Source of the DNA: Candidatus Micrarchaeota archaeon
Lineage (GTDB): Archaea; Micrarchaeota; Micrarchaeia; Micrarchaeales; CABMGC01
Direction of reading: 5' to 3'
NCBI GenBank assembly: GCA_021790305.1
Contig: JAJYED010000003.1
Location: 1-60,514 of the forward strand
DNA: 60,514 bases
Made by a program: the position numbers and the translations under genes. The stretch's first letter is position 1. Every line of letters starts with the position of its first letter. Shown piece after piece: positions 1 to 60,514 of this stretch. The notes beneath the pieces were generated by a model. It ran no database searches. It worked only from the letters and a program-made list of their open reading frames with translations, and had not been told where the DNA came from.

Positions 1-1
1 A

Positions 2-1459
2 GATGGAGAGGAGGCACTTGATAACGGCAGCAAACTTGCTGAGATAAGGATAGCTGCAAATACCTTCGATATTCACAAGCAGATACTCTTCTTCTACAGC
101 ACAAAGAGGAATACCGAAGCTGGCGCAGAGAGGCTCTCCCTCCTTACTTCATCTGTGCTTAGCCAGGAGGAGAAGCTGAAGCTCAGCGAGGTCTCTGCAC
201 GAATATTAGGGGCTCTCGGAAGGCCTACGACGCAGTGCGAGAAGCTTGCGAAGCTCGTTGAAAAGGGAGTTGCGTTCCACCACAGCGGGCTGGTGAATGA
301 GCAGAGGCATGCAGTAGAGGAAGCATTCAAGGAAGGGCTGATAAAGGCGATATGTTCTACTACAACACTTGGCATGGGAGTGAATCTTCCGGCGCATACA
401 GTAGTCGTAAGGGATACGGTAAGATATGATGCAGAGTATGGAAGCGTGCGCATGGGCGTAAATGTAGTAACGCAATTGTTCGGCAGGGCAGGACGCCCGA
501 AGTATGACAAGATGGGAAGGGCACTGCTGATAGCAAAATCCAAGGAGGATATGCGCAGTTTGTATGAGAGATACATAGACGGGGAGCTGGAGCCGGTTGA
601 ATCAAAGCTTGGAATGGAGAGCGTCCTTAGAACTCATCTTCTTTCCTTCATAGCCACTAAATTCCTCACTAGCAAAGAGTCGATATCAGATTTCATGGCT
701 GGAACCTTCTACGGCTACCAGTATGCTGACATGAATGATCTGAACAGGATAATAAGCAGGGTTCTGAAGGAGCTTCAGGAGTGGAACTTCATAGAGAGCT
801 ACGGAAGCTTTTACAGGGCGACTAAAGTAGGAGAGCGCGTGAGCGAACTGTACATAGATCCGATGTCTGCCAAGTGGATGATTGACTCTCTTCCCAAGGC
901 AACAGACAGCATCTCGATGCTCTTCATGATCTCTAACACTATAGAGATGCGCCCTTATGTCAAGATAGTCGAGGAGGCTGAGGAGAGGTTCTTCAGCTAT
1001 CAGCAGATGATAGAGAGCGAAGGCGGATACATCCTCTCTGAAGAGGTCGGCTATTATGATCCGCTCAGGCCTTTCTCGACGTCGATAATGCTGAACGACT
1101 GGATAAGCGAGAAGCATGAGCAGGAGATAACGCAGAAGTATGGGACGACTCCCGGAGCGCTTTATACGAAGATAAACAATGCGGACTGGCTGCTCTACTC
1201 TGCGGCAGAGCTTGGCAAGCTTCTCAAGGTCAGCTCAAGGAAGCTGACAGAGGTGAGAGTCAGGATGAGATATGGGATAAAGGAGGAGCTGATGGATCTC
1301 GTAAGGCTGGAGGGAATAGGAAGGGTCAGGGCGCGCCTTCTGTTCATGAATGGAATTCCCGACGTTAAAAGCCTGAGGAAGGCAGGCGCAAGGGAGAAGG
1401 TGGAGAGGCTTCTTGGCAAGGAAATCGCGAAAAGAGTATACGAACAGCTCAGCGAGTAG
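2..1459 (+). CDS. hel308: Hel308/Ski2-like superfamily-2 helicase, C-terminal part (5' end outside window)
   Basis: Reading frame is open from nt 2 with no stop before the ORF-track ATG at 155. Helicase C-terminal motifs VAFHHSGL, TTTLGMGVNLPAHTVVV, QLFGRAGRPKYD. C-terminal helix-hairpin-helix LEGIGRVRARLLF. Confidence 0.8.
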   Translation, partial: DGEEALDNGSKLAEIRIAANTFDIHKQILFFYSTKRNTEAGAERLSLLTSSVLSQEEKLKLSEVSARILGALGRPTTQCEKLAKLVEKGVAFHHSGLVNEQRHAVEEAFKEGLIKAICSTTTLGMGVNLPAHTVVVRDTVRYDAEYGSVRMGVNVVTQLFGRAGRPKYDKMGRALLIAKSKEDMRSLYERYIDGELEPVESKLGMESVLRTHLLSFIATKFLTSKESISDFMAGTFYGYQYADMNDLNRIISRVLKELQEWNFIESYGSFYRATKVGERVSELYIDPMSAKWMIDSLPKATDSISMLFMISNTIEMRPYVKIVEEAEERFFSYQQMIESEGGYILSEEVGYYDPLRPFSTSIMLNDWISEKHEQEITQKYGTTPGALYTKINNADWLLYSAAELGKLLKVSSRKLTEVRVRMRYGIKEELMDLVRLEGIGRVRARLLFMNGIPDVKSLRKAGAREKVERLLGKEIAKRVYEQLSE

Positions 1460-1556
1460 CAGTCTCCTCGTGTAATTCCGCTAATGGGATTTATAGAAAG
1501 CTTAATAAAAATGAGCAAGTATTATAAGTTCAGTTTTAAGGCGACTGGTGAAAAAA

Positions 1557-1925
1557 ATGGGAGTTTTTGATAAGCTGGGCCAGACATTTGGCTCACAGAG
1601 CAAGGACATGGATCTCGGAGACTACATGAGCGCTGTAGAGATGGAAGATGTAGACGTAATGCACGAACCTGCAGATATGTACATCAAGCCTGTATCTATA
1701 TCAAGCGAGGATGAAGTCAAGTCTGTTGAGGACGAAGTTTCCAAGAAGAACATAATACTTCTGGATATAACGGAGCTTAACAAGCGACCTACGACAAGGA
1801 GCAATGTAATATCAGAGCTGAAGAGATTCACTGCAAAGATAAACGGGGACATAGGGCAGATAGACCAGACAAGGATACTGCTGACCCCTGCGAAGATAAA
1901 GATAATAAAGAGAAAGAAGCAGTAA
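1557..1925 (+). CDS. sepF: Cell division protein SepF-like (archaeal FtsZ membrane anchor)
   Basis: About 120 aa. N-terminal amphipathic MGVFDKLGQTF, acidic linker, then a SepF-like core (ADMYIKPVSISSEDEV...KNIILLDITEL...GDIGQIDQTRILLTP). The ORF-track start at 1548 is GTG; the ATG at 1557 gives the typical MG.FD N-terminus. Confidence 0.7.
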   Translation: MGVFDKLGQTFGSQSKDMDLGDYMSAVEMEDVDVMHEPADMYIKPVSISSEDEVKSVEDEVSKKNIILLDITELNKRPTTRSNVISELKRFTAKINGDIGQIDQTRILLTPAKIKIIKRKKQ

Positions 1926-2615
1926 TCACTTCTTCAGTGCAGTTATGAGGGCGTGCACCTCGGTGCCGCTCGGCTGCGAAGCGCGGACCATCCTTCGGAA
2001 TACTGCGCTCACAGCCTTTTTGTTTCTTATCCTTTTCTTTTGAATAGAGTTATCGAAGATCCTGAATAAGTATTCCAGTTCCTTCTTTTCCACCTTCCTG
2101 TTCGATATATCCCTGTACAACGGGATGAAATCCTGCTTTGTGAATTCGTAGAGTATCAGTGCGAGGGCGTGCGAGATGTTCAGCACAGGATATTTTTTTG
2201 ATGTTCCTATGTACATAACCATGTCGCATCCCTCTATCTCTTCTGCGCTTAACCCAGTGTCGTCCCTGCCTATCAGCACGCCCACTACAGCTCTTTCATC
2301 AATCTTCTTCAGCTTTGCAGCGGAATCCTGGAGGAGAGCGATGCGCTTGAAGGTCCTATTTGCCTTCTCCCATATGCCTGTAGTCCCTATAACCAGGGAG
2401 CACTCCTTCGTAGCATCCTCTATGCTATTGTATACCTTTGCATTCTTCAGCAGATGGCTTGCGTGCTTTGAGAACATTATGGCCTTGCTTCCCGTAAGCT
2501 TCGCCCTTGGCTTTACGAAGTAGAGCTTTCCTATTCCGAAGTTCATTGAGACTCTTGCTATGTAACCGATGTTTATCTGGTACTTAGGCTCTACGATTAT
2601 TATCTTGAAGCGCAT
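1926..2615 (-). CDS. SpoU/TrmH-family (TrmJ-like) RNA 2'-O-methyltransferase
   Basis: IIIVEPKYQINIGYIARVSMNFG, VLIGRDDTGLS and NISHALALILYE match the SPOUT methyltransferase motif order. Confidence 0.75.
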   Translation of the reverse strand: MRFKIIIVEPKYQINIGYIARVSMNFGIGKLYFVKPRAKLTGSKAIMFSKHASHLLKNAKVYNSIEDATKECSLVIGTTGIWEKANRTFKRIALLQDSAAKLKKIDERAVVGVLIGRDDTGLSAEEIEGCDMVMYIGTSKKYPVLNISHALALILYEFTKQDFIPLYRDISNRKVEKKELEYLFRIFDNSIQKKRIRNKKAVSAVFRRMVRASQPSGTEVHALITALKK

Positions 2616-2619
2616 CTGA

Positions 2620-3387
2620 TCAGTGGATTAGGATTATACTCAGTATGGCAAGAACTCCTATTGAGTTGACAAGGATATGGGCAAGCATGCTGGGATACAG
2701 TGAATCGGATTTGCTGAATACATAGCCTGCCATCAGCCCGAAGAACATTGCAGCGATAACTTCTATGGCAAATGTTGAATCGTAGCTTGCATGAAGCAGT
2801 CCGAAGATGATTGTGCTTGCAACTATTCCTACCCAGAAAGGCCTGTAGCTCCTCTTCAGCAACGATGAGCCGATAGCGCCGGCGCCTATGTTTATCCTCT
2901 TTATCAGGAAGCCCCTGAATACTATCTCCTCGTTTATCGGCTCTATTACAGCAACAAATACATAGAACCATAATGGAGCACCTGTGAAGAGTATGCCGGT
3001 ATTTGTGTTTATAGTGGTGTTGGAAAAATTACCGAAGGTGCCTACTGCAAGCTCAAGCAGCAGTATGATTATGAACAGGAGTGCCCCTATCCACAGCGCA
3101 TTTACCGATATCCTGTCCTTTGATAGACCCAGAAAGCTGAGAGTATCTTTTAAGCGCTCCTTCTTGTATAGCTTGGCATACAGGAATACCGCCACTGACA
3201 ATGATAGCAATGAAGCTACTTCAAGGACGAAGGTCTCAGTATTGCTTGAGATAAGACCTATAGAGTATACGCCGTATGTGATAAGGCTGAAAAAGATAGT
3301 TGACACAAGAAACAGTGCCAGATATATTGCTGTTGAAAAGATAGAACGTCCCGATTCCTGCCACAGGTTATATCCCAAAAGGCGCAC
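2620..3387 (-). CDS. CPBP-family (CAAX/Abi) intramembrane metalloprotease
   Basis: Polytopic membrane protein with EPINEEIVFRGFL, FGLLHA and HILVN motifs. GTG start directly abuts the S27ae stop. Confidence 0.75.
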   Translation of the reverse strand: MRLLGYNLWQESGRSIFSTAIYLALFLVSTIFFSLITYGVYSIGLISSNTETFVLEVASLLSLSVAVFLYAKLYKKERLKDTLSFLGLSKDRISVNALWIGALLFIIILLLELAVGTFGNFSNTTINTNTGILFTGAPLWFYVFVAVIEPINEEIVFRGFLIKRINIGAGAIGSSLLKRSYRPFWVGIVASTIIFGLLHASYDSTFAIEVIAAMFFGLMAGYVFSKSDSLYPSMLAHILVNSIGVLAILSIILIH

Positions 3388-3525
3388 CTATTTGCCCTTG
3401 AACTCAGTGTATCGGCACTTGCCGCATGCGTATCTGTCCTTGTGGTCTGCCATGCGCGCACCGCACTTCGGGCAGTACTTTGCCCCTGGTTTGTATACAG
3501 CTGCCTTCTTTCCCTCTTTTGCCAT
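3388..3525 (-). CDS. rps27ae: Ribosomal protein S27ae (eS31), 45 aa, below the ORF-track length cutoff
   Basis: Hand translation of the minus strand: [45 protein letters not shown]. CxxC...CxxC zinc ribbon. Sits immediately downstream of S24e, as in the conserved archaeal S24e-S27ae pair. Confidence 0.85.
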
Positions 3526-3544
3526 GATAATCATCTAAAAATTA

Positions 3545-3895
3545 TTACGCTCCCTCTGCCTTCTTCTCAGGCTTTGCCTCTTCTGCGGCTTCCTGCTTTG
3601 CAGGCGCTGCCCCTTTTGCAAGAGCCTCCTTCTTCTTTGCAGAGAGCTTGAAAGCGCCTCTCTTCTTTGCCTCTTGCGTAAGATAGGCGTATGCGGTTAT
3701 GGTGCATCTCTTCTGCCCATACTCTTGGTCAACGCTGACTATCTCTACCATCTCAGGGTCGAGATTCTTCTTCTTGCATAGCTCCTCCTTGACCTGCTGC
3801 CTTGTAGGCGTCTTGTCCTTGAAGGTCGCATTCGCCTTTATCTCATTCCTCTCAAATAGCTTGTTTTCGTGCTCTCTCTCTATTTTCAATTCCAT
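3545..3895 (-). CDS. rps24e: Ribosomal protein S24e (eS24) with K/A/E-rich C-terminal tail
   Basis: MELKIEREHENKLFERNEI...TPTRQQVKEEL...VEIVSVDQEYG is typical of S24e. Tail is AKKKEALAKGAAPAKQEAAEEAKPEKKAEGA. Confidence 0.85.
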   Translation of the reverse strand: MELKIEREHENKLFERNEIKANATFKDKTPTRQQVKEELCKKKNLDPEMVEIVSVDQEYGQKRCTITAYAYLTQEAKKRGAFKLSAKKKEALAKGAAPAKQEAAEEAKPEKKAEGA

Positions 3896-4300
3896 CTAAC
3901 CGCCCATTACTCTTGATATAGCTCTTCTGCCTGAAGCCTCCATTATCTCTATCTCAGCCCCTGCCTTGACGCTTCCCTTCATGTCCTCAGGTATAGGAAG
4001 GTCAAAGGTCTCGTAGCTCTCCAGATCCATAACCTGCGCAGTAGTATCAGATACAGAGACAACCTGTGCCTTCTTCTTAGTTATCACAGGAACCTCTATG
4101 TCACCGGAGCTTGGCTTCAGAAGGGTCTTCTTCTGCCCATCGAATATCCCTATGCCTGTTATTCTCATCTTTGCAGCTCCATGCTTCCCAGGTGCAGAGA
4201 CCTCTATGTCTACGACTCTGCACGCTATACCGTCTATCATCACGAAGCGACCTACCTTTAGGTCCTTCATAGTTCCATAAGTTATTTCGTCTGTCACCAA
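3896..4300 (-). CDS. eif5a: Translation initiation factor 5A (aIF5A)
   Basis: LKVGRFVMIDGIACRVVDIEVSAPGKHGAAKMRITGIGIFDG contains the hypusine-site GKHG motif. Start is TTG/GTG at 4300/4297, or an internal ATG. Confidence 0.9.
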   Translation of the reverse strand: MVTDEITYGTMKDLKVGRFVMIDGIACRVVDIEVSAPGKHGAAKMRITGIGIFDGQKKTLLKPSSGDIEVPVITKKKAQVVSVSDTTAQVMDLESYETFDLPIPEDMKGSVKAGAEIEIMEASGRRAISRVMGG

Positions 4301-4384
4301 ACCAGCTTCTCAAAAGTTTTACTGATAAAACAAGTAAACCTGTTTTCTATAGGAGTATTAACTAAGAAAAATTTATAAATACAA

Positions 4385-4411
4385 GTAGCAGGCCTTCATC
4401 AGGCCTGCTAC
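4385..4411 (-). terminator. Perfect 11-bp stem / 5-nt loop hairpin 20 nt downstream of ftsZ2, followed on the minus strand by a T-rich tract
   Basis: gtagcaggcct-tcatc-aggcctgctac. The minus strand continues TTGTATTTATAAATTTTTC, which also contains a TATA-like element upstream of aIF5A. Confidence 0.4.
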
Positions 4412-4430
4412 AATGAAATAAGCTATCTTT

Positions 4431-5462
4431 TCAATAGATGCTCTGGAGTGCCTCTAAGCGCATAGGCGTCGCATTTGCATTCAGCTTGCGTTCGCCGAAC
4501 TTTGCCTTCACGCCAGTCACTATTGACATTACCCTTATCTCCTCGCCGAGCTCAGGAAGCATCCTTGCGCCGAAGATGACGTTTGCATCTCCTGCAACGC
4601 CCTCCGTCACGCCGTTTGCTATCTCCGTAGCCTCGCTTATGGTCAGGTTCGCACCGCCTGTTATCTGTATGAGCGCTCCCTTTGCACCTTCATTCTCCAC
4701 TGATAGCAGAGGATGTGCAAGAGTCGACTTTACAGCCTGTTCCACTCTGCCAGGACCCTTTCCTGAGCCGAGGCTTATGACAGCCGTGCCTGTGTTCCTG
4801 ACCACTGTGTTTAAGTCTGCGAAGTCGAGGTTTATCAGGCTTGGGAAGTATATCGTGTCGGATATTCCCTTTACCGCATTGCCTGTTATATTGTCAACGA
4901 ACTCGAAGGCCTTGTCCATAGGAAGGTTTGGCACGTATGATAGGAGCTTGTCGTTCTCCACCACTATTGTGCAGTCTGCTTCCTTGTTCAGCCTCTCTAT
5001 GCCCCATTCTGCCTTTACCTTTCTGCTTCTCTCAAGTGCAAATGGATACGTTACAGTTGCTATTACGGTTGCGCCGCACTCTCTTGCTATATGTGCAACT
5101 ATAGGAGCCGAACCTGTTCCTGTTCCTCCTCCCATACCGGCAGCAATGAATACAAGGCTGTAGCCTTCCAGGGCCTGCCTTATCTCCTCCTTGCTTACCT
5201 CTGCACACTTCTCGGCAACTTCAGGGAAACCTCCTGCTCCAAGTCCATTGGTTATGCTCTTTCCTATGAGCAGCTTCTTGTCAGCCTTGATTATGTTAAG
5301 ATGCGCTATATCCGTGTTTATGGCAATCTTGTCAGCGCTCTGCATGCCATATCTTGATAGTCTGTTTACAAGGTTGCTTCCCTGCCCACCACAACCTACT
5401 ACCGCTATCCTCGGCTTGTAGGCATCATAGTCGAACTGCTCGTTTCCCATTCTTGCACCCAT
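4431..5462 (-). CDS. ftsZ: Cell division GTPase FtsZ, paralog B
   Basis: VVGCGGQGSNLVNRL, GLGAGGFPEVAEK and the tubulin signature [17 protein letters not shown]. Confidence 0.9.
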   Translation of the reverse strand: MGARMGNEQFDYDAYKPRIAVVGCGGQGSNLVNRLSRYGMQSADKIAINTDIAHLNIIKADKKLLIGKSITNGLGAGGFPEVAEKCAEVSKEEIRQALEGYSLVFIAAGMGGGTGTGSAPIVAHIARECGATVIATVTYPFALERSRKVKAEWGIERLNKEADCTIVVENDKLLSYVPNLPMDKAFEFVDNITGNAVKGISDTIYFPSLINLDFADLNTVVRNTGTAVISLGSGKGPGRVEQAVKSTLAHPLLSVENEGAKGALIQITGGANLTISEATEIANGVTEGVAGDANVIFGARMLPELGEEIRVMSIVTGVKAKFGERKLNANATPMRLEALQSIY

Positions 5463-5484
5463 TTATAATAAATATAAAGGGATC

Positions 5485-6534
5485 TCAAATGAGATCCAAA
5501 TCATACTTTGCAGGCCTTTCGTCGCTGTTGAACTTCCCTGCTATGCTTGAGCCCTTTACTCCTGTCACTATTGCCACTATCTCTATCTGGCCCTCATAGC
5601 CTGGGATTATCCTTGCGCCCCACTTTATGTTTGCCTTAGGGTCCATGCGCTCGGTTATTATCTCTCCTGCATGTATTGCGTCTCCGAGGCTCAGGTCTGA
5701 TGCGCCTGATATGTGTATCAGTGCTCCCTTTGCGTTCTCGAAGTCAACGTCAAGCAGCTTGTTCTTTATGACAGCCTCTGCAGCAGCGGTAACCTTCTCG
5801 TTGCCCTTTCCTACCCCTACGGATATGAATCCAACGTCTCCGCTTCCCATGATCGACCTTACATCAGCAAAGTCTATGTTGATCAGAGATGGCTGGGTTA
5901 TCGTCCAGACAAGTCCTCCTATCGCCTTTGCCAGTATGTCGTCTGCTACTGCGAATGCCTCGTTCATTGGCAGGTTAGGAACCAGCTTCACCAATCTGTT
6001 GTTGTCCAGGATTATGACGCTGTCGCTGAACTTCCTCAGCTTCTGTATACCCTCTTCTGCCTTTACCTTCCTTACCCTCTCAAGATCAAATGGATACGTT
6101 ACCATTGCGACTACTATAGCACCCTGTTCCTTTGCTATCTGAGCCACTACCGGCATTGCACCTGTTCCTGTTCCTCCTCCCATACCTGCGCACAGGAAGA
6201 CCAGTTGTGCACCGTTTATTACCTCTTCTATTGCCTGCCTGTCAGCCTCAGCTGCCTTTGCTCCAACTTCAGGAGTTCCTCCGGCTCCGAGACCTCTTGT
6301 CAGGCTCTTTCCTATAAGGACCTTCTTTATTCGGTCATCAAGCATCTTGAAGTGCTGAACGTCCGTGTTAATTGCTACAAGGTCTGTGCCCTTAACACCG
6401 CTCTTCAGCAGTCTTTGTGCTGTGTTGTTGCCACCCCCGCCCACTCCTATGGTTACTATCTTTATCTGGGGTGTAGAGTTGCTGTCTATCTCCTCGCTTT
6501 TATTCGCAAGAAACTCACTAGAGAAATCTACCAT
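5485..6534 (-). CDS. ftsZ: Cell division GTPase FtsZ, paralog A
   Basis: [48 protein letters not shown]. Only 22 nt upstream of the other ftsZ. Confidence 0.9.
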
Positions 6535-6539
6535 GCGAT

Positions 6540-6585
6540 CGCCAGTTTATATAAACTACTAAATATGTTTAAATATCTTTTGTAT
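6540..6585 (-). promoter_or_regulatory. Putative ftsZ promoter region with two TATA-like elements
   Basis: Palindromic TTTATATAAA at 6546-6555 and ATATTTAAAC (minus strand) at about 6572-6581, upstream of the ATG at 6534. Confidence 0.3.
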
Positions 6586-6739
6586 GGGAGTCAGTAATGG
6601 AATGGCTTATACTTTGATAAAAAACATATACCAGAATAAAATATTATTAGTGGAAGATAAGGATTTTTACGCAGAATCTGCACCAGAATTTGAGTTATAC
6701 ACAGGTTTTTACGACGTTAATTGAGATTTTGTATAAATA

Positions 6740-8500
6740 TCAGCTGGACAGCTTGGACTTTCTCTGTATTCCAAACATCTCTATTACCTCCTCTGTCGTC
6801 GTTGCATCTGAAGCAGACTTGTCCTGCCTGATTCCATCGCTCACGAGTCTTGGGAATCTCAGGGCATAACCCATCCCGTCTTTAACGCCGCAGGTATGCA
6901 TGCTCGATCTTGTTATCTCGTCAGCTCTTACCGTTACAACATATTTCGGTTCGACCCAGAAGTCCGGTTCAACTACTGCATTTACCCTTGCAGGCTTATG
7001 CTTCGTCTTTATTTCGTCCAGATCCTTCTTCAAGGATTTCATCTGTGCCTCACTGAATCCCGTGCCTATCCTAGTTATGGTTTCAAAAATGTCTTCTTTG
7101 TCGTTGTAGACGCCTGCAAGAAGGCCCCCGAACTTGAACTCGGCGCGCAGCCCCTTGCCGAGGAAGTATCCCAGTATCACAAGGTCAAGAGTATCGGAGA
7201 GTTCGCCCTTGTAGCTCCTCTTCAGCTTTATCCAGGAGAACTTCCTTGCCCCTGCCACATAGCTTGAACCAAGGTCCTTTGCCATTATTCCCTCCAGCCC
7301 GTCCTCTATCACAGTGTTGAAGTACTTGTCTATCTTCTTAGGATCGTCGGTAACTATCCTGTCCGATAATCTTATCATCTGCCTTTTCTTCAGCACGGAT
7401 TCTAGCAGCTCCCTTCTCTCAGAATAGGGCTTTGACATCGTATCCTTTCCGTTGAGGTACATTATGTCGAATGAGAAGAGGGTAAGGGGTATCTCCTTTG
7501 ACATCTCCTCTACACCATGCTTCCTCTTCCGCTGTATCGTCTCCTGGAAGGGCAGGAACTGATCAGTGGCTTCATTGTATCCTATCGCCTCTCCTTCTAT
7601 TATCGCAGAATCGGCAGCTATCTCATCCAGTGCAGCATCGACTATCTCGGGGAACATCGGAGTGAGGACTTCGAGATTTCTGGAGTATATCTCGACCTTC
7701 CTCCTCTTCCTGTCCATGTGTATCTGCTCCCTTAGTCCGTCGTACTTTGATTCTATTGCGCACCTTCCATGCGTCTTCTCCAGAATCTGCTCCGCAGTAG
7801 GGAGCCTCTCTGCAAGCGCAGGCCTTATAGGGCTGAAGAGCTGAACCTCTATCCTCTCTACTCCCTTTATGCCCTTCTCGGCCATAATCTCCCCTATCCT
7901 TCCCAGATCGCTGCAGATGTTGTATGCATTCTCAAGTATTGGCTTTGATTCCCTGCTTCCTGTGAATGCCTTTGAAAGCGCCTCGAGGATAGTCGCATCG
8001 CCTAGTCCAAGTCGCAGCCTTCCGAGTGCGAATCTGGTAACGTATCTTGCTTCGAGAGGCGAAGAGGCTGAAAGTATCTCCATGAGCATCTTTATCTTAG
8101 TATCCTGGCTGCCCTGCCCGCCTGTCCTCGCTATCTTGTGCATCGATTCAAAGACATCATTTACCGTAAAGGACTTGGAGCTTATCCTCTTCAGCTTTGA
8201 CTTGGCAGAGAAATCCTCTGCGACAGCGCCGAGGTCTCCTGATTTCTTGTATGCCTGTATAACAGAATCTTTTGAATAGCCGGTAGCTGCTGCTATCGCC
8301 TGTTCAGCGAAGCTCTCTGCCAGCCCTATCACCACCCCTTCGAATGAAGGACTGAGAACTCCCTGCGTTATGTATATCAGATGCTTTATCTCGTCAGGAG
8401 AGGATTTTGAGAAAAGTTCCGAGAGCGTCTCTATCATCTCCAGCCTTGAGCTTGTGCTCTCGAGCTTTTCGTAATAAACTGCAGTATCTTTGAACAGCAT
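6740..8500 (-). CDS. lig: ATP-dependent DNA ligase
   Basis: Adenylation motif I IESKYDGLR, plus FDIMYLNG and EGIMAKD motifs. Start chosen at ATG 8500 (MLFKDTAVYYEKLE) because a TATATAAA element lies 29-36 nt upstream. The ORF-track start at 8593 would overlap the Fic stop. Confidence 0.9.
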   Translation of the reverse strand: MLFKDTAVYYEKLESTSSRLEMIETLSELFSKSSPDEIKHLIYITQGVLSPSFEGVVIGLAESFAEQAIAAATGYSKDSVIQAYKKSGDLGAVAEDFSAKSKLKRISSKSFTVNDVFESMHKIARTGGQGSQDTKIKMLMEILSASSPLEARYVTRFALGRLRLGLGDATILEALSKAFTGSRESKPILENAYNICSDLGRIGEIMAEKGIKGVERIEVQLFSPIRPALAERLPTAEQILEKTHGRCAIESKYDGLREQIHMDRKRRKVEIYSRNLEVLTPMFPEIVDAALDEIAADSAIIEGEAIGYNEATDQFLPFQETIQRKRKHGVEEMSKEIPLTLFSFDIMYLNGKDTMSKPYSERRELLESVLKKRQMIRLSDRIVTDDPKKIDKYFNTVIEDGLEGIMAKDLGSSYVAGARKFSWIKLKRSYKGELSDTLDLVILGYFLGKGLRAEFKFGGLLAGVYNDKEDIFETITRIGTGFSEAQMKSLKKDLDEIKTKHKPARVNAVVEPDFWVEPKYVVTVRADEITRSSMHTCGVKDGMGYALRFPRLVSDGIRQDKSASDATTTEEVIEMFGIQRKSKLSS

Positions 8501-8528
8501 CTCAACCAGAATACAATCTGTTCTCATG

Positions 8529-8536
8529 TTTATATA
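8529..8536 (-). promoter_or_regulatory. TATA-box candidate for DNA ligase
   Basis: The minus strand reads TATATAAA 29-36 nt upstream of ATG 8500, consistent with a short-leader or leaderless archaeal promoter. Confidence 0.35.
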
Positions 8537-8589
8537 GTTTCTTAAAAGACTTAGGGCATAGGGGCAGCATTTACGATAAAGATGAGCGC

Positions 8590-9735
8590 TCATTCCTCGT
8601 TTATTATCTCATATATCTTATCTGCGAAGAAGCCCATGTTTCGCTCCTTCTTCTCAGGAGTAAGTATTCCTTCCTTGACAAGCATGTCAACTGCGCGTTT
8701 TGCAGTAGGGTATGTTGCATTTATAGCATCCCTCGCATCGGCTATTGTTATGTATGGATTCTTGAATAATTCATTGAGCACTATCCTTGACGATTCTGAG
8801 GATTTTGAAGTGCCCAGCTTCTTCATGCATGCCTCTCTGTATTCGGAGAGCTTTACAGCTGTTCTCACAGCCTTCTTGGCCTGGAAGTGCATGGCCTTAA
8901 GGAAGAACTTTATCCATGAGAGATAGTCGCCTGTCTTGCTCACATGCAGTATCGTGTCGTAGTATGATGCCCTGTCCTTCTCGAAGTACTCGCTCATGCA
9001 CAGGCTTGGAAGCGAGAGTAACTTGCTCTTCTGCAGGTATACGGATATGAGCACTCTTCCCGTCCTTCCGTTCGCACGTTCGAATGGCCTTATCGCCTCG
9101 AACTGGTAATGCATAAGAGCTATCTGGACTATCGGATGTATTGATTCATATTCTTGCATATAGTAAAGCGTGTTCTCCAGCAGCGGCATCACCCTCTCCG
9201 GCGGAGGGGGCACATATCTTGCTATTGTAGCAGGAGTATCGGGAGAGCCGAGCCAGTTCTGCCTGTTCCTTATTATAATATCCTTTTCATTTGTGCTGCC
9301 TATGAGGGCTTTGTGCGCCTCGAGTACTGTATTTGTGCTTATCTCACCGCGGCTTATGGCAGGTATGCAGCTCCTCAGAGCTTCTATATGGCCGAGGGCT
9401 TCCTTTGCGGCCTTTGGATCCTTTATAGAGCGTCTTCCCCGCTCATACCTGAAGATATTGTCCAGTGTCTCCCCGTTTCCATGCAGCTTTGCACTTTCAA
9501 GCGCCTCCTTTCTCGCCTGGAGCTCTGCAAATTCAGGGAATTCAGAGGATATCGCTTCGAGCTTCCCCAACTCGAAGCTTGTCTTTGCCAGAAGAGTTGT
9601 CGCCTCATCGTCAAATTTGATCTGTACAGGGAGCAGCCTCGGTACAAAGGCGTAGTAGTTGTTGTGTGCATTCTGTACGAATATGAGCTCTCCTGCCATA
9701 CCATTGAAATCACTGGGATTCACCACAGGCACCAA
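8590..9735 (-). CDS. Fic/DOC-family protein with degenerate active-site motif and C-terminal winged-helix domain
   Basis: IHPIVQIALMHYQFEAIRPFERANGRTGRVLI aligns to the Fic core HxFx(D/E)GNGRxxR with His replaced by Arg. The codon AGG at 9088-9090 was checked in the DNA. C-terminal wHTH-like ADARDAINATYPTAKRAVDMLVKEGIL. Start is uncertain: TTG 9735 or ATG 9699. Confidence 0.75.
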   Translation of the reverse strand: MVPVVNPSDFNGMAGELIFVQNAHNNYYAFVPRLLPVQIKFDDEATTLLAKTSFELGKLEAISSEFPEFAELQARKEALESAKLHGNGETLDNIFRYERGRRSIKDPKAAKEALGHIEALRSCIPAISRGEISTNTVLEAHKALIGSTNEKDIIIRNRQNWLGSPDTPATIARYVPPPPERVMPLLENTLYYMQEYESIHPIVQIALMHYQFEAIRPFERANGRTGRVLISVYLQKSKLLSLPSLCMSEYFEKDRASYYDTILHVSKTGDYLSWIKFFLKAMHFQAKKAVRTAVKLSEYREACMKKLGTSKSSESSRIVLNELFKNPYITIADARDAINATYPTAKRAVDMLVKEGILTPEKKERNMGFFADKIYEIINEE

Positions 9736-10423
9736 TCATTATATTAAAAGAATATATTTAAATCTTTACTAAATCAGTATTTATTACAATAATAATCAAT
9801 TATATAGTATTAGAATTAAATATAGATACGATAAACATATTATGATTGGTAATATGCAATTATTTATCAGCATGACTTATCTTTGTTCAATTATTCACAA
9901 TTATAATTAATATAGGATAATTATATTCATTTTTACCTTTTTTTATAGATTTTTTAATTAATATATAGCATATAAATTAAAGATAATCGCATAAGCAGTG
10001 TATTCTGATCGGCAAGAGCCGCGTCTAAATTATTTAAATATAATTAAAGAAACCATATTTATAATTAATATAAATTAATAATCAGCATTTAATTAATATT
10101 TTAGTATTTTATATTAAACTATATGCATATTAATTTAATACTATTATAACTGGTGGTCAGTACGAGGCAGAATGCAACATGAAGTTAATGGTAGGGGGCG
10201 ATTATAATAAATATATTAAACATATTAAATACTTTACTAATATTATTCAATATAATGCATTTTTTAATTGATATAATTGGTGGCTAATTATTATATTAAA
10301 TAATTAATTATTATATTTAATATGATTTAGAATTTGATTTATAGAGCTTATATATACTGTTATAAAAGATGCTCACACGTCTGACAGGATGTAGAATCAG
10401 AATACTGTTAATTTCGTATACAT
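9736..10423. other. 688-bp extremely AT-rich non-coding tract with short repeated motifs
   Basis: No ORF of 60 aa or more. Exact 10-mer TAATTAATAT at 9904, 9955, 10062 and 10090. Multiple ATATTAAA copies. Two related TATAAyTGGTGGyyA motifs at 10145 and 10272. Two small GC-richer islands at about 9990-10025 and 10150-10200. Confidence 0.6.
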
Positions 10424-13400
10424 TTATTTTCTATGTCTGAAGTACAGGAATAATGCAACCGCTATTATGATTATTACAATTATCAGGATATCCAATATCA
10501 TTCCAGTATTTGTTGGTACAGAAGTTACAGGTACTGTTGTTGAAGTTTGAATAGTAGTGGTGGCAGTTGTTGTTATAGTAGAGGTAACGTTGGTGTTAAG
10601 CAGCGCTATCACAGGATCCGAAGGAACTGCGAATTCAACTGTGCAGGCAGCAACATTCAACGTGAATGGAGTTATCTCCTGCCAAGTGCCGTTCCTCAAT
10701 ATGAATGGAGCTACATCTGAGTTTGGTATGCTGCATGAATAATGCAGTATCATATCTGCAGATACATTTGTGTTGTTTACAGTGTAGTTAAGCGCAGTTA
10801 TTACAGATTTGTTAAGTTTTTTTGATTGCAGTGTTGAATTGGTTACGTTTAGACTGAAGCAGCCTGATTCTGGTGCAATCTTTATGGTTGCGTTCAGTGA
10901 AGTATAGTTTATCGTGTATCCTGAAGTGTCATTGCATATCTTTGTAATCCCAGGGGAAGCGATTATTGGAGTTATTGTCGTTAATGGCATTACTGTTGAT
11001 GTTGAAGATGAAGAGATTGTTGAGGTTGTGCTGCTGGTAAGTGTTGAGTTCGGTCCGAAGTATCCTGTAGGTCCTCCTGCGTATGGATTACTTATCTGAG
11101 GAGCTGAAGATTTTAGTGTTACTTCACTGTTTATACTGTTAACTGTTACAGGAGTAGAAGCCGAATCTGTAATTAATACGCAGTAGTATGTTGTTGCAGT
11201 AGGAGTTACAGGGTTGAATGCGGTGCTCCCAGTAGTTAATGAGGATATTGTCTGGACAAGAGTACTCCCACCATTACAGGTTGAGGTTGTTGAGGAGTAT
11301 AACTTTGCAGTATAATCAGTCGTTCCTCCTGTCCATGTGGAACTGAAGGTTACTGACTGGCCATTATTTATTTTAGTGTTTGAAGGGCTGATTGTTGGAG
11401 TGGATAGATCAGGATTAATAATCGGCTCGGAATCTATGCTGTTTGTTATTGAGATTCCCAAGTTTAGTTTTACTACGTTGTTGCTGCCGTAGTTTGTTAC
11501 ATAGGCATATGTACCTGAAGGGGAGAAGGTTACTCCTGATGGATTGTTGAAGCCCGAGGTTATGGAGCCTGTTACGGTGTTGGTTGCGGTATTGATTATT
11601 ACTACATTGTTGCTGTTAAAGTTTGCAACGTAGGCATATGTGCCTGAAGGGGAGAAGGATACTCCTTCTGGGTAGCTGAAGCCTGAGGTTATGGAGTTTA
11701 CTACTGTGTTTGTTGCTGTATTGATTATTACTACGTTGTCTGGATCGCTTCCTTCACAGCTTGAATTGCAATTTGTCACGTAGGCATATGTACCTGAAGG
11801 GGAGAAGGATACTCCTGATGGTTCGCTGAAGCCTGAGGTTATGGAGTTTACTACTGTGTTGGTTGCTGTGTTTACTATTACTACATTTTCGCTGCCGGCA
11901 TTTGTCACGTAGGCATATGTACCTGAAGGGGAGAAGGATACTCCTGATGGTTCGCTGAAGCCTGAGGTTATGGAGTTTACTACTGTGTTGGATGCTGTAT
12001 TGATTATTACTACATTGTTGGCGTTGCCGTTAAAGTTTGCCACATAGGCATATGCACCTGAAGGGGAGAAGGCTACTCCTTCTGGTTCAGCGATGCCTGA
12101 TGAGATGTAACGTGATATGCTATTAGTATCAAAATTAATTACAGATATATTAGCATTAGTTGATTGAAATGGCCCATAAAAGTTTGCTACATAGGCGTAT
12201 GTACCTGAAGGGGAGAAGGCTACAGCGTACGGGCGATTCCCTGTAACTACTGAATTTGATATACTGTATGAATATAGTGTATTATCTACAACAAAGATAC
12301 AGTAATAAGTACCTGAATTAGTAGCTACTGGGGAAAAGGTAACTGAATTTGATGGGAGGTTTATATCCTGCTGGACAAGCGAACTTTGCTGGTTGCATGT
12401 AGATGTTGGTGAAGAGTAAAGTGATGCAGTGTAGTCAGGAGTTCCTCCTGACCATGTAGAACTGAATGTTATTGATTGTCCGTTGTCTATTGTTGGATTT
12501 GAAGGAGTTATTGTTGGAGCAGATAAATCCGGATTTACTGTTACTATATCATTTGCAGAACAGAGTGAGACTGGATTAGTTGCACTGTCCGTAACCTGAT
12601 AGGCATAACTGTTTGTTGAGGTTGGACTTGTTGTATATGTAGATGAAGTTGCACCTGATATTACGTTTGCAGATGTGCAGGTTACTCCTCCTGTTCCTGA
12701 TATTGTATACCATTTATAACTATATGGCGTGGTACCACCTGATGGGTTTGCCATTAGTGTTGTTGGTTTTCCAGCATCCACTGCAGGATTGGATGGAGTT
12801 ATTGGATTTGCAGACAGAGCAGGGTTGACTACTATTGATACGTATATGAGGTTTGTAGTTTCTGCGCCTATTCCTGGACTTATTATTGTTACATTGCCGC
12901 TATTAGAGTTTGCTATGTAGGCGTATGTGCCTGAAGGGGAGAAGGCTACTCCTAATGGTTCGCTGAAGCCTGAGGTTATGGAAGCTGTTACGGTATTTGA
13001 TGCTGTGTTTATTATTACTACGTTGTCTGGGATACTGGCTCCACAAGAAGAATTGCAGACTGCCACATAGGCATATGTGCCTGAAGGTGAGAAGGCTACT
13101 CCTTCTGGTGAAGCGAAGCCTGAGGTTATGGAGCCTGTTACGGTGTTGGTTGCGGTATTGATTATTACTACATTGTTGCTGTTAAAGTTTGCAACGTAGG
13201 CATATGTGCCTGAAGGGGAGAAGGATACTCCTTCTGGAAAGTTTATGCCTGAAGTTATGGAGTTTACTACTGTATTGGTTGCAGTGTTTATTATTACTAC
13301 GTTGTTGCTGTTACTGTTTGCCACATAGGCATATGTGCCTGAAGGTGAGAAGGCTACTCCTTCTGGGTTTTGGAAGCCTGAGGTTATGGAGTTTACTACT

Positions 13401-14092
13401 GTATTGGTTGCGGTGTTTATTATTACTACATTGTCTGGAATACCGGCGCTGCATGATGAATTACAATTTGTTACATAAGCATATGTGCCTGAAGGGGAGA
13501 AGGATACTCCTTCTGGAAAGTTTATGCCTGAAGTTATGGAGTTTACTACTGTATTGGTTGCTGTGTTTATTATTACTACATTGTCGGCATATTTATTTGT
13601 TGCATAGGCATATGTGCCTGAAGGGGAGAAGGCTACTCCTGCTGGTAAGCTGAAGCCAGAGTTTATGGAGTTTTCAGTATAATTAAGGGAGAGTTGTGTG
13701 ACTGGTGGAGATTCTGAGTCTGTTATACCAAGGCAGTAGCTGTTTGTTGTTGTTGGACTTACTGTTATTGAATTTGATGTTGTTGGCAGTCCGTTGTAGG
13801 TTGCAAGGACATTTGCTGCTTCCTGAGGGCAGGTTGTGCCGTATGGCCCGGTATACCAGACTGCATTATAAGGTGCAGTCCCGCCTGACCATGTACCTGT
13901 AATAGTAATGGACTGACCATTGTCTATTGTTGGAGTTACGGGATTTATTGAAGAGATAGACAGAGGGGATGGAGGTAAGGCATATGCATTTGCAATTGCA
14001 AATGTCAGTATTATTAAAGCAAATGCTATAGGTAAGGGTTTTTTAAGAATAGATTTTGGTGGTGTAATATTGCTCAAGATTGCATTATACAT
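10424..14092 (-). CDS. Giant cell-surface protein: signal peptide, two six-bladed YVTN-type beta-propellers, Ig/PKD-like modules, conserved C-terminal domain, C-terminal TM anchor
   Basis: Signal peptide KKPLPIAFALIILTFAIANAYA. Twelve blades of 42-43 aa with consensus GVAFSPSGTYAYV(T/A)N..NVVIINTATNTV..SITSGF. GGT.PY.Y.WY Ig-like modules. S/T linker. C-terminal ILDILIIVIIIIAVALFLYFRHRK. Confidence 0.85.
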   Translation of the reverse strand: MYNAILSNITPPKSILKKPLPIAFALIILTFAIANAYALPPSPLSISSINPVTPTIDNGQSITITGTWSGGTAPYNAVWYTGPYGTTCPQEAANVLATYNGLPTTSNSITVSPTTTNSYCLGITDSESPPVTQLSLNYTENSINSGFSLPAGVAFSPSGTYAYATNKYADNVVIINTATNTVVNSITSGINFPEGVSFSPSGTYAYVTNCNSSCSAGIPDNVVIINTATNTVVNSITSGFQNPEGVAFSPSGTYAYVANSNSNNVVIINTATNTVVNSITSGINFPEGVSFSPSGTYAYVANFNSNNVVIINTATNTVTGSITSGFASPEGVAFSPSGTYAYVAVCNSSCGASIPDNVVIINTASNTVTASITSGFSEPLGVAFSPSGTYAYIANSNSGNVTIISPGIGAETTNLIYVSIVVNPALSANPITPSNPAVDAGKPTTLMANPSGGTTPYSYKWYTISGTGGVTCTSANVISGATSSTYTTSPTSTNSYAYQVTDSATNPVSLCSANDIVTVNPDLSAPTITPSNPTIDNGQSITFSSTWSGGTPDYTASLYSSPTSTCNQQSSLVQQDINLPSNSVTFSPVATNSGTYYCIFVVDNTLYSYSISNSVVTGNRPYAVAFSPSGTYAYVANFYGPFQSTNANISVINFDTNSISRYISSGIAEPEGVAFSPSGAYAYVANFNGNANNVVIINTASNTVVNSITSGFSEPSGVSFSPSGTYAYVTNAGSENVVIVNTATNTVVNSITSGFSEPSGVSFSPSGTYAYVTNCNSSCEGSDPDNVVIINTATNTVVNSITSGFSYPEGVSFSPSGTYAYVANFNSNNVVIINTATNTVTGSITSGFNNPSGVTFSPSGTYAYVTNYGSNNVVKLNLGISITNSIDSEPIINPDLSTPTISPSNTKINNGQSVTFSSTWTGGTTDYTAKLYSSTTSTCNGGSTLVQTISSLTTGSTAFNPVTPTATTYYCVLITDSASTPVTVNSINSEVTLKSSAPQISNPYAGGPTGYFGPNSTLTSSTTSTISSSSTSTVMPLTTITPIIASPGITKICNDTSGYTINYTSLNATIKIAPESGCFSLNVTNSTLQSKKLNKSVITALNYTVNNTNVSADMILHYSCSIPNSDVAPFILRNGTWQEITPFTLNVAACTVEFAVPSDPVIALLNTNVTSTITTTATTTIQTSTTVPVTSVPTNTGMILDILIIVIIIIAVALFLYFRHRK
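11459..12259 (-). repeat. Blade-coding tandem repeats (propeller 2 of the 10424-14092 gene)
   Basis: Six consecutive blade units with the same conserved DNA core as propeller 1. Confidence 0.8.
12875..13675 (-). repeat. Blade-coding tandem repeats (propeller 1 of the 10424-14092 gene)
   Basis: Six consecutive units of about 126-140 bp sharing long identical DNA stretches such as gcatatgtgcctgaaggggagaagg. Confidence 0.8.
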
Positions 14093-14163
14093 TATATCAT
14101 AAATATCGTAATAATATAATTATAATAATATATTAGTACACAGGTGTCTGATTGCGTATTAGA

Positions 14164-16551
14164 TTATGCAATGCCCGTATTTATGCTTATGTTAAGTTCT
14201 GTTGTCTCCCCTGCCGATATGTTTACCGATCTCGGGATTATTCGTGTGCATCCTATGTAATGGCAGTTCAGCATGCTTACCGAGTAAGAGCCTGCATCTA
14301 CCTGTTCTGAGTATGTGCCATTTGCGCTTATCGGTATTGTGTAATTGTATACATTGTTCATTGACGTGAGTTCCAGTTTGAGGCTTGAATAGAGTGTGTT
14401 AAGGTCTATGCTACCTATGCAAGTGTTGTTAATCGATTGGACGGGACATAATGGGCCTATAGATACGTGTCCCTGAATCATACCTAAGCCGGTCTGATTT
14501 TGTGGCATAGTAGTTACAGTAGTAATTGTAGAGTTCCCTGTATTATTGCTGCTGTTCTGCTGCTCTGTCGTATTATGTAATACTGAATATACTGTCTTTA
14601 TTGATAGTGGCCCGTAATACTGATAATCCGGAGATTTTATGGTGAGAACTGCGGCTCTTATCTTCTGACCTGCTATACATACAAAGCAATGTATACTGCC
14701 TGAAGAGCAGACAGGACATTTGCCAGGAATATATTCCATTATATATGTTGTACCTAGAAGCGTAAAGCCAGGAGTAAGTATGCTTATGTTCTTCAGTGTG
14801 TACCCAGAATAATAATTATCGTATGATCCTGAGAGTAACGGCAAGGTATAGTTCGCAGTTCCGTTTATCGTTGATGTGAAACCCTGTAGAGAGACATTGT
14901 ATGAGAGATTTCCTGCTAAAACCTGCTCGTTCACTATGCTCACTCCGACAAGCTTTGAAGTGTAATTGCTTATGCTGCCTTGATCGGAAGCAGTGTAATT
15001 AGCGTTTGCAATCCCTGAATGTTGCTGCCCTATTCCAATTACTTTTATACTGTAATTCTGGCCAGGTATGAGAAGTATCTTTGTTACACCTCTGAAGAAT
15101 GGCAGCGAGTCTGTTGCATGTGGCAGCATACCTATCCCGAGAGTGCTGTTGAAGTGCAGATCTGCTGAAGCTCCTGGCTTAACTGACAGACCCGTAAAGC
15201 TTCTGCAACCTATGAATGCACCAATCCCATTATCATGAGAGACTTCGCAGTTTGGCACATAATTGAATATAGGGAGTGAAAGTGTCCCGTTGTTAAGTAC
15301 GATGAAGTTAAGGTAATTGTTGAACTTGTTGACGAACGAACCTGCTGCACTTGTCTCAAGTTCACTCTGGTTCTTTGATTCCGAGTTTGCAGATATGGAT
15401 ACCGTACTCCTGCTTATGCACATTATCCCTACACATGCATTTACCGAACCTCCTTCATTTGAATTGGCATTTATTGTTGGTGAATAGCCCTGATAGCCAA
15501 GCCTCACCTCTTCCATGAAGCCATTAAGCTGCATGTTTGTCAGATTGACGGTTGTGTTGCCGGTGTTCTTTACCCCTATCGACATCATTGTTGAGTTGCC
15601 AGATGAGATCAATGTAGCATTTGTTATCATTATGCTACTGTTTGACCTTATTCTGCGGATTATGCCAGGATTTATCCTCTCGACATAACCTATGCTCCTG
15701 GCACTTGCCGCCTCGGATCTGCCTATGAATATCGCTTTGACATTTGGAACCATCACGAATATGCTCTCATTGTTCTGCGAGTATATCCTGACTATTGTAG
15801 GATTCATGTTTATCAGAGCACCGCCTATCGAGGAGTTGGAACTTGAATTTAGCTGTGCTTCCACATAGCCCTGAGGTACATTAACGTTGTAGGTAGTATT
15901 ATCTATAGTTATATTTGCAGAGGTTATGTTGAGTCTTAGATCCTTTATCTTACTGTAGTTCTTCACGTTTAGGATGGCTATCGTCTTTGTAACATTGGTC
16001 AGGTTGAGAAGGTCGGATGTGCCACTGGTATTGAAGTACTCAAATGTTGACGAATTTGCATAGAACAGACCTACTGATGAGTATCTTATCATTAGTGATG
16101 ACGTTCCGGGCGGTACAAGAGGCGGATCCGTAAGCTGCACTACGAAGTTGCCCTGTGCTGAGGAGTTCGAGTACTGTGAATTGAATGAAGGAGGAACAGT
16201 GGAGTAGTTTGCTCCGGGATAAACTGGCGCCCTGCTATTGAATAGGAATATGCCGATAACCGCTATCGCGATTATTGCAAGTATTCCTACTGCGAAAGCC
16301 CTTACCTTTGCGACATTGTAACCGCTGTCCTCAAGGCGCTTTTCGAATCCCTTGTTATATTCGTAGTACTTCCACTTCCTGCTGTAAGGGTTCTCTATCT
16401 CTTTTATAGCGCCTATCCTTAGCAGCTCTTTTATGTGCTGATTTGTAGTAGACTGGCCCAGATCCAGCTTTTCAGATATCTGGGTCATTGTCATAGGCTT
16501 CTCTTTCACCAGTTCTATTATCTTCTTCTTGCTTTCAAAGAGTTTGCTCAT
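14164..16551 (-). CDS. Membrane-tethered ArsR-type winged-helix regulator with a large (about 680 aa) extracellular, sequon-rich domain
   Basis: N-terminal IIELVKEKPMTMTQISEKLDLGQSTTNQHIKELLRIGAIKEI (ArsR-like HTH). Single TM VRAFAVGILAIIAIAVIGIFLF. Long Asn/Ser/Thr-rich ectodomain. Start taken at ATG 16551 (MSKLFESKKK). Confidence 0.65.
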   Translation of the reverse strand: MSKLFESKKKIIELVKEKPMTMTQISEKLDLGQSTTNQHIKELLRIGAIKEIENPYSRKWKYYEYNKGFEKRLEDSGYNVAKVRAFAVGILAIIAIAVIGIFLFNSRAPVYPGANYSTVPPSFNSQYSNSSAQGNFVVQLTDPPLVPPGTSSLMIRYSSVGLFYANSSTFEYFNTSGTSDLLNLTNVTKTIAILNVKNYSKIKDLRLNITSANITIDNTTYNVNVPQGYVEAQLNSSSNSSIGGALINMNPTIVRIYSQNNESIFVMVPNVKAIFIGRSEAASARSIGYVERINPGIIRRIRSNSSIMITNATLISSGNSTMMSIGVKNTGNTTVNLTNMQLNGFMEEVRLGYQGYSPTINANSNEGGSVNACVGIMCISRSTVSISANSESKNQSELETSAAGSFVNKFNNYLNFIVLNNGTLSLPIFNYVPNCEVSHDNGIGAFIGCRSFTGLSVKPGASADLHFNSTLGIGMLPHATDSLPFFRGVTKILLIPGQNYSIKVIGIGQQHSGIANANYTASDQGSISNYTSKLVGVSIVNEQVLAGNLSYNVSLQGFTSTINGTANYTLPLLSGSYDNYYSGYTLKNISILTPGFTLLGTTYIMEYIPGKCPVCSSGSIHCFVCIAGQKIRAAVLTIKSPDYQYYGPLSIKTVYSVLHNTTEQQNSSNNTGNSTITTVTTMPQNQTGLGMIQGHVSIGPLCPVQSINNTCIGSIDLNTLYSSLKLELTSMNNVYNYTIPISANGTYSEQVDAGSYSVSMLNCHYIGCTRIIPRSVNISAGETTELNISINTGIA

Positions 16552-16679
16552 GCAATAACACAGTAATAGCATATGCAATAAGGATTAATAAACCTGAATA
16601 ATTGCATCGGTTTTGTTTCGGTTTTCCCTCAGCATATGTAAAAACCGAAGCTTTGCAAAGGATACAGGAGTTATGATGT

Positions 16680-17429
16680 TTATTTTCCACCGTGCTTTTC
16701 CGTAACCTCTTTGTATGAATCGTGCGTGCCTATGTCATACCAGAAATCGTCGTACACTACAGCATGCACATCGTTCTTGTTCTTCACAAGCCATTGCATG
16801 AAGTATCCTGGAGAGTCAGGATTGTTCTTGTTTGCTATATACTCATCGAACTTCTTCAAGTGCTCTTTTGGTATTGCATATATGCATGTGCTTATCAGCG
16901 TGGATTTAGGATTCTCCGGTTTTTCCTCAAATTCCTTGATTATGCTTCCTTCAAGGCTTACGACCCCGAAGCGTTTTGCCTCATCTAGGCTCTTTATGTT
17001 GTGCAGTGCGGTTACTATCTTCCTGTCGCTCTTTGACTTTGTCATGAGTTTTGAAAGGTCAAAATTGTGGAAGTTGTCTCCTGCCACTATCAGGAGGTCA
17101 GAGTTCAGCCCGAGCGTCTTTATTGTATAGTCTATGCCTTTTACTGCTCCGAACTTTTCACCCTCGTGCATTGTAGGTTCAACAACGAGCTCTATGTGCA
17201 CGTTCTTTACGGCCTTTCTGTGTGCTATCCAGTATCTGAACTGCTTCTCGAACTTCTTGTTTGTAGAGACTATTATTCTGTCGAAATTGTTAGGGATGAG
17301 GCCGTCGAGTATATAGTCTATCATCAGTTTGTCCCCTATAGGGAGTAAAGGTTTTGGTATGTAGGTGGTTATTGGTTCCAGCCTCTTTGCATAGCCACCG
17401 CAAAGTATCAACGCATCTATGATAAACAC
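16680..17429 (-). CDS. Sugar-1-phosphate nucleotidyltransferase
   Basis: N-terminal ALILCGGYAKRLEPITTYIPKPLLPIG is the nucleotidyltransferase G-x-G-x-R-L loop. GTG start. Confidence 0.75.
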   Translation of the reverse strand: MFIIDALILCGGYAKRLEPITTYIPKPLLPIGDKLMIDYILDGLIPNNFDRIIVSTNKKFEKQFRYWIAHRKAVKNVHIELVVEPTMHEGEKFGAVKGIDYTIKTLGLNSDLLIVAGDNFHNFDLSKLMTKSKSDRKIVTALHNIKSLDEAKRFGVVSLEGSIIKEFEEKPENPKSTLISTCIYAIPKEHLKKFDEYIANKNNPDSPGYFMQWLVKNKNDVHAVVYDDFWYDIGTHDSYKEVTEKHGGK

Positions 17430-17641
17430 CGATAAATTGTATGTTGCTTAATTACTTTAAGAAGCATTAAGTGAATCTAAGATTCTATAGCTTCATATTT
17501 AAACCTTGCTGAACCCTTTTTAAACCACTGTCTTATGTGTGCTTTGCGATACGCTTATTCTGCTGTTATTACTGATACGTTTTTAAATGAGGACGATTGT
17601 TGTGATGATGTGATAAAACGGCAAAGGTTACTGTAAAGAGA

Positions 17642-18601
17642 GTGGAGACGCTTGATAATATAGGAAAGGAGCTTAAGAAGGCTATGGCAGAATCCCTTGA
17701 GAGAGATGCTCCTTTGATAGTATACCATCCTTCGAGGCTCTCTAATGCTGAAGAGTTCAAAGCGTTGTTCAATATATCTGGCGGGCAGGCCGTAGAGCAT
17801 GACATAAGGACTGGCAAGGACGGCTATTCGGTGCAGCAGGGCATGTTTACGGATAGGTTGCATGCCTGGAATATATTACCGGTAAGCAGCCTTGGGGGAT
17901 TAGAGAACGTGTTGGGAACAACAAGAGCAGTAGAAATAGTGGAGATCGCGAAGAAGAGAGACAGGAGCGGGAAACCTTTCACCATGAATACTGTAAAGGA
18001 TAATCTCTTCGTAAAGGATTTGAGAGTAGAAGAGCTCCAAAGATTAGGAAGGTCAGGAGGAGAGGAGATACTTGCGCTTGGGGAGTTCCTTGACCTTTAC
18101 AAACATGCATATGATAGAAAGGTTAAACCTGGAAAACTTTGCATAGACATAAAGGATGGAGACGTGGCCATGAATGGAAGCCTGAAGCTTGCTGTGAATG
18201 CGACAAAAGCAGTATTTGAGGAATTAAAAATGAGAAAACTTGATAGATCAGCATATATGATAATGCAGTATAGTATAGAGGCATTCAAAGCCTCAAAGAG
18301 GATAGTTGGAGATAATGCCATATCTGCGTGTGTTCTGCCAAGGAGCATAATAACTAGAGGCGGAGAGCAGGAATTTGTTGATTATGCAAATAAGGTTGTT
18401 AATGTAGCAGGAGCGGATTGGATAGTATGCAGAATAGGCGATCTGCACTTGATAAAAAACCTATTGGAATCTAGGGATAATAGAGGACAGAACCCTAACG
18501 TGATGGTTTATTCTCCTCCGAAGGAGAGTTCTGACATCAAACTACTGGTAAGAACGCTAAGGGATTACCCTGATATAAAGGCTGTGCAGATAGATGCATG
18601 A
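17642..18601 (+). CDS. Hypothetical protein, distantly glycerophosphodiester phosphodiesterase (GDPD)-like
   Basis: Weak motif-order resemblance only: AVEHDIRTGKDG, VKDLRVEELQRLG, ILALGEFLDL, LCIDIKDG. GTG start. Confidence 0.35.
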   Translation: METLDNIGKELKKAMAESLERDAPLIVYHPSRLSNAEEFKALFNISGGQAVEHDIRTGKDGYSVQQGMFTDRLHAWNILPVSSLGGLENVLGTTRAVEIVEIAKKRDRSGKPFTMNTVKDNLFVKDLRVEELQRLGRSGGEEILALGEFLDLYKHAYDRKVKPGKLCIDIKDGDVAMNGSLKLAVNATKAVFEELKMRKLDRSAYMIMQYSIEAFKASKRIVGDNAISACVLPRSIITRGGEQEFVDYANKVVNVAGADWIVCRIGDLHLIKNLLESRDNRGQNPNVMVYSPPKESSDIKLLVRTLRDYPDIKAVQIDA

Positions 18602-18656
18602 GATAGCCAGGATAGGAGAGTTTAAATAATTCGCATTGTATATATAATGGGGTTCG

Positions 18657-19241
18657 ATGGGGACAACTGCTGGCACATCAGACAGTAGTAAAAGCAGGTA
18701 TTCACTATGGCTTATGCCCGCTGAAGAGAGTGTATTTGGCGAGCTGCAGAATACCATAAATAGCATAAGCAGCAGGTATTCCACTCCTTCCTTTGAACCA
18801 CATGTAACATTGATGGCGGGGATTTCAGGTACTGAGAATAATGTCATCGAGAGCACGCTTTATCTTGCAGGCAGAATTGACAGGTGCATGGTTGCATTAG
18901 GAAGCATAGGCAGATCTAGGGAGTATTTCAGATCCCTATTTGTAAGAGTACAGAAGAATGAAGAGATAGAAAGGGCTGCAGATCTTGCGAAGGAGGTGTT
19001 TGAGAGGTATTATACAAGAGAGTATACGCCACACCTGAGCTTTATGTATGCTGATATGGAGGACAGCCAGAAGGATAAGATAATAGAGGAGTATGGGCTT
19101 GTTCCGCTGGTCAGAAGATTGAGTACATTCACCGTAGGCAGATTGAGCCTTTATTACACGTATGGCAGGGTTAATGAGTGGCAGAAGGTAAGAGAGTTCA
19201 ATCTGATGAATCCGGTTAAAGAAGCCAGATCGATCCTCTGA
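18657..19241 (+). CDS. 2H phosphoesterase superfamily protein (cyclic phosphodiesterase / LigT-like)
   Basis: Two H-x-T/S-x motifs at the expected spacing: FEPHVTL and YTPHLSF. Confidence 0.7.
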   Translation: MGTTAGTSDSSKSRYSLWLMPAEESVFGELQNTINSISSRYSTPSFEPHVTLMAGISGTENNVIESTLYLAGRIDRCMVALGSIGRSREYFRSLFVRVQKNEEIERAADLAKEVFERYYTREYTPHLSFMYADMEDSQKDKIIEEYGLVPLVRRLSTFTVGRLSLYYTYGRVNEWQKVREFNLMNPVKEARSIL

Positions 19242-19385
19242 TTATCCTAGTCTTGATTTTGGCAGTATATTATTTCTTTGGACAGTTGCTTCACGCTATT
19301 CCTCAAAAACAATATAAAACTCTTGCACCTATCCTTATTGGTGCTTGTGTTGAAAAAGGAGGCGTTCAGTGGGAGCGTAACGTAT

Positions 19386-20429
19386 ATGCAGGTAATGGAT
19401 GAGAACGGAGTTATTGACAAAGAGCTGATGCCAAATTATGTTGATGATAATAAGATACTGGAGATGCTCAGATATATGGTCCTTGCACGAGAGATAGATG
19501 CAAAGGCTCTCTCTTTGCAGAGGCAGGGGCGTGCGGTGACATATGCGCCGCTTCTTGGAGAAGAGGCAACGCAGGTAGGGGCTGCGATGGCGCTTAGGAA
19601 GGACGATTATTTTGTGCCTAACTTCAGGCAGCACGCAGTGTATCTGGTTCGCGGGCTGCCAATGGATCTGTACTTTACATACTGGCGCGGTTATGAAGAG
19701 GCGCAGAAGATACCTGAAAATGTGAAGGGGCTTCCTGTTATAGTTCCAGTATCTACTCAGATGCCGCATGCTGCAGGCATAGCTTATGCGCAGAAGTACA
19801 AGAAGACCGGCGCTGCAGTCATAGCTTTTGTCGGAGATGGTGGAACTTCGGAAGGTGATTTCTACGAAGCGATCAACTTTGCAGGTGCGTGGAATATTCC
19901 GCTTATCACAATAATAGAGAATAACGCATGGGCGATATCAGAGCCTACAAGAAAGCAGACAGCTGCGACTACTCTTGCACAGAAGGGAATAGCTGCCGGG
20001 ATAAAGAGGATAATACAGGTGGATGGGAATGACGTTATTGCGGTTTACAAGGCTGTAAGAGAAGCGATAGAAGCATCTGCTGACGGTCCTGCAGTTATAG
20101 AGGCGCTGACTTACAGGATGGGCATGCACACAACTGCAGACGATCCTACAAAGTACAGACCTGACGAGGAGCTGGAGAGATGGAAACCCAGGGATCCGAT
20201 ACTGAGAGTGAAGAAATACCTGACTGCAAAGAACCTTTGGAGCGAGGATATCGAGGCGAAGTTCCTTGAGGAGAACATGAAGAAGATAGATGATGCTATT
20301 GAAAAGGCAGAGAGCTTTGTCCCTGATCCGAAGAGCATGTTCGAAAGCGTGTATAGCTTTATGCCGGCTGTGCTTCAGGAGGAGATGGACGAAGCTGTTA
20401 AGGAGAATTTCTGGCAGGGTGATTCCTAA
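19386..20429 (+). CDS. 2-oxoacid dehydrogenase E1 component, alpha subunit (TPP-dependent)
   Basis: FVGDGGTSEGDFYEAINFAGAWNIPLITIIENNAWAIS is the TPP-binding motif. Start taken at ATG 19386 (MQVMDENG); the ORF-track extension upstream is hydrophobic junk. Confidence 0.85.
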   Translation: MQVMDENGVIDKELMPNYVDDNKILEMLRYMVLAREIDAKALSLQRQGRAVTYAPLLGEEATQVGAAMALRKDDYFVPNFRQHAVYLVRGLPMDLYFTYWRGYEEAQKIPENVKGLPVIVPVSTQMPHAAGIAYAQKYKKTGAAVIAFVGDGGTSEGDFYEAINFAGAWNIPLITIIENNAWAISEPTRKQTAATTLAQKGIAAGIKRIIQVDGNDVIAVYKAVREAIEASADGPAVIEALTYRMGMHTTADDPTKYRPDEELERWKPRDPILRVKKYLTAKNLWSEDIEAKFLEENMKKIDDAIEKAESFVPDPKSMFESVYSFMPAVLQEEMDEAVKENFWQGDS

Positions 20430-21394
20430 TGATGGCAAACATGGTTACAGCGTTGAACAGTGCTCTCAGCCACATACTTGAGAATGACAAGGATGCAGTA
20501 GTACTGGGAGAGGATGTTGGAAAGGATGGAGGGGTATTCAGGGTCACTGACGGACTGGCTGAAAAATTCGGAGACGACAGAGTGATAGATACCCCATTGG
20601 CAGAATCAGGGATAATAGGCACTTCGATAGGCATGGCGATATCGGGAATGAGGCCGATACCTGAGATACAGTTTGCAGGCTTCATGTTCCTCGGATTCAG
20701 CCAGCTGGTAAACCATGCTGCAAGGTACAGGACAAGGACGAGAGGCGCATTCAAGGTTCCGATGATAGTGCGTACTCCTGTAAGCGGAGGCGTAAGGACG
20801 CTTGAGCACCACTCAGAAAGCCCGGAAGCTTATTACTCGCACATGGGTGGTCTGATAGTTGTAGAGCCTTCAGGGCCTTATGATGCAAAGGGATTGATGA
20901 TAAAGGCGTCTAAGCTTGACGATCCTGTCATCTTCCTTGAACCTACAAAACTCTACAGGCTATTCAAGGAGGAGGTTCCTGACGAGCCTTATGAGGTTGA
21001 GATAGGCAAGGCAAAGGTTCTTAGAGAGGGTAATGAGCTCAGCATAATAACCTATGGCACTATGGTGCCCGTAGTCAAGAGCGTTGTGGAGAAGAGGGCC
21101 ATAGATGCGGAGGTAATAGATTTAAGGACGATAAACCCGCTTGATGAGGAGTGCATCATAGGGAGTGTGAAGAAGACGGGAAGGGCGCTCGTCGTTCATG
21201 AGGCATCCTTGAGCTTCGGAGTTGGAGCAGAGATCTCTGCAAGGATAGCAGAGAAGGCGATATTCGACCTTAAGGCTCCGGTAATAAGAGTTGCATCGCA
21301 CTCGCTGCCTTATCCGTTCCCAGGATATGAGAAGTATTACATACCAAATGAGCTTAAGGTGTCAAAGGCCATAGATAAGATAATGTCGGTGTAG
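20429..21394 (+). CDS. 2-oxoacid dehydrogenase E1 component, beta subunit
   Basis: VLGEDVGKDGGVFRVT...VIDTPLAESGIIGTSIGMA is typical of E1 beta. ATGATG overlaps the E1 alpha stop, preceded by a GGTGAT SD-like sequence. Confidence 0.9.
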   Translation: MMANMVTALNSALSHILENDKDAVVLGEDVGKDGGVFRVTDGLAEKFGDDRVIDTPLAESGIIGTSIGMAISGMRPIPEIQFAGFMFLGFSQLVNHAARYRTRTRGAFKVPMIVRTPVSGGVRTLEHHSESPEAYYSHMGGLIVVEPSGPYDAKGLMIKASKLDDPVIFLEPTKLYRLFKEEVPDEPYEVEIGKAKVLREGNELSIITYGTMVPVVKSVVEKRAIDAEVIDLRTINPLDEECIIGSVKKTGRALVVHEASLSFGVGAEISARIAEKAIFDLKAPVIRVASHSLPYPFPGYEKYYIPNELKVSKAIDKIMSV

Positions 21395-21396
21395 AA

Positions 21397-22641
21397 GTGA
21401 AGGAGATAAGATTCGTTGATGTTGGAGAGGGGATAACAGAGGGCCATCTGCAGAAGTGGCTGGTCAAAGACGGAGACACTGTAAAGGAGGACCAGGCTGT
21501 TGCCCAGATAGAGACCGATAAAGCGATAGTGAACATACCCGCACCGATATCCGGCAGGATAAAGCTTATTGCAAAGGAAAATACAGACGTAAAGGTAGGT
21601 GATACGTTAGCAACTGTAGGCGATGGAGCACCTGACACAGAGCCTAAAAAGGCTGCGCCTGCAACTGAAAAGAGCGTTCAGCAGGCTGCCCCTGTTGCAC
21701 AGGCTACTGCACACATTGCTGCTGAACCTGATGCAGTGGCAACAGGTAAGACCAAGGAGATACTTGCTACGCCTTATGTTAGGAAACTTGCCCGCGACCT
21801 CGGAATAGACTTATCAAAAGTTACAGGCACTGGCCCACAGGGAAGGGTTCTTGAGAATGACGTTAAGGCATTTGCAAACAATGGAGCTGTTCCGAAGAAG
21901 CTTGTACCCAAATTCTCGGAGGTGCTTGAAGAACAGCATGGCGAGGATATTGAAAGAGTACCGATGTCGCAGTTGAGGAAGACGATCGCAAAGAATATGG
22001 AACTCTCGTGGACAATCCCTAGAGCCGTGCATATGGATATTGCAGATGCAGGACATCTTTTCGAGATAGTCAAGAGGGAGAAGGAGAATACAGAGAAAGC
22101 AGGTTTCAAGCTTACATTCCTTCCGTTCATGATAAAGGCAGTGGTAGAAGCGCTTAAGGAGAGTCCGAGATTCAATTCCAGTTACGATCATGACAGGCAG
22201 GAGATAATAGTGAAGAAGTATTACAATGTAGGGCTTGCTGCAGAAGCTCCTGATGGATTGAAGGTAGTAGTGATAAAGAATGCGGACAGGAAGAGCATTT
22301 CGGAGATAGCTAAGGAGATAATGGCGCTTCACAAAAAGGTTCTTGACAATACCATCTCTTTGGAGGAGATGCATGACGGCACCTTTACTATAACCAATAT
22401 AGGAAGCCTTGGAGGCGGATATCTCTCTGTCCCGATGATAAATTATCCGGAAGTTGCAATACTCGGAGTGCATATGATAAAGGAGGTGCCGGTAGTAAAG
22501 GATGGCAAGATAGTCGTAGGAAGGCAATTGCCATTCTCCCTTGTCTTTGACCATAGAGTAGTTGATGGGGCTGAAGCCGTGAAGTTCGGAAACGCCTTTA
22601 AGAGATATATAGAGGATCCTGAATTCCTCGAGATGCTGTGA
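21397..22641 (+). CDS. 2-oxoacid dehydrogenase E2 (dihydrolipoamide acyltransferase)
   Basis: Lipoyl domain with IETDKAIVNIPAP, subunit-binding domain ATPYVRKLARDLGIDLSKVTGTGPQGRV, catalytic DHRVVDG. GTG start. Confidence 0.9.
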   Translation: MKEIRFVDVGEGITEGHLQKWLVKDGDTVKEDQAVAQIETDKAIVNIPAPISGRIKLIAKENTDVKVGDTLATVGDGAPDTEPKKAAPATEKSVQQAAPVAQATAHIAAEPDAVATGKTKEILATPYVRKLARDLGIDLSKVTGTGPQGRVLENDVKAFANNGAVPKKLVPKFSEVLEEQHGEDIERVPMSQLRKTIAKNMELSWTIPRAVHMDIADAGHLFEIVKREKENTEKAGFKLTFLPFMIKAVVEALKESPRFNSSYDHDRQEIIVKKYYNVGLAAEAPDGLKVVVIKNADRKSISEIAKEIMALHKKVLDNTISLEEMHDGTFTITNIGSLGGGYLSVPMINYPEVAILGVHMIKEVPVVKDGKIVVGRQLPFSLVFDHRVVDGAEAVKFGNAFKRYIEDPEFLEML

Positions 22642-22642
22642 T

Positions 22643-24007
22643 ATGGTAATGGGTTCACTTCCTGAAGAGATTGACTTAGCAGTCATCGGAGGAGGAGTAG
22701 GCGGATATGTTGCAGCTATAAGGGCCGCAGAGCTTGGAAAGAGTGTAACCATAGTGGAAAAGGAGAAGATGGGCGGTCACTGCCTGAACTATGCGTGCAT
22801 ACCTTCAAAGACACTCATACACATCTCTGATCTGTTGTATTCTGCGACTCATTCAGAAAACATGGGAATATCCGGAACCTTGAGCATAGATGCAAAGAAG
22901 ATGCATGATTGGAGGATTGGAGTTTCGCAGAAACTGGAAAAAGGAGTTGAGAGTCTGTGCAGATCTAATGGCATAGAGATAGTCAAGGGCGAGGCCACCT
23001 TCCTCAACTCAAACACATTGCAGCTTACGAACGGTACCTCTCTTGACTTCAAGAAAGCGATAATCGCAACAGGCTCTATACCTTCTGAGCTTAAGGGATT
23101 CGCTTTCAACGGCAGCAGCATCATCGACTATAAACAGGCCCTATCACTTGATTACATACCGAAGAGCATTGCGATAATTGGAGCAGGGTATGTCTCTGTG
23201 GAGATAGCAGGGATGTTTGCAAAACTGGGTTCGCAGGTCCATGTGATAGCGCGCTCTGGCATACTCTCTAAGTTCGATCCGGATGCAACAGCATTGGTAG
23301 GTAAAAGGCTTGGGGATCTTGGAGTAAAGATACATGCAGGAGTTACTCCTGAAAAGTATGATGGAAAGGAAGTGAAGCTCTCTGATGGCACTTCGATAGA
23401 AACAGATGTAGTTGTAGTGGCAATAGGGCTTGTACCTTATACAAATGGACTTGAACTTGAAAATACAAAGGTAAAACTGGACGATAGAGGATTTATTGTT
23501 GTCGACGGTTCATTGCAGACTGCGGACAGCAACATACTTGCAATAGGCGATGTTGTTGGAGAGCCTATGCTCGCGCACAAGGCCATAAGGCAGGGAGTGG
23601 TAGCAGGAGAGAAAGCAGCAGGGCTCAATTCAGGCTTTGACAATCTTGTCATACCTGCAGTCATCTTCTCCGATCCGGAAGTGGCTCTGGCAGGTACCCT
23701 TAATGCGAAGAACGTCAAGAAGTTTCCGATGAGCGCCGTTGGCAGAGGGGTTGCCCTTGACATGAAGGAAGGATTCGTGAAGATAGCTTATGATGATGAG
23801 AATATAGTAAAGGGAGTGGAGATAGTCGGTCAGGATGCGAATGCGATGATAGCTGAAGCGGCTCTTGCTATAGAGATGGGAGCTAATCTTGAGGACATTG
23901 CAGACACTATACATCCACATCCTACGTTCTCCGAAGCGGTTCAGGAAGCTGCGGAAGCGGCTCTCGGAAGACCTTTGCATTTCTATTATGGAAAGGGGAC
24001 AAAATGA
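22643..24007 (+). CDS. lpdA: Dihydrolipoamide dehydrogenase (E3)
   Basis: FAD-binding VIGGGVGGYVAA, redox disulfide GGHCLNYACIPSK, C-terminal HPHPTFSE interface motif. Confidence 0.9.
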   Translation: MVMGSLPEEIDLAVIGGGVGGYVAAIRAAELGKSVTIVEKEKMGGHCLNYACIPSKTLIHISDLLYSATHSENMGISGTLSIDAKKMHDWRIGVSQKLEKGVESLCRSNGIEIVKGEATFLNSNTLQLTNGTSLDFKKAIIATGSIPSELKGFAFNGSSIIDYKQALSLDYIPKSIAIIGAGYVSVEIAGMFAKLGSQVHVIARSGILSKFDPDATALVGKRLGDLGVKIHAGVTPEKYDGKEVKLSDGTSIETDVVVVAIGLVPYTNGLELENTKVKLDDRGFIVVDGSLQTADSNILAIGDVVGEPMLAHKAIRQGVVAGEKAAGLNSGFDNLVIPAVIFSDPEVALAGTLNAKNVKKFPMSAVGRGVALDMKEGFVKIAYDDENIVKGVEIVGQDANAMIAEAALAIEMGANLEDIADTIHPHPTFSEAVQEAAEAALGRPLHFYYGKGTK

Positions 24008-24783
24008 AGATAACGATAATCTGCAAGAAGTATTACAAGGAGATACATGAACTTGAGAAGGCTTTTGAGATGTCGAGGAGCGGGGACATGTGCATAGCCA
24101 TAGGCGGTGATGGCACCTTCGTGAAAGCAGCGAGGGAATTTAACGGGCCGATACTTGCGATACGTGGAGACGAGAGCAACAGTGCAGGCTACTATTCTGA
24201 CATAAGCATAAAGGATATCTCTCTGGTTGTGAAGAAACTGAAGAAGAAGCAGTATACCATAGAGAATCTTGGGAACAAGATAGAGCTGTCTTTCAAGGGC
24301 AAGAGGTACTATGCGGTCAATGAGGTGTTGCTGCACAATTGGCGCGAGGAGGTATACTTCAGCGTTTACTACAAAGATGACCATAAGGAAAAGGCTATAT
24401 ACCCTTACATAATGGCAGGAGATGGAATGCTTGTGACAAGCGAAGTTGGCTCTACAGCATACAACAGGTCTGCAGGCGGGCCTGTAATACTCTCGCCGAA
24501 GCTTCTCTGCGCCACCTTCCTGAATGTCGATGGACCTTACACCAATTCGATAATAGTGAGTCCTGATAAGAAGATAGGGGCAAGGATAGAGAAGTACAGC
24601 GGTGTGCTGAGATATGATGGAATAGATGCGGGCAGCATAAAGAAGGGGGAGAGCTTTGAGGTTTCTCTATCTAAGAAGGAGTTGCGGGTGGTAAGACTTG
24701 ATGGAGTAAGAGAGGACATAGCGGTAAAGCTCGCCCGTATAATAAAGGGTAAGATGAGGAAACCTGAAGGCATAGAGTACTGA
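24004..24783 (+). CDS. nadK: NAD kinase
   Basis: GGDGT motif (CIAIGGDGTFVKA) and STAYNRSAGGP. 4-nt ATGA overlap with the E3 stop. Confidence 0.85.
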   Translation: MKITIICKKYYKEIHELEKAFEMSRSGDMCIAIGGDGTFVKAAREFNGPILAIRGDESNSAGYYSDISIKDISLVVKKLKKKQYTIENLGNKIELSFKGKRYYAVNEVLLHNWREEVYFSVYYKDDHKEKAIYPYIMAGDGMLVTSEVGSTAYNRSAGGPVILSPKLLCATFLNVDGPYTNSIIVSPDKKIGARIEKYSGVLRYDGIDAGSIKKGESFEVSLSKKELRVVRLDGVREDIAVKLARIIKGKMRKPEGIEY

Positions 24784-24789
24784 CGGTTT

Positions 24790-25671
24790 TCACTGCTTTT
24801 TCTGGAAGAACGCATGCTCAAGTGTCCTGAATATGAGCTTTGCTGCAAGGAAGTTAGGGGCTATCATCCCAGGTATTGGAGCTAGTTCGCATACGTCCAT
24901 TCCAAGAAGGTTTTTCTCTGCAAGAATGCTTTTCAGTACCGCATCTATCTGTGCAAAATGCATCCCGTTAGGCTCTGGAGTGCCTACGCTTGGCATCTCC
25001 CCGTTGTCAAGAACGTCTAAGTCTATCGTTATGTATACATTCTGCTTTGTGCGCTTCTTTATTATCTCTGCAATCTCATTTACAGGCAGGTTCTGCATGT
25101 CCTTCATGTAAAGTATATCATTTGAATATCTCTTTGCACTCTCGATATCTATGCTCCTGACCCCGACGCTATAGCAGCTTTTGCAGACCTCCCTTGCACG
25201 TGCCATTATGCATGCATGGGAGTACCTGCTGCCCATATATTCATCCCGGTAATCAGAATGGGCATCGAAGTGGATTACGCTGAATTCCTTATTGCGCTTT
25301 GCAACTGCTCTTATAGAGCCGACAGCTATCGAATGCTCTCCGCCAATGAGCAGCGGCATCTTCTTTGCATCCAGTATAATATCTATCTCTTTTTCTATCC
25401 AGTTTACAGTCTCTTCTGGAGAGTTTACGCTTGGCTGCATCTCATCGGTAGTGTATACGCCTATTTCCGTTATCTCCTTCTTGTATTCCTCATCGTAGAG
25501 TTCGAGGTTCCTGCTCGCATCTATTATCGCATGCGGACCATCCCTTGCACCTGATTTGTATGAAGTAGTAGAATCGTATGGAACAGGCAGTGCCACAACC
25601 TTTGCGCTATCGTAATCCTGATCCTCTACCCCGAATAGATTATATGGTGGAAGTTGGTGCAGCAGTTTCAT
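24790..25671 (-). CDS. speB: Agmatinase / arginase-family ureohydrolase
   Basis: Mn-ligand motifs GGEHS, HFDAHSDY and TIDLDVLD. Confidence 0.85.
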   Translation of the reverse strand: MKLLHQLPPYNLFGVEDQDYDSAKVVALPVPYDSTTSYKSGARDGPHAIIDASRNLELYDEEYKKEITEIGVYTTDEMQPSVNSPEETVNWIEKEIDIILDAKKMPLLIGGEHSIAVGSIRAVAKRNKEFSVIHFDAHSDYRDEYMGSRYSHACIMARAREVCKSCYSVGVRSIDIESAKRYSNDILYMKDMQNLPVNEIAEIIKKRTKQNVYITIDLDVLDNGEMPSVGTPEPNGMHFAQIDAVLKSILAEKNLLGMDVCELAPIPGMIAPNFLAAKLIFRTLEHAFFQKKQ

Positions 25672-25688
25672 TCTCTCACATTATTTTG

Positions 25689-26093
25689 CTATAACTCCTT
25701 TGTGCTCCTATCTGTCTGCTTGTTCTCGTACTTGAATAAAGCTTCCTTTATCGCCTTCAATGATAATGTGGCGCAGTGCATCCTTACAGGGCCTGGATCA
25801 AGGTTTATTATCTCTATTAAGCTATTTTTGTCCATCGATTCTATCTCCTGCACGCTCCTGCCCTTCAGTTTTTCCATGAGTATGTTCGCAGAGCCCATCG
25901 AGATGACGCAGCCGTCTCCTTCATATGAGACGTCCTTGACCGTGCCGTTTTCTACCTTCAGGAAGACGGTTATCCTGTCTCCGCATGAGACATTCTCCTC
26001 ATGCATCTCAGCATCTGGTTTTTCCATCTTATGCTTGTGCTCCTGCGTTTCATAGCTTGAGAGCAGCTCTTCTGCATACATGTCTAGATCCAT
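25689..26093 (-). CDS. NifU/IscU-like Fe-S cluster scaffold protein
   Basis: Three conserved Cys contexts: NVSCGDRI, GDGCVIS, RMHCATL. Confidence 0.8.
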   Translation of the reverse strand: MDLDMYAEELLSSYETQEHKHKMEKPDAEMHEENVSCGDRITVFLKVENGTVKDVSYEGDGCVISMGSANILMEKLKGRSVQEIESMDKNSLIEIINLDPGPVRMHCATLSLKAIKEALFKYENKQTDRSTKEL

Positions 26094-26157
26094 ATGTCAA
26101 CACTTGTAGGATATGTTCGTATATAAATTATAACGTTCAAGAATAATAAACGTTGGC

Positions 26158-26532
26158 ATGGCAGGCAAATTCGTCATAGTTGATACAAGTTCCATAATAT
26201 TCGGGCTCTCCAAAAAGCATGATGTATTCAGCGCTCTTGAAGAGAGGTTTCCGGGTTATTCGCTGCTCATATCTCAGGGCATAATGAATGAGATAAAGGG
26301 CATTGCAGGCGGGAACGGAAGGTATGCGAAGTATGCAAAGGCTGCGCTTGAGATCATTAATAGGAATAAGAGGATAGAGATAAGCAGGAGCATAGCTTAT
26401 CCGGATAGCTGGATTCTTGCAAGCTCCCCTAAAGCTGAGGCGGTGTGCACAAATGACATCGCACTGAAGAGAGAGCTGAGGAGGAAGGGTGCAGCTGTGC
26501 TGAGCATGGCAATAAACGGGAAATTAAGGTGA
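26158..26532 (+). CDS. PIN-domain protein (Fcf1/VapC-like) upstream of rpo7
   Basis: FVIVDTSSIIF, plus acidic residues at PIN positions (CTNDIALKREL). Its position before Rpo7-Spt4 is a common archaeal arrangement. Confidence 0.65.
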   Translation: MAGKFVIVDTSSIIFGLSKKHDVFSALEERFPGYSLLISQGIMNEIKGIAGGNGRYAKYAKAALEIINRNKRIEISRSIAYPDSWILASSPKAEAVCTNDIALKRELRRKGAAVLSMAINGKLR

Positions 26533-26629
26533 AACTGCCTTTTGGAGAGGATTTATATTTTTATTCGTTGCTATCTTTATGGTAATTTCGCTTCTTATCC
26601 GTGATTAAGACGATTAAACGAGTGATATA

Positions 26630-27226
26630 GTGTACTATATAGATACGATAAAGGATTCGGTGAGTGTATCGCCAATATACTTCGGGGAGAACATAGACGA
26701 AGGAGTTGAGAAGATACTCAGGACCAAATATGAGCGTACGCTAGACAAGGATCTGGGAATAATACTCGCTGTATTCAATGTAAGGGAGATAAGCGACGGC
26801 CGTATAATACCTGGTGATCCTTCTACTCACCATGACGTCACATTTGATATACTGGCATTCAAGCTTGAGGTAGAGGAGGTAGTAGTGGGAGAGGTCTCCG
26901 AACTTGCAGACTTTGGATGCTTCATAAGGATAGGGCCTATAGATGGCCTTGTACACATGTCGCAGATAACCAGCGACTTCATAAGCTATGACAGGAAGGC
27001 AGGCGTTTTCGTTTCAAGGAACACAGGCAGGAGCCTGAAGAAAGGAGATGTTGTCTTCGGCAAGGTCTCATCGATAAGCCTGAAGAACAGCATAGGAGAT
27101 GCAAAAATAGCGCTTACAATGCGCCCTGATGGACTTGGAAAGTATGAATGGATAAAGGAACCCAAGAAGGAGCGCAAGCCTATGGGAAGCAGGCCGAGAG
27201 GGGGCAAAAGACCAACTAAGAGATGA
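26630..27226 (+). CDS. rpo7: DNA-directed RNA polymerase subunit E' (Rpo7) with S1 domain
   Basis: MYYIDTIKDSVSVSP..., S1-like VVGEVSELADFGCFIRIGPIDGLVHMSQI. GTG start. Confidence 0.85.
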   Translation: MYYIDTIKDSVSVSPIYFGENIDEGVEKILRTKYERTLDKDLGIILAVFNVREISDGRIIPGDPSTHHDVTFDILAFKLEVEEVVVGEVSELADFGCFIRIGPIDGLVHMSQITSDFISYDRKAGVFVSRNTGRSLKKGDVVFGKVSSISLKNSIGDAKIALTMRPDGLGKYEWIKEPKKERKPMGSRPRGGKRPTKR

Positions 27227-27242
27227 ATTATAAGGGATTTTT

Positions 27243-27431
27243 ATGGAATTAGCGTGCAGAAAGTGCAATCTGATAATATCGCAGGGCAATACCTGTCCGG
27301 TATGCAATGCTTCTGAGCTGACTTCAAAGTGGAGCGGCTACGTAGCTATGCTTAATGTAGAGAAATCAGATGTGGCTAAGAGGATGGAGATAAAGGTAAA
27401 CGGCTCTTATGCGATAAGCATAAATGGCTGA
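27243..27431 (+). CDS. spt4: Transcription elongation factor Spt4 (RpoE'')
   Basis: 62 aa zinc ribbon: CRKCNLI...CPVCN, then WSGYVAM. Confidence 0.85.
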   Translation: MELACRKCNLIISQGNTCPVCNASELTSKWSGYVAMLNVEKSDVAKRMEIKVNGSYAISING

Positions 27432-28121
27432 TTATTTCTCCTTCTTTTCCTCTCTTGCATATCTCTCTTCCACTGATACGTTCTTCACATCATCCATCAG
27501 TCTGAATATCGCACTTACCATGGCTGACTTGTTTATGAAGTAGTCTGCGTCCTTGTTTACCTTGTCTCCGAATACTACCTTTACTGCTGCTCTCTCGCTC
27601 TGTGCCTCATCTGGCTTGAGCGCGTACATTTCAGCTATCGAGTCTACCTTCTCTTTCTCGGAATCCAGCTTCTTCACTACAGTAATGTCGTATACCAGCT
27701 TCTCTCCTGCAAGCGGATGGTTTGCATCTACTACCACTCTCGCTGAGTTGACGCTCTTTACAGTTACTGCAGTACCGTCTATGTTCACGCGCATGCCAGG
27801 AACCGGGTTTATATCACGCTCCCTGAAATCCGATAGCTTCATGACCCGTACAAGATCCTCGCTCCGCTCTCCGAAGGCATCCTTAGGCTCTATCTCTACG
27901 GTCTTCTGCTGGCTTACCGTCATACCCTTTACCGCATCCTCTACGCCCTTGATTGCGTTGTTCTTGCCTATCACTATCAGCTGCGGGCCGTATCTGCCCT
28001 CTTCTTCGAATACACCTTCTTCCTTTGCTCTCTTCTCCATTGTAGTATAGACTATGCTCTTGTCTGACGCTCTGCGTGCAGTATAGTCTATAGTTACAAA
28101 ATCTCCGTTTGTAAACGGCAT
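27432..28121 (-). CDS. FKBP-type peptidyl-prolyl cis-trans isomerase (long archaeal type with insert-in-flap domain)
   Basis: GDFVTIDYTAR..., VVDANHPLAGEKLVYDITVVK. Confidence 0.85.
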   Translation of the reverse strand: MPFTNGDFVTIDYTARRASDKSIVYTTMEKRAKEEGVFEEEGRYGPQLIVIGKNNAIKGVEDAVKGMTVSQQKTVEIEPKDAFGERSEDLVRVMKLSDFRERDINPVPGMRVNIDGTAVTVKSVNSARVVVDANHPLAGEKLVYDITVVKKLDSEKEKVDSIAEMYALKPDEAQSERAAVKVVFGDKVNKDADYFINKSAMVSAIFRLMDDVKNVSVEERYAREEKKEK

Positions 28122-28185
28122 AAAATCACACTACTATTATATGATTCATATTTAAAAGGTATTGGCATAATATGCAATAGATTAC

Positions 28186-28791
28186 ATGGACAGGAAAAAG
28201 ATGATTGAATTTATAGGAGCACTGTTCGTAGCGGTCATATTCTTGACATCGTATGCCGCTTTCTCGGGCAACAGCTCTAGAAATACTACAAGCACCTCCA
28301 GCACTGTTGCCACATATTATGCAGTGGGCAGCACGAATGCAGCCATAACGGGATATAACAGTACCTTATTTGTTAACGTAAGCTGCAATGGAACTCTTCA
28401 GAACCAGACAGTTGATAAGATAAATGCAGTTGCCACGCAGCTGGAGAACAACGGCTCCGTACTGACTTATTCATCTTCTGGAAACAGCTTCCAGATAGGC
28501 CCGCAGAATATGAATTCCAAGAAGATATATGATTACATTTATACAAAGCTTGACTCCAACAGCACGAACTGCACCGTATTCAGCACAACTGCAACTGTGG
28601 AGCTTCCGGGCCTCATACAGATGGACATCCAGGGGCAGAGCATAACGGCAAATGTGCCTTACAGCGTTGCTTTGCAGCAGATTAGCCTGAAGCTGAACCA
28701 GTCGATGCCTTCTTCGCTTCCGCTAAGGGTAGCTGCACTTGTGACTGCTAACGGAACTGTATATGGCAGTCCTTCAATCACCAGGGAGTAA
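28186..28791 (+). CDS. N-terminally membrane-anchored extracellular protein, sequon-rich, unknown function
   Basis: N-terminal KKMIEFIGALFVAVIFLTSYAAF hydrophobic helix. I count 11 N-x-S/T sequons in 201 aa. Confidence 0.5.
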   Translation: MDRKKMIEFIGALFVAVIFLTSYAAFSGNSSRNTTSTSSTVATYYAVGSTNAAITGYNSTLFVNVSCNGTLQNQTVDKINAVATQLENNGSVLTYSSSGNSFQIGPQNMNSKKIYDYIYTKLDSNSTNCTVFSTTATVELPGLIQMDIQGQSITANVPYSVALQQISLKLNQSMPSSLPLRVAALVTANGTVYGSPSITRE

Positions 28792-28792
28792 G

Positions 28793-30502
28793 ATGGATGA
28801 CTTATCACGTGCGGTAAGGAAGTATGCTCTGAAGAATGCAGTGGAGCACGGAAGCGCACGTGAGTCAACGGTGCTTGCCAAGGTCCTCTCCCTGGATCCT
28901 GAGCTGAAGAAGGATATGAAGGCGCTTGCAATGCAGGTAGCGTCTGTAGTGAAGGAGATAAACGCAATGGACAAAGGCTCATTGCAGAAAGCTTATTCCG
29001 AATACGAGGAAGAATTTGAGAAGGAGCATTCTGAGAAAGCTGCAAAGAGCGCATCACACAACTTTTATGTGGAAGGGGCAGTAGAAGGAAATTTCAAGAC
29101 AAGGTTTGCGCCTGAACCCAGCGGTTATATGCACATAGGCCATGCAAAAGCCGCCTTCATAGAGATGGAACTTGCAAGGGTATACAAGGGCAGCGTAAGC
29201 CTCTATTTCGATGATACTAATCCTGCAAAGGAGAGGCAGGAGTTTGTTGACGCTTTGAAGAAGGATTCAAAATGGCTCGGGCTCTCTTTTTCAGACGAGT
29301 ATTACGCAAGCGATAACATAGAATATGAATACAAGTGTGCAGAGAAGCTGATAAAGAAAGGTCATGCGTATGTCTGCTTCTGCAATGCTGACACTATCGG
29401 GGAGAAGAGAAGCGAGGGCAAAGGGTGCGGACACAGGAACCAGACCGAAGATGCGAACCTCAGTTTCTGGAAGAATATGATAAAGGGAGAGTATGATGAG
29501 AATCAGGTATCGCTGAGGTTCAAGGGGGATATGCAGGCGCTTAACACTGTAATGAGAGACCCGGTACTGTTCAGGATAAAGAAGGATATTCACTACAGGC
29601 AGGGAGGCACGTATGTAGCGTGGCCTTCTTACGATTTCAATACTCCGATAGTCGATTCCATTAAGGAAGTAACGCATGCTGCAAGGAGCAAGGAGTATGA
29701 GTTGAGGGATGAGCTCTACTATAAGCTATTGGACCTTCTTGAGATGAGGAAGCCGAGGATAATAGAGTTCTCAAGGTTCGAGATAATCAACAATATGACA
29801 AGCAAGAGGAATACCAACAAGCTCATTGAGGATGGATTTGTCTCAGGATATGATGATCCCAGGCTCGTAACCATATCTGCTCTCCGCAAGAGAGGGATAA
29901 GGCCTGAGGCTATACGTGATTTTGTCCTTAGGTCAGGAATGAGCAAGTCTGAGAGCAGGTCAAGCATGGAGGAGCTCCTTGCATTAAACAGAAGGATTAT
30001 TGACGATAGTTCGAAGAGGCTTTTCTTTGTAAGAGAACCGGTCAGGCTTGAGGTCGCCGGTGTTGATAAGATTGATATTAAACTTCCCCTGCATCCCAAT
30101 ATTGATATGGGCTACAGAGAGTATAGATGCGGCAGTGCTTATTACATAGATAGTAATGATGCCGATGCGCTTAAAGCTGGAGATATGGCGAGACTGAAAG
30201 GAGCCTTCAACATAAAGATAACAGAAGTAAATGATGAGCTGATAAAAGGAGAGTACAAAGGAACGGAGAAGATTGACGCACTTATAATTCAGTGGGTTTC
30301 CGAGGGCAATTTCATGCAGTCAGACCTAACTTTGATAGGAGATCTGCTCAAGGATGATGAATTCAATAGGAACAGCATGATAAAGGTAAACGGGTATGCG
30401 GAGGGCTATGCATCCGGACTTAAGGACAATGATACGGTTCAGTTCGAGAGAATAGGCTTCTTCAAGTTCGACGCTAAGGAGAGAACCTTCTTTTCCTTAT
30501 AA
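28793..30502 (+). CDS. gltX: Glutamyl-tRNA synthetase (archaeal/eukaryotic type)
   Basis: HIGH-type motif PSGYMHIGHAKAA and KMSKS-type MTSKR. Start taken at ATG 28793 (MDDLSRAV), directly after the upstream stop. Confidence 0.9.
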   Translation: MDDLSRAVRKYALKNAVEHGSARESTVLAKVLSLDPELKKDMKALAMQVASVVKEINAMDKGSLQKAYSEYEEEFEKEHSEKAAKSASHNFYVEGAVEGNFKTRFAPEPSGYMHIGHAKAAFIEMELARVYKGSVSLYFDDTNPAKERQEFVDALKKDSKWLGLSFSDEYYASDNIEYEYKCAEKLIKKGHAYVCFCNADTIGEKRSEGKGCGHRNQTEDANLSFWKNMIKGEYDENQVSLRFKGDMQALNTVMRDPVLFRIKKDIHYRQGGTYVAWPSYDFNTPIVDSIKEVTHAARSKEYELRDELYYKLLDLLEMRKPRIIEFSRFEIINNMTSKRNTNKLIEDGFVSGYDDPRLVTISALRKRGIRPEAIRDFVLRSGMSKSESRSSMEELLALNRRIIDDSSKRLFFVREPVRLEVAGVDKIDIKLPLHPNIDMGYREYRCGSAYYIDSNDADALKAGDMARLKGAFNIKITEVNDELIKGEYKGTEKIDALIIQWVSEGNFMQSDLTLIGDLLKDDEFNRNSMIKVNGYAEGYASGLKDNDTVQFERIGFFKFDAKERTFFSL

Positions 30503-30542
30503 TTCAGGAAAAGTTTTTAGTTTTTAACGAATATGCTATATT

Positions 30543-31202
30543 ATGGAACTTGATAACATAGTGTGGCTTGGACATGCCTCTTTTGCCATAAGGGCAGACA
30601 GCAAGTTAATATATATAGATCCTTTCAGGCTCGGTTCTTTCACTGAGCATGCTGATATAATACTGGTCACGCATCCGCATTTCGACCACTTCAGCGTAGA
30701 GGAGATAAATAAGATAGCAAAGGATGATACGGAGATATTTGTACCTAAGGATTCGATGCAGGAAGTGAAAGTAGGTAAAGTTTCAGGTGTTGAACCGTTA
30801 AAGAGCTACTCTTCTAACGGGATAAGATTCACGACACTTCCTGCTTACAATAACCAGAAGGAACGAGTGCAGTTCCATCCCAGGTCAAACGGGTGGGTAA
30901 GCTACATGATAGAGGTTAATGGGATTAAGATCTTCCATCCTGGGGATACAGACCATGTAAAAGAGATGGACACTCTTGATGTTGATGTTGCCATGCTGCC
31001 AATAGGAGGCACATACACAATGGACGTATATCAGGCTATAGAAGCCGCTAAGAGGATAAAGGCAAAGACATTCGTACCTATGCACTATAAAGCCGTCCTT
31101 GGAAAGGAAAAAGCGGCTGAAGCCGAGCAGAGATTCCTTAAGAACGTGAAGAACAGCGTGCTGCTGAAAGAAGCTACTGAACCTTACTACTCTTTTGGCT
31201 GA
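30543..31202 (+). CDS. Metallo-beta-lactamase-fold hydrolase
   Basis: VTHPHFDH metal-binding motif, HPGDTDH. Confidence 0.75.
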   Translation: MELDNIVWLGHASFAIRADSKLIYIDPFRLGSFTEHADIILVTHPHFDHFSVEEINKIAKDDTEIFVPKDSMQEVKVGKVSGVEPLKSYSSNGIRFTTLPAYNNQKERVQFHPRSNGWVSYMIEVNGIKIFHPGDTDHVKEMDTLDVDVAMLPIGGTYTMDVYQAIEAAKRIKAKTFVPMHYKAVLGKEKAAEAEQRFLKNVKNSVLLKEATEPYYSFG

Positions 31203-31971
31203 CAAGAGGCAGTATCTCCCTTGCAGTTGATAATATTTCTTCAGGACTCATTGCAAAGAGCCTCGATTCGTTATTCCTGAGCTTTTCGGACATGCTTGAT
31301 GCATCATCTTTGGTAATCCCTAGGGAATGCCTTGAGTCTATGAATGCGTTTCGCAGTCTCTTCTTCTTGTGCTGCATCAGCAGGTTTATGATATGCGATT
31401 CTTCCCCGGTTATCTCGGTCTTTAATGGCTTTAGATATATTACTGCAGAATCTACCCGCGGTATAGGAGTGAAATTACCCTTCTTTACGTCGAGTATTTT
31501 TGTCACGCGGACGCACAGATGCGACATTACACTAAGCCGCGAGTAATCCTTTGTGCCGGGCTCTGCAAGCATATGCTCTACGAACTCTTTCTGCAGACAC
31601 AGAACTGCCTGCAGCCTGTTCTCTATAAGGAACTCGATGACCTTGCTGGACAGGTTGTATGGAACGTTTGCAACCATGATGTCTATCTTGTATTTTTCAA
31701 GCACACTGTTACCGAGTTTGAAGAAATCCGCATTTATCAGTTCAAGGTTTTTATCCTTCATTGTTGCAGCGAGTATTTTGTATAAGGTTTCATCCTTTTC
31801 CACTGCCAGTACGAACTTTGCCTTTTCACAAAGTTTCTTTGTCAGTATTCCCCTTCCCGGCCCCAGCTCTATTACATTCTTCCCCTCAGCATGAACTGCT
31901 TCTATCTCGGCTATGTGTTCATTCACAAGGAATACCTGTCCCAGTTTCTTTTTTGGCCTTGGACCCAGCAT
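31174..31971 (-). CDS. ksgA: 16S/18S rRNA dimethyladenosine transferase (KsgA/Dim1)
   Basis: LGQVFLVN, SAM-binding IELGPGRGILT, VANVPYNLSS. 29-bp convergent overlap with the MBL gene. Confidence 0.9.
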   Translation of the reverse strand: MLGPRPKKKLGQVFLVNEHIAEIEAVHAEGKNVIELGPGRGILTKKLCEKAKFVLAVEKDETLYKILAATMKDKNLELINADFFKLGNSVLEKYKIDIMVANVPYNLSSKVIEFLIENRLQAVLCLQKEFVEHMLAEPGTKDYSRLSVMSHLCVRVTKILDVKKGNFTPIPRVDSAVIYLKPLKTEITGEESHIINLLMQHKKKRLRNAFIDSRHSLGITKDDASSMSEKLRNNESRLFAMSPEEILSTAREILPLVSQKSSKVQ

Positions 31972-32035
31972 TTGAAAACCGATTAAAGCAGTAATATAAA
32001 CTGTTATTATTAATTAATAAGTGTGCGGTAATGAA

Positions 32036-33355
32036 ATGAAGGGCCAATCTGCTATAGAATTCATAACAGTATATGGGTTTATGCTGATAATTGCTGCGCT
32101 TTTCATAGCTCTGATAGTTTTGTTCGCCTTCTCGGCCCAGGATTCGATACAGACCTCGCAATGCAGCGGCTACTCTGGTTTATATTGCACTAGCGCGCAG
32201 GTAGCGTATAATGTCGTTGCCAGAAATTCCTTAGTATACTTAGCGCTTGACAGCGAACAGAGCGCTCCGGTAAATATCATCGGGATAAATGTCATAATAA
32301 ATAATGCGACTTATGCAGGAACCTGTAATCCGACTATTGCTGCTCCTGCAGAGCGTGTAAACTGCACAATAGGAGTTAACTCCATAACTAGGAATGGACA
32401 GCAGATAGTCGGTTCTTATACCATAAACGGGCAGTACTGCAACTCTCCTGTGTACAACGTCTCAGTAGAAGCATGCGCATACCAGAATGTGACGTATACG
32501 GGCTTCTTTTCCACATATGTTACCAACCACCTTAGCTTAGGTTATACGAATTATATCGTCCCTGCAAACGTAGTTGGAGTAGTAAGCGGAAGCTTCTGTT
32601 GCGTTGAAGGAATCGCGTTTGCACCTTCAGGAAGCTACGCATATGCTACCGAATTTAACACAAATAGGCTGGCAATAATAAACACGGCAACGAACTCGTT
32701 AAAAAATACCATAAGTCCTGGCTTAAACGTCCCTTATGGTGTTGCCTTTGTTCCTTCCGGAGATTATGCATATGTAGCTAACTTGAATTTTGGAGGTTTT
32801 CCTTATATAAGCGTTGTAGATACTGCAACAGAGACCCAGACAGGGAAGATTAATATCGAGGGAGTTAACCTGCTGCTGCTTGAAGGGGTGGCCGTTTCGC
32901 CTAACGGAGCTAATGCATGGTTAAGCGGATATGGAAATGTTTTAGAGCTCAATACTGCAACCAATACGATGACCCAGACTAGCACAGACATATCTAGTAG
33001 TGGATTAGTGGTTAGCCCTGATGGGCAGTATGTCTACGTAATAGACCTGGGCACGGAAGATATACTGAAGATAAGCACCACGACTGGAGATGTCGTAAGT
33101 TCTATCGGTTCTAGTATGATAGACAATCCCAGTGGTATCGCAATAACCCCTGATGGAAAGTATTTGTATCTGGCAAATACTGACTCAAATCAAGTATTAA
33201 TAATAAGTACAGCGACAGGCAATGTTATCAGTACGATTAACAATGGTTTCAGTCACCCTTCAGGAATAGCCATTGCGCCTGGAGGCTCCTACGGATATGT
33301 AGGTAATCCCGGATCTAGCAATGTGGTTATAATAGATACAGGGGGCTATAATTAG
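32036..33355 (+). CDS. Type IV pilin-like (class III signal peptide) protein fused to a YVTN beta-propeller
   Basis: N-terminus MKG/QSAIEFITVYGFMLIIAALFIALIVLF, with Glu at +5 after the predicted Gly cleavage site. The C-terminal half has blades such as IAFAPSGSYAYATEFNTNRLAIINTATN, VAFVPSGDYAYVANL, IAITPDGKYLYLANTDSNQVLIISTATG, IAIAPGGSYGYVGNPGSSNVVIID. Confidence 0.75.
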   Translation: MKGQSAIEFITVYGFMLIIAALFIALIVLFAFSAQDSIQTSQCSGYSGLYCTSAQVAYNVVARNSLVYLALDSEQSAPVNIIGINVIINNATYAGTCNPTIAAPAERVNCTIGVNSITRNGQQIVGSYTINGQYCNSPVYNVSVEACAYQNVTYTGFFSTYVTNHLSLGYTNYIVPANVVGVVSGSFCCVEGIAFAPSGSYAYATEFNTNRLAIINTATNSLKNTISPGLNVPYGVAFVPSGDYAYVANLNFGGFPYISVVDTATETQTGKINIEGVNLLLLEGVAVSPNGANAWLSGYGNVLELNTATNTMTQTSTDISSSGLVVSPDGQYVYVIDLGTEDILKISTTTGDVVSSIGSSMIDNPSGIAITPDGKYLYLANTDSNQVLIISTATGNVISTINNGFSHPSGIAIAPGGSYGYVGNPGSSNVVIIDTGGYN

Positions 33356-33391
33356 TACTTAGAGGTACTTAGCTGCAATTTCTAGACAGCT

Positions 33392-34060
33392 TTACCTTGA
33401 CATACTGGAGATTATGCTGCGGTACGTGGATCTTTTCTTTTCTATAGTCTTTATCCTGTTTGTCCTGCGGCTTGCGATCCTCTTAAGCTTTACCGCTTTC
33501 TTTTTCCTGAAGAACTTGAATAATCCTGATTCTGTCACCTTTATCTCGTAATTCACCCTGCTCATGAAATCGGAATGCTTCTGGAGCAGATTGTCATAAT
33601 AGACCGCCTTCCTGTTTATGTCTGATGAGAAATTGTCATAGTATTTTGCTATTGAGCTTACGCTTCGTGATTTGCAGGTTAGACCTATCAGGAGTAGAAT
33701 TGCAAGGTCATTGCCGAATACAGAGGAATAACCTACTGCAAGAGCCTCTATATGTTTCAGGTAGTCTTTCGTATCGTTTCTGGACATTGTCTTTGTATTT
33801 GCTATCACATTCGGCATGCAGAATATTTCGTAATCGTAGTTGTTCAATATGCCTTTAACATTTGAGATATGAGTGTCGAGCTGGTCCTTCACCTCCTTGC
33901 TTTGCTGCCTTCCTGTTCCCAGTTCAGTCTCCCATCTTCTCCTTATTATATCCTTGAGAGCCGCTTTTTCCAGGCTCACCTTCTCCTGAGGCAGATTAAC
34001 GCTAGTTCCTTCTCTGATCGCCAAACAACCACTTGCCCTCGTACCCTTAAAACGAAACAA
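33392..34060 (-). CDS. Hypothetical protein with very basic C-terminus, immediately downstream of the TPR-AAA gene
   Basis: ORF only, with no recognisable motif. C-terminal FRKKKAVKLKRIASRRTNRIKTIEKKRSTYR. The ORF-track start is TTG, so the start is uncertain. Confidence 0.4.
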   Translation of the reverse strand: MFRFKGTRASGCLAIREGTSVNLPQEKVSLEKAALKDIIRRRWETELGTGRQQSKEVKDQLDTHISNVKGILNNYDYEIFCMPNVIANTKTMSRNDTKDYLKHIEALAVGYSSVFGNDLAILLLIGLTCKSRSVSSIAKYYDNFSSDINRKAVYYDNLLQKHSDFMSRVNYEIKVTESGLFKFFRKKKAVKLKRIASRRTNRIKTIEKKRSTYRSIISSMSR

Positions 34061-34097
34061 ACTCTCAAGTTAATATTTTAAATATATGTGTAACGGT

Positions 34098-36677
34098 TCA
34101 GAACAGGTATATTGCGAACTGCCTGATGAATCTCTTGATTCCCTGATAAAATGGATTGGAATTCCTCTTCACGTCCTTGACCAACGGGCTGTATTTGCGC
34201 TTCTCTTCTGCAGAGAGCTGGCCTTCTTTTACTATCTCCTGCTTCTTGCCATCTACTATCTGCGTCTCGGTCTTTGATATTATCTCTTTCTTCATCATCG
34301 CATACCATTCATCAAGAGAATTCCCCTTCCTCTTAATCATGCTGATGAAATCCGACATCTGTATCTTTCTCCTCTTGCCTGTCCTATCCTCTTCTGCAGC
34401 GGGAATCAACGCTGCCTTGTCGCATATCTCTTCTATATCTGCCTGCGAGAAACCCATAGTAGCCCTTGCCAGCCTGTCATAGGACATGTGACCCAGAGGC
34501 ATGTTCCTTGTATTATAGATGAACGCGCTCTTCCTTGTCTTGTAATCTGGAGGAGGTATGTATATGGATTCGCCGAATCTCTTGCTCCTCTTGAGCGCAG
34601 GGTCTATGTCCCAAGGCTGGTTTGTTGCGCCTATGACGAATATCCCTTCGGGATTCTTCTCCACTCCGTCCATCTCCTGTAGGAACTGGTTGACCGCCAT
34701 GCGCATGAAGCTCTGGTTCTCACCACCGCCTCCGCCCGATCTCTTCGTCCCAAGGGCATCAAGCTCGTCAAAGAATATTACTACAGGAGTATTTGCCCTC
34801 GCCTGTTCGAATATCGCATGCATGTTTTTCTCCGTGTTTCCTGCATACATGTCCACTATCTCGTTAATCGCTGCGATTATGACCTTCGATTTTGTCTCTC
34901 CCCCTATCGCGTTCACGAAATATGTGTTATGCACAAAGAATTCGTTTGCTACAAAGTTATGCGTGTCTTCAACTGTTAAGTCATATACATATTCAGGAGC
35001 AGGCAATTTTTCTATTTTCACTATCTCTTCGTAGACTACCCTGTTTCCCCCTTTCTTCTTAACCTTTCCCCAATGATTCTTGCGTTTAGTCAAAACTCCT
35101 GCTTTACTGCCAAACATTCCTATCTCATCTATGAATATGTCTACGTCTCTGCTTCTTGATACGATGAGTGACCAGTTTGATTCGGTTTTGTGGTATAGAT
35201 TCGATAATATACCGAAACGCAAAAGCAGGTGCTGCACATCTCTTACGAGCCGTTCCGAATTGCTCGAATATCCCACAATTCTTGTTCTCTTGATGCCGTA
35301 GATTCCTGTCTGGGGTTTTTTCTCTTCAAACCATCCGTCTCCGGTAAACAGCCTATTCAGGAAGAGCGCAAGAAGATGCTTTGGAAGCGTATATATTATG
35401 TCAGGAACTTTCTTCTCATACGAACTAGTGTAGGATAGGCCGGCATTGTCAAGGAACTGCTGCATTTTGTTTCTTTCCTGACCGCCAGTATGGTTTCCGT
35501 TTACATACATAGTCATTATTCTTCCATCCTTAGACTGGATGTTTACATGCAATACAGAATCAAACTGCCTTACCGAGGATTGAAAGTCTTCAAGAACCTC
35601 TATGTCACCATTTGTGAATGCAGCTTTCCCCTGCGTAAGTCCGCCTTCAGTTATGAAGTATGCAAGAAGCTTTACTTCGCACTCTCTCATCGTTGTGGAT
35701 CCGAAGATAGGCATATCTCGTGGAACCCCTATAAATTCCCCTTCATCAAGCTTGCTGGCCTCCATCCATTCTCCCTTTTTGGTGAGCAGAGGGTGTTCAG
35801 GAGTGCATTCGAGCACTCTGTTCCTGTTCGTAGTTATCTTCAGCAAAGGCTTGCCTTCAAGCTTCCACCATCCTGAGACCTTCCTCACAGCGAGTTTGTG
35901 CTGCGGGGTAAGAGTAAGTATATTAGGTTCCCTGTTTTCAACGACCTCCTTTATTGTAAGGTACCTGCCGTCAGGAAGAAGTACGCGGCTGTCTGCGCTT
36001 ATGCACTTCCCGCAACCTGGCGGACCATAGAATATAACGCCGAGACCCAGCTTCTTACCGTATGCCTTGAGCAGCTCAGGCTTCTTTATGGCAAGAACTA
36101 TGTTCTCGTATATCAGCTTCTTCTCCTTCTTCATTCCGACTACGTCGTCGAAATTTATCTTCGACTGGTGCCACTTCACCTTCTTTATCTGCCCTTCCTC
36201 CACTACAGTGGATTTTGAACCGGTTGAGTTGTCTTCCTGGTTAGGGCTGTCATTGACAAGGACCTTGTCCTTCTTATCTTCAAGGGCTTCAAGCCTTGTC
36301 TTTGCCTGCTCATAGTCAGGATTCTTCGACAGTGCCTTTTCATACCACTCTTTGGCTCCCTGATAATCCTTCTGGTACTCCGCTATTATGCCCATTATGT
36401 AAGGTGCATCGTGGCTGTCCGGCTCAAGTTCCAATACCTTCTCGGCATCGCGGAGCGCATCTTCATACTTGTTAAGTATGGCATATGCCAGCGCCCTGTT
36501 GAAGTATGCGCTTGCATACTCCGGGTCCTGCTTTATCGCCTTTGAATACTGTTCTATCGCCTCTTCAAATTCATTGTTCTCGAAGAGGGTTCCTGCCTTT
36601 TTGTAAGTCTCCTTGGCAGCAGGGCTTGGAACATGCTTGCTTGTAGTAGAAGTATCTGTTGAGTCGCCGGCTGCCAT
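34098..36677 (-). CDS. TPR-repeat AAA ATPase (Vps4/katanin-like AAA module) interrupted by an intein in the Walker A motif
   Basis: Three N-terminal TPRs (AIEQYSKAIKQDPEYASAYFNRALAY...). Walker A GPPGCGK|..|T split by the intein. Walker B VVIFFDELD. GATNQPWDIDPALKRSKRFGESIYIPPPD. Start taken at ATG 36677. Confidence 0.85.
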   Translation of the reverse strand: MAAGDSTDTSTTSKHVPSPAAKETYKKAGTLFENNEFEEAIEQYSKAIKQDPEYASAYFNRALAYAILNKYEDALRDAEKVLELEPDSHDAPYIMGIIAEYQKDYQGAKEWYEKALSKNPDYEQAKTRLEALEDKKDKVLVNDSPNQEDNSTGSKSTVVEEGQIKKVKWHQSKINFDDVVGMKKEKKLIYENIVLAIKKPELLKAYGKKLGLGVIFYGPPGCGKCISADSRVLLPDGRYLTIKEVVENREPNILTLTPQHKLAVRKVSGWWKLEGKPLLKITTNRNRVLECTPEHPLLTKKGEWMEASKLDEGEFIGVPRDMPIFGSTTMRECEVKLLAYFITEGGLTQGKAAFTNGDIEVLEDFQSSVRQFDSVLHVNIQSKDGRIMTMYVNGNHTGGQERNKMQQFLDNAGLSYTSSYEKKVPDIIYTLPKHLLALFLNRLFTGDGWFEEKKPQTGIYGIKRTRIVGYSSNSERLVRDVQHLLLRFGILSNLYHKTESNWSLIVSRSRDVDIFIDEIGMFGSKAGVLTKRKNHWGKVKKKGGNRVVYEEIVKIEKLPAPEYVYDLTVEDTHNFVANEFFVHNTYFVNAIGGETKSKVIIAAINEIVDMYAGNTEKNMHAIFEQARANTPVVIFFDELDALGTKRSGGGGGENQSFMRMAVNQFLQEMDGVEKNPEGIFVIGATNQPWDIDPALKRSKRFGESIYIPPPDYKTRKSAFIYNTRNMPLGHMSYDRLARATMGFSQADIEEICDKAALIPAAEEDRTGKRRKIQMSDFISMIKRKGNSLDEWYAMMKKEIISKTETQIVDGKKQEIVKEGQLSAEEKRKYSPLVKDVKRNSNPFYQGIKRFIRQFAIYLF
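34926..36005 (-). mobile_element. Intein (360 aa) with LAGLIDADG homing-endonuclease domain
   Basis: Block A CISADSRVLLPDG (Cys1 codon 36003-36005). Block B TPEH. LAGLIDADG motifs LLAYFITEGG and LFLNRLFTGDGW. Blocks F/G VYDLTVEDTHNFVANEFFVHN (Asn codon 34926-34928) followed by +1 Thr. Removal restores GPPGCGKT. Confidence 0.9.
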
Positions 36678-36736
36678 AAATATCACTTTTAGATATAAGG
36701 GTATCCAGATTTATATTTGTTGGTTATAACACGCAG

Positions 36737-37147
36737 TCATATCCTGTCAAGGAATATGTTTAATTCCTTGTCAACCGCGACTATGCCAGGATTCTCCCTT
36801 GGCACATTCTTCAATGAATAGCTCTTGAATTTGCCCAGGAGCACCATAGCCTCTGAATTAAGCTCCTTCAGCTTGCTCTCCTTGACCTTGTAATTGCCGT
36901 TCAACTGGTTCACTATTAGTTTGCTGTCTGAGAACAGCTCTATGTCATTTTCTTCTCCCATTCTGTCTATAACCTTGCGCAGTGCGTTAATCACGGCATT
37001 ATACTCCGCCACATTGTTAGTCGCTATCCCGTTGTATTCCGTATTCTTGTATATCAGCTTTCCATGTGCATCTGAGATCGAGTATCCGGAAGCGCTCTTT
37101 CCCGGATTTCCTCTCGCTGCCCCATCCGTATATATTCTTAAAAACAT
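36737..37147 (-). CDS. rnhA: Ribonuclease HI
   Basis: IYTDGAARGNPGKSASGY, NNVAEYNAVINAL, LFSDSKLIVNQL (DEDD catalytic contexts). Confidence 0.85.
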   Translation of the reverse strand: MFLRIYTDGAARGNPGKSASGYSISDAHGKLIYKNTEYNGIATNNVAEYNAVINALRKVIDRMGEENDIELFSDSKLIVNQLNGNYKVKESKLKELNSEAMVLLGKFKSYSLKNVPRENPGIVAVDKELNIFLDRI

Positions 37148-37217
37148 GAAAACACGTATTGATACTTCACGGCATAATATTAAATATTTATTTTGCTATC
37201 TAATCACAGGTGTTTAA

Positions 37218-37631
37218 ATGGGATTATTTGACCGGTTTGGAAAGAGAAACGTCGCAGATGATTTGGAAAAGCAGCTTCCTTATGCTATGAAAACGGAGTT
37301 TGTGCCGTATAAACTTAGGGCTAATGGCAGGAGTTCGTCATCGCTTTTTGTAAGCGTAAAGAACCTTACCAAGGAGCCGGTAATGAGCTCGGTTATTATA
37401 GAGGTGCCGCAGAAGCTGAATCTTGACGAGATAGGGATGGCAAAGCAGAAAGAGGTAAGGATAGGCATGCTTGCCCCTAACGAGGAAAAACGCGCCACGA
37501 TAGACATATACTCCGGACCTGCAACTGACAAGGGGGATTACACGCTTTCAGTCACTGCATTCGTTCATTACAGAGATTATGGCCATGTGCTCAATTCCAT
37601 GAAGAAGCGCGTCATGATATCAGCGATCTGA
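37218..37631 (+). CDS. Hypothetical protein with SepF-like N-terminal amphipathic peptide (MGLFDRFGKR)
   Basis: ORF with no known catalytic motifs. The body looks beta-rich. Confidence 0.4.
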   Translation: MGLFDRFGKRNVADDLEKQLPYAMKTEFVPYKLRANGRSSSSLFVSVKNLTKEPVMSSVIIEVPQKLNLDEIGMAKQKEVRIGMLAPNEEKRATIDIYSGPATDKGDYTLSVTAFVHYRDYGHVLNSMKKRVMISAI

Positions 37632-37937
37632 TCCGTTCTGCTGTTCCTGCTTCTGTACAGGATTTGAAGCCGATTCCAGCTTTTGCTTAATCACAATTAT
37701 GGCTTTGGCGACCTCCATCCCTTTCTCGGTAAGGAAGACCCTCTTTATCCTTCCGTGCTTCTCGCTCGCCATTATGCCCATGCGCTCGCATCTGTTTACA
37801 AAATTAGAGGTGTGTATATATGTTACGCCTGTTGCCTTTGCAAGATCCGTTATATGCCATTCCTTCTCTTCGATAAGTACGGTTAGCAGCTTTACCTGCT
37901 TCTCTTTGAATAGGAGCATTCCCAACGAATCTTTCAT
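37620..37937 (-). CDS. Small winged-helix transcriptional regulator
   Basis: KLLTVLIEEKEWHITDLAKATGVTYIHTSNFVNRCERMGIMASEKHGRIKRVFLTEKG. Confidence 0.65.
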   Translation of the reverse strand: MKDSLGMLLFKEKQVKLLTVLIEEKEWHITDLAKATGVTYIHTSNFVNRCERMGIMASEKHGRIKRVFLTEKGMEVAKAIIVIKQKLESASNPVQKQEQQNGSDR

Positions 37938-37949
37938 ATCCTCAGCTTT

Positions 37950-38438
37950 TCAAGAACTGGTCACTTTGGCCGCTATTTTTCCGTATATGAGGTTCTGGAA
38001 GCCTGTACGCGTGTCCGTGTAATTGAGCGCTATTGAACCTGTAAATAAGCTGCTGAGCTGGCCGCTGAAAGGGGTATTTCCTTGATAGCAGGTAGTCTTG
38101 AATGTACTGTTCTCACCTGCATTCATCGGCACAGGCGGAGAGTATTTCTGTATGTGTGCGGTAGTCTGGTTTGAGTTGCACCCTACCTGGGTTATATTTA
38201 TCGGGTTTATGTTTGTGTACTCGATATTAAGCACTATGAGACCGTTGCTGTAGAAGTAATCGCTCGTGCATGTGAAACCTGCCGGGAGGGTGCATAATGG
38301 AGAGACATAATTTGAAGGGGTAAAGACATTAAGTTCGTAAAGAGCAACTAGCACTACCCCTATGATCAGAATTGCCCATCCGTAGGTCATCAGGTATTCC
38401 ATAGCGCTCTGGAGCTTATGCGTTCCTGTTTTAAGCAT
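37950..38438 (-). CDS. Archaeal type IV pilin-like protein (class III signal peptide)
   Basis: MLKTGTHKL/QSAMEYLMTYGWAILIIGVVLVALYEL, with Glu at +5 and then a hydrophobic helix. The rest is a small sequon-containing globular domain. Confidence 0.7.
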   Translation of the reverse strand: MLKTGTHKLQSAMEYLMTYGWAILIIGVVLVALYELNVFTPSNYVSPLCTLPAGFTCTSDYFYSNGLIVLNIEYTNINPINITQVGCNSNQTTAHIQKYSPPVPMNAGENSTFKTTCYQGNTPFSGQLSSLFTGSIALNYTDTRTGFQNLIYGKIAAKVTSS

Positions 38439-38509
38439 ACTTTCATTGCTACTTAAAGGATTATAAAGAAGTTACTACATACATGTGAATCGTATTACGG
38501 TAGTTTAAC

Positions 38510-40252
38510 ATGGAGATACTGGGTTATGCGCTTACCGCTGTCTATATGGTTTTGTTTGTAGGGCTCTTGTCAGCGGTAGGAATTTATAGAAAGGATATTT
38601 ACAAGGCACTTAAAGGCAAGGTTACAAAACGTTCACTTATAGCGCTTTTATTCATACTTATCTTCTTCGTGTCATTCCTTCTTATGTTTGTACATCCTGC
38701 AGAGCAGCTGTACTTTGACGAGAACATATACCAGGGCATAGCCTTAAACATACTGAAGCACGGCAACGCGCTATGGTGCCAGTACGGAAGCGCGTATCTT
38801 AACCAGTGCGGAGCGAGTGCGGTGTATCATGACCCTGTAGAATGGTCATTCTACATAGCAATGGCTTTCGGCATATTCGGCATAGGTACTGCGACTGCTT
38901 ATGGTATGCAGCTGCTAATAGGTGCATTGCTTATCGTTTTCACCTTCCTGCTGGGCTCGGTAATGAAGGGAGAAAAGACTGGCATACTGTCTGCGCTTGC
39001 CATGTCGGTGATGCCAGAATTGATAATATGGTCAAGAGCACAGGCGGTTCCTGACCTGGCACTTGCATCTTTTGCAACTCTTGCGTTTTTCTTCTTCATA
39101 GTTTTTATGGAGAATAAGAAGAGCGCTACTTTGCTACCGTTCCTGCTCTCACTGGGCATAGCTGTTTATGCCAGGACGGAGGGTTCCCTTCTGATACCCC
39201 TGTTCATTTTGTTATACTTCATATATGGAGATTCTTCGATAAAAGAGAACTTCAAAAACAATATGAGATGGCTCAGGAACCTGATAAACAATGATGAAGT
39301 GTCCCTTCTTTATATCCTGTTACTTGCAATACTGCTCGTTCCCCAGGCGTATTACATATCGGGTCAGCTTTCCAATCCCCAGTTCGGGCAGGGTAAGAGC
39401 GGCCTTTTCTCACTGACAAGCTTTGAGACAAACGCACCGATAAATGTGAATTATCTGTTTGGAGCTTTTGATACAAAAGGCTACTATCCTGCGGCTTTCC
39501 CTGTAGAGATAACGCTTCTTGCTGCGATAGGTACAGCTGTTGCTATTGCGACGTCTATAAATGATAGGAAGAACATGTCAATTGTGCTTGCGTTGGGGTT
39601 ATGGTTCCTTGCATACTTTTTCTTCTACTCGTTCTTCTATGCAGGAGCAGCAACATACGGAGTCGATTCGAGAATGATGCTTCAGCTGCATCCGCAGCTC
39701 GTCATACTCTCTGCAATAGGGATAGTTGAGATATCCGGTTTGTTGGCAATGGCAGGAAGTAGAGTGGCTAAGAGAAGACGCAACCGTTCGCTTTTGAATA
39801 AGCGCAATTTATTGATTGCGATTCCGTATGCAGCATTCTTCATAGTGATATTTTTCATATTCGCCCAGTTCTTCCCGATTGTCACCATGCCTCCTTCAAG
39901 CGCACCGCAGCAGAGTGTCATACTGCCTGCAAGCAATTTCATAAACAGCAATTACAGTGCAGTTCCGAGCAACTGCCTTGTCTTCAGCTTCACTCCTGAT
40001 ATGTGGTATGAGAATGGAAGATCCGCAGCCCAGATAGGCTATCTGCAGTCCGACAGCAGCAACTTCACCAATTTCACAAAGAGCTACAGGTGTTTTGTAC
40101 TGGATTATGGTTACTGGTGCATCGTTCCGCCTTATGACAATACCACATGCCCCACTTATCTGAAAACGTATAATACAAGCGTCCTTGCAACGAGGAGCAT
40201 AAGCGGAGCGGCAGATAATGTAAGCTTCTATCTTCTGAGAAATTATTCCTGA
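38510..40252 (+). CDS. Polytopic GT-C-fold membrane glycosyltransferase (PMT_2/ArnT-like)
   Basis: More than 10 predicted TM helices. First-loop acidic motif YFDENIYQGIALNILKHGN. No WWDYG, so not STT3/AglB. Confidence 0.55.
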   Translation: MEILGYALTAVYMVLFVGLLSAVGIYRKDIYKALKGKVTKRSLIALLFILIFFVSFLLMFVHPAEQLYFDENIYQGIALNILKHGNALWCQYGSAYLNQCGASAVYHDPVEWSFYIAMAFGIFGIGTATAYGMQLLIGALLIVFTFLLGSVMKGEKTGILSALAMSVMPELIIWSRAQAVPDLALASFATLAFFFFIVFMENKKSATLLPFLLSLGIAVYARTEGSLLIPLFILLYFIYGDSSIKENFKNNMRWLRNLINNDEVSLLYILLLAILLVPQAYYISGQLSNPQFGQGKSGLFSLTSFETNAPINVNYLFGAFDTKGYYPAAFPVEITLLAAIGTAVAIATSINDRKNMSIVLALGLWFLAYFFFYSFFYAGAATYGVDSRMMLQLHPQLVILSAIGIVEISGLLAMAGSRVAKRRRNRSLLNKRNLLIAIPYAAFFIVIFFIFAQFFPIVTMPPSSAPQQSVILPASNFINSNYSAVPSNCLVFSFTPDMWYENGRSAAQIGYLQSDSSNFTNFTKSYRCFVLDYGYWCIVPPYDNTTCPTYLKTYNTSVLATRSISGAADNVSFYLLRNYS

Positions 40253-41073
40253 ACAGCTCTCCTTTTCCTCATAATCCGTTGCCTTAGTATCAGCAGGGCT
40301 ATTATGATGATTATTGCGATTATCGCTGCCTGCACCAGATATCCCTTCAACTGGTTCTGCGCAGAAGAGTATGGAGTAATCTTTATGATGTATACTGAAG
40401 AATAGGTCGTACCTTTTGAGTAGTATTCCAAAGCTACTGCACCTGAATAGGTATTGTTCTGGCTTGGAAGGTTTGAATAGAGCGTAAAGTTGTGATACTG
40501 GTATGGATTGATAGCAAAACTGGATATCCTGCTTCCATTCCTTTCAAGCTCAGGAGGGAGTATGAGGGTGATATTGCCGTTTACGGTATTTGAAGAGAAG
40601 CTGTATATGCTCCCGTTAACCTTTGCGGTTGTCGAGTTTATATCCTGTACCGTTACATTGCTTATGCCCAGGAGCGAGAGATGTGCACCGTGGTTCTGCA
40701 CCACGCATGGGAATACCACCGTAAATAACTGGGTGCCTTGCTGATACGTTACAAGGAAGTAGTAAGCAAAAGAACCAGTGTTGTTTCCTATGCTGGAGTT
40801 TATATCGAAAAGAGCAGCTTTATCAGGGCTTATCTGTGATGTAGAGTACGTACCGGTAAGCTTATCTGAAAACGCATAGTACGATTGCAGGACAACTGAT
40901 GATGCGCTCTCTGTTCCGCTGTTGGCTATAGAGAAATTTATACTGCCGTTTTGGTTAAGATTTGACCGGCACGTTCCGGTAAGTGTGACTGTTCCTGATG
41001 CATATGCAGTGCATACAAGCATGCTGATAAGCAAAATAGGCATGAATCTGTTCATCTCTTCGCCTTGCTGCAT
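40243..41073 (-). CDS. Secreted, C-terminally TM-anchored sequon-rich protein downstream of the pilus ATPase
   Basis: Signal peptide MNRFMPILLISMLVCTAYASG (likely start ATG 41055). C-terminal AAIIAIIIIIALLILRQRIMRKRR. Confidence 0.5.
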   Translation of the reverse strand: MQQGEEMNRFMPILLISMLVCTAYASGTVTLTGTCRSNLNQNGSINFSIANSGTESASSVVLQSYYAFSDKLTGTYSTSQISPDKAALFDINSSIGNNTGSFAYYFLVTYQQGTQLFTVVFPCVVQNHGAHLSLLGISNVTVQDINSTTAKVNGSIYSFSSNTVNGNITLILPPELERNGSRISSFAINPYQYHNFTLYSNLPSQNNTYSGAVALEYYSKGTTYSSVYIIKITPYSSAQNQLKGYLVQAAIIAIIIIIALLILRQRIMRKRRAVQE

Positions 41074-42386
41074 TACTGCAAAACTCCCATGTTGCCAAGA
41101 CCTATCTTTTGCATCGCTCTGCCCGGATTGTCATAGTACTCTTTGCAGAATTCATTTATGCCGCGAAGATCCCTTATTCCAAGTTTGTTGAGAGTTTCCA
41201 GTATCTTTGCCCTCCTGTTCTCCTCTGCTATTATCTCATTGGGGGTAAATCCTGACAGTCTGGCAAGTGTATCCCTGTAGGTTATGCTTGGCAGAATCGC
41301 AGAGCCCTTGTGTGTCCTGTAGTCATACAAGTAAAGATCTGAGAGCAGAACCTTTGTCTCTATTCCAGATACCTCCGATATCTGGGTAACCCTTCTTTCG
41401 AAGCCCTTGTCTCCTGCAATCTGGGATATGACCATCAACGCGTCTATCAGAGTTATCGCACTGCTGCTTATGCTCATCGGGGGCTGCTCCAGCCTGTTGA
41501 CTATATCCCTGGTAGTGCTCGCGTGTATAGTGCCGAAGACTATCTTTCCTATCGTCATTGCAGATATGAGGTCCTTGGCTTCCGCACCTCTCACCTCTCC
41601 TATGATAATCATGTCAGGTCTCATCCTGAGAACGTTCTTCAGAAGATCCTCAAGGGTCAGGTCGAGGTTTGTCTCCAGCCTTACGCAGTTCTCCTGCGTC
41701 TCCGTATTGAGTTCATATGTATCTTCTATCACTACCACTCTTTCCTCAGGCCTGAAGAAGCTGAACATAGCGTTAAGCAGAGTAGTCTTTCCGCTTCCGG
41801 GAGTCCCGCCAAGGAGCAGGTTTGCAGGCCTTACCTTCAATCCCTCCGAGTACAGCCATATCCTTGCTGCCATGTTATAGTTAAGCTCGCCGAAGTTTAT
41901 CAGGTCTATCACGCTGAATGCATGCTTCTTGAAATTTCTTATCGTGACGCTGGCTCCCCTTGGTGATTTTACCACGTTTGCCCTTGAACCGTTCGGCAGG
42001 TGAATGTCGTATATGTGCTTGTTTGCATCATTTGCTGTTGCGTACATGTTTAGCTTCTTTACGAACCTGACGAGCTCCTGCGGTGTCTTTACCTTCTCTT
42101 GCACCTTCATCTCTCCTTCCGAGCCCTTGTTTATGAATATGTTATCGGTGCTGTTTATCATGATGTCTTCTACCTGCTCGTCAAGCAGATAGTTATTGAT
42201 GGGATAGAAATCGTGCGTGTCCTTTGCTATCCTTGTTATTATCTCCTGGTCTGAAGATGGGTTGAAGGTCTTGGCTATTTTCTCTATGGCACTGTAAAGC
42301 GATGCTTCCCCGTATATGTCCGACATCTTGCCTTCAAGCTCCTCGAATATCTTCTCTTCAAAATCGTAGAATTCTTCGTCGTCCAT
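41073..42386 (-). CDS. Type II/IV secretion-system ATPase (archaeal PilB/FlaI/VirB11 family)
   Basis: Walker A LLGGTPGSGKTTLLNA, Asp box VVVIEDTYEL, RMRPDMIIIGEVRGAEA. Confidence 0.85.
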   Translation of the reverse strand: MDDEEFYDFEEKIFEELEGKMSDIYGEASLYSAIEKIAKTFNPSSDQEIITRIAKDTHDFYPINNYLLDEQVEDIMINSTDNIFINKGSEGEMKVQEKVKTPQELVRFVKKLNMYATANDANKHIYDIHLPNGSRANVVKSPRGASVTIRNFKKHAFSVIDLINFGELNYNMAARIWLYSEGLKVRPANLLLGGTPGSGKTTLLNAMFSFFRPEERVVVIEDTYELNTETQENCVRLETNLDLTLEDLLKNVLRMRPDMIIIGEVRGAEAKDLISAMTIGKIVFGTIHASTTRDIVNRLEQPPMSISSSAITLIDALMVISQIAGDKGFERRVTQISEVSGIETKVLLSDLYLYDYRTHKGSAILPSITYRDTLARLSGFTPNEIIAEENRRAKILETLNKLGIRDLRGINEFCKEYYDNPGRAMQKIGLGNMGVLQ

Positions 42387-42525
42387 GCCAACCAGCAGAT
42401 GATGTTTACTGGTAATAATTCAAAGAGTAAGTTTAATAATCTGCATTCGTCCTGGATGCAGATTGGCGTATAATGCGGTAAGTCAATCTTTTTATTGTTT
42501 TAGAGCTAACGATTATTGTAATTGG

Positions 42526-44265
42526 ATGGAGATACTAAGATATGACATTGCAATCCTTGGAAGCGGGATAGGCGGATTTACATCTGCAATACATGCCAGC
42601 CATCACTCCAAAGGCAGGTTGAAAATAGCGGTCATATCCAAGATGCATGCGATGAGGAGCCATTCGGTCTCGGCAGAAGGTGGAATTTCTGGGGTGCTCT
42701 ATCATGGCAAGGGAGATTCCGAGAGCCTTCATGCATATGACACAATAAAAGGATCTGATTATCTGGCAGACCAGGATGCTGTTGAGCTCCTTGTAAGGAA
42801 TGCGCCAAAGGAGATAAAATTCTTCGAACATATAGGCGTGCCCTGGAACAGGGGGGATGACGCTATAATACAGCAGCGTGCCTTCGGCGGGATGAGCATA
42901 CCGAGGACCGTATTTGCTGCCGATAAGACCGGCTTCTTCATGATGCGCGCACTTTACGATTACACTCTGCAGCTGAAGAATGTGGACATATTCCATGAGA
43001 ACTTCGCTACTGCGATACTGATGAATAAAGGGAGAGCAGCAGGCATATTCATGATAGATCTTGCTACCCGGGAGATGAAGCTCATCGAGGCAAAATCCAT
43101 AATAATAGCTACTGGCGGTTTCTCAAAGATATACGGCTTTACAACTACCTCACACTCGACTACAGGAGACGGGATAGCTCTTGCGTACAGGGCAGGCATT
43201 TCATTAAAGGACATGGAGTTCGTGCAGTTCCATCCTACAGGACTTATACCAAGCGGCATACTGATAACAGAAGCAGCACGCGGAGAGGGAGGATATCTTA
43301 GGAACTCTGATGGAAGAAGGTTCATGGAGGATTATGCCAAGAGCCATATGGAACTCGCACCAAGAGACATAATATCAAGGGCGATAATGACAGAGATAGG
43401 AAAGGGGAAAGGAGTGCTGCATTCAGAGTCAGGGCTTGAGCACGTCTGGCTTGATCTCAGGCATCTTGACAAGGCAAAGATAGACGAAAGATTGCCTATG
43501 ATAAAGGATATAACGATAAAGATGCTGGGAATAGACCCTTCAAAGGAGCAGATACCCGTAAGGCCTGTGGCGCACTTCACGATGGGCGGCATAAATACGG
43601 ATATTGATGGACATGCGATGCTTAATGGAAAGAGGCATGCGGATGGCATATGGGCCGTAGGAGAGTGCGGATGCGTCAGCGTGCATGGAGCGAACAGGCT
43701 GGGAAGCAACTCGTTGAGCCAGTGTTCGGTATGGGGCAGGATTGTAGGGATTGAAGCTGCAAAGAACGCGATGTCAGCGCGCAGTAATGATGCAAAGGCT
43801 CTGCATATGCAGGCTGAGGAAGAGGAGATGAGGATAACAGAGCTTCTTGACAGGAAGACAGGAAGCGATCCTTATGAGATAAGGAAGGAGCTCAATCACC
43901 TGATGGATTCACTTGTTTATGTTTACAGAAAGACCAATGAGCTTAAGAAGGCCAGGAAGGGCATAGAGAGACTGAGGAAGGAGTGCGATAGCATAGTGGT
44001 GAATGACAAGTCAAGCGTCTTCAACACAAACCTGCGCGATGCGCTTGAGACAAGCAATCTCGTAGAGCTTGCAGCGGTGGTGGTTGAGGGAGCATTGAAA
44101 AGAAAGGAGAGCAGAGGAGCGCATGCCATGGTAGAGTATCCAAAGAGGGATGATAAAAGATGGCTGAAGCACACGGTAGCTGTGAAAAAAGGCAGCAGAG
44201 GGATAAGCATAAGCTATTCTCCTGTTAAGATTACAAAGTGGCAGCCTGAAGAGAGGAAGTATTGA
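42526..44265 (+). CDS. sdhA: Succinate dehydrogenase / fumarate reductase flavoprotein subunit
   Basis: FAD fold DIAILGSGIGG, covalent-FAD His context MRSHSVSAEGGI, HPTG, GANRLGSNSL. Start taken at ATG 42526. Confidence 0.9.
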   Translation: MEILRYDIAILGSGIGGFTSAIHASHHSKGRLKIAVISKMHAMRSHSVSAEGGISGVLYHGKGDSESLHAYDTIKGSDYLADQDAVELLVRNAPKEIKFFEHIGVPWNRGDDAIIQQRAFGGMSIPRTVFAADKTGFFMMRALYDYTLQLKNVDIFHENFATAILMNKGRAAGIFMIDLATREMKLIEAKSIIIATGGFSKIYGFTTTSHSTTGDGIALAYRAGISLKDMEFVQFHPTGLIPSGILITEAARGEGGYLRNSDGRRFMEDYAKSHMELAPRDIISRAIMTEIGKGKGVLHSESGLEHVWLDLRHLDKAKIDERLPMIKDITIKMLGIDPSKEQIPVRPVAHFTMGGINTDIDGHAMLNGKRHADGIWAVGECGCVSVHGANRLGSNSLSQCSVWGRIVGIEAAKNAMSARSNDAKALHMQAEEEEMRITELLDRKTGSDPYEIRKELNHLMDSLVYVYRKTNELKKARKGIERLRKECDSIVVNDKSSVFNTNLRDALETSNLVELAAVVVEGALKRKESRGAHAMVEYPKRDDKRWLKHTVAVKKGSRGISISYSPVKITKWQPEERKY

Positions 44266-44684
44266 TGGAGATCAAATCTACGTATGATACAAGAGGAAGG
44301 CAGAGGAATGTGCTTAGGCTTGCCCATTTTGACAGAGAGGGCCTCGCACATATAATCTCTTACAGGATACTTGCATTTTTGACGATAATAACAGGCATTG
44401 TTGTGCTTTATGCCATACTTTCTGACAGTAGCATCTGGATGACAGCTGCAAAGATATTGATAGGCATAGTGTGGCTGCTTTTTGGCATCGAACTCTATTC
44501 CGTTTACAAGGCATTCGGCATAATAGCAACGAAGGGCATAGTATTTGGAAGGCTGAACGAGTCCTTCCTTAACTCTGAAGTAAGGGAGAGGCGCTGGTAT
44601 GGACTGATAAGGGCTGCAGGACCCGTATTGATAATAGTGTGGTATGCACTCTTTGCGGTGTTTGCACTGGTGGTAGTTATATGA
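44265..44684 (+). CDS. Three-TM membrane protein between sdhA and sdhB (candidate SDH membrane-anchor subunit)
   Basis: The ATG overlaps the sdhA TGA by 1 nt. Predicted helices IISYRILAFLTIITGIVVLYAIL, AAKILIGIVWLLFGIELYSV, GPVLIIVWYALFAVFALVVVI. No recognisable SdhC/D motif. Confidence 0.5.
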   Translation: MEIKSTYDTRGRQRNVLRLAHFDREGLAHIISYRILAFLTIITGIVVLYAILSDSSIWMTAAKILIGIVWLLFGIELYSVYKAFGIIATKGIVFGRLNESFLNSEVRERRWYGLIRAAGPVLIIVWYALFAVFALVVVI

Positions 44685-45679
44685 GCAGGGATTCAAGAGT
44701 CATGGTCTTCCTTTATGCAGGCATGCTACTAGTGCCGCTCTTCCTCTTCTTATACTTGATGACTGCTATTGCGCATCTGCCTTACGGGACATTGATGCTT
44801 GGATTGGCAGCAGTATGGATGATAATCTTCGGCATAGTAGGCGCTGTAGAGATATATGCTCACGGGAGGGAGCCTGAAGAGAGGATGCCGTTGGTTGAAG
44901 GGCAGAAAGTGGATAAAGGGCTCGATTCCGAGAGAGGAAACAGGCCGAGGGGAGCGGAGCAGGTTAATGTAAAGATAAAACGTTTCAATCCTGAGACGAA
45001 GAGATTTGATGAATACCATTACAAGGTTTATGAGGACAAGCTCGCCACGGTTCTTGATACGTTGCTGAAGATAAAGAGCAGGCATGATAACACGCTTTCG
45101 ATGAGATACAGCTGCAGGATGGGCATATGCGGCTCATGCGGAATGGTTGCAAACGGCAAACCGATACTTGCATGCGAGACCAATCTTCTCTCGCAGCTTG
45201 ATGAGGATAAGAACATAACCGTAGAGCCTATGCGCGGACACCCTATCCTCAAGGATCTTGTAACGGACTTTGACCAGTTCTTTGAGAAGCATGCGAGCGT
45301 CGAACCGCACTTATACAGGAATGACAAAGAGGAGCAGTACGCCGCACAGAATGCTTACAAACAGACTAAGAAGCAGGTAAACGAATTCCTTCCTTACTCA
45401 TACTGCATAATGTGCGGACTTTGCATGGATGCATGCCCTGTTGTTAATTCGAATACGGAATTCGTAGGGCCGCAGGCTCTCTCCCAGGTATACAGGTATT
45501 ACAAGGATTCCAGGGATCAGAACGGCAAACGCAGGCTCCTCGATGCTGATAATCTTCACGGAGCATGGGGCTGCGAGTTTTCAGGGTCATGCTCCAAAGC
45601 GTGCCCTAAGGGAGTCGATCCTGCATCAGCGATACAACTGCTCAAGGCTTCTATTATATCGGATTTTGGTGAAAAGTAA
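44681..45679 (+). CDS. sdhB: Succinate dehydrogenase iron-sulfur subunit with in-frame N-terminal 2-TM extension
   Basis: Cluster ligand motifs CRMGICGSCGMVANGKPILAC, CIMCGLCMDACP and CEFSGSCSKACP. N-terminal about 68 aa are hydrophobic (VMVFLYAGMLLVPLFLFLYLMTAIAHL, LMLGLAAVWMIIFGIVGAVEIYAH). ATGA overlap with the upstream ORF. An alternative internal ATG lies at 44885. Confidence 0.8.
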   Translation: MSRDSRVMVFLYAGMLLVPLFLFLYLMTAIAHLPYGTLMLGLAAVWMIIFGIVGAVEIYAHGREPEERMPLVEGQKVDKGLDSERGNRPRGAEQVNVKIKRFNPETKRFDEYHYKVYEDKLATVLDTLLKIKSRHDNTLSMRYSCRMGICGSCGMVANGKPILACETNLLSQLDEDKNITVEPMRGHPILKDLVTDFDQFFEKHASVEPHLYRNDKEEQYAAQNAYKQTKKQVNEFLPYSYCIMCGLCMDACPVVNSNTEFVGPQALSQVYRYYKDSRDQNGKRRLLDADNLHGAWGCEFSGSCSKACPKGVDPASAIQLLKASIISDFGEK

Positions 45680-47061
45680 TGAAGTATAGGAATGAGAAGG
45701 ATGTTCTCGGAAGCGTAAGGCTGCCTGCAGATGCATATTACGGATCTGAGACGATGCGCGCTTACAACAACTTCCAGATATCAGGAGTAAAGGTCGGGAA
45801 AGAGCTTATCTACGCTTATGTAATTGTAAAGAGAGCGGCAGCTTCGGCCAACATGGATATAGGCAAGCTTGACAGCAGGAAGGGGAACGCGATAATCAAG
45901 GCGTGTGATTCTGTGCTTTCAGGCAAGCTCGATGAGAGCTTTGTTCTAGATTCCTTCCAGGCAGGTGCAGGTACAAGCACAAACATGAATGTAAATGAGG
46001 TCATAGCAAACAAGGCAATAGAGATACTTGGAGGAAAGAAGGGAGATTACAGGATCGTGCATCCGAATGACGACGTAAATATGTCGCAGTCTACAAATGA
46101 CACTATGCCTACAGCAATGAGAATTGCAATACATAAAGCGATAAACGATTCTCTCCTTGTTGAGATTGATGAACTCATAGCAACTATAGATAAGAAGAGC
46201 AAGGAGTTCAAATCGATAGTAAAGCTTGGCAGGACGCATCTTCAGGATGCCGTGCCCATACTGCTTGGCGAGGAATTCTCCTCTTATTCTTACGCGGCAG
46301 GAAGCGCAAGATCATACATCAAGGAAGCGGATGAAAAACTGCTTATGCTCCCCATAGGTGGCACAGCAGTAGGCACTGGGATGAATGCAGGCAACAGGTA
46401 CAGGAAGGCTGTCATCAAGGAGATAAGGAAACTTACAAAAGAGAATTTCTCCCTTATAGAGAGTCCTTTCGGGCCTATGTCAAACAAGATTGATGAACTT
46501 GCAGTAAGCGCATCATTAAGGGATTGTGCAGTTGCTTTGAATAAGTTTGCAAACGATCTTAGGCTCCTGAATTCCGGGCCGAGAGGAGGAATAGATGAGA
46601 TTAAGCTTCCTGCAGTTCAGCCAGGGTCTTCAATCATGCCAGGAAAGATTAATCCAAGCATGGCAGAGATGATGAATATGGTCTGCTTCCAGGTGATAGG
46701 AAACGACCTTGTAGTTAATGAAGCGGCTAATGCAGGGCAGCTTGAGCTAAACGTATATATGCCGATAATAGCATTCGACATACTCTTTTCCATAAGGATA
46801 CTCTCGAACGGAATGAAAGCGTTTAGGGAGAGATGCGTCAAGGGCATAACCGCAGATGAGAAGAGGATAAAACAGAACCTTGAGAATGACCTATCTATAG
46901 CAACTGCTCTGACCCCTCATATAGGCTATGCAAAGGCAGCGGACATTGCAAGAAAGGCGTTTCTCCAGAACAAGAGCGTAATGCAGGTATGCCTGGAGAT
47001 GAAGATAATGGATAGGAAGAAACTGCAGAAGATACTAGACCCTAAGAATGCAGTCAGATAA
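45679..47061 (+). CDS. Class II fumarate hydratase / aspartate ammonia-lyase family enzyme
   Basis: Signature GSSIMPGKINP, plus TNMNVNEVIANKA and SQSTNDTMPTA. The sdh context favours fumarase, while QSTND is more aspartase-like. Not resolvable by eye. Confidence 0.8.
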   Translation: MKYRNEKDVLGSVRLPADAYYGSETMRAYNNFQISGVKVGKELIYAYVIVKRAAASANMDIGKLDSRKGNAIIKACDSVLSGKLDESFVLDSFQAGAGTSTNMNVNEVIANKAIEILGGKKGDYRIVHPNDDVNMSQSTNDTMPTAMRIAIHKAINDSLLVEIDELIATIDKKSKEFKSIVKLGRTHLQDAVPILLGEEFSSYSYAAGSARSYIKEADEKLLMLPIGGTAVGTGMNAGNRYRKAVIKEIRKLTKENFSLIESPFGPMSNKIDELAVSASLRDCAVALNKFANDLRLLNSGPRGGIDEIKLPAVQPGSSIMPGKINPSMAEMMNMVCFQVIGNDLVVNEAANAGQLELNVYMPIIAFDILFSIRILSNGMKAFRERCVKGITADEKRIKQNLENDLSIATALTPHIGYAKAADIARKAFLQNKSVMQVCLEMKIMDRKKLQKILDPKNAVR

Positions 47062-47099
47062 ACGCAGTGCTGAATCCGCATCCTAATCGCACATCCGCA

Positions 47100-47696
47100 T
47101 CATGCTACTCTTAGCGCTTCTGCCATTGCTGCTTTAGTTTCTGTGAATATCTCCTGTTGCTGCTTTGCTTCCCTCTTGACTCCGACTATGATAGAGGATA
47201 TATAGGAAGGCGATTGGTTTGCATATATTATGAAATTTGCGCCTATATGCTCTACGGCATGCTCCATTGGGACATAAAATACCAATGGATGCCTTCCAGT
47301 ATATACATGTACATTCTTGTATATATCTACCCTTCCCTTCTTCAGCTCTCCCTTATCATTAAAGGTATAGCAATCAGGTACAGGAACGCTCCCATTCCCA
47401 TCGAACACCCCGTACCCTCCGATTGAGCCTGAACCTTCTATGTGGAAGAGTTTTCCCTCTAGCTTTTTTCTTAGATACGGGTATTTCAAGAAGCTGGCAA
47501 GAAGCTCGTCATGCTTGATAGGCCTAAGATTGTCCTCTTCCAGAAGTTCAAATGCATGCTTGCGCTTTGCATCGATGCTTGTTATGTATATGCCGCTATC
47601 CCATATCTGCTTGAAATCGTTGTTGAACCACTCTTCCTCCTTTGCAGGAGCTGCTTTCGTTTCACTCTGCCTCGCTCTGAATAGAGTAAATGCCAT
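47100..47696 (-). CDS. Hypothetical protein
   Basis: ORF only; no motif recognised. Confidence 0.4.
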   Translation of the reverse strand: MAFTLFRARQSETKAAPAKEEEWFNNDFKQIWDSGIYITSIDAKRKHAFELLEEDNLRPIKHDELLASFLKYPYLRKKLEGKLFHIEGSGSIGGYGVFDGNGSVPVPDCYTFNDKGELKKGRVDIYKNVHVYTGRHPLVFYVPMEHAVEHIGANFIIYANQSPSYISSIIVGVKREAKQQQEIFTETKAAMAEALRVA

Positions 47697-47810
47697 TTTG
47701 TCGCCAAAGACTCTATTGCGCAGGATTATGTATTAAAAAGCTTTCCCGCTCCTGCAAATTGTGGAATAAACAGAATGCCATTCCCAAAATACGAATCTCT
47801 AATTGCGAAT

Positions 47811-49142
47811 TCAGTTGTTTGGAAGTATGTTGTCGATGATAAAATCAGGATCGTAAGGCATCAGGTCATTGTATTTCTCTCCTATGCCGAAGAAGAGTAT
47901 AGGTATTGAGAGTTCGCTAAGGAGGGATATTGTATTGCCGCCTTTTGCATCGCAGTCTAGCTTTGTAAGTATTATGCCGTCTATCGATACCGCTTCATTC
48001 AGCGCTTTTACCTGGTCGAGCAGAGAGTTGCCTGCGATAGACTCGCCTATGAATATCTTCATGTCAGGTTTTGTGACTCTTGCTATCTTCTTCAGCTCTT
48101 CGACAAGGCTCTTGTTGGTCTCCTGCCTGCCGGCACTGTCCATCAATACAACGTCCACATTATGCGCCTTTGCATGTGCTATTGCATCGAAGGCTATGCT
48201 TGCAGGATCCGAGCCGTATGCACCCTTCACCACCCTTATTCCCAGTTTATCCGCATGGAATGTGGTCTGCTCTATCGCGGCTGCCCTGAAGGTGTCGCTT
48301 GCCGACATTACGCAGGTGAAGCCGTTTGTTATGAACATGTTCGCTATCTTTGCCATTGTCGTCGTCTTTCCTGCCCCGTTTGGACCTATGAAAAGGATCT
48401 TGAGGGGCAGCTCATGAGCGGCTTTCTTCTCCTTTGCAACTTCAAGAAGGTCTGAACCGCTTCTCTTTGCAAGGATCTTCTGTATCGACTCACGTATTAT
48501 CTGGCGTATCTCGTTGTCAAGCCCTCTGGAGCTTATGCTTCTGGAGAGCATGTCCTTCCTTATCTCATCCGTAAGCTTTTCCACTACGTCATAATTTACA
48601 TCTGATTCAAGAAGTCCTATCTTAAGTGCGCTTATGAACGGGTCTATGTCACCCTCTTTCAGGTGAACATTTCCCATGAATATCCCTTTTATCTTTGTTG
48701 CCGTCCCTACCGTTGGCTTTTTCTCATGATGCTTTTCTTGTACCTTAATCTCATCGTGCTTAGGAGCTGCAGGATGCGCTTTAGAAGAAGCAGCATGTTC
48801 CTCTTTCTTTTCTTCTTTTGGGCTTTGCGGCATTTTGATCTCTTCAGCATGTGCCTTGTCTGCATTCTGGTTCGGTTTATAGTGTTCTTCGTTCTTGGAT
48901 GTTTCACCGACGGTTTCCATTTCGATGTTTCTAGCTTCATTTACATGAGTGTGGCTCTTTTGTTTTGTAGTGGGTTCTTCTGCAATATGGACTTTATTGC
49001 GCTCCCCGATATCAGCTTTTTGCTCTTTTGTAATCGCTTCAGGATGCTGCTCCTGTTCTTCCTCTTTTTTAATCTCGGCCTTTTCCTTGCTTACTACCGA
49101 ATCCATGAAATTAGACAAGCGCTTCTTCAGCCCCTCGAACAT
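47811..49142 (-). CDS. ftsY: Signal recognition particle receptor FtsY with long K/E/H-rich N-terminal region
   Basis: MFEGLKKRL N-terminus. NG domain GPNGAGKTTT, DSAGR, TKLDCDAKGG. Confidence 0.9.
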   Translation of the reverse strand: MFEGLKKRLSNFMDSVVSKEKAEIKKEEEQEQHPEAITKEQKADIGERNKVHIAEEPTTKQKSHTHVNEARNIEMETVGETSKNEEHYKPNQNADKAHAEEIKMPQSPKEEKKEEHAASSKAHPAAPKHDEIKVQEKHHEKKPTVGTATKIKGIFMGNVHLKEGDIDPFISALKIGLLESDVNYDVVEKLTDEIRKDMLSRSISSRGLDNEIRQIIRESIQKILAKRSGSDLLEVAKEKKAAHELPLKILFIGPNGAGKTTTMAKIANMFITNGFTCVMSASDTFRAAAIEQTTFHADKLGIRVVKGAYGSDPASIAFDAIAHAKAHNVDVVLMDSAGRQETNKSLVEELKKIARVTKPDMKIFIGESIAGNSLLDQVKALNEAVSIDGIILTKLDCDAKGGNTISLLSELSIPILFFGIGEKYNDLMPYDPDFIIDNILPNN

Positions 49143-49164
49143 CTACACCACTGACCGTATTTTT

Positions 49165-49608
49165 CTACAGCAATCCCTGTGCCTGTAGCGCACCTAACCT
49201 GTAGTTTATGTCAGCAAGCTCCTCCCGGATCTTCTGCCTCTGTGTTATCAGCTTGGACATAAGCTCATCCGCCTTCTTTATCCTATCATCAAAGAACTGC
49301 TTTGCATCGTCAAGATTCTGCTCCACAAGATATCCCGCGCCTATATATGTTATTACGCTGTTGATCTTTTTTGTTTCGGCATTCAGATACATGCCCCCTT
49401 CCGTATTTACCAGTATCTCCTTCCCTTCCATCCTCTTGCTGCCTTCCAGTATCTCTATGTTGCCTCTCAGCACAATCTGCATTGCCGTATAATTGTCTAT
49501 GCTCTGGTTCAGCACCTCGTATTGCTGCGAGTATGCCTGCTGAAGGTACTGGAGCTGCGCGTAGAGCTCATTCGCATCCGGTGTCCTCTCGTTATTCTCT
49601 GAAGCCAT
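49165..49608 (-). CDS. pfdA: Prefoldin alpha subunit
   Basis: Coiled coil, beta-hairpins, coiled coil layout (LQYLQQAYSQQYEVL...VNTEGGMYLNAE...GAGYLVEQ...). Conserved position between ftsY and eIF6/L31e. Start taken at ATG 49608. Confidence 0.75.
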   Translation of the reverse strand: MASENNERTPDANELYAQLQYLQQAYSQQYEVLNQSIDNYTAMQIVLRGNIEILEGSKRMEGKEILVNTEGGMYLNAETKKINSVITYIGAGYLVEQNLDDAKQFFDDRIKKADELMSKLITQRQKIREELADINYRLGALQAQGLL

Positions 49609-49652
49609 GAATACCACTATTTATTCTATTATTATAATAATAAATTCTTGCA

Positions 49653-50318
49653 TCATTCGCTGAGCCCTTCCTCCATCCTTGCAAGCTCGAATCCTGTCGT
49701 GTCCTCTCCGACTATGATACCCTTTGTATTAGCAACAGAGGCAAGGCCTACGAATACAGAGCCAAGGTTTGCCGTTGACTGTGAAACGTTCTTTACAATG
49801 CTCTTTGCCTCTTCAAGCTCACGTTCAGAGGCAAAGTTATTGAGGACCATGCCCTTATTTGTAAGTATATTGTTTGCACCTACCGTCTCGTATCCGCCTA
49901 TCGCCATCCTTATTATCTCTACGTCAAGCACATCGGCTATAACATCAGATTCCGCCCTTTGGAAATTCGGGTTTATTATTGCTACCTTGTCGTTAGCCAG
50001 GATGTTGTTGCCAAGCGCATTCATGTCGCTCTTCAGCGTGCCTATCCTGAGCTTGTCCTTCAGATGATTGAGCTCCTTCAGCTCTTCGGTGTAGGTCATC
50101 TCCGGAAAAAGAATGCCGTTTGAATTGAGTACCGTATATATACCGACAAGGTTTGAACCGCTGACAGATATCCTGAATATGTCCGTGCCCAGCGTCTCGC
50201 GTATTATGGATTCGTCCTTTGTGGATACTCCCCTGCTTATCAGGGTGATGTCTTCAGAGGAAGACGAGAAAGCGCCGACATAGCTATTCCCGTTTATGTT
50301 CCTCTTTAATAGGTTCAT
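49653..50318 (-). CDS. eif6: Translation initiation factor 6 (aIF6)
   Basis: Pentein repeats with NGNSYVGAF, GSNLVGIY, LGNNILANDK, VGANNILTNKG, SVFVGLASVANTKG. Confidence 0.85.
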   Translation of the reverse strand: MNLLKRNINGNSYVGAFSSSSEDITLISRGVSTKDESIIRETLGTDIFRISVSGSNLVGIYTVLNSNGILFPEMTYTEELKELNHLKDKLRIGTLKSDMNALGNNILANDKVAIINPNFQRAESDVIADVLDVEIIRMAIGGYETVGANNILTNKGMVLNNFASERELEEAKSIVKNVSQSTANLGSVFVGLASVANTKGIIVGEDTTGFELARMEEGLSE

Positions 50319-50776
50319 TCCTTTTTACCTTCTTTGGACTCTTTTTCGACCTTCTTTTCCTGCTTTTTGTCAGTATCTGGCTTTGCAGCAGCGCTGCCCT
50401 GTGCCGCAGGCTTTGCGCTTTCCGATGCTGCCTTTGCAGGCTTTGCTTCATCCTTCTTCGGTGCAGCACTTACGGCCTTTGCAGAAGGCTTCTGCTTGTC
50501 AGCCTGTGCCTGCTTCTGTACAGGTTTTGCGCCGTGCAGAGCTACCTTGACCACATTTCCAGACCTGCTCACGTTAAGCTTTATCTTTGACCTGTTCTTT
50601 ATAGCAGTGGAGAGAAGATAGTTGTTTACCTCAGGATCTATGCTTACGAAGCCCACATCTACCTTTGCACTTCTTGCTACAAGGAACCTTATCCTTGAAG
50701 CTGCGTTCCTTATGCCTCTCGGCTTTCGCATCTCTCCGAGTTTCTTGCTGAGACTTATTGTCATTACGCTTTCCAT
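50315..50776 (-). CDS. rpl31e: Ribosomal protein L31e (eL31) with about 70-aa K/A/P/E-rich C-terminal extension
   Basis: Core KPRGIRNAASRIRFLVARSAKVDVGFVSIDPEVNNYL. Tail KPVQKQAQADKQKPSAKAVSAAPKKDEAKPAKAASESAKPAAQGSAAAKPDTDKKQEKKVEKESKEGKKE. ATGA overlap with eif6. Confidence 0.8.
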   Translation of the reverse strand: MESVMTISLSKKLGEMRKPRGIRNAASRIRFLVARSAKVDVGFVSIDPEVNNYLLSTAIKNRSKIKLNVSRSGNVVKVALHGAKPVQKQAQADKQKPSAKAVSAAPKKDEAKPAKAASESAKPAAQGSAAAKPDTDKKQEKKVEKESKEGKKE

Positions 50777-50830
50777 AAAATAACCCTTATAGAGTATAAG
50801 ACCTTGATATTATTGCACTGAATAAGTTTA

Positions 50831-51658
50831 TTACTTTTGCTTTTTTGTAAGAACCGCGTTTTCAAGCGCTGATCCGCAGCTGCAGCTCCTTTTTTCAGGC
50901 AATTCCTTTATTATTCCGGTGACAAGTTCCTTGACAGAGGCCATTGACTTTGCAAAACTCTCCTCTATGTCCTTCGTTGTGACCTTATCCACATCCTCTC
51001 TGCCCTCTATGCCTGCATCATAATCCGTGACTATGCCTATGCCAAGGTAGCAGATCTGCTTCTCCCTTGCAAGGATGACTTCGGGGTACTGCGTCATGTT
51101 TATGACGTCAAAGCCGTTTGCCTTGTAGTATTTTGATTCTGCCTTAGTAGAGAACCGCGGTCCGTTTACTACCACTACCGTACCTGAGTCATGATATCGT
51201 ATGCCCATTCGCTTTGCAACTGATGAACCTATCCTTCTCAGCTGTTCGCAGTACGGGTCTGCGGAGCTCACATGGACAACGCAGTCTTCGTCGAAAAAGG
51301 TGTCGTTCCTGCCATTTGTCATGTTTACGAACTGGTCGAAGAAGAGTATGTCCCCTGGCACGTAGTCTTCCCTTAGGGAGCCTACTGCATTGGTTGCTAT
51401 TATGCGCTTCACTCCAAGGCTGGAGAGCGCTTCTATGTTGGCCCTGTAATTGACCTTGTGCGGAGGTATAGTATGATTCTTGGAATGCCTTGCAAGGAAG
51501 GCAGTCTTTCTGTTCCCAAGGCTGCCTATGGCTATGCCCTCGCTCGGTTCGCCGTAGCTGTTGTTGTCATGCATGATGACAGGCTTCTTTATCATAGAGT
51601 AGAAACCTGAGCCTCCTATCACTCCTATCTCCGCATCCATGCTCTTACCCTTTGACAT
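50831..51658 (-). CDS. mtnP: S-methyl-5'-thioadenosine phosphorylase (PNP family)
   Basis: IGVIGGSGFY, FLARHSKNHTIPPHKVNYRANI, VINMTQYPEV. Confidence 0.85.
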   Translation of the reverse strand: MSKGKSMDAEIGVIGGSGFYSMIKKPVIMHDNNSYGEPSEGIAIGSLGNRKTAFLARHSKNHTIPPHKVNYRANIEALSSLGVKRIIATNAVGSLREDYVPGDILFFDQFVNMTNGRNDTFFDEDCVVHVSSADPYCEQLRRIGSSVAKRMGIRYHDSGTVVVVNGPRFSTKAESKYYKANGFDVINMTQYPEVILAREKQICYLGIGIVTDYDAGIEGREDVDKVTTKDIEESFAKSMASVKELVTGIIKELPEKRSCSCGSALENAVLTKKQK

Positions 51659-51685
51659 CTACTCATTCCTTTTGCTTTTATCTCT

Positions 51686-52906
51686 TTATTTCTTTGCCTT
51701 AGCCTTGGACTTTCCAGACCTTCTCCTTAATACCATTGCGACTATTATTATCACTACTATCAGCACTATCACATAGGTCTCATAGGCACTTGCTGCAGAG
51801 TTACTTTCTCCAACTGCAATGAAGTAGTTGTTTGAGCCGGTGAACTGCTGGTTTACAGAGCCGCTTGGCTGCTTCCACTGCTCATATAGGGTTACAGGAT
51901 AGTTGCCAGGCACTCCTGCGGTATCTATACTTACAAGGAAGGTCACATTCGTAGATGCGCCAGGCTGCAGCTCATTCACGTATGCGGAGCTCGCTATTGG
52001 AGTTATCGGGTATGGCGTCTCGAGATTCAGCTGAACCTGGTCTGCAGGACTTGTCCCAGTGTTGGTTATCCTGAAGTTTACAGGCACGTCTGTCGCGCCT
52101 ATTCCCGGGCTCTGGCCCTCCGAGATTATTGCAAACTGTGCTGAAGGCGCAACCGAGACATTTATGCGCTGCGTGCTGGTGAAGTGCTTGTTCAGTCTTG
52201 CTGAGTAATAGGTGGTGTTTACAATAAGGTATGGATTACCTGTTCCATTCGCAGATATCAGTATAGGCTCGACCTGTTCGGAACCTCTTGTAAGGTTTGA
52301 TATGAAGAATGATTTTACGGAGCTCAGTATGTTAAGCCCTCTTGAGCCGCTGATAGTTACACTGACATTCCTTGCTGTGCCATAACCAGTATTCTGGATT
52401 GATAGGCTCAGCGTCTGGTTGTATCCGGTATAAAGCGTTGATGGCTGCGGATTTGTTGCCTGGACTGTTATTGCAGGCTTGCCCTGTACATAGAAGCTTA
52501 CCGGCATTGAAGATGAAGCTATTTCCGTTGCCTGTGTTGAATATAGCATATACGTTGCAGTAAAGGTAAGCGTGTACGTACCCGAAGGCGTTGTGTTAGG
52601 TATTTCTATAGTGTAATTGTAATACTTTGCATTCAGTCCGGGATCCAGCACGCCTATCGGATGGCTGTTAAGCGGAGATACATTGAGCAGCGGATAACTG
52701 CCTGTCGGCTGCAGGGTCGTTCCGTAGAGCCAGTAGTTGTAAGTGTTGTACAACTGGAACTTTATAGTAGCATTACCTCCTGCTATTACAGGATTTGGCG
52801 AGACAGATACGTTTGTCAGTGATACCGAGTTGGCATACTGCGCACTGGCTACGCCGCTCATTACCGCTATAATGGCAAGAGCCAGAAAGATTGTTTGCAT
52901 TTTCAT
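51686..52906 (-). CDS. Secreted CARDB/S-layer-like repeat protein with C-terminal TM anchor, co-oriented with the ABC exporter
   Basis: Signal peptide MQTIFLALAIIAVMSGVASA. Repeated beta-sandwich-like modules (VSPNPVIAGGNATIKFQLYNT, LSIQNTGYGTARNVSVTI, VNFRITNTGTSPADQVQLNL). C-terminal VIVLIVVIIIVAMVLRRRSGK. Confidence 0.5.
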   Translation of the reverse strand: MKMQTIFLALAIIAVMSGVASAQYANSVSLTNVSVSPNPVIAGGNATIKFQLYNTYNYWLYGTTLQPTGSYPLLNVSPLNSHPIGVLDPGLNAKYYNYTIEIPNTTPSGTYTLTFTATYMLYSTQATEIASSSMPVSFYVQGKPAITVQATNPQPSTLYTGYNQTLSLSIQNTGYGTARNVSVTISGSRGLNILSSVKSFFISNLTRGSEQVEPILISANGTGNPYLIVNTTYYSARLNKHFTSTQRINVSVAPSAQFAIISEGQSPGIGATDVPVNFRITNTGTSPADQVQLNLETPYPITPIASSAYVNELQPGASTNVTFLVSIDTAGVPGNYPVTLYEQWKQPSGSVNQQFTGSNNYFIAVGESNSAASAYETYVIVLIVVIIIVAMVLRRRSGKSKAKAKK

Positions 52907-52924
52907 TTTTACACCTATTAAGAA

Positions 52925-54037
52925 TCATATTTGCTTGCTCGTATCCCTGAAGAGCACGAATGCAAGTGCAGACATTAGCAGGGCGAAGAACAGCAGTATT
53001 GCAGATGTGGATATTAGCGTAGGCAATGGCAGGAAGCCCTTGATCATTATATCCCTTACAGCATTTACTGCATATGTTAATGGATCAAGAGTGACTACAG
53101 GGAGCAGGAATTTTGGAAGCAGGGTTACAGGTACGAACGCTCCTCCAAGGAAGGATAATGGCAGAGCTAATGTCTGCCCGATAAGTGCATATGTCTGCTG
53201 ATCCCTTGCCCTTGTCGCCAACGCTATTGCAAGCGCACCGAAGCCCAGGCCTACCAGAAGGATTATCCACAGAAGCTCTATGAACCCTACAAGACCTGCT
53301 GCTATTGTTGCTCCGTAGAGCAGTCCTATGACCAGTCCCACATAATCTGAGAAGACCGACTGGAATGTTCCGTAAGCTATCTTGCTAAGAAGCACGGAAA
53401 AGTTGTTTATCGGCGTTGTCAGGAATGCCTTCAGATTGCCGAGCTGCCTGTCGCCTATCATTGTGAATCCTGCACTGAATATCGCTCCGAACGATGCTAC
53501 CATCACAAGTATTCCCCCTACGACAAAGCTGATGTAGTTGCTGCTAGCACCGTACGCATAGCTGGATATGACAGACACGGGCGAGCCCTGTAACGATGTT
53601 CCACCAAACTGCGCAGCTGCTGTATTGACCTGTGCGTTAACCACTGCTGCGGATTGAGGCTGCGAATTATCAAGGTAGACATGTATCTGGGAGTTGGAGC
53701 CATAACCCGTGGAGAAGCCGCTGGGTATTATCACTACACCTGCTACGGATCCGTCTGAAAGCATGCTCATCGCATCCTGCTGGTTTGTCTGCGAGACTAT
53801 TACTACACTGCTTCCTGATTGGAGCGTGTTTATGAATTTTAGCGCCGCGGGCCCTGAAGCGTAGTTTACAACTGCAACAGGGACATTCCTTGGAGAGCTG
53901 CCGAAGCTTCCAAGAAGCAGTACAAAGAGGAGCGGGAATATCGTAGATCTTACCGCATTCATGGCTATGTTCTTCTTGAAGATAAGCATCTCCCTGTAGA
54001 ACAGTGTATAAGAGTCGGTGATTATTCCCATTTTCAT
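52925..54037 (-). CDS. ABC-2 type transporter permease
   Basis: N-terminal TM, large extracytoplasmic loop, then five C-terminal TMs, which is typical ABC-2 topology. Overlaps the ATPase gene stop. Confidence 0.75.
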   Translation of the reverse strand: MKMGIITDSYTLFYREMLIFKKNIAMNAVRSTIFPLLFVLLLGSFGSSPRNVPVAVVNYASGPAALKFINTLQSGSSVVIVSQTNQQDAMSMLSDGSVAGVVIIPSGFSTGYGSNSQIHVYLDNSQPQSAAVVNAQVNTAAAQFGGTSLQGSPVSVISSYAYGASSNYISFVVGGILVMVASFGAIFSAGFTMIGDRQLGNLKAFLTTPINNFSVLLSKIAYGTFQSVFSDYVGLVIGLLYGATIAAGLVGFIELLWIILLVGLGFGALAIALATRARDQQTYALIGQTLALPLSFLGGAFVPVTLLPKFLLPVVTLDPLTYAVNAVRDIMIKGFLPLPTLISTSAILLFFALLMSALAFVLFRDTSKQI

Positions 54038-55026
54038 TACCTTCTGCTCAAAAGCTGTCTTCCTTTATATTCTCCGGAGGTGTCCCTGGCCTCGGAGCCC
54101 GTAAGCTTCAGGAAGACGTCGTCTATTGTGGGCTCGTGCATGCTCACATTGCGTACGTTTATCTTTGCAGTAGACATTGCCGAAAGCAATGATTCTATCT
54201 TCTTTGTTGCGTTGCTCCCTCCCGGCGCGGTAACCTTGCTGTTGAGTATGGTCGGTTCCAGCCCTATCTTCCTGAATATGCCTGCCACTTTCTGCAGATC
54301 CTCCTTGTCTGCAGTTATCTCTATCACATTTGTAAGGCCTATGTTAGTCCTAAGTTCGTCCGGGGTTCCAAGCGCTATCAGCTTGCCGTGGTCTATTATG
54401 CCTATCCTGTCGCAGAGCTGATCTGCCTCTTCCAGATACTGCGTTGTCATGAGAATCGTCACTCCCTGCTTCTTGTTTATGTCCCTGAGCAGGTTCCATA
54501 TCTGTGCCCTGTTCTGTATGTCAAGTCCTGTCGTAGGCTCGTCAAGCAGGATTATCTCCGGAGTGTGCATCAGCGATTTTGCAACCTCCAGTCTTCTCTT
54601 CATACCTCCTGAAAAGGTACCTGCGTAGGACTTCCTGAACTGTACAAGGTCAGAGAGCTCCAGGGCGAACTCTATGCTATTATGAAGCTCTGATCTAGGT
54701 ATATGGTATAGTTTCCCGAATATCATCAGATTCTGCTCTGCGGTAAGCTCAGGTTCCACTACGGTCTCCTGCGTCACTACGCCTATGTGCGTCCTTGCCT
54801 TAACAGGATCGCCGCTCATGTCCACCCCGTTTATCAATATTCTTCCTGAGGTAGGCTGGAGCAGCCCGAGGAGCATGCTTATCGTAGTGCTCTTCCCTGC
54901 CCCGTTTGGTCCCAGGAGTCCGAATATCTCTCCCTTTTTAATCTTCAGATTTACTCCGTTGACTGCAGTGAAGTCTCCGAACCTCTTGACTACGTTTTCT
55001 ATACTCACTGCATATTCTTCGGCCAT
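54037..55026 (-). CDS. ABC transporter ATP-binding protein
   Basis: Walker A GPNGAGKST, signature FSGGMKRRL, Walker B ILLDEPTTGLD. Confidence 0.9.
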   Translation of the reverse strand: MAEEYAVSIENVVKRFGDFTAVNGVNLKIKKGEIFGLLGPNGAGKSTTISMLLGLLQPTSGRILINGVDMSGDPVKARTHIGVVTQETVVEPELTAEQNLMIFGKLYHIPRSELHNSIEFALELSDLVQFRKSYAGTFSGGMKRRLEVAKSLMHTPEIILLDEPTTGLDIQNRAQIWNLLRDINKKQGVTILMTTQYLEEADQLCDRIGIIDHGKLIALGTPDELRTNIGLTNVIEITADKEDLQKVAGIFRKIGLEPTILNSKVTAPGGSNATKKIESLLSAMSTAKINVRNVSMHEPTIDDVFLKLTGSEARDTSGEYKGRQLLSRR

Positions 55027-55400
55027 TAATTGTCACCCATTAGCATTGAGAACGCCTTTATCATCTCTTCGCGTATCTTCATCGCCTTCTTCAGGGCTTC
55101 CTGTCCCTTCTTTGTAGATTTATAATATTTGTGTATCCTGCCTGACTTCAGCTCGGTCTTTGATGTTATGTACCCCTGCTTCTCAAGCGCGCTTATGGCA
55201 TTGTACACATCGCTTTTGGTCACGTCAGATAGCAATCCCTTTCCGTGCCATGCCTCACAGCCCTTCTTCATATCGCTTGCGATCGAATATGGATAGTTCC
55301 AATCCTTAAGCTTGCTGAGGATGACTACCTTCAGCACGTATTTGGATATCTCCTTGTAAGGATTGCCTAATGGTTTGTGTATATTTGCTGCAGAGGACAT
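55026..55400 (-). CDS. PadR-family transcriptional regulator
   Basis: VLKVVILSKLKDWNYPYSIASDM...YNAISALEKQGYITSK...RIHKYYKSTKKGQEAL. Confidence 0.75.
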   Translation of the reverse strand: MSSAANIHKPLGNPYKEISKYVLKVVILSKLKDWNYPYSIASDMKKGCEAWHGKGLLSDVTKSDVYNAISALEKQGYITSKTELKSGRIHKYYKSTKKGQEALKKAMKIREEMIKAFSMLMGDN

Positions 55401-55401
55401 A

Positions 55402-55431
55402 GTTTAAATTTAGACTAATATATATTTAAAC
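55402..55431. promoter_or_regulatory. 8-bp inverted repeat (GTTTAAAT-N14-ATTTAAAC) directly upstream of padR: candidate operator/TATA region
   Basis: Arms at 55402-55409 and 55424-55431 are exact reverse complements. Confidence 0.3.
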
Positions 55432-55477
55432 CTTACTTGATTCTCTTTAGGAGCTTCCTTAGAAAGCGTGCCCTAAT

Positions 55478-55494
55478 AAGCATTTAAAATGCTT
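55478..55494. promoter_or_regulatory. Perfect palindrome AAGCATTT-A-AAATGCTT, 23-39 nt upstream of the GT2 gene
   Basis: Arms are exact reverse complements. The centre TTTAAAA is TATA-like. Confidence 0.3.
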
Positions 55495-55516
55495 CGAGTA
55501 TATTATAATTGGTCGT

Positions 55517-56419
55517 ATGAAGCCGAAGGTAAGCGTAGTAATACCAACTGTTGAAGAGGAGAGCGTCTTCAAGCTAGTTAAACAGATAAGAACCGTACTT
55601 GGAAGGAATACAGAGATAATAATAGTTGATAAGTCAAGTGATGCTTATTTCAAAAGGCTCAAGTCGACTGGAGCTAAAATCATACGGCAGAAAGGACGCG
55701 GGGTTGAGAACGCAGTTATGATAGGGCTCAGAGAGGCAAAGGGAGAGTATATTGCAAGCATAGATGCTGACGGAACGCATGACCCCAAGGGCCTTGCTGA
55801 AGCGCTTAAGGTAGTTGAATCTGGAAAAGCAGATTTTGTACTTGGGAACAGGATGAGCGGGCTTACCAAAGGGTCAATGCAGATGTACATACGCTTCGGG
55901 AATGGCATGCTGAGCTGGCTCTACAGCACTCTCTACCATACAAAGGTACATGATGTATTAACAGGTTTGTTCGTAGTTAATAGAGAGGCTTTTGAGGAGA
56001 TAAGAAATGTAGAGCCTTACAGGGCAGGGATAGCCTTCTTTGCCATAGAGCTTGCAAGAAGAGGGTATATCGTCAAAGAAGTGGATATAAAGTACTACAA
56101 ACGCGCTTATGGCGAGTCCAAGCTTACAAGGTCGAAATTTGCATACGGCTTCAATGTCGCATCGCACATAGTGAGGCAGCTGAGGGACTACAGCCCGTTG
56201 CTCATATTCGGACTGGTTGGAGGCATACTCTTCATAATAGGACTTATACTAGGGGTATTCGTGCTTGCAAGCTTCATATCCACAGGAGTATTTGCATTTG
56301 CCGGGAGGGCACTGCTCGCATTCATGCTTCTTGTCGTAGGATTTGTACTGATAACGGCAGGACTCATACTAGATCTTCTCCTTGAGATTGAGAAGAGGAT
56401 GGAACAAATGCATGGATAA
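55517..56419 (+). CDS. Family-2 glycosyltransferase (dolichyl-phosphate sugar synthase-like) with C-terminal TM helices
   Basis: VSVVIPTVEEE, IIVDKSSD, SIDADGTHDP (DxD-type). Two C-terminal TM helices. Confidence 0.8.
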   Translation: MKPKVSVVIPTVEEESVFKLVKQIRTVLGRNTEIIIVDKSSDAYFKRLKSTGAKIIRQKGRGVENAVMIGLREAKGEYIASIDADGTHDPKGLAEALKVVESGKADFVLGNRMSGLTKGSMQMYIRFGNGMLSWLYSTLYHTKVHDVLTGLFVVNREAFEEIRNVEPYRAGIAFFAIELARRGYIVKEVDIKYYKRAYGESKLTRSKFAYGFNVASHIVRQLRDYSPLLIFGLVGGILFIIGLILGVFVLASFISTGVFAFAGRALLAFMLLVVGFVLITAGLILDLLLEIEKRMEQMHG

Positions 56420-56462
56420 ACAGTAATTAAAAGTACAGAATATGTCCGCTATTCATCAATTA

Positions 56463-59400
56463 TTACTTTCTTCTCCTTGAATAGAGGTACAGCACAACTA
56501 CTACTATAATAATTATTACGATTGCGAGAATCGTCCATACCGTTTCCGTATTCTGCGGAGGAGTTGCCGCAGCAGCTGTTACTGATGTCTGAACAGCAGT
56601 AGTTGCAACAGTTGTTGGTATGGTTGAAGTAACATTCGTGTTAAGCAGTGCTATAACAGGATCCGAAGGGACTGTAAATTCCACCGTACATGCTGCAACA
56701 TTCAACGTGAATGGAGTTATCTCCTGCCAGGTGCCGTTCCTCAGTATGAATGGGGCAATATCAGAATTTGGTATGCTGCATGAGTAATGAAGGATCGCTT
56801 CAGCAGATACGTTGGTGTTGTTTACAGTGTAGTTAAGAGCTGTTATTACGGATCTGTTCAGTGTCTTGGACTGTAAGGTTGAGTTGGTCACATTTACATT
56901 GAAGCAGCCCCTTATTCCAGGAGCAATCTTTATGGTTGCGTTAAGCGAAGGATAGTTGATTGTGTATCCTGAAGTGTCATTGCATGCCTTTGTAATCCCA
57001 GAGGAAGCGATTATTTGTGTTATTGTTGTTACCGGCAGTATTGTTGAGGTTGAAGATGAAGAAGTTGTAGAGGTCGTGCTGCTGGTAAGTGTTGAATTAG
57101 GGCCGAAATATCCTGTTGATCCCCCGGAATATGGATTGCTGATCTGAGGACCGGTATTTACCATTACCTCGCTGTTTATGCTGTTAACTGTTACAGATGT
57201 TGTTGCGCTGTCTGTCACAAATATGCAGTAGTATGTGGTTGAGGTTGGACTTACTGAACTGAATAATGCACTTCCACCTGTTAAGGAAGATAAGGTTTGG
57301 ACTAAGGTTGATCCTGTGTTGCAGGTTGAGGTTGTTGATGAATACAGTTTGGCAGTATAGTCAGGCGTTCCTCTTGACCATGCGGAACTGAAGGTTACTG
57401 ATTGTCCTGAATTTATTGTAGGGTTTGAAGGAATTATTGATGGTATTGTTAGGGCCGTATTGACTGTAAATGCAGAGCTGTATATTGAATTTATAGTGGT
57501 TGGATGCGAATCTGTAACGACCACATTAAATACTAACGGGCTGTTTGCTGCATCTGCACCAACCGAAGTATATTCAAATGTATTGCTTGCAGATGATACT
57601 CCTGTAAAGAGCATGTTTGCGACTACCGAATCTGTTATGCTGTTTGAGATCAGCCAGTTGTAGGTATATGGCGCTACTCCTCCAGACACTGTGATTGTGC
57701 ATGATACTGTCTGCCCTGCATCAAGTATAGGCGATGATGGGCAGGAAGATAGGGTTGGTGTTGATAGAGGGGTATAGGTTATTGTCAAGATTCCTGATTT
57801 TACTGAATTTGCGGTTTCTGGGGAATAAGCGCTATCTGTTACTATCACGTTTGCCTGTACAGTATTTCCTATATCAGCTCCCGGTATCGTCCATGCGAAG
57901 GAGTTGGTTGTCGATGCGACGTTGGTGAAGAGCATGTTTGCAACTAGATTTCCTGTTACCGTATTTGTTATCAGGTAGTTGTAAGTATATGGAGAGGTTC
58001 CTCCTGTCGCTGTTGCCGTAAATGTTATTGTATTTCCATTGCCCTGCGAAGAAGGAAGGGATGGTAAGGAAGCCAATGTAGGCACACCGAGTGAAGGATT
58101 CACAGTTACTTCGCTGTCTATACTGTTTACTGTTGGAACACCAGAGTTGATTATGGTAAGATTTTCATCGTATAAATTTGTTACATATGCGTAGGAGCCG
58201 TCAGGGGAGATGGCTACTCCGAATGGATCAGGAAAGTTTGGAAGAGCTATGTATCCAGCTACAGTATTTGTTGCAGTGTTTATTATTGTTATATTATCAG
58301 GAGGGTTTCCATTGCAGTCATTATTACAAATTGAGATATAAGCATAGCTTCCTGAAGGAGCTATTGCGACTCCCTGCAGAGTACCAAGTGAATTGAACGT
58401 TATTGCTGATACTACTGTATTGGATGCTGTGTTTATTATTACTACGTTGTTGCTGCCAGAGTTTGCCACATAGGCATATGTGCCTGAAGGGGAGAATGAT
58501 ACTCCTAGTGGATTACTGAAGCCTGAGGTTATTGATTTTACTACCGCATTGGATGCTGTGTTGATTATTACTATGTTGTCTGTACCACTACCTCCACAGG
58601 AGGTGTTACAATTTGTTACATAGGCATAGTTGCCTGAAGGAGAGAAGGCTACTCCTCCTGGTTCATAGAAGCCAGAATTTATGGAGCCTGTTACAGTGTT
58701 GGATGCTGTGTTGATTATTAGTACATTATTGTTACCAAAGTTTGTCACATAGGCATATGTGCCTGAAGGGGAGAAGGCTACCCCCTGTGGACTGCTGAAA
58801 CTAGAAGTTATTGAGCCTGTTACAGTGTTGGTTGCTGTGTTTACGATCACTACATTGCCAAAGTTTGTTACATAGGCATATGTGCCTGAAGGGGAGAAGG
58901 CTACTCCTTCAGGATCATTATACCCTTTGATAGAATTTGACTGTGCGTTTGCCATATACGAGTTTAGATCATTATCTGTTATGTACGTACAATAATACGT
59001 ATTGGAAGTAGGAGATACTGTGGAGAAGGTGATTGAATTTGATGAAATTCCTATGTCTTGTTGTATTAAGGTAGACTGCTGGTTGCAGGTTGAGGTTGTA
59101 GAATAATAGAATGATGCAGAATATGGAGGTGTTCCTCCTGTCCATGATGTTGTGAATGCTATTGATTGCCCTAAATCTATTTTAGGGTTTGACGGAACCA
59201 TATAGACATTTGACATGTCAGGATTCACCGTTACCTTCAATGTTTGGGTATAGACTGATTCTGGTGTTGTAGCTGAATCTGTTATTTCAGCACAATAATA
59301 GGTATTTGAAGTAGGCGAGAATATTTCGGATTGGTTTGTGAAACCGCTTACGATTGAATCTGAACTGCATGTTGCAGAACTTCCTGAATACCACTGATAT

Positions 59401-60514
59401 TTGTAGGGGGAAGTACCCGTAGTTGGGGTAGTTATATCCAGGGTTATAAAATGGCCACTATCTACTATCGGATAAAAAGTTGTGATAGAGGTAGCGCTTA
59501 ATTTAGGATTTACGGTTATGAATGATGATATTGGGTTTGTAATTTCTGAACCAATTCCTGGACTGATTATTACTACGTTGTTGCCTCCGTTGTTTGCCAC
59601 GTAGGCATATTTGCCTGAAGGGGAGAAGGCTACTCCGTGTGGAGTTAATATCCCGTATTTTATTGCTCCTGTTACAGTATTGGTTGCAGTATTGATTATA
59701 GTTACATTATAGCGATTGTATTTTGTTATAGCGTTGCTGTTGTAATTTGTCACGTAAGCATAGCTTCCTGATGGAGAAACTGCTACTGCTATTGGATTAT
59801 AGAAGCCAGAGGTTATGGAGTTTACTACTGTGTTGGATGCTGTGTTTATTATTACTACGTTGTTGCTGTTGTAATTTGTCACGTATGCAAATGTGCCTGA
59901 AGGGGAGAAGGATACTCCTGCTGGAGAGTTGAAGCCCGCGGTTATTGTATTTACTACTGTGTTTGACGCTGTGTTTATTATTACTACGTTGTTGCTGTTG
60001 TAATTTGTCACGTATGCAAATGTACCTGAAGGGGAGAATGCTACTCCTGCTGGGGAGTTGAAGCCCGCGGTTATTGTGTTTACTACTGTGTTGGATGCTG
60101 TGTTTATTATTACTACGTTGTCGGGACCGCTACCTCCACAGGTGCTGTTGCAATTTGTCACATAGGCATATGTGCCTGAAGGGGAGAAAGCCACTCCTGC
60201 TGGTTCGGCGTATAATCCTGAGGTTATGGAGTTTACTACTGTATTTGTTGCTGTGTTTACGATTACTGCATTGCCAAAGTTTGTTACATAGGCATATGCA
60301 CCTGAAGGGGAGAATGCTACTCCTGCTGGTAAGCTGAAGCCAGAGTTTATGGAGTTTTCAGTATAATTAAGGGAGAGTTGTGTGACTGGTGGAGATTCCG
60401 AATCAGTTATACCCAGGCAGTAGCTGTTTGTTGTTGTGGGGCTTACTGTTATTGAATTTGATGTTGTTGACAGACCGTTGTAGGTTGCAAGGACATTTGC
60501 TGCTTCCTGAGGAC
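56463..60514 (-). CDS. Paralogous giant YVTN double-propeller surface protein (5' end outside window)
   Basis: I translated 60195-60514 by hand. It stays open in frame and reads ...SPTTTNSYCLGITDSESPPVTQLSLNYTENSINSGFSLPAGVAFSPSGAYAYVTN..., matching residues 112-166 of the 10424-14092 product. The ORF-track start at 60194 is an internal GTG (Val of GVAFSPSG). Two six-blade propellers, five Ig-like modules, the same C-terminal domain and a TM anchor. Confidence 0.85.
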   Translation of the reverse strand, partial: PQEAANVLATYNGLSTTSNSITVSPTTTNSYCLGITDSESPPVTQLSLNYTENSINSGFSLPAGVAFSPSGAYAYVTNFGNAVIVNTATNTVVNSITSGLYAEPAGVAFSPSGTYAYVTNCNSTCGGSGPDNVVIINTASNTVVNTITAGFNSPAGVAFSPSGTFAYVTNYNSNNVVIINTASNTVVNTITAGFNSPAGVSFSPSGTFAYVTNYNSNNVVIINTASNTVVNSITSGFYNPIAVAVSPSGSYAYVTNYNSNAITKYNRYNVTIINTATNTVTGAIKYGILTPHGVAFSPSGKYAYVANNGGNNVVIISPGIGSEITNPISSFITVNPKLSATSITTFYPIVDSGHFITLDITTPTTGTSPYKYQWYSGSSATCSSDSIVSGFTNQSEIFSPTSNTYYCAEITDSATTPESVYTQTLKVTVNPDMSNVYMVPSNPKIDLGQSIAFTTSWTGGTPPYSASFYYSTTSTCNQQSTLIQQDIGISSNSITFSTVSPTSNTYYCTYITDNDLNSYMANAQSNSIKGYNDPEGVAFSPSGTYAYVTNFGNVVIVNTATNTVTGSITSSFSSPQGVAFSPSGTYAYVTNFGNNNVLIINTASNTVTGSINSGFYEPGGVAFSPSGNYAYVTNCNTSCGGSGTDNIVIINTASNAVVKSITSGFSNPLGVSFSPSGTYAYVANSGSNNVVIINTASNTVVSAITFNSLGTLQGVAIAPSGSYAYISICNNDCNGNPPDNITIINTATNTVAGYIALPNFPDPFGVAISPDGSYAYVTNLYDENLTIINSGVPTVNSIDSEVTVNPSLGVPTLASLPSLPSSQGNGNTITFTATATGGTSPYTYNYLITNTVTGNLVANMLFTNVASTTNSFAWTIPGADIGNTVQANVIVTDSAYSPETANSVKSGILTITYTPLSTPTLSSCPSSPILDAGQTVSCTITVSGGVAPYTYNWLISNSITDSVVANMLFTGVSSASNTFEYTSVGADAANSPLVFNVVVTDSHPTTINSIYSSAFTVNTALTIPSIIPSNPTINSGQSVTFSSAWSRGTPDYTAKLYSSTTSTCNTGSTLVQTLSSLTGGSALFSSVSPTSTTYYCIFVTDSATTSVTVNSINSEVMVNTGPQISNPYSGGSTGYFGPNSTLTSSTTSTTSSSSTSTILPVTTITQIIASSGITKACNDTSGYTINYPSLNATIKIAPGIRGCFNVNVTNSTLQSKTLNRSVITALNYTVNNTNVSAEAILHYSCSIPNSDIAPFILRNGTWQEITPFTLNVAACTVEFTVPSDPVIALLNTNVTSTIPTTVATTAVQTSVTAAAATPPQNTETVWTILAIVIIIIVVVVLYLYSRRRK
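59842..60099 (-). repeat. Two nearly identical 129-bp tandem blade-coding repeats
   Basis: The gtgtttattattactacgttgttgctgttgtaatttgtcacgtatgcaaatgt... unit starts at 59842 and 59971, and the next unit starts at 60100. Only a handful of mismatches between copies. Confidence 0.85.

What the first reader, a model, noticed from the sequence alone, without database searches (positions are those of the whole stretch)
10424..60514. Paralogous giant double-propeller YVTN surface proteins with near-identical termini and divergent cores, in direct orientation about 42 kb apart
The genes at 10424-14092 and 56463-60514 share the same architecture: two six-bladed YVTN propellers separated and followed by Ig-like GGT.PY.Y.W modules, then an S/T linker, an about 170-aa C-terminal domain, a T-rich stalk, a TM anchor and a basic tail.

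DNA comparison:
- N-terminal coding DNA (13630-13830 vs 60310-60514) is about 90 percent or more identical by eye.
- C-terminal domain DNA (about 10560-11100 vs 56600-57150) is also highly similar.
- The middle differs in number and sequence of Ig-like modules. The second gene has extra GGTSPYTYNYLITN and GGVAPYTYNWLISN modules.

Conserved ends with variable cores in direct repeat suggest a recombining adhesin family: antigenic or host-range variation, or recombination-mediated deletion or duplication of the intervening 42 kb. For a small-celled or symbiotic archaeon these are prime candidates for cell-cell attachment proteins.
Basis: partly seen in the sequence, partly recalled or inferred. 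Interest (0 to 1): 0.65.

Follow-up and report, generated by a model that had tools for sequence, protein, structure and literature searches.

The report
Mosaic YVTN surface-protein paralogs, Micrarchaeota
Two large membrane-anchored surface proteins of a tiny symbiotic archaeon (Micrarchaeota) are old gene copies whose first ~420 bases have recently been copied from one to the other, while their similar tails are kept alike by selection. They belong to a known kind of modular propeller/Ig surface protein that is reshuffled between related strains and is a plausible but untested host-contact factor.

Summary
Gene A (10424-14092, 1222 aa) and gene B (56463 to beyond the window end, 1437 aa) lie in direct orientation 42.4 kb apart. 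Both have a signal peptide, an Ig-like module, two six-bladed YVTN propellers with further Ig-like modules, an S/T linker, a ~128-aa C-terminal beta-sandwich, a T-rich stalk, a TM helix and a basic tail. B has two extra Ig modules.

The two similar ends have different causes:
- N-terminal block (codons 20-160): 94% identical, with a 122-nt perfect run and dS 0.19, against 0.66-1.5 in the core. This indicates recent gene conversion.
- C-terminal domain: 89% identical in protein but dS 0.74 and dN/dS 0.08. This is purifying selection, not recombination.

Related assemblies support module reshuffling:
- A positional ortholog of B carries a third propeller.
- One relative has A reduced to a remnant.

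The intervening 42 kb holds essential genes, so deletion by A×B recombination is not credible. The C-terminal domain is an uncurated, order-restricted anchor module (528 clusters). The class of protein is already described (PDB 1L0Q; Mia14 paper). Verdict: ordinary but well-documented; interest about 0.3.

The parts
10424..14092 (-). Gene A, 1222 aa: leader, shared N-terminal block, Ig1, propeller 1, Ig2-Ig3, propeller 2, Ig4, S/T linker, C-terminal domain, stalk, TM, basic tail
14036..14092 (-). A-specific leader (codons 1-19, signal-peptide n-region). Unrelated to B's leader. An AT-rich 71-nt intergenic region lies upstream.
13613..14035 (-). Shared N-terminal block of A (codons 20-160: signal-peptide h-region, Ig1, start of blade 1). 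94% identical to B, dS 0.19. Inferred gene-conversion tract.
13893..14014 (-). 122-nt stretch perfectly identical between A and B
   Evidence: permutation maximum 52
12863..13672 (-). A propeller 1: six YVTN blades
   Evidence: 24 strands, pLDDT about 90
12257..12862 (-). A Ig2-Ig3 modules (GGTTPYSYKWY and GGTPDYTASLY types). Most diverged from B (53% aa, dS 1.5).
11453..12256 (-). A propeller 2: six blades. Includes two adjacent blades that share a 92-nt perfect repeat, and one blade 97% identical to a blade of propeller 1.
11108..11452 (-). A Ig4 module (GGTTDYTAKLYSS type)
10973..11107 (-). A S/T-rich linker with the conserved PQISNPYAGGPTGYFGP motif
10589..10972 (-). A C-terminal beta-sandwich domain (uncurated, order-restricted anchor domain). 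dN/dS versus B is 0.08.
10424..10588 (-). A T-rich stalk, TM helix, basic tail, stop codon
56463..60514 (-). Gene B, the part inside the window (1349 of 1437 codons). The gene continues across a 10-N scaffold gap to its ATG at contig position 60785.
60301..60514 (-). In-window part of B's shared N-terminal block
59541..60356 (-). B propeller 1: six blades in this assembly. Two adjacent blades are 92% identical, and one blade is absent from the megahit assembly.
58098..58940 (-). B propeller 2: six blades
57453..58097 (-). Two extra Ig-like modules present only in B (GGTSPYTYNYLITN, GGVAPYTYNWLISN). Weak SprB and Ig_3 Pfam matches.
56634..57017 (-). B C-terminal beta-sandwich domain
56463..56633 (-). 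B T-rich stalk, TM helix, basic tail, stop codon
14093..56462 (.). Intervening 42.4 kb of core chromosome. Not part of the family apart from a third YVTN gene at 32021-33355. Contains GluRS, SRP54, eIF6, prefoldin, SdhA/B, fumarase, a 2-oxoacid dehydrogenase complex and others.

Best explanation
A and B are two old paralogs of a modular family of type I membrane-anchored cell-surface proteins of Micrarchaeota (DPANN archaea).

Build of each protein:
- It is exported by a Sec-type signal peptide.
- It is held in the membrane by a C-terminal TM helix with a short basic cytoplasmic tail.
- A Thr-rich stalk, probably glycosylated, raises it above the membrane.
- A conserved ~128-aa beta-sandwich sits next to the membrane. 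The same anchor module carries at least four different heads in this genome.
- The outward-facing head is a chain of Ig-like spacer modules and six-bladed YVTN propellers, which are the likely binding units.

Evolution of the genes, by homologous recombination at three scales:
1. Gene conversion between paralogs has recently homogenised the first ~420 nt after the leader.
2. Conversion between blades within a gene keeps some blades near-identical.
3. Unequal or illegitimate recombination between repeated Ig modules and blades adds, removes or swaps whole modules between strains.

The C-terminal module stays alike because of strong purifying selection, not recombination.

Shown: the architecture, the pattern of synonymous divergence, and the module differences between assemblies.
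Inferred: surface exposure, glycosylation, the binding role and any role in host contact.
For: Architecture
- YVTN repeats.
- Top PDB match by sequence and by fold is 1L0Q, the archaeal surface-layer YVTN propeller plus PKD protein.
- AF2 models show six-bladed propellers and Ig-like modules and a beta-sandwich, stalk and TM helix.

Segment-wise Nei-Gojobori values, A versus B
- N-terminal block: dS 0.19.
- Propellers: dS 0.66-1.0.
- Ig2-3: dS 1.55.
- C-terminal domain: dS 0.74 with dN/dS 0.08.
- Fisher test on synonymous third positions, N-terminal block versus C-terminal domain: p = 1e-5.
- 122-nt perfect run, against a permutation maximum of 52.
- In the N-terminal block, A versus B (dS 0.19) is as close as B versus its positional ortholog B' (dS 0.19).
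- Only 3 interior sites separate the A-type from the B-type across two genomes.

Third paralog
- Its C-terminus has 54 residues identical to A with only 84% identical DNA.

Independent assemblies
- They reproduce B's N-terminus (L001, L015) and A's N-terminus (L025).

Module change
- B' (L015) has flanks 96% identical but the gene is 77-100% identical in patches, and it carries an extra propeller.
- Propeller dN between B and B' is 0.10-0.16, against 0.000-0.018 in flanking genes.
- The architecture table of 18 family members shows combinatorial module orders.
- A is reduced to a remnant in L025.
- Blade-to-blade identity reaches 97% within A.

The anchor module
- It is shared with proteins that have other heads on C37, C13 and C31.
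- It has 528 clusters, lies a median of 62 aa from the C-terminus, and 176 of 200 hits have a hydrophobic run after it.
Against: - All sequences are metagenome assemblies, and repeats of this kind are prone to collapse and chimeras.
- The scaffold gap sits in the repeat.
- The second assembly lacks exactly one blade in each gene.
- The four-taxon test does not show conversion after the strains split: 8 sites support AA'|BB' and 2 support AB|A'B'. Timing and direction of conversion are therefore open.
- dS in the propellers is blurred by ambiguous blade alignment.
- There is no expression, localisation or binding data.
- dN/dS stays below 1 everywhere except the short stalk/TM segment of B versus B' (dN/dS 1.17 over 55 codons at dS 0.02, too few changes to interpret), so there is no sign of positive selection.
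- The N-glycosylation sequon density is modest, 1.3-1.6 per 100 aa.
Confidence: 0.7

Rival explanations
1. There is no recombination. A and B are old paralogs, and both similar ends merely reflect stronger purifying selection on the signal peptide plus Ig1 and on the anchor module.
For: This is true for the C-terminal module: dN/dS 0.08 at dS 0.74, and 54 identical residues over 84% identical DNA in the third copy. Ig1 is also well conserved in protein across the family, 85-93%.
Against: - Synonymous sites in the N-terminal block are 89% identical, against 65% in the equally constrained C-terminal domain (p = 1e-5).
- dS is 0.19 against 0.66-1.5 elsewhere.
- There is a 122-nt perfect run.
- More distant homologs of the same block are only about 80% identical in DNA, so the DNA itself is not constrained.
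Confidence: 0.1
2. It is an assembly artefact. The near-identical N-terminal block, the scaffold gap and some module differences come from chimeric or collapsed metagenome contigs, not from biology.
For: - A 10-N gap lies exactly in the repeat.
- The megahit assembly drops one 43-aa blade in both genes.
- Many homologs come from short contigs.
Against: - A and B blocks differ at 23 positions and each continues into its own unique leader and flank.
- B's block is identical in a second assembly, and the gap is one base.
- A's leader plus block recurs in MAS1.bin53 and B's in a JGI contig from other studies.
- The L025 deletion junction has no long shared sequence that could mislead a de Bruijn assembler.
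Confidence: 0.08
3. It is a dedicated variation system. The shared N-terminal block and C-terminal module act as handles for swapping whole cores between expression loci, giving programmed antigenic or host-range switching.
For: - The N-terminal block is homogenised.
- Some family members combine B-like cores with A-like tails (P0006, P0008, P0009).
- A patch of B' in the C-terminal domain is closer to A (92.5%) than to B (85%).
Against: - There are no silent cassettes. Both genes are full-length with their own starts and unrelated upstream DNA.
- C-terminal DNA is only 84% identical, with a longest perfect run of 35 nt, which is a poor substrate.
- Cores of A and B are at dS 0.7-1.5, so they have not been exchanged recently.
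- No within-population chimeras could be looked for.
Confidence: 0.12

Closest known systems
Methanosarcina mazei 'surface layer protein' with tandem YVTN beta-propeller and PKD domains (PDB 1L0Q; Jing et al. 2002, cited in PMC5498576)
   Same: An archaeal secreted protein in which a YVTN-repeat propeller is followed by an Ig-like/PKD domain. It is the best PDB hit by sequence (E 1.7e-39) and by fold (E 3.3e-25).
   Different: - 1L0Q has a seven-bladed propeller; the propellers here are six-bladed and there are two per protein.
- The Ig-like modules here do not reach Pfam PKD (E 0.016). They carry a GGT.PY.Y.W motif of SprB type.
- The C-terminal beta-sandwich, stalk and TM anchor module is not part of the 1L0Q structure.
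Strain-specific PKD / YVTN / Kelch surface proteins of the ARMAN-2-related Micrarchaeon Mia14 (Golyshina et al. 2017, PMC5498576)
   Same: Same phylum, same domain vocabulary, same proposal of a role in cell-cell interaction with the Thermoplasmatales host, and the same 'strain-specific' character.
   Different: That paper does not describe paralog mosaicism, gene conversion or the shared C-terminal anchor module. I did not compare the Mia14 proteins directly.
Gene-conversion-based surface variation families of bacteria (for example Neisseria pilE/pilS, Mycoplasma genitalium MgPa repeats, Borrelia vlsE), from general knowledge
   Same: Paralogous surface-protein DNA with segmental homogenisation and mosaic alleles.
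   Different: Here both copies are complete, separately promoted genes. The converted segment is the conserved N-terminus, not the variable part. There are no silent cassettes, and no switching has been shown.
Micrarchaeota S-layer protein SLP_Mh (Micr_00292, PF05123; bioRxiv 10.1101/2021.04.28.441871)
   Same: A glycosylated envelope protein of the same phylum. That paper speculates that a TM-anchored partner may act as a stalk.
   Different: No PF05123 match in A or B. The architecture is different. A and B are not the S-layer lattice protein.

Membership tests
YVTN beta-propeller repeat proteins (TIGR02276) | Multiple YVTN repeats above the curated cut-off | tested here: met
   222.6 and 192.1 bits against a cut-off of 27.85, with 9 stretches in each protein
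YVTN beta-propeller repeat proteins (TIGR02276) | The repeats fold into a closed beta-propeller | tested here: met
   24 strands, i.e. 6 four-stranded blades, pLDDT about 90; 1L0Q is the top fold match. The blade number differs: six here, seven in 1L0Q.
1L0Q-type archaeal surface proteins (propeller + PKD) | A PKD domain follows the propeller | tested here: inconclusive
   The AF2 model shows Ig-like beta-sandwiches after the propeller. Pfam gives only Ig_3 at E 4e-6 (below cut-off), K319L-like PKD at E 0.016 and SprB at 1.4e-6.
1L0Q-type archaeal surface proteins (propeller + PKD) | Secreted and surface located | not testable with these tools
   An N-terminal hydrophobic signal with an ANAYA motif and a C-terminal TM helix are seen in the sequence and the model. 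There is no localisation data.
Micrarchaeales C-terminal anchor module (uncurated; defined here) | A ~128-aa beta-sandwich with HY.C / APFILRNGTW / ITPF / C.V.F / DPVIAL motifs, followed by a Thr-rich stalk, a TM helix and a basic tail within about 60 aa of the C-terminus | tested here: met
Cassette-type antigenic variation systems | Silent or partial donor cassettes feeding one expression site | tested here: not met
   Both genes are full-length with their own ATG and unrelated upstream DNA. No truncated cassettes were found in the 742-kb MAG.
Cassette-type antigenic variation systems | Variant or chimeric alleles within one population | not testable with these tools
Only between-assembly differences were seen.
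GAIN / ZU5 / FIIND autoproteolytic juxtamembrane domains | Fold similarity plus an H-[LF]-[ST]-type cleavage motif before the last strand | tested here: not met
   Foldseek top hits are ZU5, GAIN and FIIND, but with E 0.02-0.11 and TM 0.40-0.44. There is no conserved nucleophile after HY (the residue is S, P, N, K or R). The PDB profile search found nothing.
Micrarchaeota S-layer protein (PF05123) | N-terminal S-layer domain PF05123 | tested here: not met
   No such Pfam hit

The most novel reading that the evidence does not exclude
Micrarchaeales keep a combinatorial repertoire of surface heads on one order-specific anchor module. They use the repeated Ig modules, the blades and the homogenised N-terminal block as built-in recombination sites. 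Within a population, cores and modules would then be exchanged between loci at appreciable frequency, tuning which host cells can be bound. This would be an archaeal, cassette-free counterpart of bacterial and protozoan surface-variation families.
Probability: 0.15. Interest if true: 0.6.

Novelty: new member of a known kind. Interest (0 to 1): 0.3.

Why it matters
DPANN archaea depend on physical contact with a host, and the molecules that make this contact in Micrarchaeota are unknown. These genes are concrete candidates. They are large, exposed, strain-variable in the propellers (dN ten-fold or more above neighbouring genes), and carried on a conserved anchor.

The useful results here are:
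1. The two 'conserved ends' have different causes, which removes the idea of a simple two-handle recombination cassette.
2. The C-terminal domain is an uncurated, order-restricted anchor module that marks the surface proteome of these organisms (1-12 copies per genome).
3. The 42-kb deletion idea can be dropped.

None of this changes the general picture already proposed for Mia14.

Tried and rejected
- Metagenome scan with A found only one weak locus.
- Fetching the A ortholog from the 104-kb JGI contig failed because the record is not held. Conservation of the 42-kb spacing there is therefore unverified.
- Rfam and tRNA scans of the window found nothing, so no RNA element explains the conserved N-terminal DNA.
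- A PDB sequence-profile search with the C-terminal domain found nothing. Pfam and NCBIfam have no model for it.
- I first thought contigs C13 and C31 were two halves of one third paralog. I rejected this: C31's fragment is the end of an 852-aa single-propeller protein (P0025 / L014).
- I expected the four-taxon test to show conversion after strain divergence. It did not.
- The third propeller of B' is not a recent copy of this genome's paralog C; identity is only 80-87%.
- S-layer protein identity is rejected: no PF05123 match.


Full report
**1. What is there**

The window is contig C34:1-60514 of a 742-kb, 37-contig MAG. Related loci carry the title 'Candidatus Micrarchaeota archaeon'.

- Gene A is 14092..10424 on the minus strand, 1222 aa.
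- Gene B begins outside the window at contig position 60785 and ends at 56463.
- The window stops exactly at a 10-N scaffold gap that lies inside B.
- An independent megahit contig (L001, about 99% identical) shows that the gap stands for a single base and that B is intact, about 1437 aa.
- Both genes are on the minus strand, with 42,370 nt between them.

**2. Architecture**

- NCBIfam finds the YVTN repeat (TIGR02276) nine times in each protein. Twelve blade motifs, 6 + 6, are visible in each.
- The best solved relative is 1L0Q, the Methanosarcina surface-layer protein with a YVTN propeller and PKD domains. It is the top hit by sequence and by fold.
- An AF2 model of A residues 38-620 (pLDDT 82) gives Ig-like, a 24-strand six-bladed propeller, Ig-like, Ig-like.
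- A model of the last 187 residues (pLDDT 84) gives a ~127-aa beta-sandwich, a disordered Thr-rich stalk and a TM helix.
- B has two extra Ig modules before the last Ig module.

The only adjustment is that the folded C-terminal domain is about 128 aa; it reaches 170 aa only with the S/T linker.

**3. The mosaic, and why the two ends differ**

Codon-aligned comparison of A and B:

| Segment | nt identity | dS | dN/dS |
|---|---|---|---|
| Leader (codons 1-19) | unrelated | | |
| N-terminal block (codons 20-160) | 94% | 0.19 | 0.13 |
| Propeller 1 | 74% | 0.66 | |
| Ig2-3 | 58% | 1.55 | |
| Propeller 2 | 68% | 1.0 | |
| Ig4 | 72% | 1.0 | |
| C-terminal domain | 84% | 0.74 | 0.08 |
| Stalk/TM | 62% | | |

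- The N-terminal block contains a 122-nt perfect run; the permutation maximum is 52.
- Its synonymous third positions are 89% identical, against 65% in the equally protein-conserved C-terminal domain (Fisher p = 1e-5).
- So the N-terminal block is young, which points to gene conversion. The C-terminal domain is old but strongly constrained.
- A third family member confirms this. The fragment at the start of contig C31 encodes 54 residues identical to A with only 84% identical DNA, so every difference is synonymous.

**4. Is the N-terminal block real?**

- B's block is identical in L001.
- A's leader plus block recurs in MAS1.bin53 (L025), and B's recurs in a JGI contig (L015).
- Pairwise identities in the block: A-B 94.5%, A-A' 92.4%, B-B' 93.0%.
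- A four-taxon count gives 8 sites for AA'|BB' (5 of them at the 5' edge) and 2 for AB|A'B'.
- The block is thus almost undifferentiated between paralogs, but I cannot show that conversion happened after these strains split.
- A versus B in the block (dS 0.19) equals B versus B' in the block (dS 0.19).

**5. Recombination elsewhere in the family**

- Within A, blade 4 of propeller 1 and blade 5 of propeller 2 are 97% identical in DNA. Adjacent blades in propeller 2 share a 92-nt perfect repeat.
- L015 is the positional ortholog of B: the same neighbours (L10e upstream; GT2, PadR, ABC transporter, SRP54 and others downstream) and flanks 96% identical.
  - Inside the gene, identity ranges from 77 to 100% in patches.
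  - The last Ig module is replaced.
  - A third propeller is present, giving 1719 aa.
- Between B and B', propeller dN is 0.10-0.16, against 0.000-0.018 in five flanking genes. The extra Ig modules and the C-terminal module are nearly unchanged.
- A table of 18 family members shows many different module orders and head/tail combinations.
- In L025 the A locus, with conserved neighbours, holds only an 840-nt frameshifted remnant joining blade 1 to the C-terminal domain. The junction has no long homology.

**6. Caveats**

- Everything is metagenome-derived.
- The megahit assembly lacks exactly one 43-aa blade in both A and B, at the near-identical tandem blades. This is either repeat collapse or real copy-number variation.

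**7. The anchor module**

- The same S/T linker, beta-sandwich, stalk and TM module ends other proteins of this genome that have unrelated heads: C37, 1071 aa, and the start of the module at the cut end of the 1155-aa ORF on C13. It also ends the single-propeller paralog P0025, whose tail is on C31.
- A profile of the domain finds 528 cluster representatives among 1.84 billion (402 at E <= 1e-10). They lie a median of 62 residues from the C-terminus, and 176 of 200 have a hydrophobic run after the domain.
- It occurs in 28 of 43 sampled genomes of the same order, with up to 12 copies, and in 0 of 38 genomes of other orders of the class.
- Pfam, NCBIfam and PDB sequences have no match.
- Foldseek gives only weak similarity to ZU5, GAIN and FIIND domains.

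**8. The 42-kb interval**

It encodes the following:
- a 2-oxoacid dehydrogenase complex;
- GluRS;
- a PMT_2 glycosyltransferase;
- a FlaI-type ATPase;
- SdhA/B and fumarase;
- SRP54, eIF6 and prefoldin;
- an ABC transporter.

Deletion by recombination between A and B would remove essential single-copy genes. The gene order next to B is the same in two other assemblies.

**9. Function**

The proteins are most likely extended, glycosylated, membrane-anchored binding proteins projecting through or beyond the S-layer. The S-layer protein itself is a different protein (PF05123), with a 20-25 nm pseudoperiplasm (bioRxiv 10.1101/2021.04.28.441871).

A role in contact with the Thermoplasmatales host is plausible. 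It was already proposed for the equivalent 'strain-specific' PKD/YVTN proteins of Mia14 (PMC5498576). Fast-evolving surface proteins are also reported for Nanoarchaeota (PMC6142677). Nothing here tests binding.

**10. Verdict**

- This is a new, well-characterised member of a known kind, of modest interest.

Noticed in passing
10589-10972 and 56634-57017: The C-terminal beta-sandwich is an uncurated domain family, restricted to one order. An Asp-Pro pair is about 90% conserved in the turn before the last strand. The Foldseek top hits, all weak, are the autoproteolytic-type ZU5, GAIN and FIIND domains. Asp-Pro is the acid-labile peptide bond and Micrarchaeota are described as acidophiles (bioRxiv 10.1101/2021.04.28.441871), so self-cleavage or shedding is an untested idea.
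   Followed up: partly
11453-12256 and 59541-60356: Each gene has two adjacent near-identical blades. A second assembly (P0004, P0014) lacks exactly one 43-aa blade in each gene. This is either assembly collapse or blade copy-number polymorphism.
   Followed up: partly
60515-60524 of contig C34 (just past the window end): The 10-N scaffold gap stands for a single base (T), according to an independent contig. The window boundary therefore cuts gene B artificially.
   Followed up: yes
L025:2995-3835 (MAS1.bin53, JAJZKU010000005.1): In a same-genus MAG the A locus, with the same neighbours, holds only a frameshifted remnant: the N-terminal 170 aa plus the C-terminal 113 aa. About 2.85 kb is missing.
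   Followed up: partly
14164-16578 (-): Directly upstream of A lies an 804-aa protein with an N-terminal ArsR/TrmB-type wHTH, one TM helix and a large extracytoplasmic part with a weak DUF4382 match. It is conserved next to the A locus in L025 and could be a membrane-bound regulator.
   Followed up: no
32021-33355 (+): A third YVTN propeller gene (444 aa) lies in the interval, about 41% identical to the A and B propellers. Another reader flagged it as having a pilin-like signal.
   Followed up: partly
8590-9735 (-): A Fic/DOC family protein is encoded immediately downstream of gene A. It is conserved at that position in L025.
   Followed up: no
genome contigs C13:8-3475 (-) and C37:~8000-11950 (-): Two further large surface proteins have unrelated heads (one Gly-rich with Ig modules, one of unknown fold). 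C37 ends in the same C-terminal anchor module. C13 runs off its contig end just after the start of the module.
   Followed up: partly
L015:4706-9330: Upstream of B's ortholog, the JGI strain carries a 4.6-kb insert absent from this genome. It encodes a HAD hydrolase, glycerate kinase, a nucleotidyltransferase and a metallo-beta-lactamase-fold protein.
   Followed up: no

Follow-up and report, generated by a model that had tools for sequence, protein, structure and literature searches.

Intein-interrupted ATPase gene and its boundaries

The window, that is, the whole analysed stretch of 60,514 nt from a Candidatus Micrarchaeota archaeon from acid mine drainage, contains a gene of a TPR-AAA ATPase, a protein conserved phylum-wide. 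In the window this gene is interrupted by an intein. The locus comprises the following features:

36737..37147, minus strand: RNase HI gene, directly upstream of the precursor gene, a syntenic neighbour outside the intein (PF00075 RNase_H annotation in relatives)
34098..36686, minus strand: intein-interrupted TPR-AAA ATPase precursor gene (ORF list, 862 aa from GTG; Pfam TPR x3, AAA, AAA_lid_3, Intein_splicing, LAGLIDADG_3)
36006..36686, minus strand: N-extein, with the TPR domain (~36279..36620), a disordered linker and the start of the AAA domain, the last seven residues being GPPGCGK (36006..36026) (Pfam; AlphaFold model of an intein-free orthologue)
34926..36005, minus strand: intein, 360 aa, Cys1 ... 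His359-Asn360 (Pfam and NCBIfam; exact 1080-bp indel relative to the syntenic locus L001; AlphaFold; Foldseek)
35691..36005, minus strand: N-terminal half of the HINT domain, with block A CISADSRVLLPDG (35967..36005) and block B VLECTPEHPLLT (35781..35816); model strands in residues 1–95
35055..35690, minus strand: LAGLIDADG homing-endonuclease domain (LAGLIDADG_3, E=6.6e-19, Pfam on the insert alone; model; dN/dS)
35640..35672, minus strand: LAGLIDADG motif 1, KLLAYFITEGG, with E120
35331..35369, minus strand: LAGLIDADG motif 2, ALFLNRLFTGDGW, with LFLNRLFTGD223GW
34926..35054, minus strand: C-terminal part of the HINT domain, with blocks F/G VYDLTVEDTHNFVANEFFVHN (34926..34988); intein_Cterm above cut-off
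34098..34925, minus strand: C-extein, beginning with the +1 Thr (34923..34925) that completes Walker A (motif positions; invariance in 62 intein-free orthologues; model)
34827..34853, minus strand: pore loop of the C-extein, DMYAGNTEK
34758..34784, minus strand: Walker B of the C-extein, VVIFFDELD
34611..34637, minus strand: sensor 1 of the C-extein
34545..34604, minus strand: arginine-finger region of the C-extein, DPALKRSKRFGESIYIPPPD
34410..34454, minus strand: lid of the C-extein, followed by a C-terminal beta-hairpin and helices

The first-pass annotation had located a LAGLIDADG intein precisely within Walker A of a TPR-AAA ATPase at 34926..36005, which is correct to the base, and the motifs it quoted (TPEH, KLLAYFITEGG, LFLNRLFTGDGW and VYDLTVEDTHNFVANEFFVHN) are all present at verified coordinates. 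The insert of 1080 bp (residues 228–587 in the 862-aa numbering) lies between K and T of Walker A, GPPGCGK^T, with the caret here and below marking the junction. It begins with CISADSRVLLPDG directly after the N-extein GVIFYGPPGCGK and terminates with ...FFVHN, followed by the C-extein TYFVNAIGGETK. The 862-aa frame proposed initially does exist from GTG, but homologues begin with MAA(G/S)D, which corresponds to an ATG (36675..36677) three codons further downstream; the precursor therefore probably has 859 aa, with the intein at residues 225–584. The calculated masses are 97.6 kDa for the precursor, 41.2 kDa for the intein and 56.5 kDa for the spliced product (~57 kDa in the first-pass annotation). 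The joined-extein junction of the predicted spliced product would read ...FYGPPGCGKTYFVNAIGGE, the bridging stretch being ...GPPGCGK-TYFVNAIGGE... Since trypsin cleaves precisely at this GK^T position, a tryptic digest would not reveal the junction peptide named in the first-pass annotation. In the AlphaFold model of an intein-free orthologue the TPR helices occupy residues 19–139, and the linker (137–163) is modelled with low confidence. The RNase HI gene adjoins the ATPase gene in 51 out of 80 GTDB loci.

Splicing domain

The insert and the joined exteins were searched separately, as had been suggested at the outset, and the intein and LAGLIDADG models matched the insert, while the exteins yielded a full-length AAA match. 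With the insert alone, Pfam Intein_splicing is found at E=6.8e-30, and both NCBIfam models score well above their cut-offs (intein_Nterm, 50 bits vs 24.5; intein_Cterm, 31 bits vs 15.6); at the sequence level, these motif and profile matches are far beyond chance.

Residue conservation was counted in 29 allelic inteins. The block A nucleophile Cys1 is Cys in all 29, as is block B, T68-P-E-H71, invariant, with T68 unchanged even across 60 distant inteins. In blocks F/G, VYDLTV..THNF..FFVHN^T, residues D342, H349, H359, N360 and the +1 Thr are likewise retained in 29/29 alleles, and Cys67 of the intein is also invariant. The AlphaFold model of the intein (pLDDT 90.9, pTM 0.90) has the HINT fold, and its top Foldseek matches are the TliVMA, PhoVMA, PI-PfuI and PI-SceI inteins. 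In the PDB, inteins with an endonuclease match best (TM 0.75), and Mtu RecA and Ssp/Npu DnaB mini-inteins are also among the matches. With Cys1, TxxH, His-Asn followed by Thr, the HINT fold and a removable insertion, the element is a class 1 intein. Scanning with an HMM built from 60 inteins identified no second intein elsewhere in the window.

Homing endonuclease domain

The central part of the intein is a two-motif single-chain LAGLIDADG endonuclease by its motifs, fold and sporadic distribution, with DNA cleavage itself being predicted. In the model, helices 108–119 and 209–223 are each followed by beta-sheets, and, judged by the order of secondary-structure elements, the alpha-beta-beta-alpha-beta-beta-alpha core fold occurs twice; endonucleases matched by Foldseek are I-Tsp061I, I-OnuI and I-SmaMI. 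The first catalytic position, E120, is acidic in 29/29 alleles (26 Glu and 3 Asp), and D223 is conserved in 27/29, both residues being intact in the window. As the second catalytic Asp is no longer present in two of the 29 alleles, decay does occur within this intein family. Comparison of the window with L004 gives dN/dS of 0.047 for the endonuclease domain and 0.076 for the splicing domain; by this measure, the endonuclease is under purifying selection.

Host ATPase

Removal of the insert extends the Pfam AAA match from profile positions 12–130 (109 bits) to 1–130 (130 bits), with PF00004 found at E=1.1e-37 in the spliced host sequence. The host has Walker A and B, sensor 1, two arginine fingers, an aromatic pore loop and a lid, as expected for the classical clade of AAA proteins, and all 62 intein-free orthologues compared share D277/E278, N326, R337/R340 and M250-Y251-A252-G253 without change. 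Its identity across Candidatus Micrarchaeota is 64–99%.

The second region of homology had been likened in the first-pass annotation to the Vps4/katanin clade. A specific assignment to the Vps4/katanin/spastin clade (CdvC) is not supported, as CdvC scores far below its cut-off (189 bits, cut-off 650), FtsH (187 bits) and CDC48 (173 bits) score about equally, and neither an MIT nor a Vps4_C domain is found in the host by Pfam even at E<=1, the N-terminal domain being composed of three TPR repeats. Neither these models nor PAN (166 bits) reach their cut-offs. The best PDB matches by both sequence and fold are to p97/CDC48 D2, with FtsH and Vps4 close behind; the fold search does not discriminate between families, and with no NCBIfam model at cut-off no named AAA family could be assigned. 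The host is a generic classical-clade AAA protein with a TPR N-terminal domain.

Empty sites and phylogenetic distribution

That excision restores GPPGCGKT, as had been claimed, is borne out by a syntenic relative (P0001/L001, ~85% nucleotide identity) lacking exactly these 1080 bp and reading GPPGCGKTYFVNAIGGETK. The two loci are collinear over 21.5 kb, with one clean 1080-bp indel in the ATPase gene, and the DNA at the empty site of L001 is ...CCAGGTTGCGGGAAA^ACTTATTTCGTGAATGCA... Forty-nine empty alleles yield the candidate homing site ...GGNTGCGGRAAR^ACNTAYTTYGT... Wobble positions near the site show only small differences between the occupied alleles and these empty ones, and no clear resistant variant indicating homing-site immunity was seen in this comparison.

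Among the 120 closest protein clusters, 28 have this same intein at the same site, all of them with GPPG[CN]GK^C...HN^T, and the other 92, the intein-free alleles that the earlier reading proposed to look for, have GPPG.GKT. The intein is present in 15 out of 80 GTDB species representatives, all carriers belonging to Candidatus Micrarchaeota, and about 77–81% of lineages are without it. Mapping its presence and absence on a host tree of 121 tips requires at least 25 gains or losses.

In Logan contigs from four metagenomes, the depth for the window's own strain stays level over the intein. Some joints, for example 34771->36006 in X4, give a hint of relatives lacking the intein, but at 85% likeness this signal is confounded by other Micrarchaeota species. 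Three acid-mine metatranscriptomes from one study had no contig covering the ATPase gene.

Evolution of the intein and its host

Judging by the following comparisons, the histories of the intein and the host are incongruent. Pairwise identities of hosts and inteins correlate weakly (r=0.26); P0066 and P0070 have exteins 91% identical and inteins 63% identical; for the window vs L003, dS is 0.85 in the exteins and 2.0 or saturated in the intein. GC3 also differs (0.47 in the intein vs 0.58–0.60 in the exteins). Similar inteins are found in the window, L004, L051 and L053, which group together in one clade. Nested within the window's own clade is P0001, which has no intein; another member, L003, has an intein that is much more divergent. 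Both cases point to recent gain, loss or replacement of the intein. A putative co-conversion signal in the flanks is weak, the correlation with intein similarity being 0.41, 0.37 and 0.27 with growing distance.

Extein dN/dS in intein-containing alleles is 0.019–0.026, and the same against the intein-free allele. Exteins of intein-bearing alleles are thus strongly constrained, and therefore the host protein must still be made.

Relation to known inteins

Many ATPases are well known to harbour P-loop inteins (PMC4760082; PMC8966425), and inteins hosted by CDC48 ATPases, as well as spread between P-loops of unrelated proteins, have been reported (PMC10710043). By sequence, the closest non-allelic relatives are DnaB-b (P-loop) inteins, with 30–44% identity and 168 bits for NCBIfam PRK07773. 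They are likewise inserted directly behind the GK of Walker A, Thr or Ser being the +1 residue (ARPSMGK^T), and many have a LAGLIDADG endonuclease; however, their host is a bacterial replicative helicase of the RecA fold, rather than an archaeal classical AAA protein, and some of them, such as the class 3 intein Msm DnaBi1, lack Cys1 (PMC6195587), whereas the Micrarchaeota intein is of class 1. By structure, the best matches are VMA-b inteins TliVMA and PhoVMA from the archaeal A/V-ATPase subunit A (PDB 7qsu, 7qss, 7qst; Foldseek E=2e-22, TM 0.75), which also reside in a P-loop and have the same HINT and LAGLIDADG architecture (PMC8966425), but are only 16–19% identical, have another host and contain accessory domains, while the Micrarchaeota model has none extra.

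Inteins at MCM site a and RFC-S site a are similar in having an archaeal AAA+ host and a P-loop insertion (PMC4760082), and the PhoCDC21-1 (MCM) intein matches by both sequence and fold; their hosts, however, are replication proteins from other AAA+ clades, not a classical-clade PF00004 protein with a TPR N-terminal domain. A classical-clade host is shared with CDC48-ATPase inteins (Anaeramoeba, with orthologous-site relatives in prokaryotes; PMC10710043), although that ATPase belongs to a different family from the TPR-AAA protein, the likeness being drawn by description. The RadA intein of Pyrococcus horikoshii, as cited in PMC6195587, is likewise inserted in the P-loop and keeps the ATPase non-functional until it is spliced out; conditional splicing has been demonstrated for this mini-intein.

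Out of 138 nearest intein relatives with a mapped N-terminal junction, 119 have the GK^ insertion pattern, matching the P-loop-to-P-loop jumps described in PMC10710043. By its sequence relationships, the Micrarchaeota intein belongs to a large GK^T/S clan hopping between P-loops of unrelated NTPases, with DnaB foremost among the relatives. This membership supports the published idea of P-loop-to-P-loop transfer without extending it: P-loop inteins are already known, and this is an ordinary example of the type. The novelty of the host type was overstated in the first-pass annotation, since P-loop and CDC48-type inteins have been described and the same host and site occur in at least 28 public protein clusters.

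The literature search found no paper linking an intein to a Micrarchaeota AAA ATPase, and no match to the phrase "CDC48 intein". InBase reportedly has an entry for a CDC48 intein of Methanopyrus kandleri.

Proposed mechanism and alternative explanations

Taken together, the data argue with high confidence for a class 1 intein with a nested double-motif LAGLIDADG endonuclease at K^T of Walker A, predicted both to splice and to home; most likely, it is splicing-competent and still mobile.

Walker A interrupted by 360 residues cannot bind nucleotide, and the 97.6-kDa precursor, its P-loop being split by the intein, would therefore be unable to bind ATP. Based on the conserved residues and the established intein pathway, Cys1 would perform an N-S acyl shift at the Lys-Cys bond, aided by Thr68 and His71 of block B; the hydroxyl of the +1 Thr would attack the thioester; Asn360 would cyclise, aided by His359 and by Asp342 and His349 of block F; and an O-N shift would produce the 56.5-kDa ATPase with intact GPPGCGKT and release the 41-kDa intein. 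Either this released intein or the precursor may then cut intein-less alleles site-specifically at the candidate homing site, with repair from an intein-containing copy placing the intein in the cut allele.

An unlikely alternative is that splicing is intact and the endonuclease is inactive in the window lineage, the intein persisting vertically since its imprecise loss would destroy an important gene. There is a precedent in PhoVMA, a similarly sized P-loop intein, whose endonuclease in its native form is inactive despite an intact fold and needed engineering for activity (PMC8966425), and both the loss of D223 in two family members and the clade of similar inteins formed by the window, L004, L051 and L053 are consistent with it. 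On the other hand, E120 and D223 are intact in the window, the endonuclease domain is about as constrained as the splicing domain, and the nested intein-free P0001 and the divergent intein of L003 favour recent turnover.

Rather improbable is a broader reading, in which the intein would be more than a parasite: its extreme patchiness would reflect unusually frequent homologous DNA exchange among Micrarchaeota, or else the intein would be a redox- or acid-sensitive switch acting via Cys(-3)/Cys1 on the TPR-AAA unfoldase. If the former were true, the intein would be a tracer of gene flow in DPANN, among ultra-small, host-dependent lineages with up to ~30% divergence between their host proteins; if the latter, splicing would control a phylum-wide, possibly essential, unfoldase.

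Co-option as a conditional-splicing switch, e.g., a redox trap formed by Cys(-3) and Cys1 (C-G-K-C, CxxC) in the oxidising acid-mine habitat, is in itself very doubtful. The window allele does have Cys at both positions, Cys67 provides an additional invariant cysteine, and conditional splicing is documented for P-loop RadA inteins (PMC6195587) and for redox-sensitive DnaB inteins (PMC4513877; PMC5790916). However, Cys(-3) is polymorphic among hosts independently of the intein, being present in 15 out of 29 intein-containing and 48 out of 92 intein-free sequences (Fisher p=1), and, as most lineages manage without the intein, a selfish element fits better than a needed regulator. That the insert is a remnant unable to splice, or else a permanent part of the protein, the gene being a pseudogene or encoding a 98-kDa protein with an extra domain, is hardly credible given the invariance of all catalytic residues, strong purifying selection on the exteins of intein-bearing alleles, most orthologues without the insert, and a split P-loop incompatible with nucleotide binding.

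The class 1 intein, most likely still mobile, adds the TPR-AAA ATPase host family to the targets of P-loop inteins. With its clean empty counterpart it forms a naturally occurring allele pair on which homing could be studied in DPANN archaea, a group not yet genetically tractable; the cellular function of the TPR-AAA host is arguably a more interesting question than the intein. For annotation, the gene should be described as a single intein-containing AAA ATPase and not a 98-kDa multidomain protein; one of the 28 intein-bearing clusters is already annotated by JGI as "AAA+-type ATPase/intein/homing endonuclease".

Intein Boundaries and Family Evidence

Residues 228–587 of an 862-aa ORF (counted from its GTG) coincide exactly with a 1080-bp insert, CISADSRVLLPDG...VYDLTVEDTHNFVANEFFVHN, preceded by GVIFYGPPGCGK and followed by TYFVNAIGGETK. 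The coordinates are:

34098..36686, minus strand, ORF of the intein-bearing ATPase precursor
34926..36005, minus strand, intein

Homologues of the precursor start at an ATG three codons in, hence its length is probably 859 aa. The insert alone matches Intein_splicing (E=6.8e-30) and LAGLIDADG_3 (E=6.6e-19) in Pfam, and both the N-terminal and C-terminal intein models of NCBIfam above their cut-offs; NCBIfam matches also include models of intein-containing DnaB, IF-2, GyrA, RNR, RecA, and RFC. The first-pass annotation of an intein at these positions agrees with the exact coordinates and the family-model matches, and is correct and well delimited.

The intein was modeled with AlphaFold from an alignment of 60 inteins (pLDDT 90.9, pTM 0.90). 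Beta-rich N- and C-terminal HINT halves lie on either side of an endonuclease core with a two-fold alpha/beta arrangement; the LAGLIDADG motifs form the two long helices of this core, and no accessory domain is apparent in the model. The top Foldseek matches in PDB are endonuclease-containing inteins, TliVMA (E=2e-22, TM 0.75), PhoVMA, PI-PfuI, PI-TkoII, and PI-SceI, followed by free-standing LAGLIDADG enzymes and mini-inteins. TliVMA and PhoVMA are likewise P-loop inteins, at the VMA-b site (PMC8966425).

Intein-Free Orthologues

Searches with the conceptually spliced ATPase yielded a tightly conserved family (64–99% identity), with sources labeled Candidatus Micrarchaeota, Micrarchaeia, or Micrarchaeaceae. 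Among the 120 best clusters, 92 comprise proteins of approximately 490–530 aa with an uninterrupted Walker A, GPPG.GKT, and the other 28, proteins of 853–877 aa with an insert at the same position, GPPG[CN]GK↓C...HN↓T (arrows mark the insert boundaries). The inteins of these 28 clusters are all full-size (348–365 aa), and no mini-intein form is seen among them. A natural empty allele, P0001, is 96% identical to the window ATPase and reads GPPGCGKTYFVNAIGGETK at the site. Window positions 24233..46673 align collinearly with its contig, L001, at approximately 85% nucleotide identity, and within the gene the alignment is broken once, by a clean gap of 1080 bp that matches the predicted intein boundaries. 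With the insert removed, the Pfam AAA match becomes full-length. Thus, the earlier prediction that excision restores Walker A holds, and the intein-free alleles whose existence it had left to be checked are common in relatives.

Constraint on Exteins and Intein

In 29 allelic inteins Cys1, T-P-E-H of block B, D342 and H349 of block F, H359-N360 of block G, and the +1 Thr are invariant. The acidic residue of the first LAGLIDADG motif (position 120) is E or D in all 29, and that of the second (position 223), D in 27, the two exceptions being divergent or shortened inteins. By the Nei-Gojobori method, comparison of the window with L004, a locus of a relative, gives a dN/dS of 0.019 in the exteins, 0.076 in the splicing domain, and 0.047 in the endonuclease domain. 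Extein constraint is equal in intein-bearing and intein-free alleles (dN/dS 0.019–0.027); therefore, a functional host protein must be made, and splicing is strongly implied. Constraint on the endonuclease domain implies that its activity is recent or current.

Mobility

On a neighbor-joining tree of 121 host proteins the intein distribution requires at least 25 changes, and P0001, which lacks the intein, branches from within the group of the window protein and clusters P0002 and P0003. The intein directly abuts the C-extein in 15 of the 80 GTDB species-representative loci, and is absent from distant (37–52%) homologues among GTDB representatives, including those of Altiarchaeota. Pairwise identities of hosts and inteins are weakly correlated (Mantel r=0.26): clusters P0066 and P0070 have exteins 91% identical and inteins 63% identical, while the intein closest to that of P0066 (82%) resides in a host only 71% identical. 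Compared to L003, another relative, dS is 0.85 in the exteins, 2.0 in the splicing domain, and saturated in the endonuclease domain; for L004, extein and intein values are similar. GC3 is 0.47 in the intein, whereas the two exteins that flank it have 0.58–0.60. Taken together, the patchy presence, discordant identities and dS, and the GC3 difference are what a homing cycle leaves behind when invasion, replacement, and loss recur. In the flanks, a co-conversion gradient is only faintly visible.

The MAG YP1.bin29 (GTDB) contains both intein-free and intein-containing TPR-AAA copies (loci L047 and L073, contigs JAKASF010000002.1 and JAKASF010000028.1), whose C-exteins are 89.7% identical. The two copies could come from different strains mixed in the bin, be paralogues, or mark a population in the course of invasion.

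Related Inteins

When 1.84 billion representatives were scanned in full with HMMER, the allelic family (P0108, 66%) was the sole close match, the rest being at most 44% identical. Out of 138 nearest relatives with a mappable N-terminal junction, 119 are inserted directly after "GK", which places the window intein in a large P-loop GK↓T/S clan. A word-indexed search agreed with these results.

Hosts of related inteins include (arrow, junction)
DnaB, ARPSMGK↓T
AAA_24 proteins, GK↓S
IstB-like proteins, GK↓T
proteins of DPANN archaea, GKRGSGK↓SY
proteins with a ...KRGK↓T/S motif
dCTP deaminase, CVGK↓ST

Clustering of inteins in P-loops is documented (PMC4760082), and it has been proposed that they pass from one P-loop to another between unrelated proteins (PMC10710043).

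The Host ATPase

The spliced host (56.5 kDa) consists of three TPR repeats, a disordered linker, a classical AAA module, and a C-terminal beta-hairpin with helices; the AAA module has an invariant M-Y-A-G pore loop, Walker B (DE), sensor 1, and two arginines. We could not assign it to a named AAA family, as all NCBIfam scores (CdvC 189, FtsH 187, CDC48 173, PAN 166 bits) are far below cut-offs. Sequence and fold searches in PDB favor p97/CDC48 D2, with FtsH and Vps4 close behind, and Pfam finds no MIT or Vps4_C domain in the host. Given these scores and matches, the initial suggestion of a resemblance to the Vps4/katanin meiotic clade is not specifically supported. The protein may be a substrate-threading unfoldase or remodeller, recruited via its TPR domain. 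The neighboring gene upstream codes for RNase HI and is conserved in this position.

The type of the element, the class of its insertion site, and its behavior are all textbook. The suggested novelty of the host is overstated: in the literature searched we found no paper on the TPR-AAA family as an intein host, but many instances of the arrangement occur in public data, at least one of them automatically annotated as intein-containing, and CDC48-type AAA hosts have been reported (PMC10710043).

Genomic Surroundings

Over 6.8 kb the window shares 96.7% identity with locus L051, which belongs to MAG MAS1.bin53 (Candidatus Micrarchaeota), and metagenome runs with the window sequence come from acid mine drainage, tailings, and sediment. 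No tRNA genes and no Rfam families at the gathering threshold were detected in the whole 60.5-kb window. Other features are as follows:

6740..8593, ATP-dependent DNA ligase (housekeeping)
8590..9735, minus strand, Fic-like ORF
9736..10423, non-coding stretch
10424..14092, minus strand, 1222-aa giant ORF, lactonase/NHL-type beta-propeller repeats
28763..30502, class I Glu/Gln-tRNA synthetase (housekeeping)
32021..33355, plus strand, 444-aa ORF, lactonase/NHL-type beta-propeller repeats
33392..34060, minus strand, 222-aa ORF
37950..38438 (minus), 32021..33355 (plus), 41073..42386 (minus), signal-peptide proteins and T2SSE/PilB-type ATPase
42463..44265, succinate dehydrogenase flavoprotein (housekeeping)
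56463..60194, minus strand, 1243-aa giant ORF, lactonase/NHL-type beta-propeller repeats

The fast-evolving 222-aa ORF directly downstream of the ATPase gene has no Pfam match. Its identity is 98.6% in the conspecific L051 and 59–97% in close relatives, and in more distant loci it is 32–40% identical or undetectable; its position is kept, and it is detectable in 14 of 80 GTDB loci. Its product may act together with the ATPase.

The 1222-, 1243-, and 444-aa ORFs share a near-identical repeat unit, SFSPSGTYAYV(A/T)N...NNVVIINTATNTV, and probably encode cell-surface proteins; the N-terminus is hydrophobic in the 1222- and 444-aa ORFs, and the 1222-aa ORF has a C-terminal membrane anchor as well. 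Small proteins near the T2SSE/PilB-type ATPase have signal peptides of the archaeal class-III (type IV pilin-like) kind, QSAMEYLMTYGWAILI and QSAIEFITVYGFMLII, which suggests that the intein-bearing gene lies amid a locus for pili or adhesion.

The non-coding stretch between the Fic-like and 1222-aa surface-protein ORFs (approximately 690 bp, GC 18–26% vs. the window mean of 45%) has no Rfam match. It is packed with short AT-rich repeats, both direct and inverted, and may serve as an origin or in regulation.
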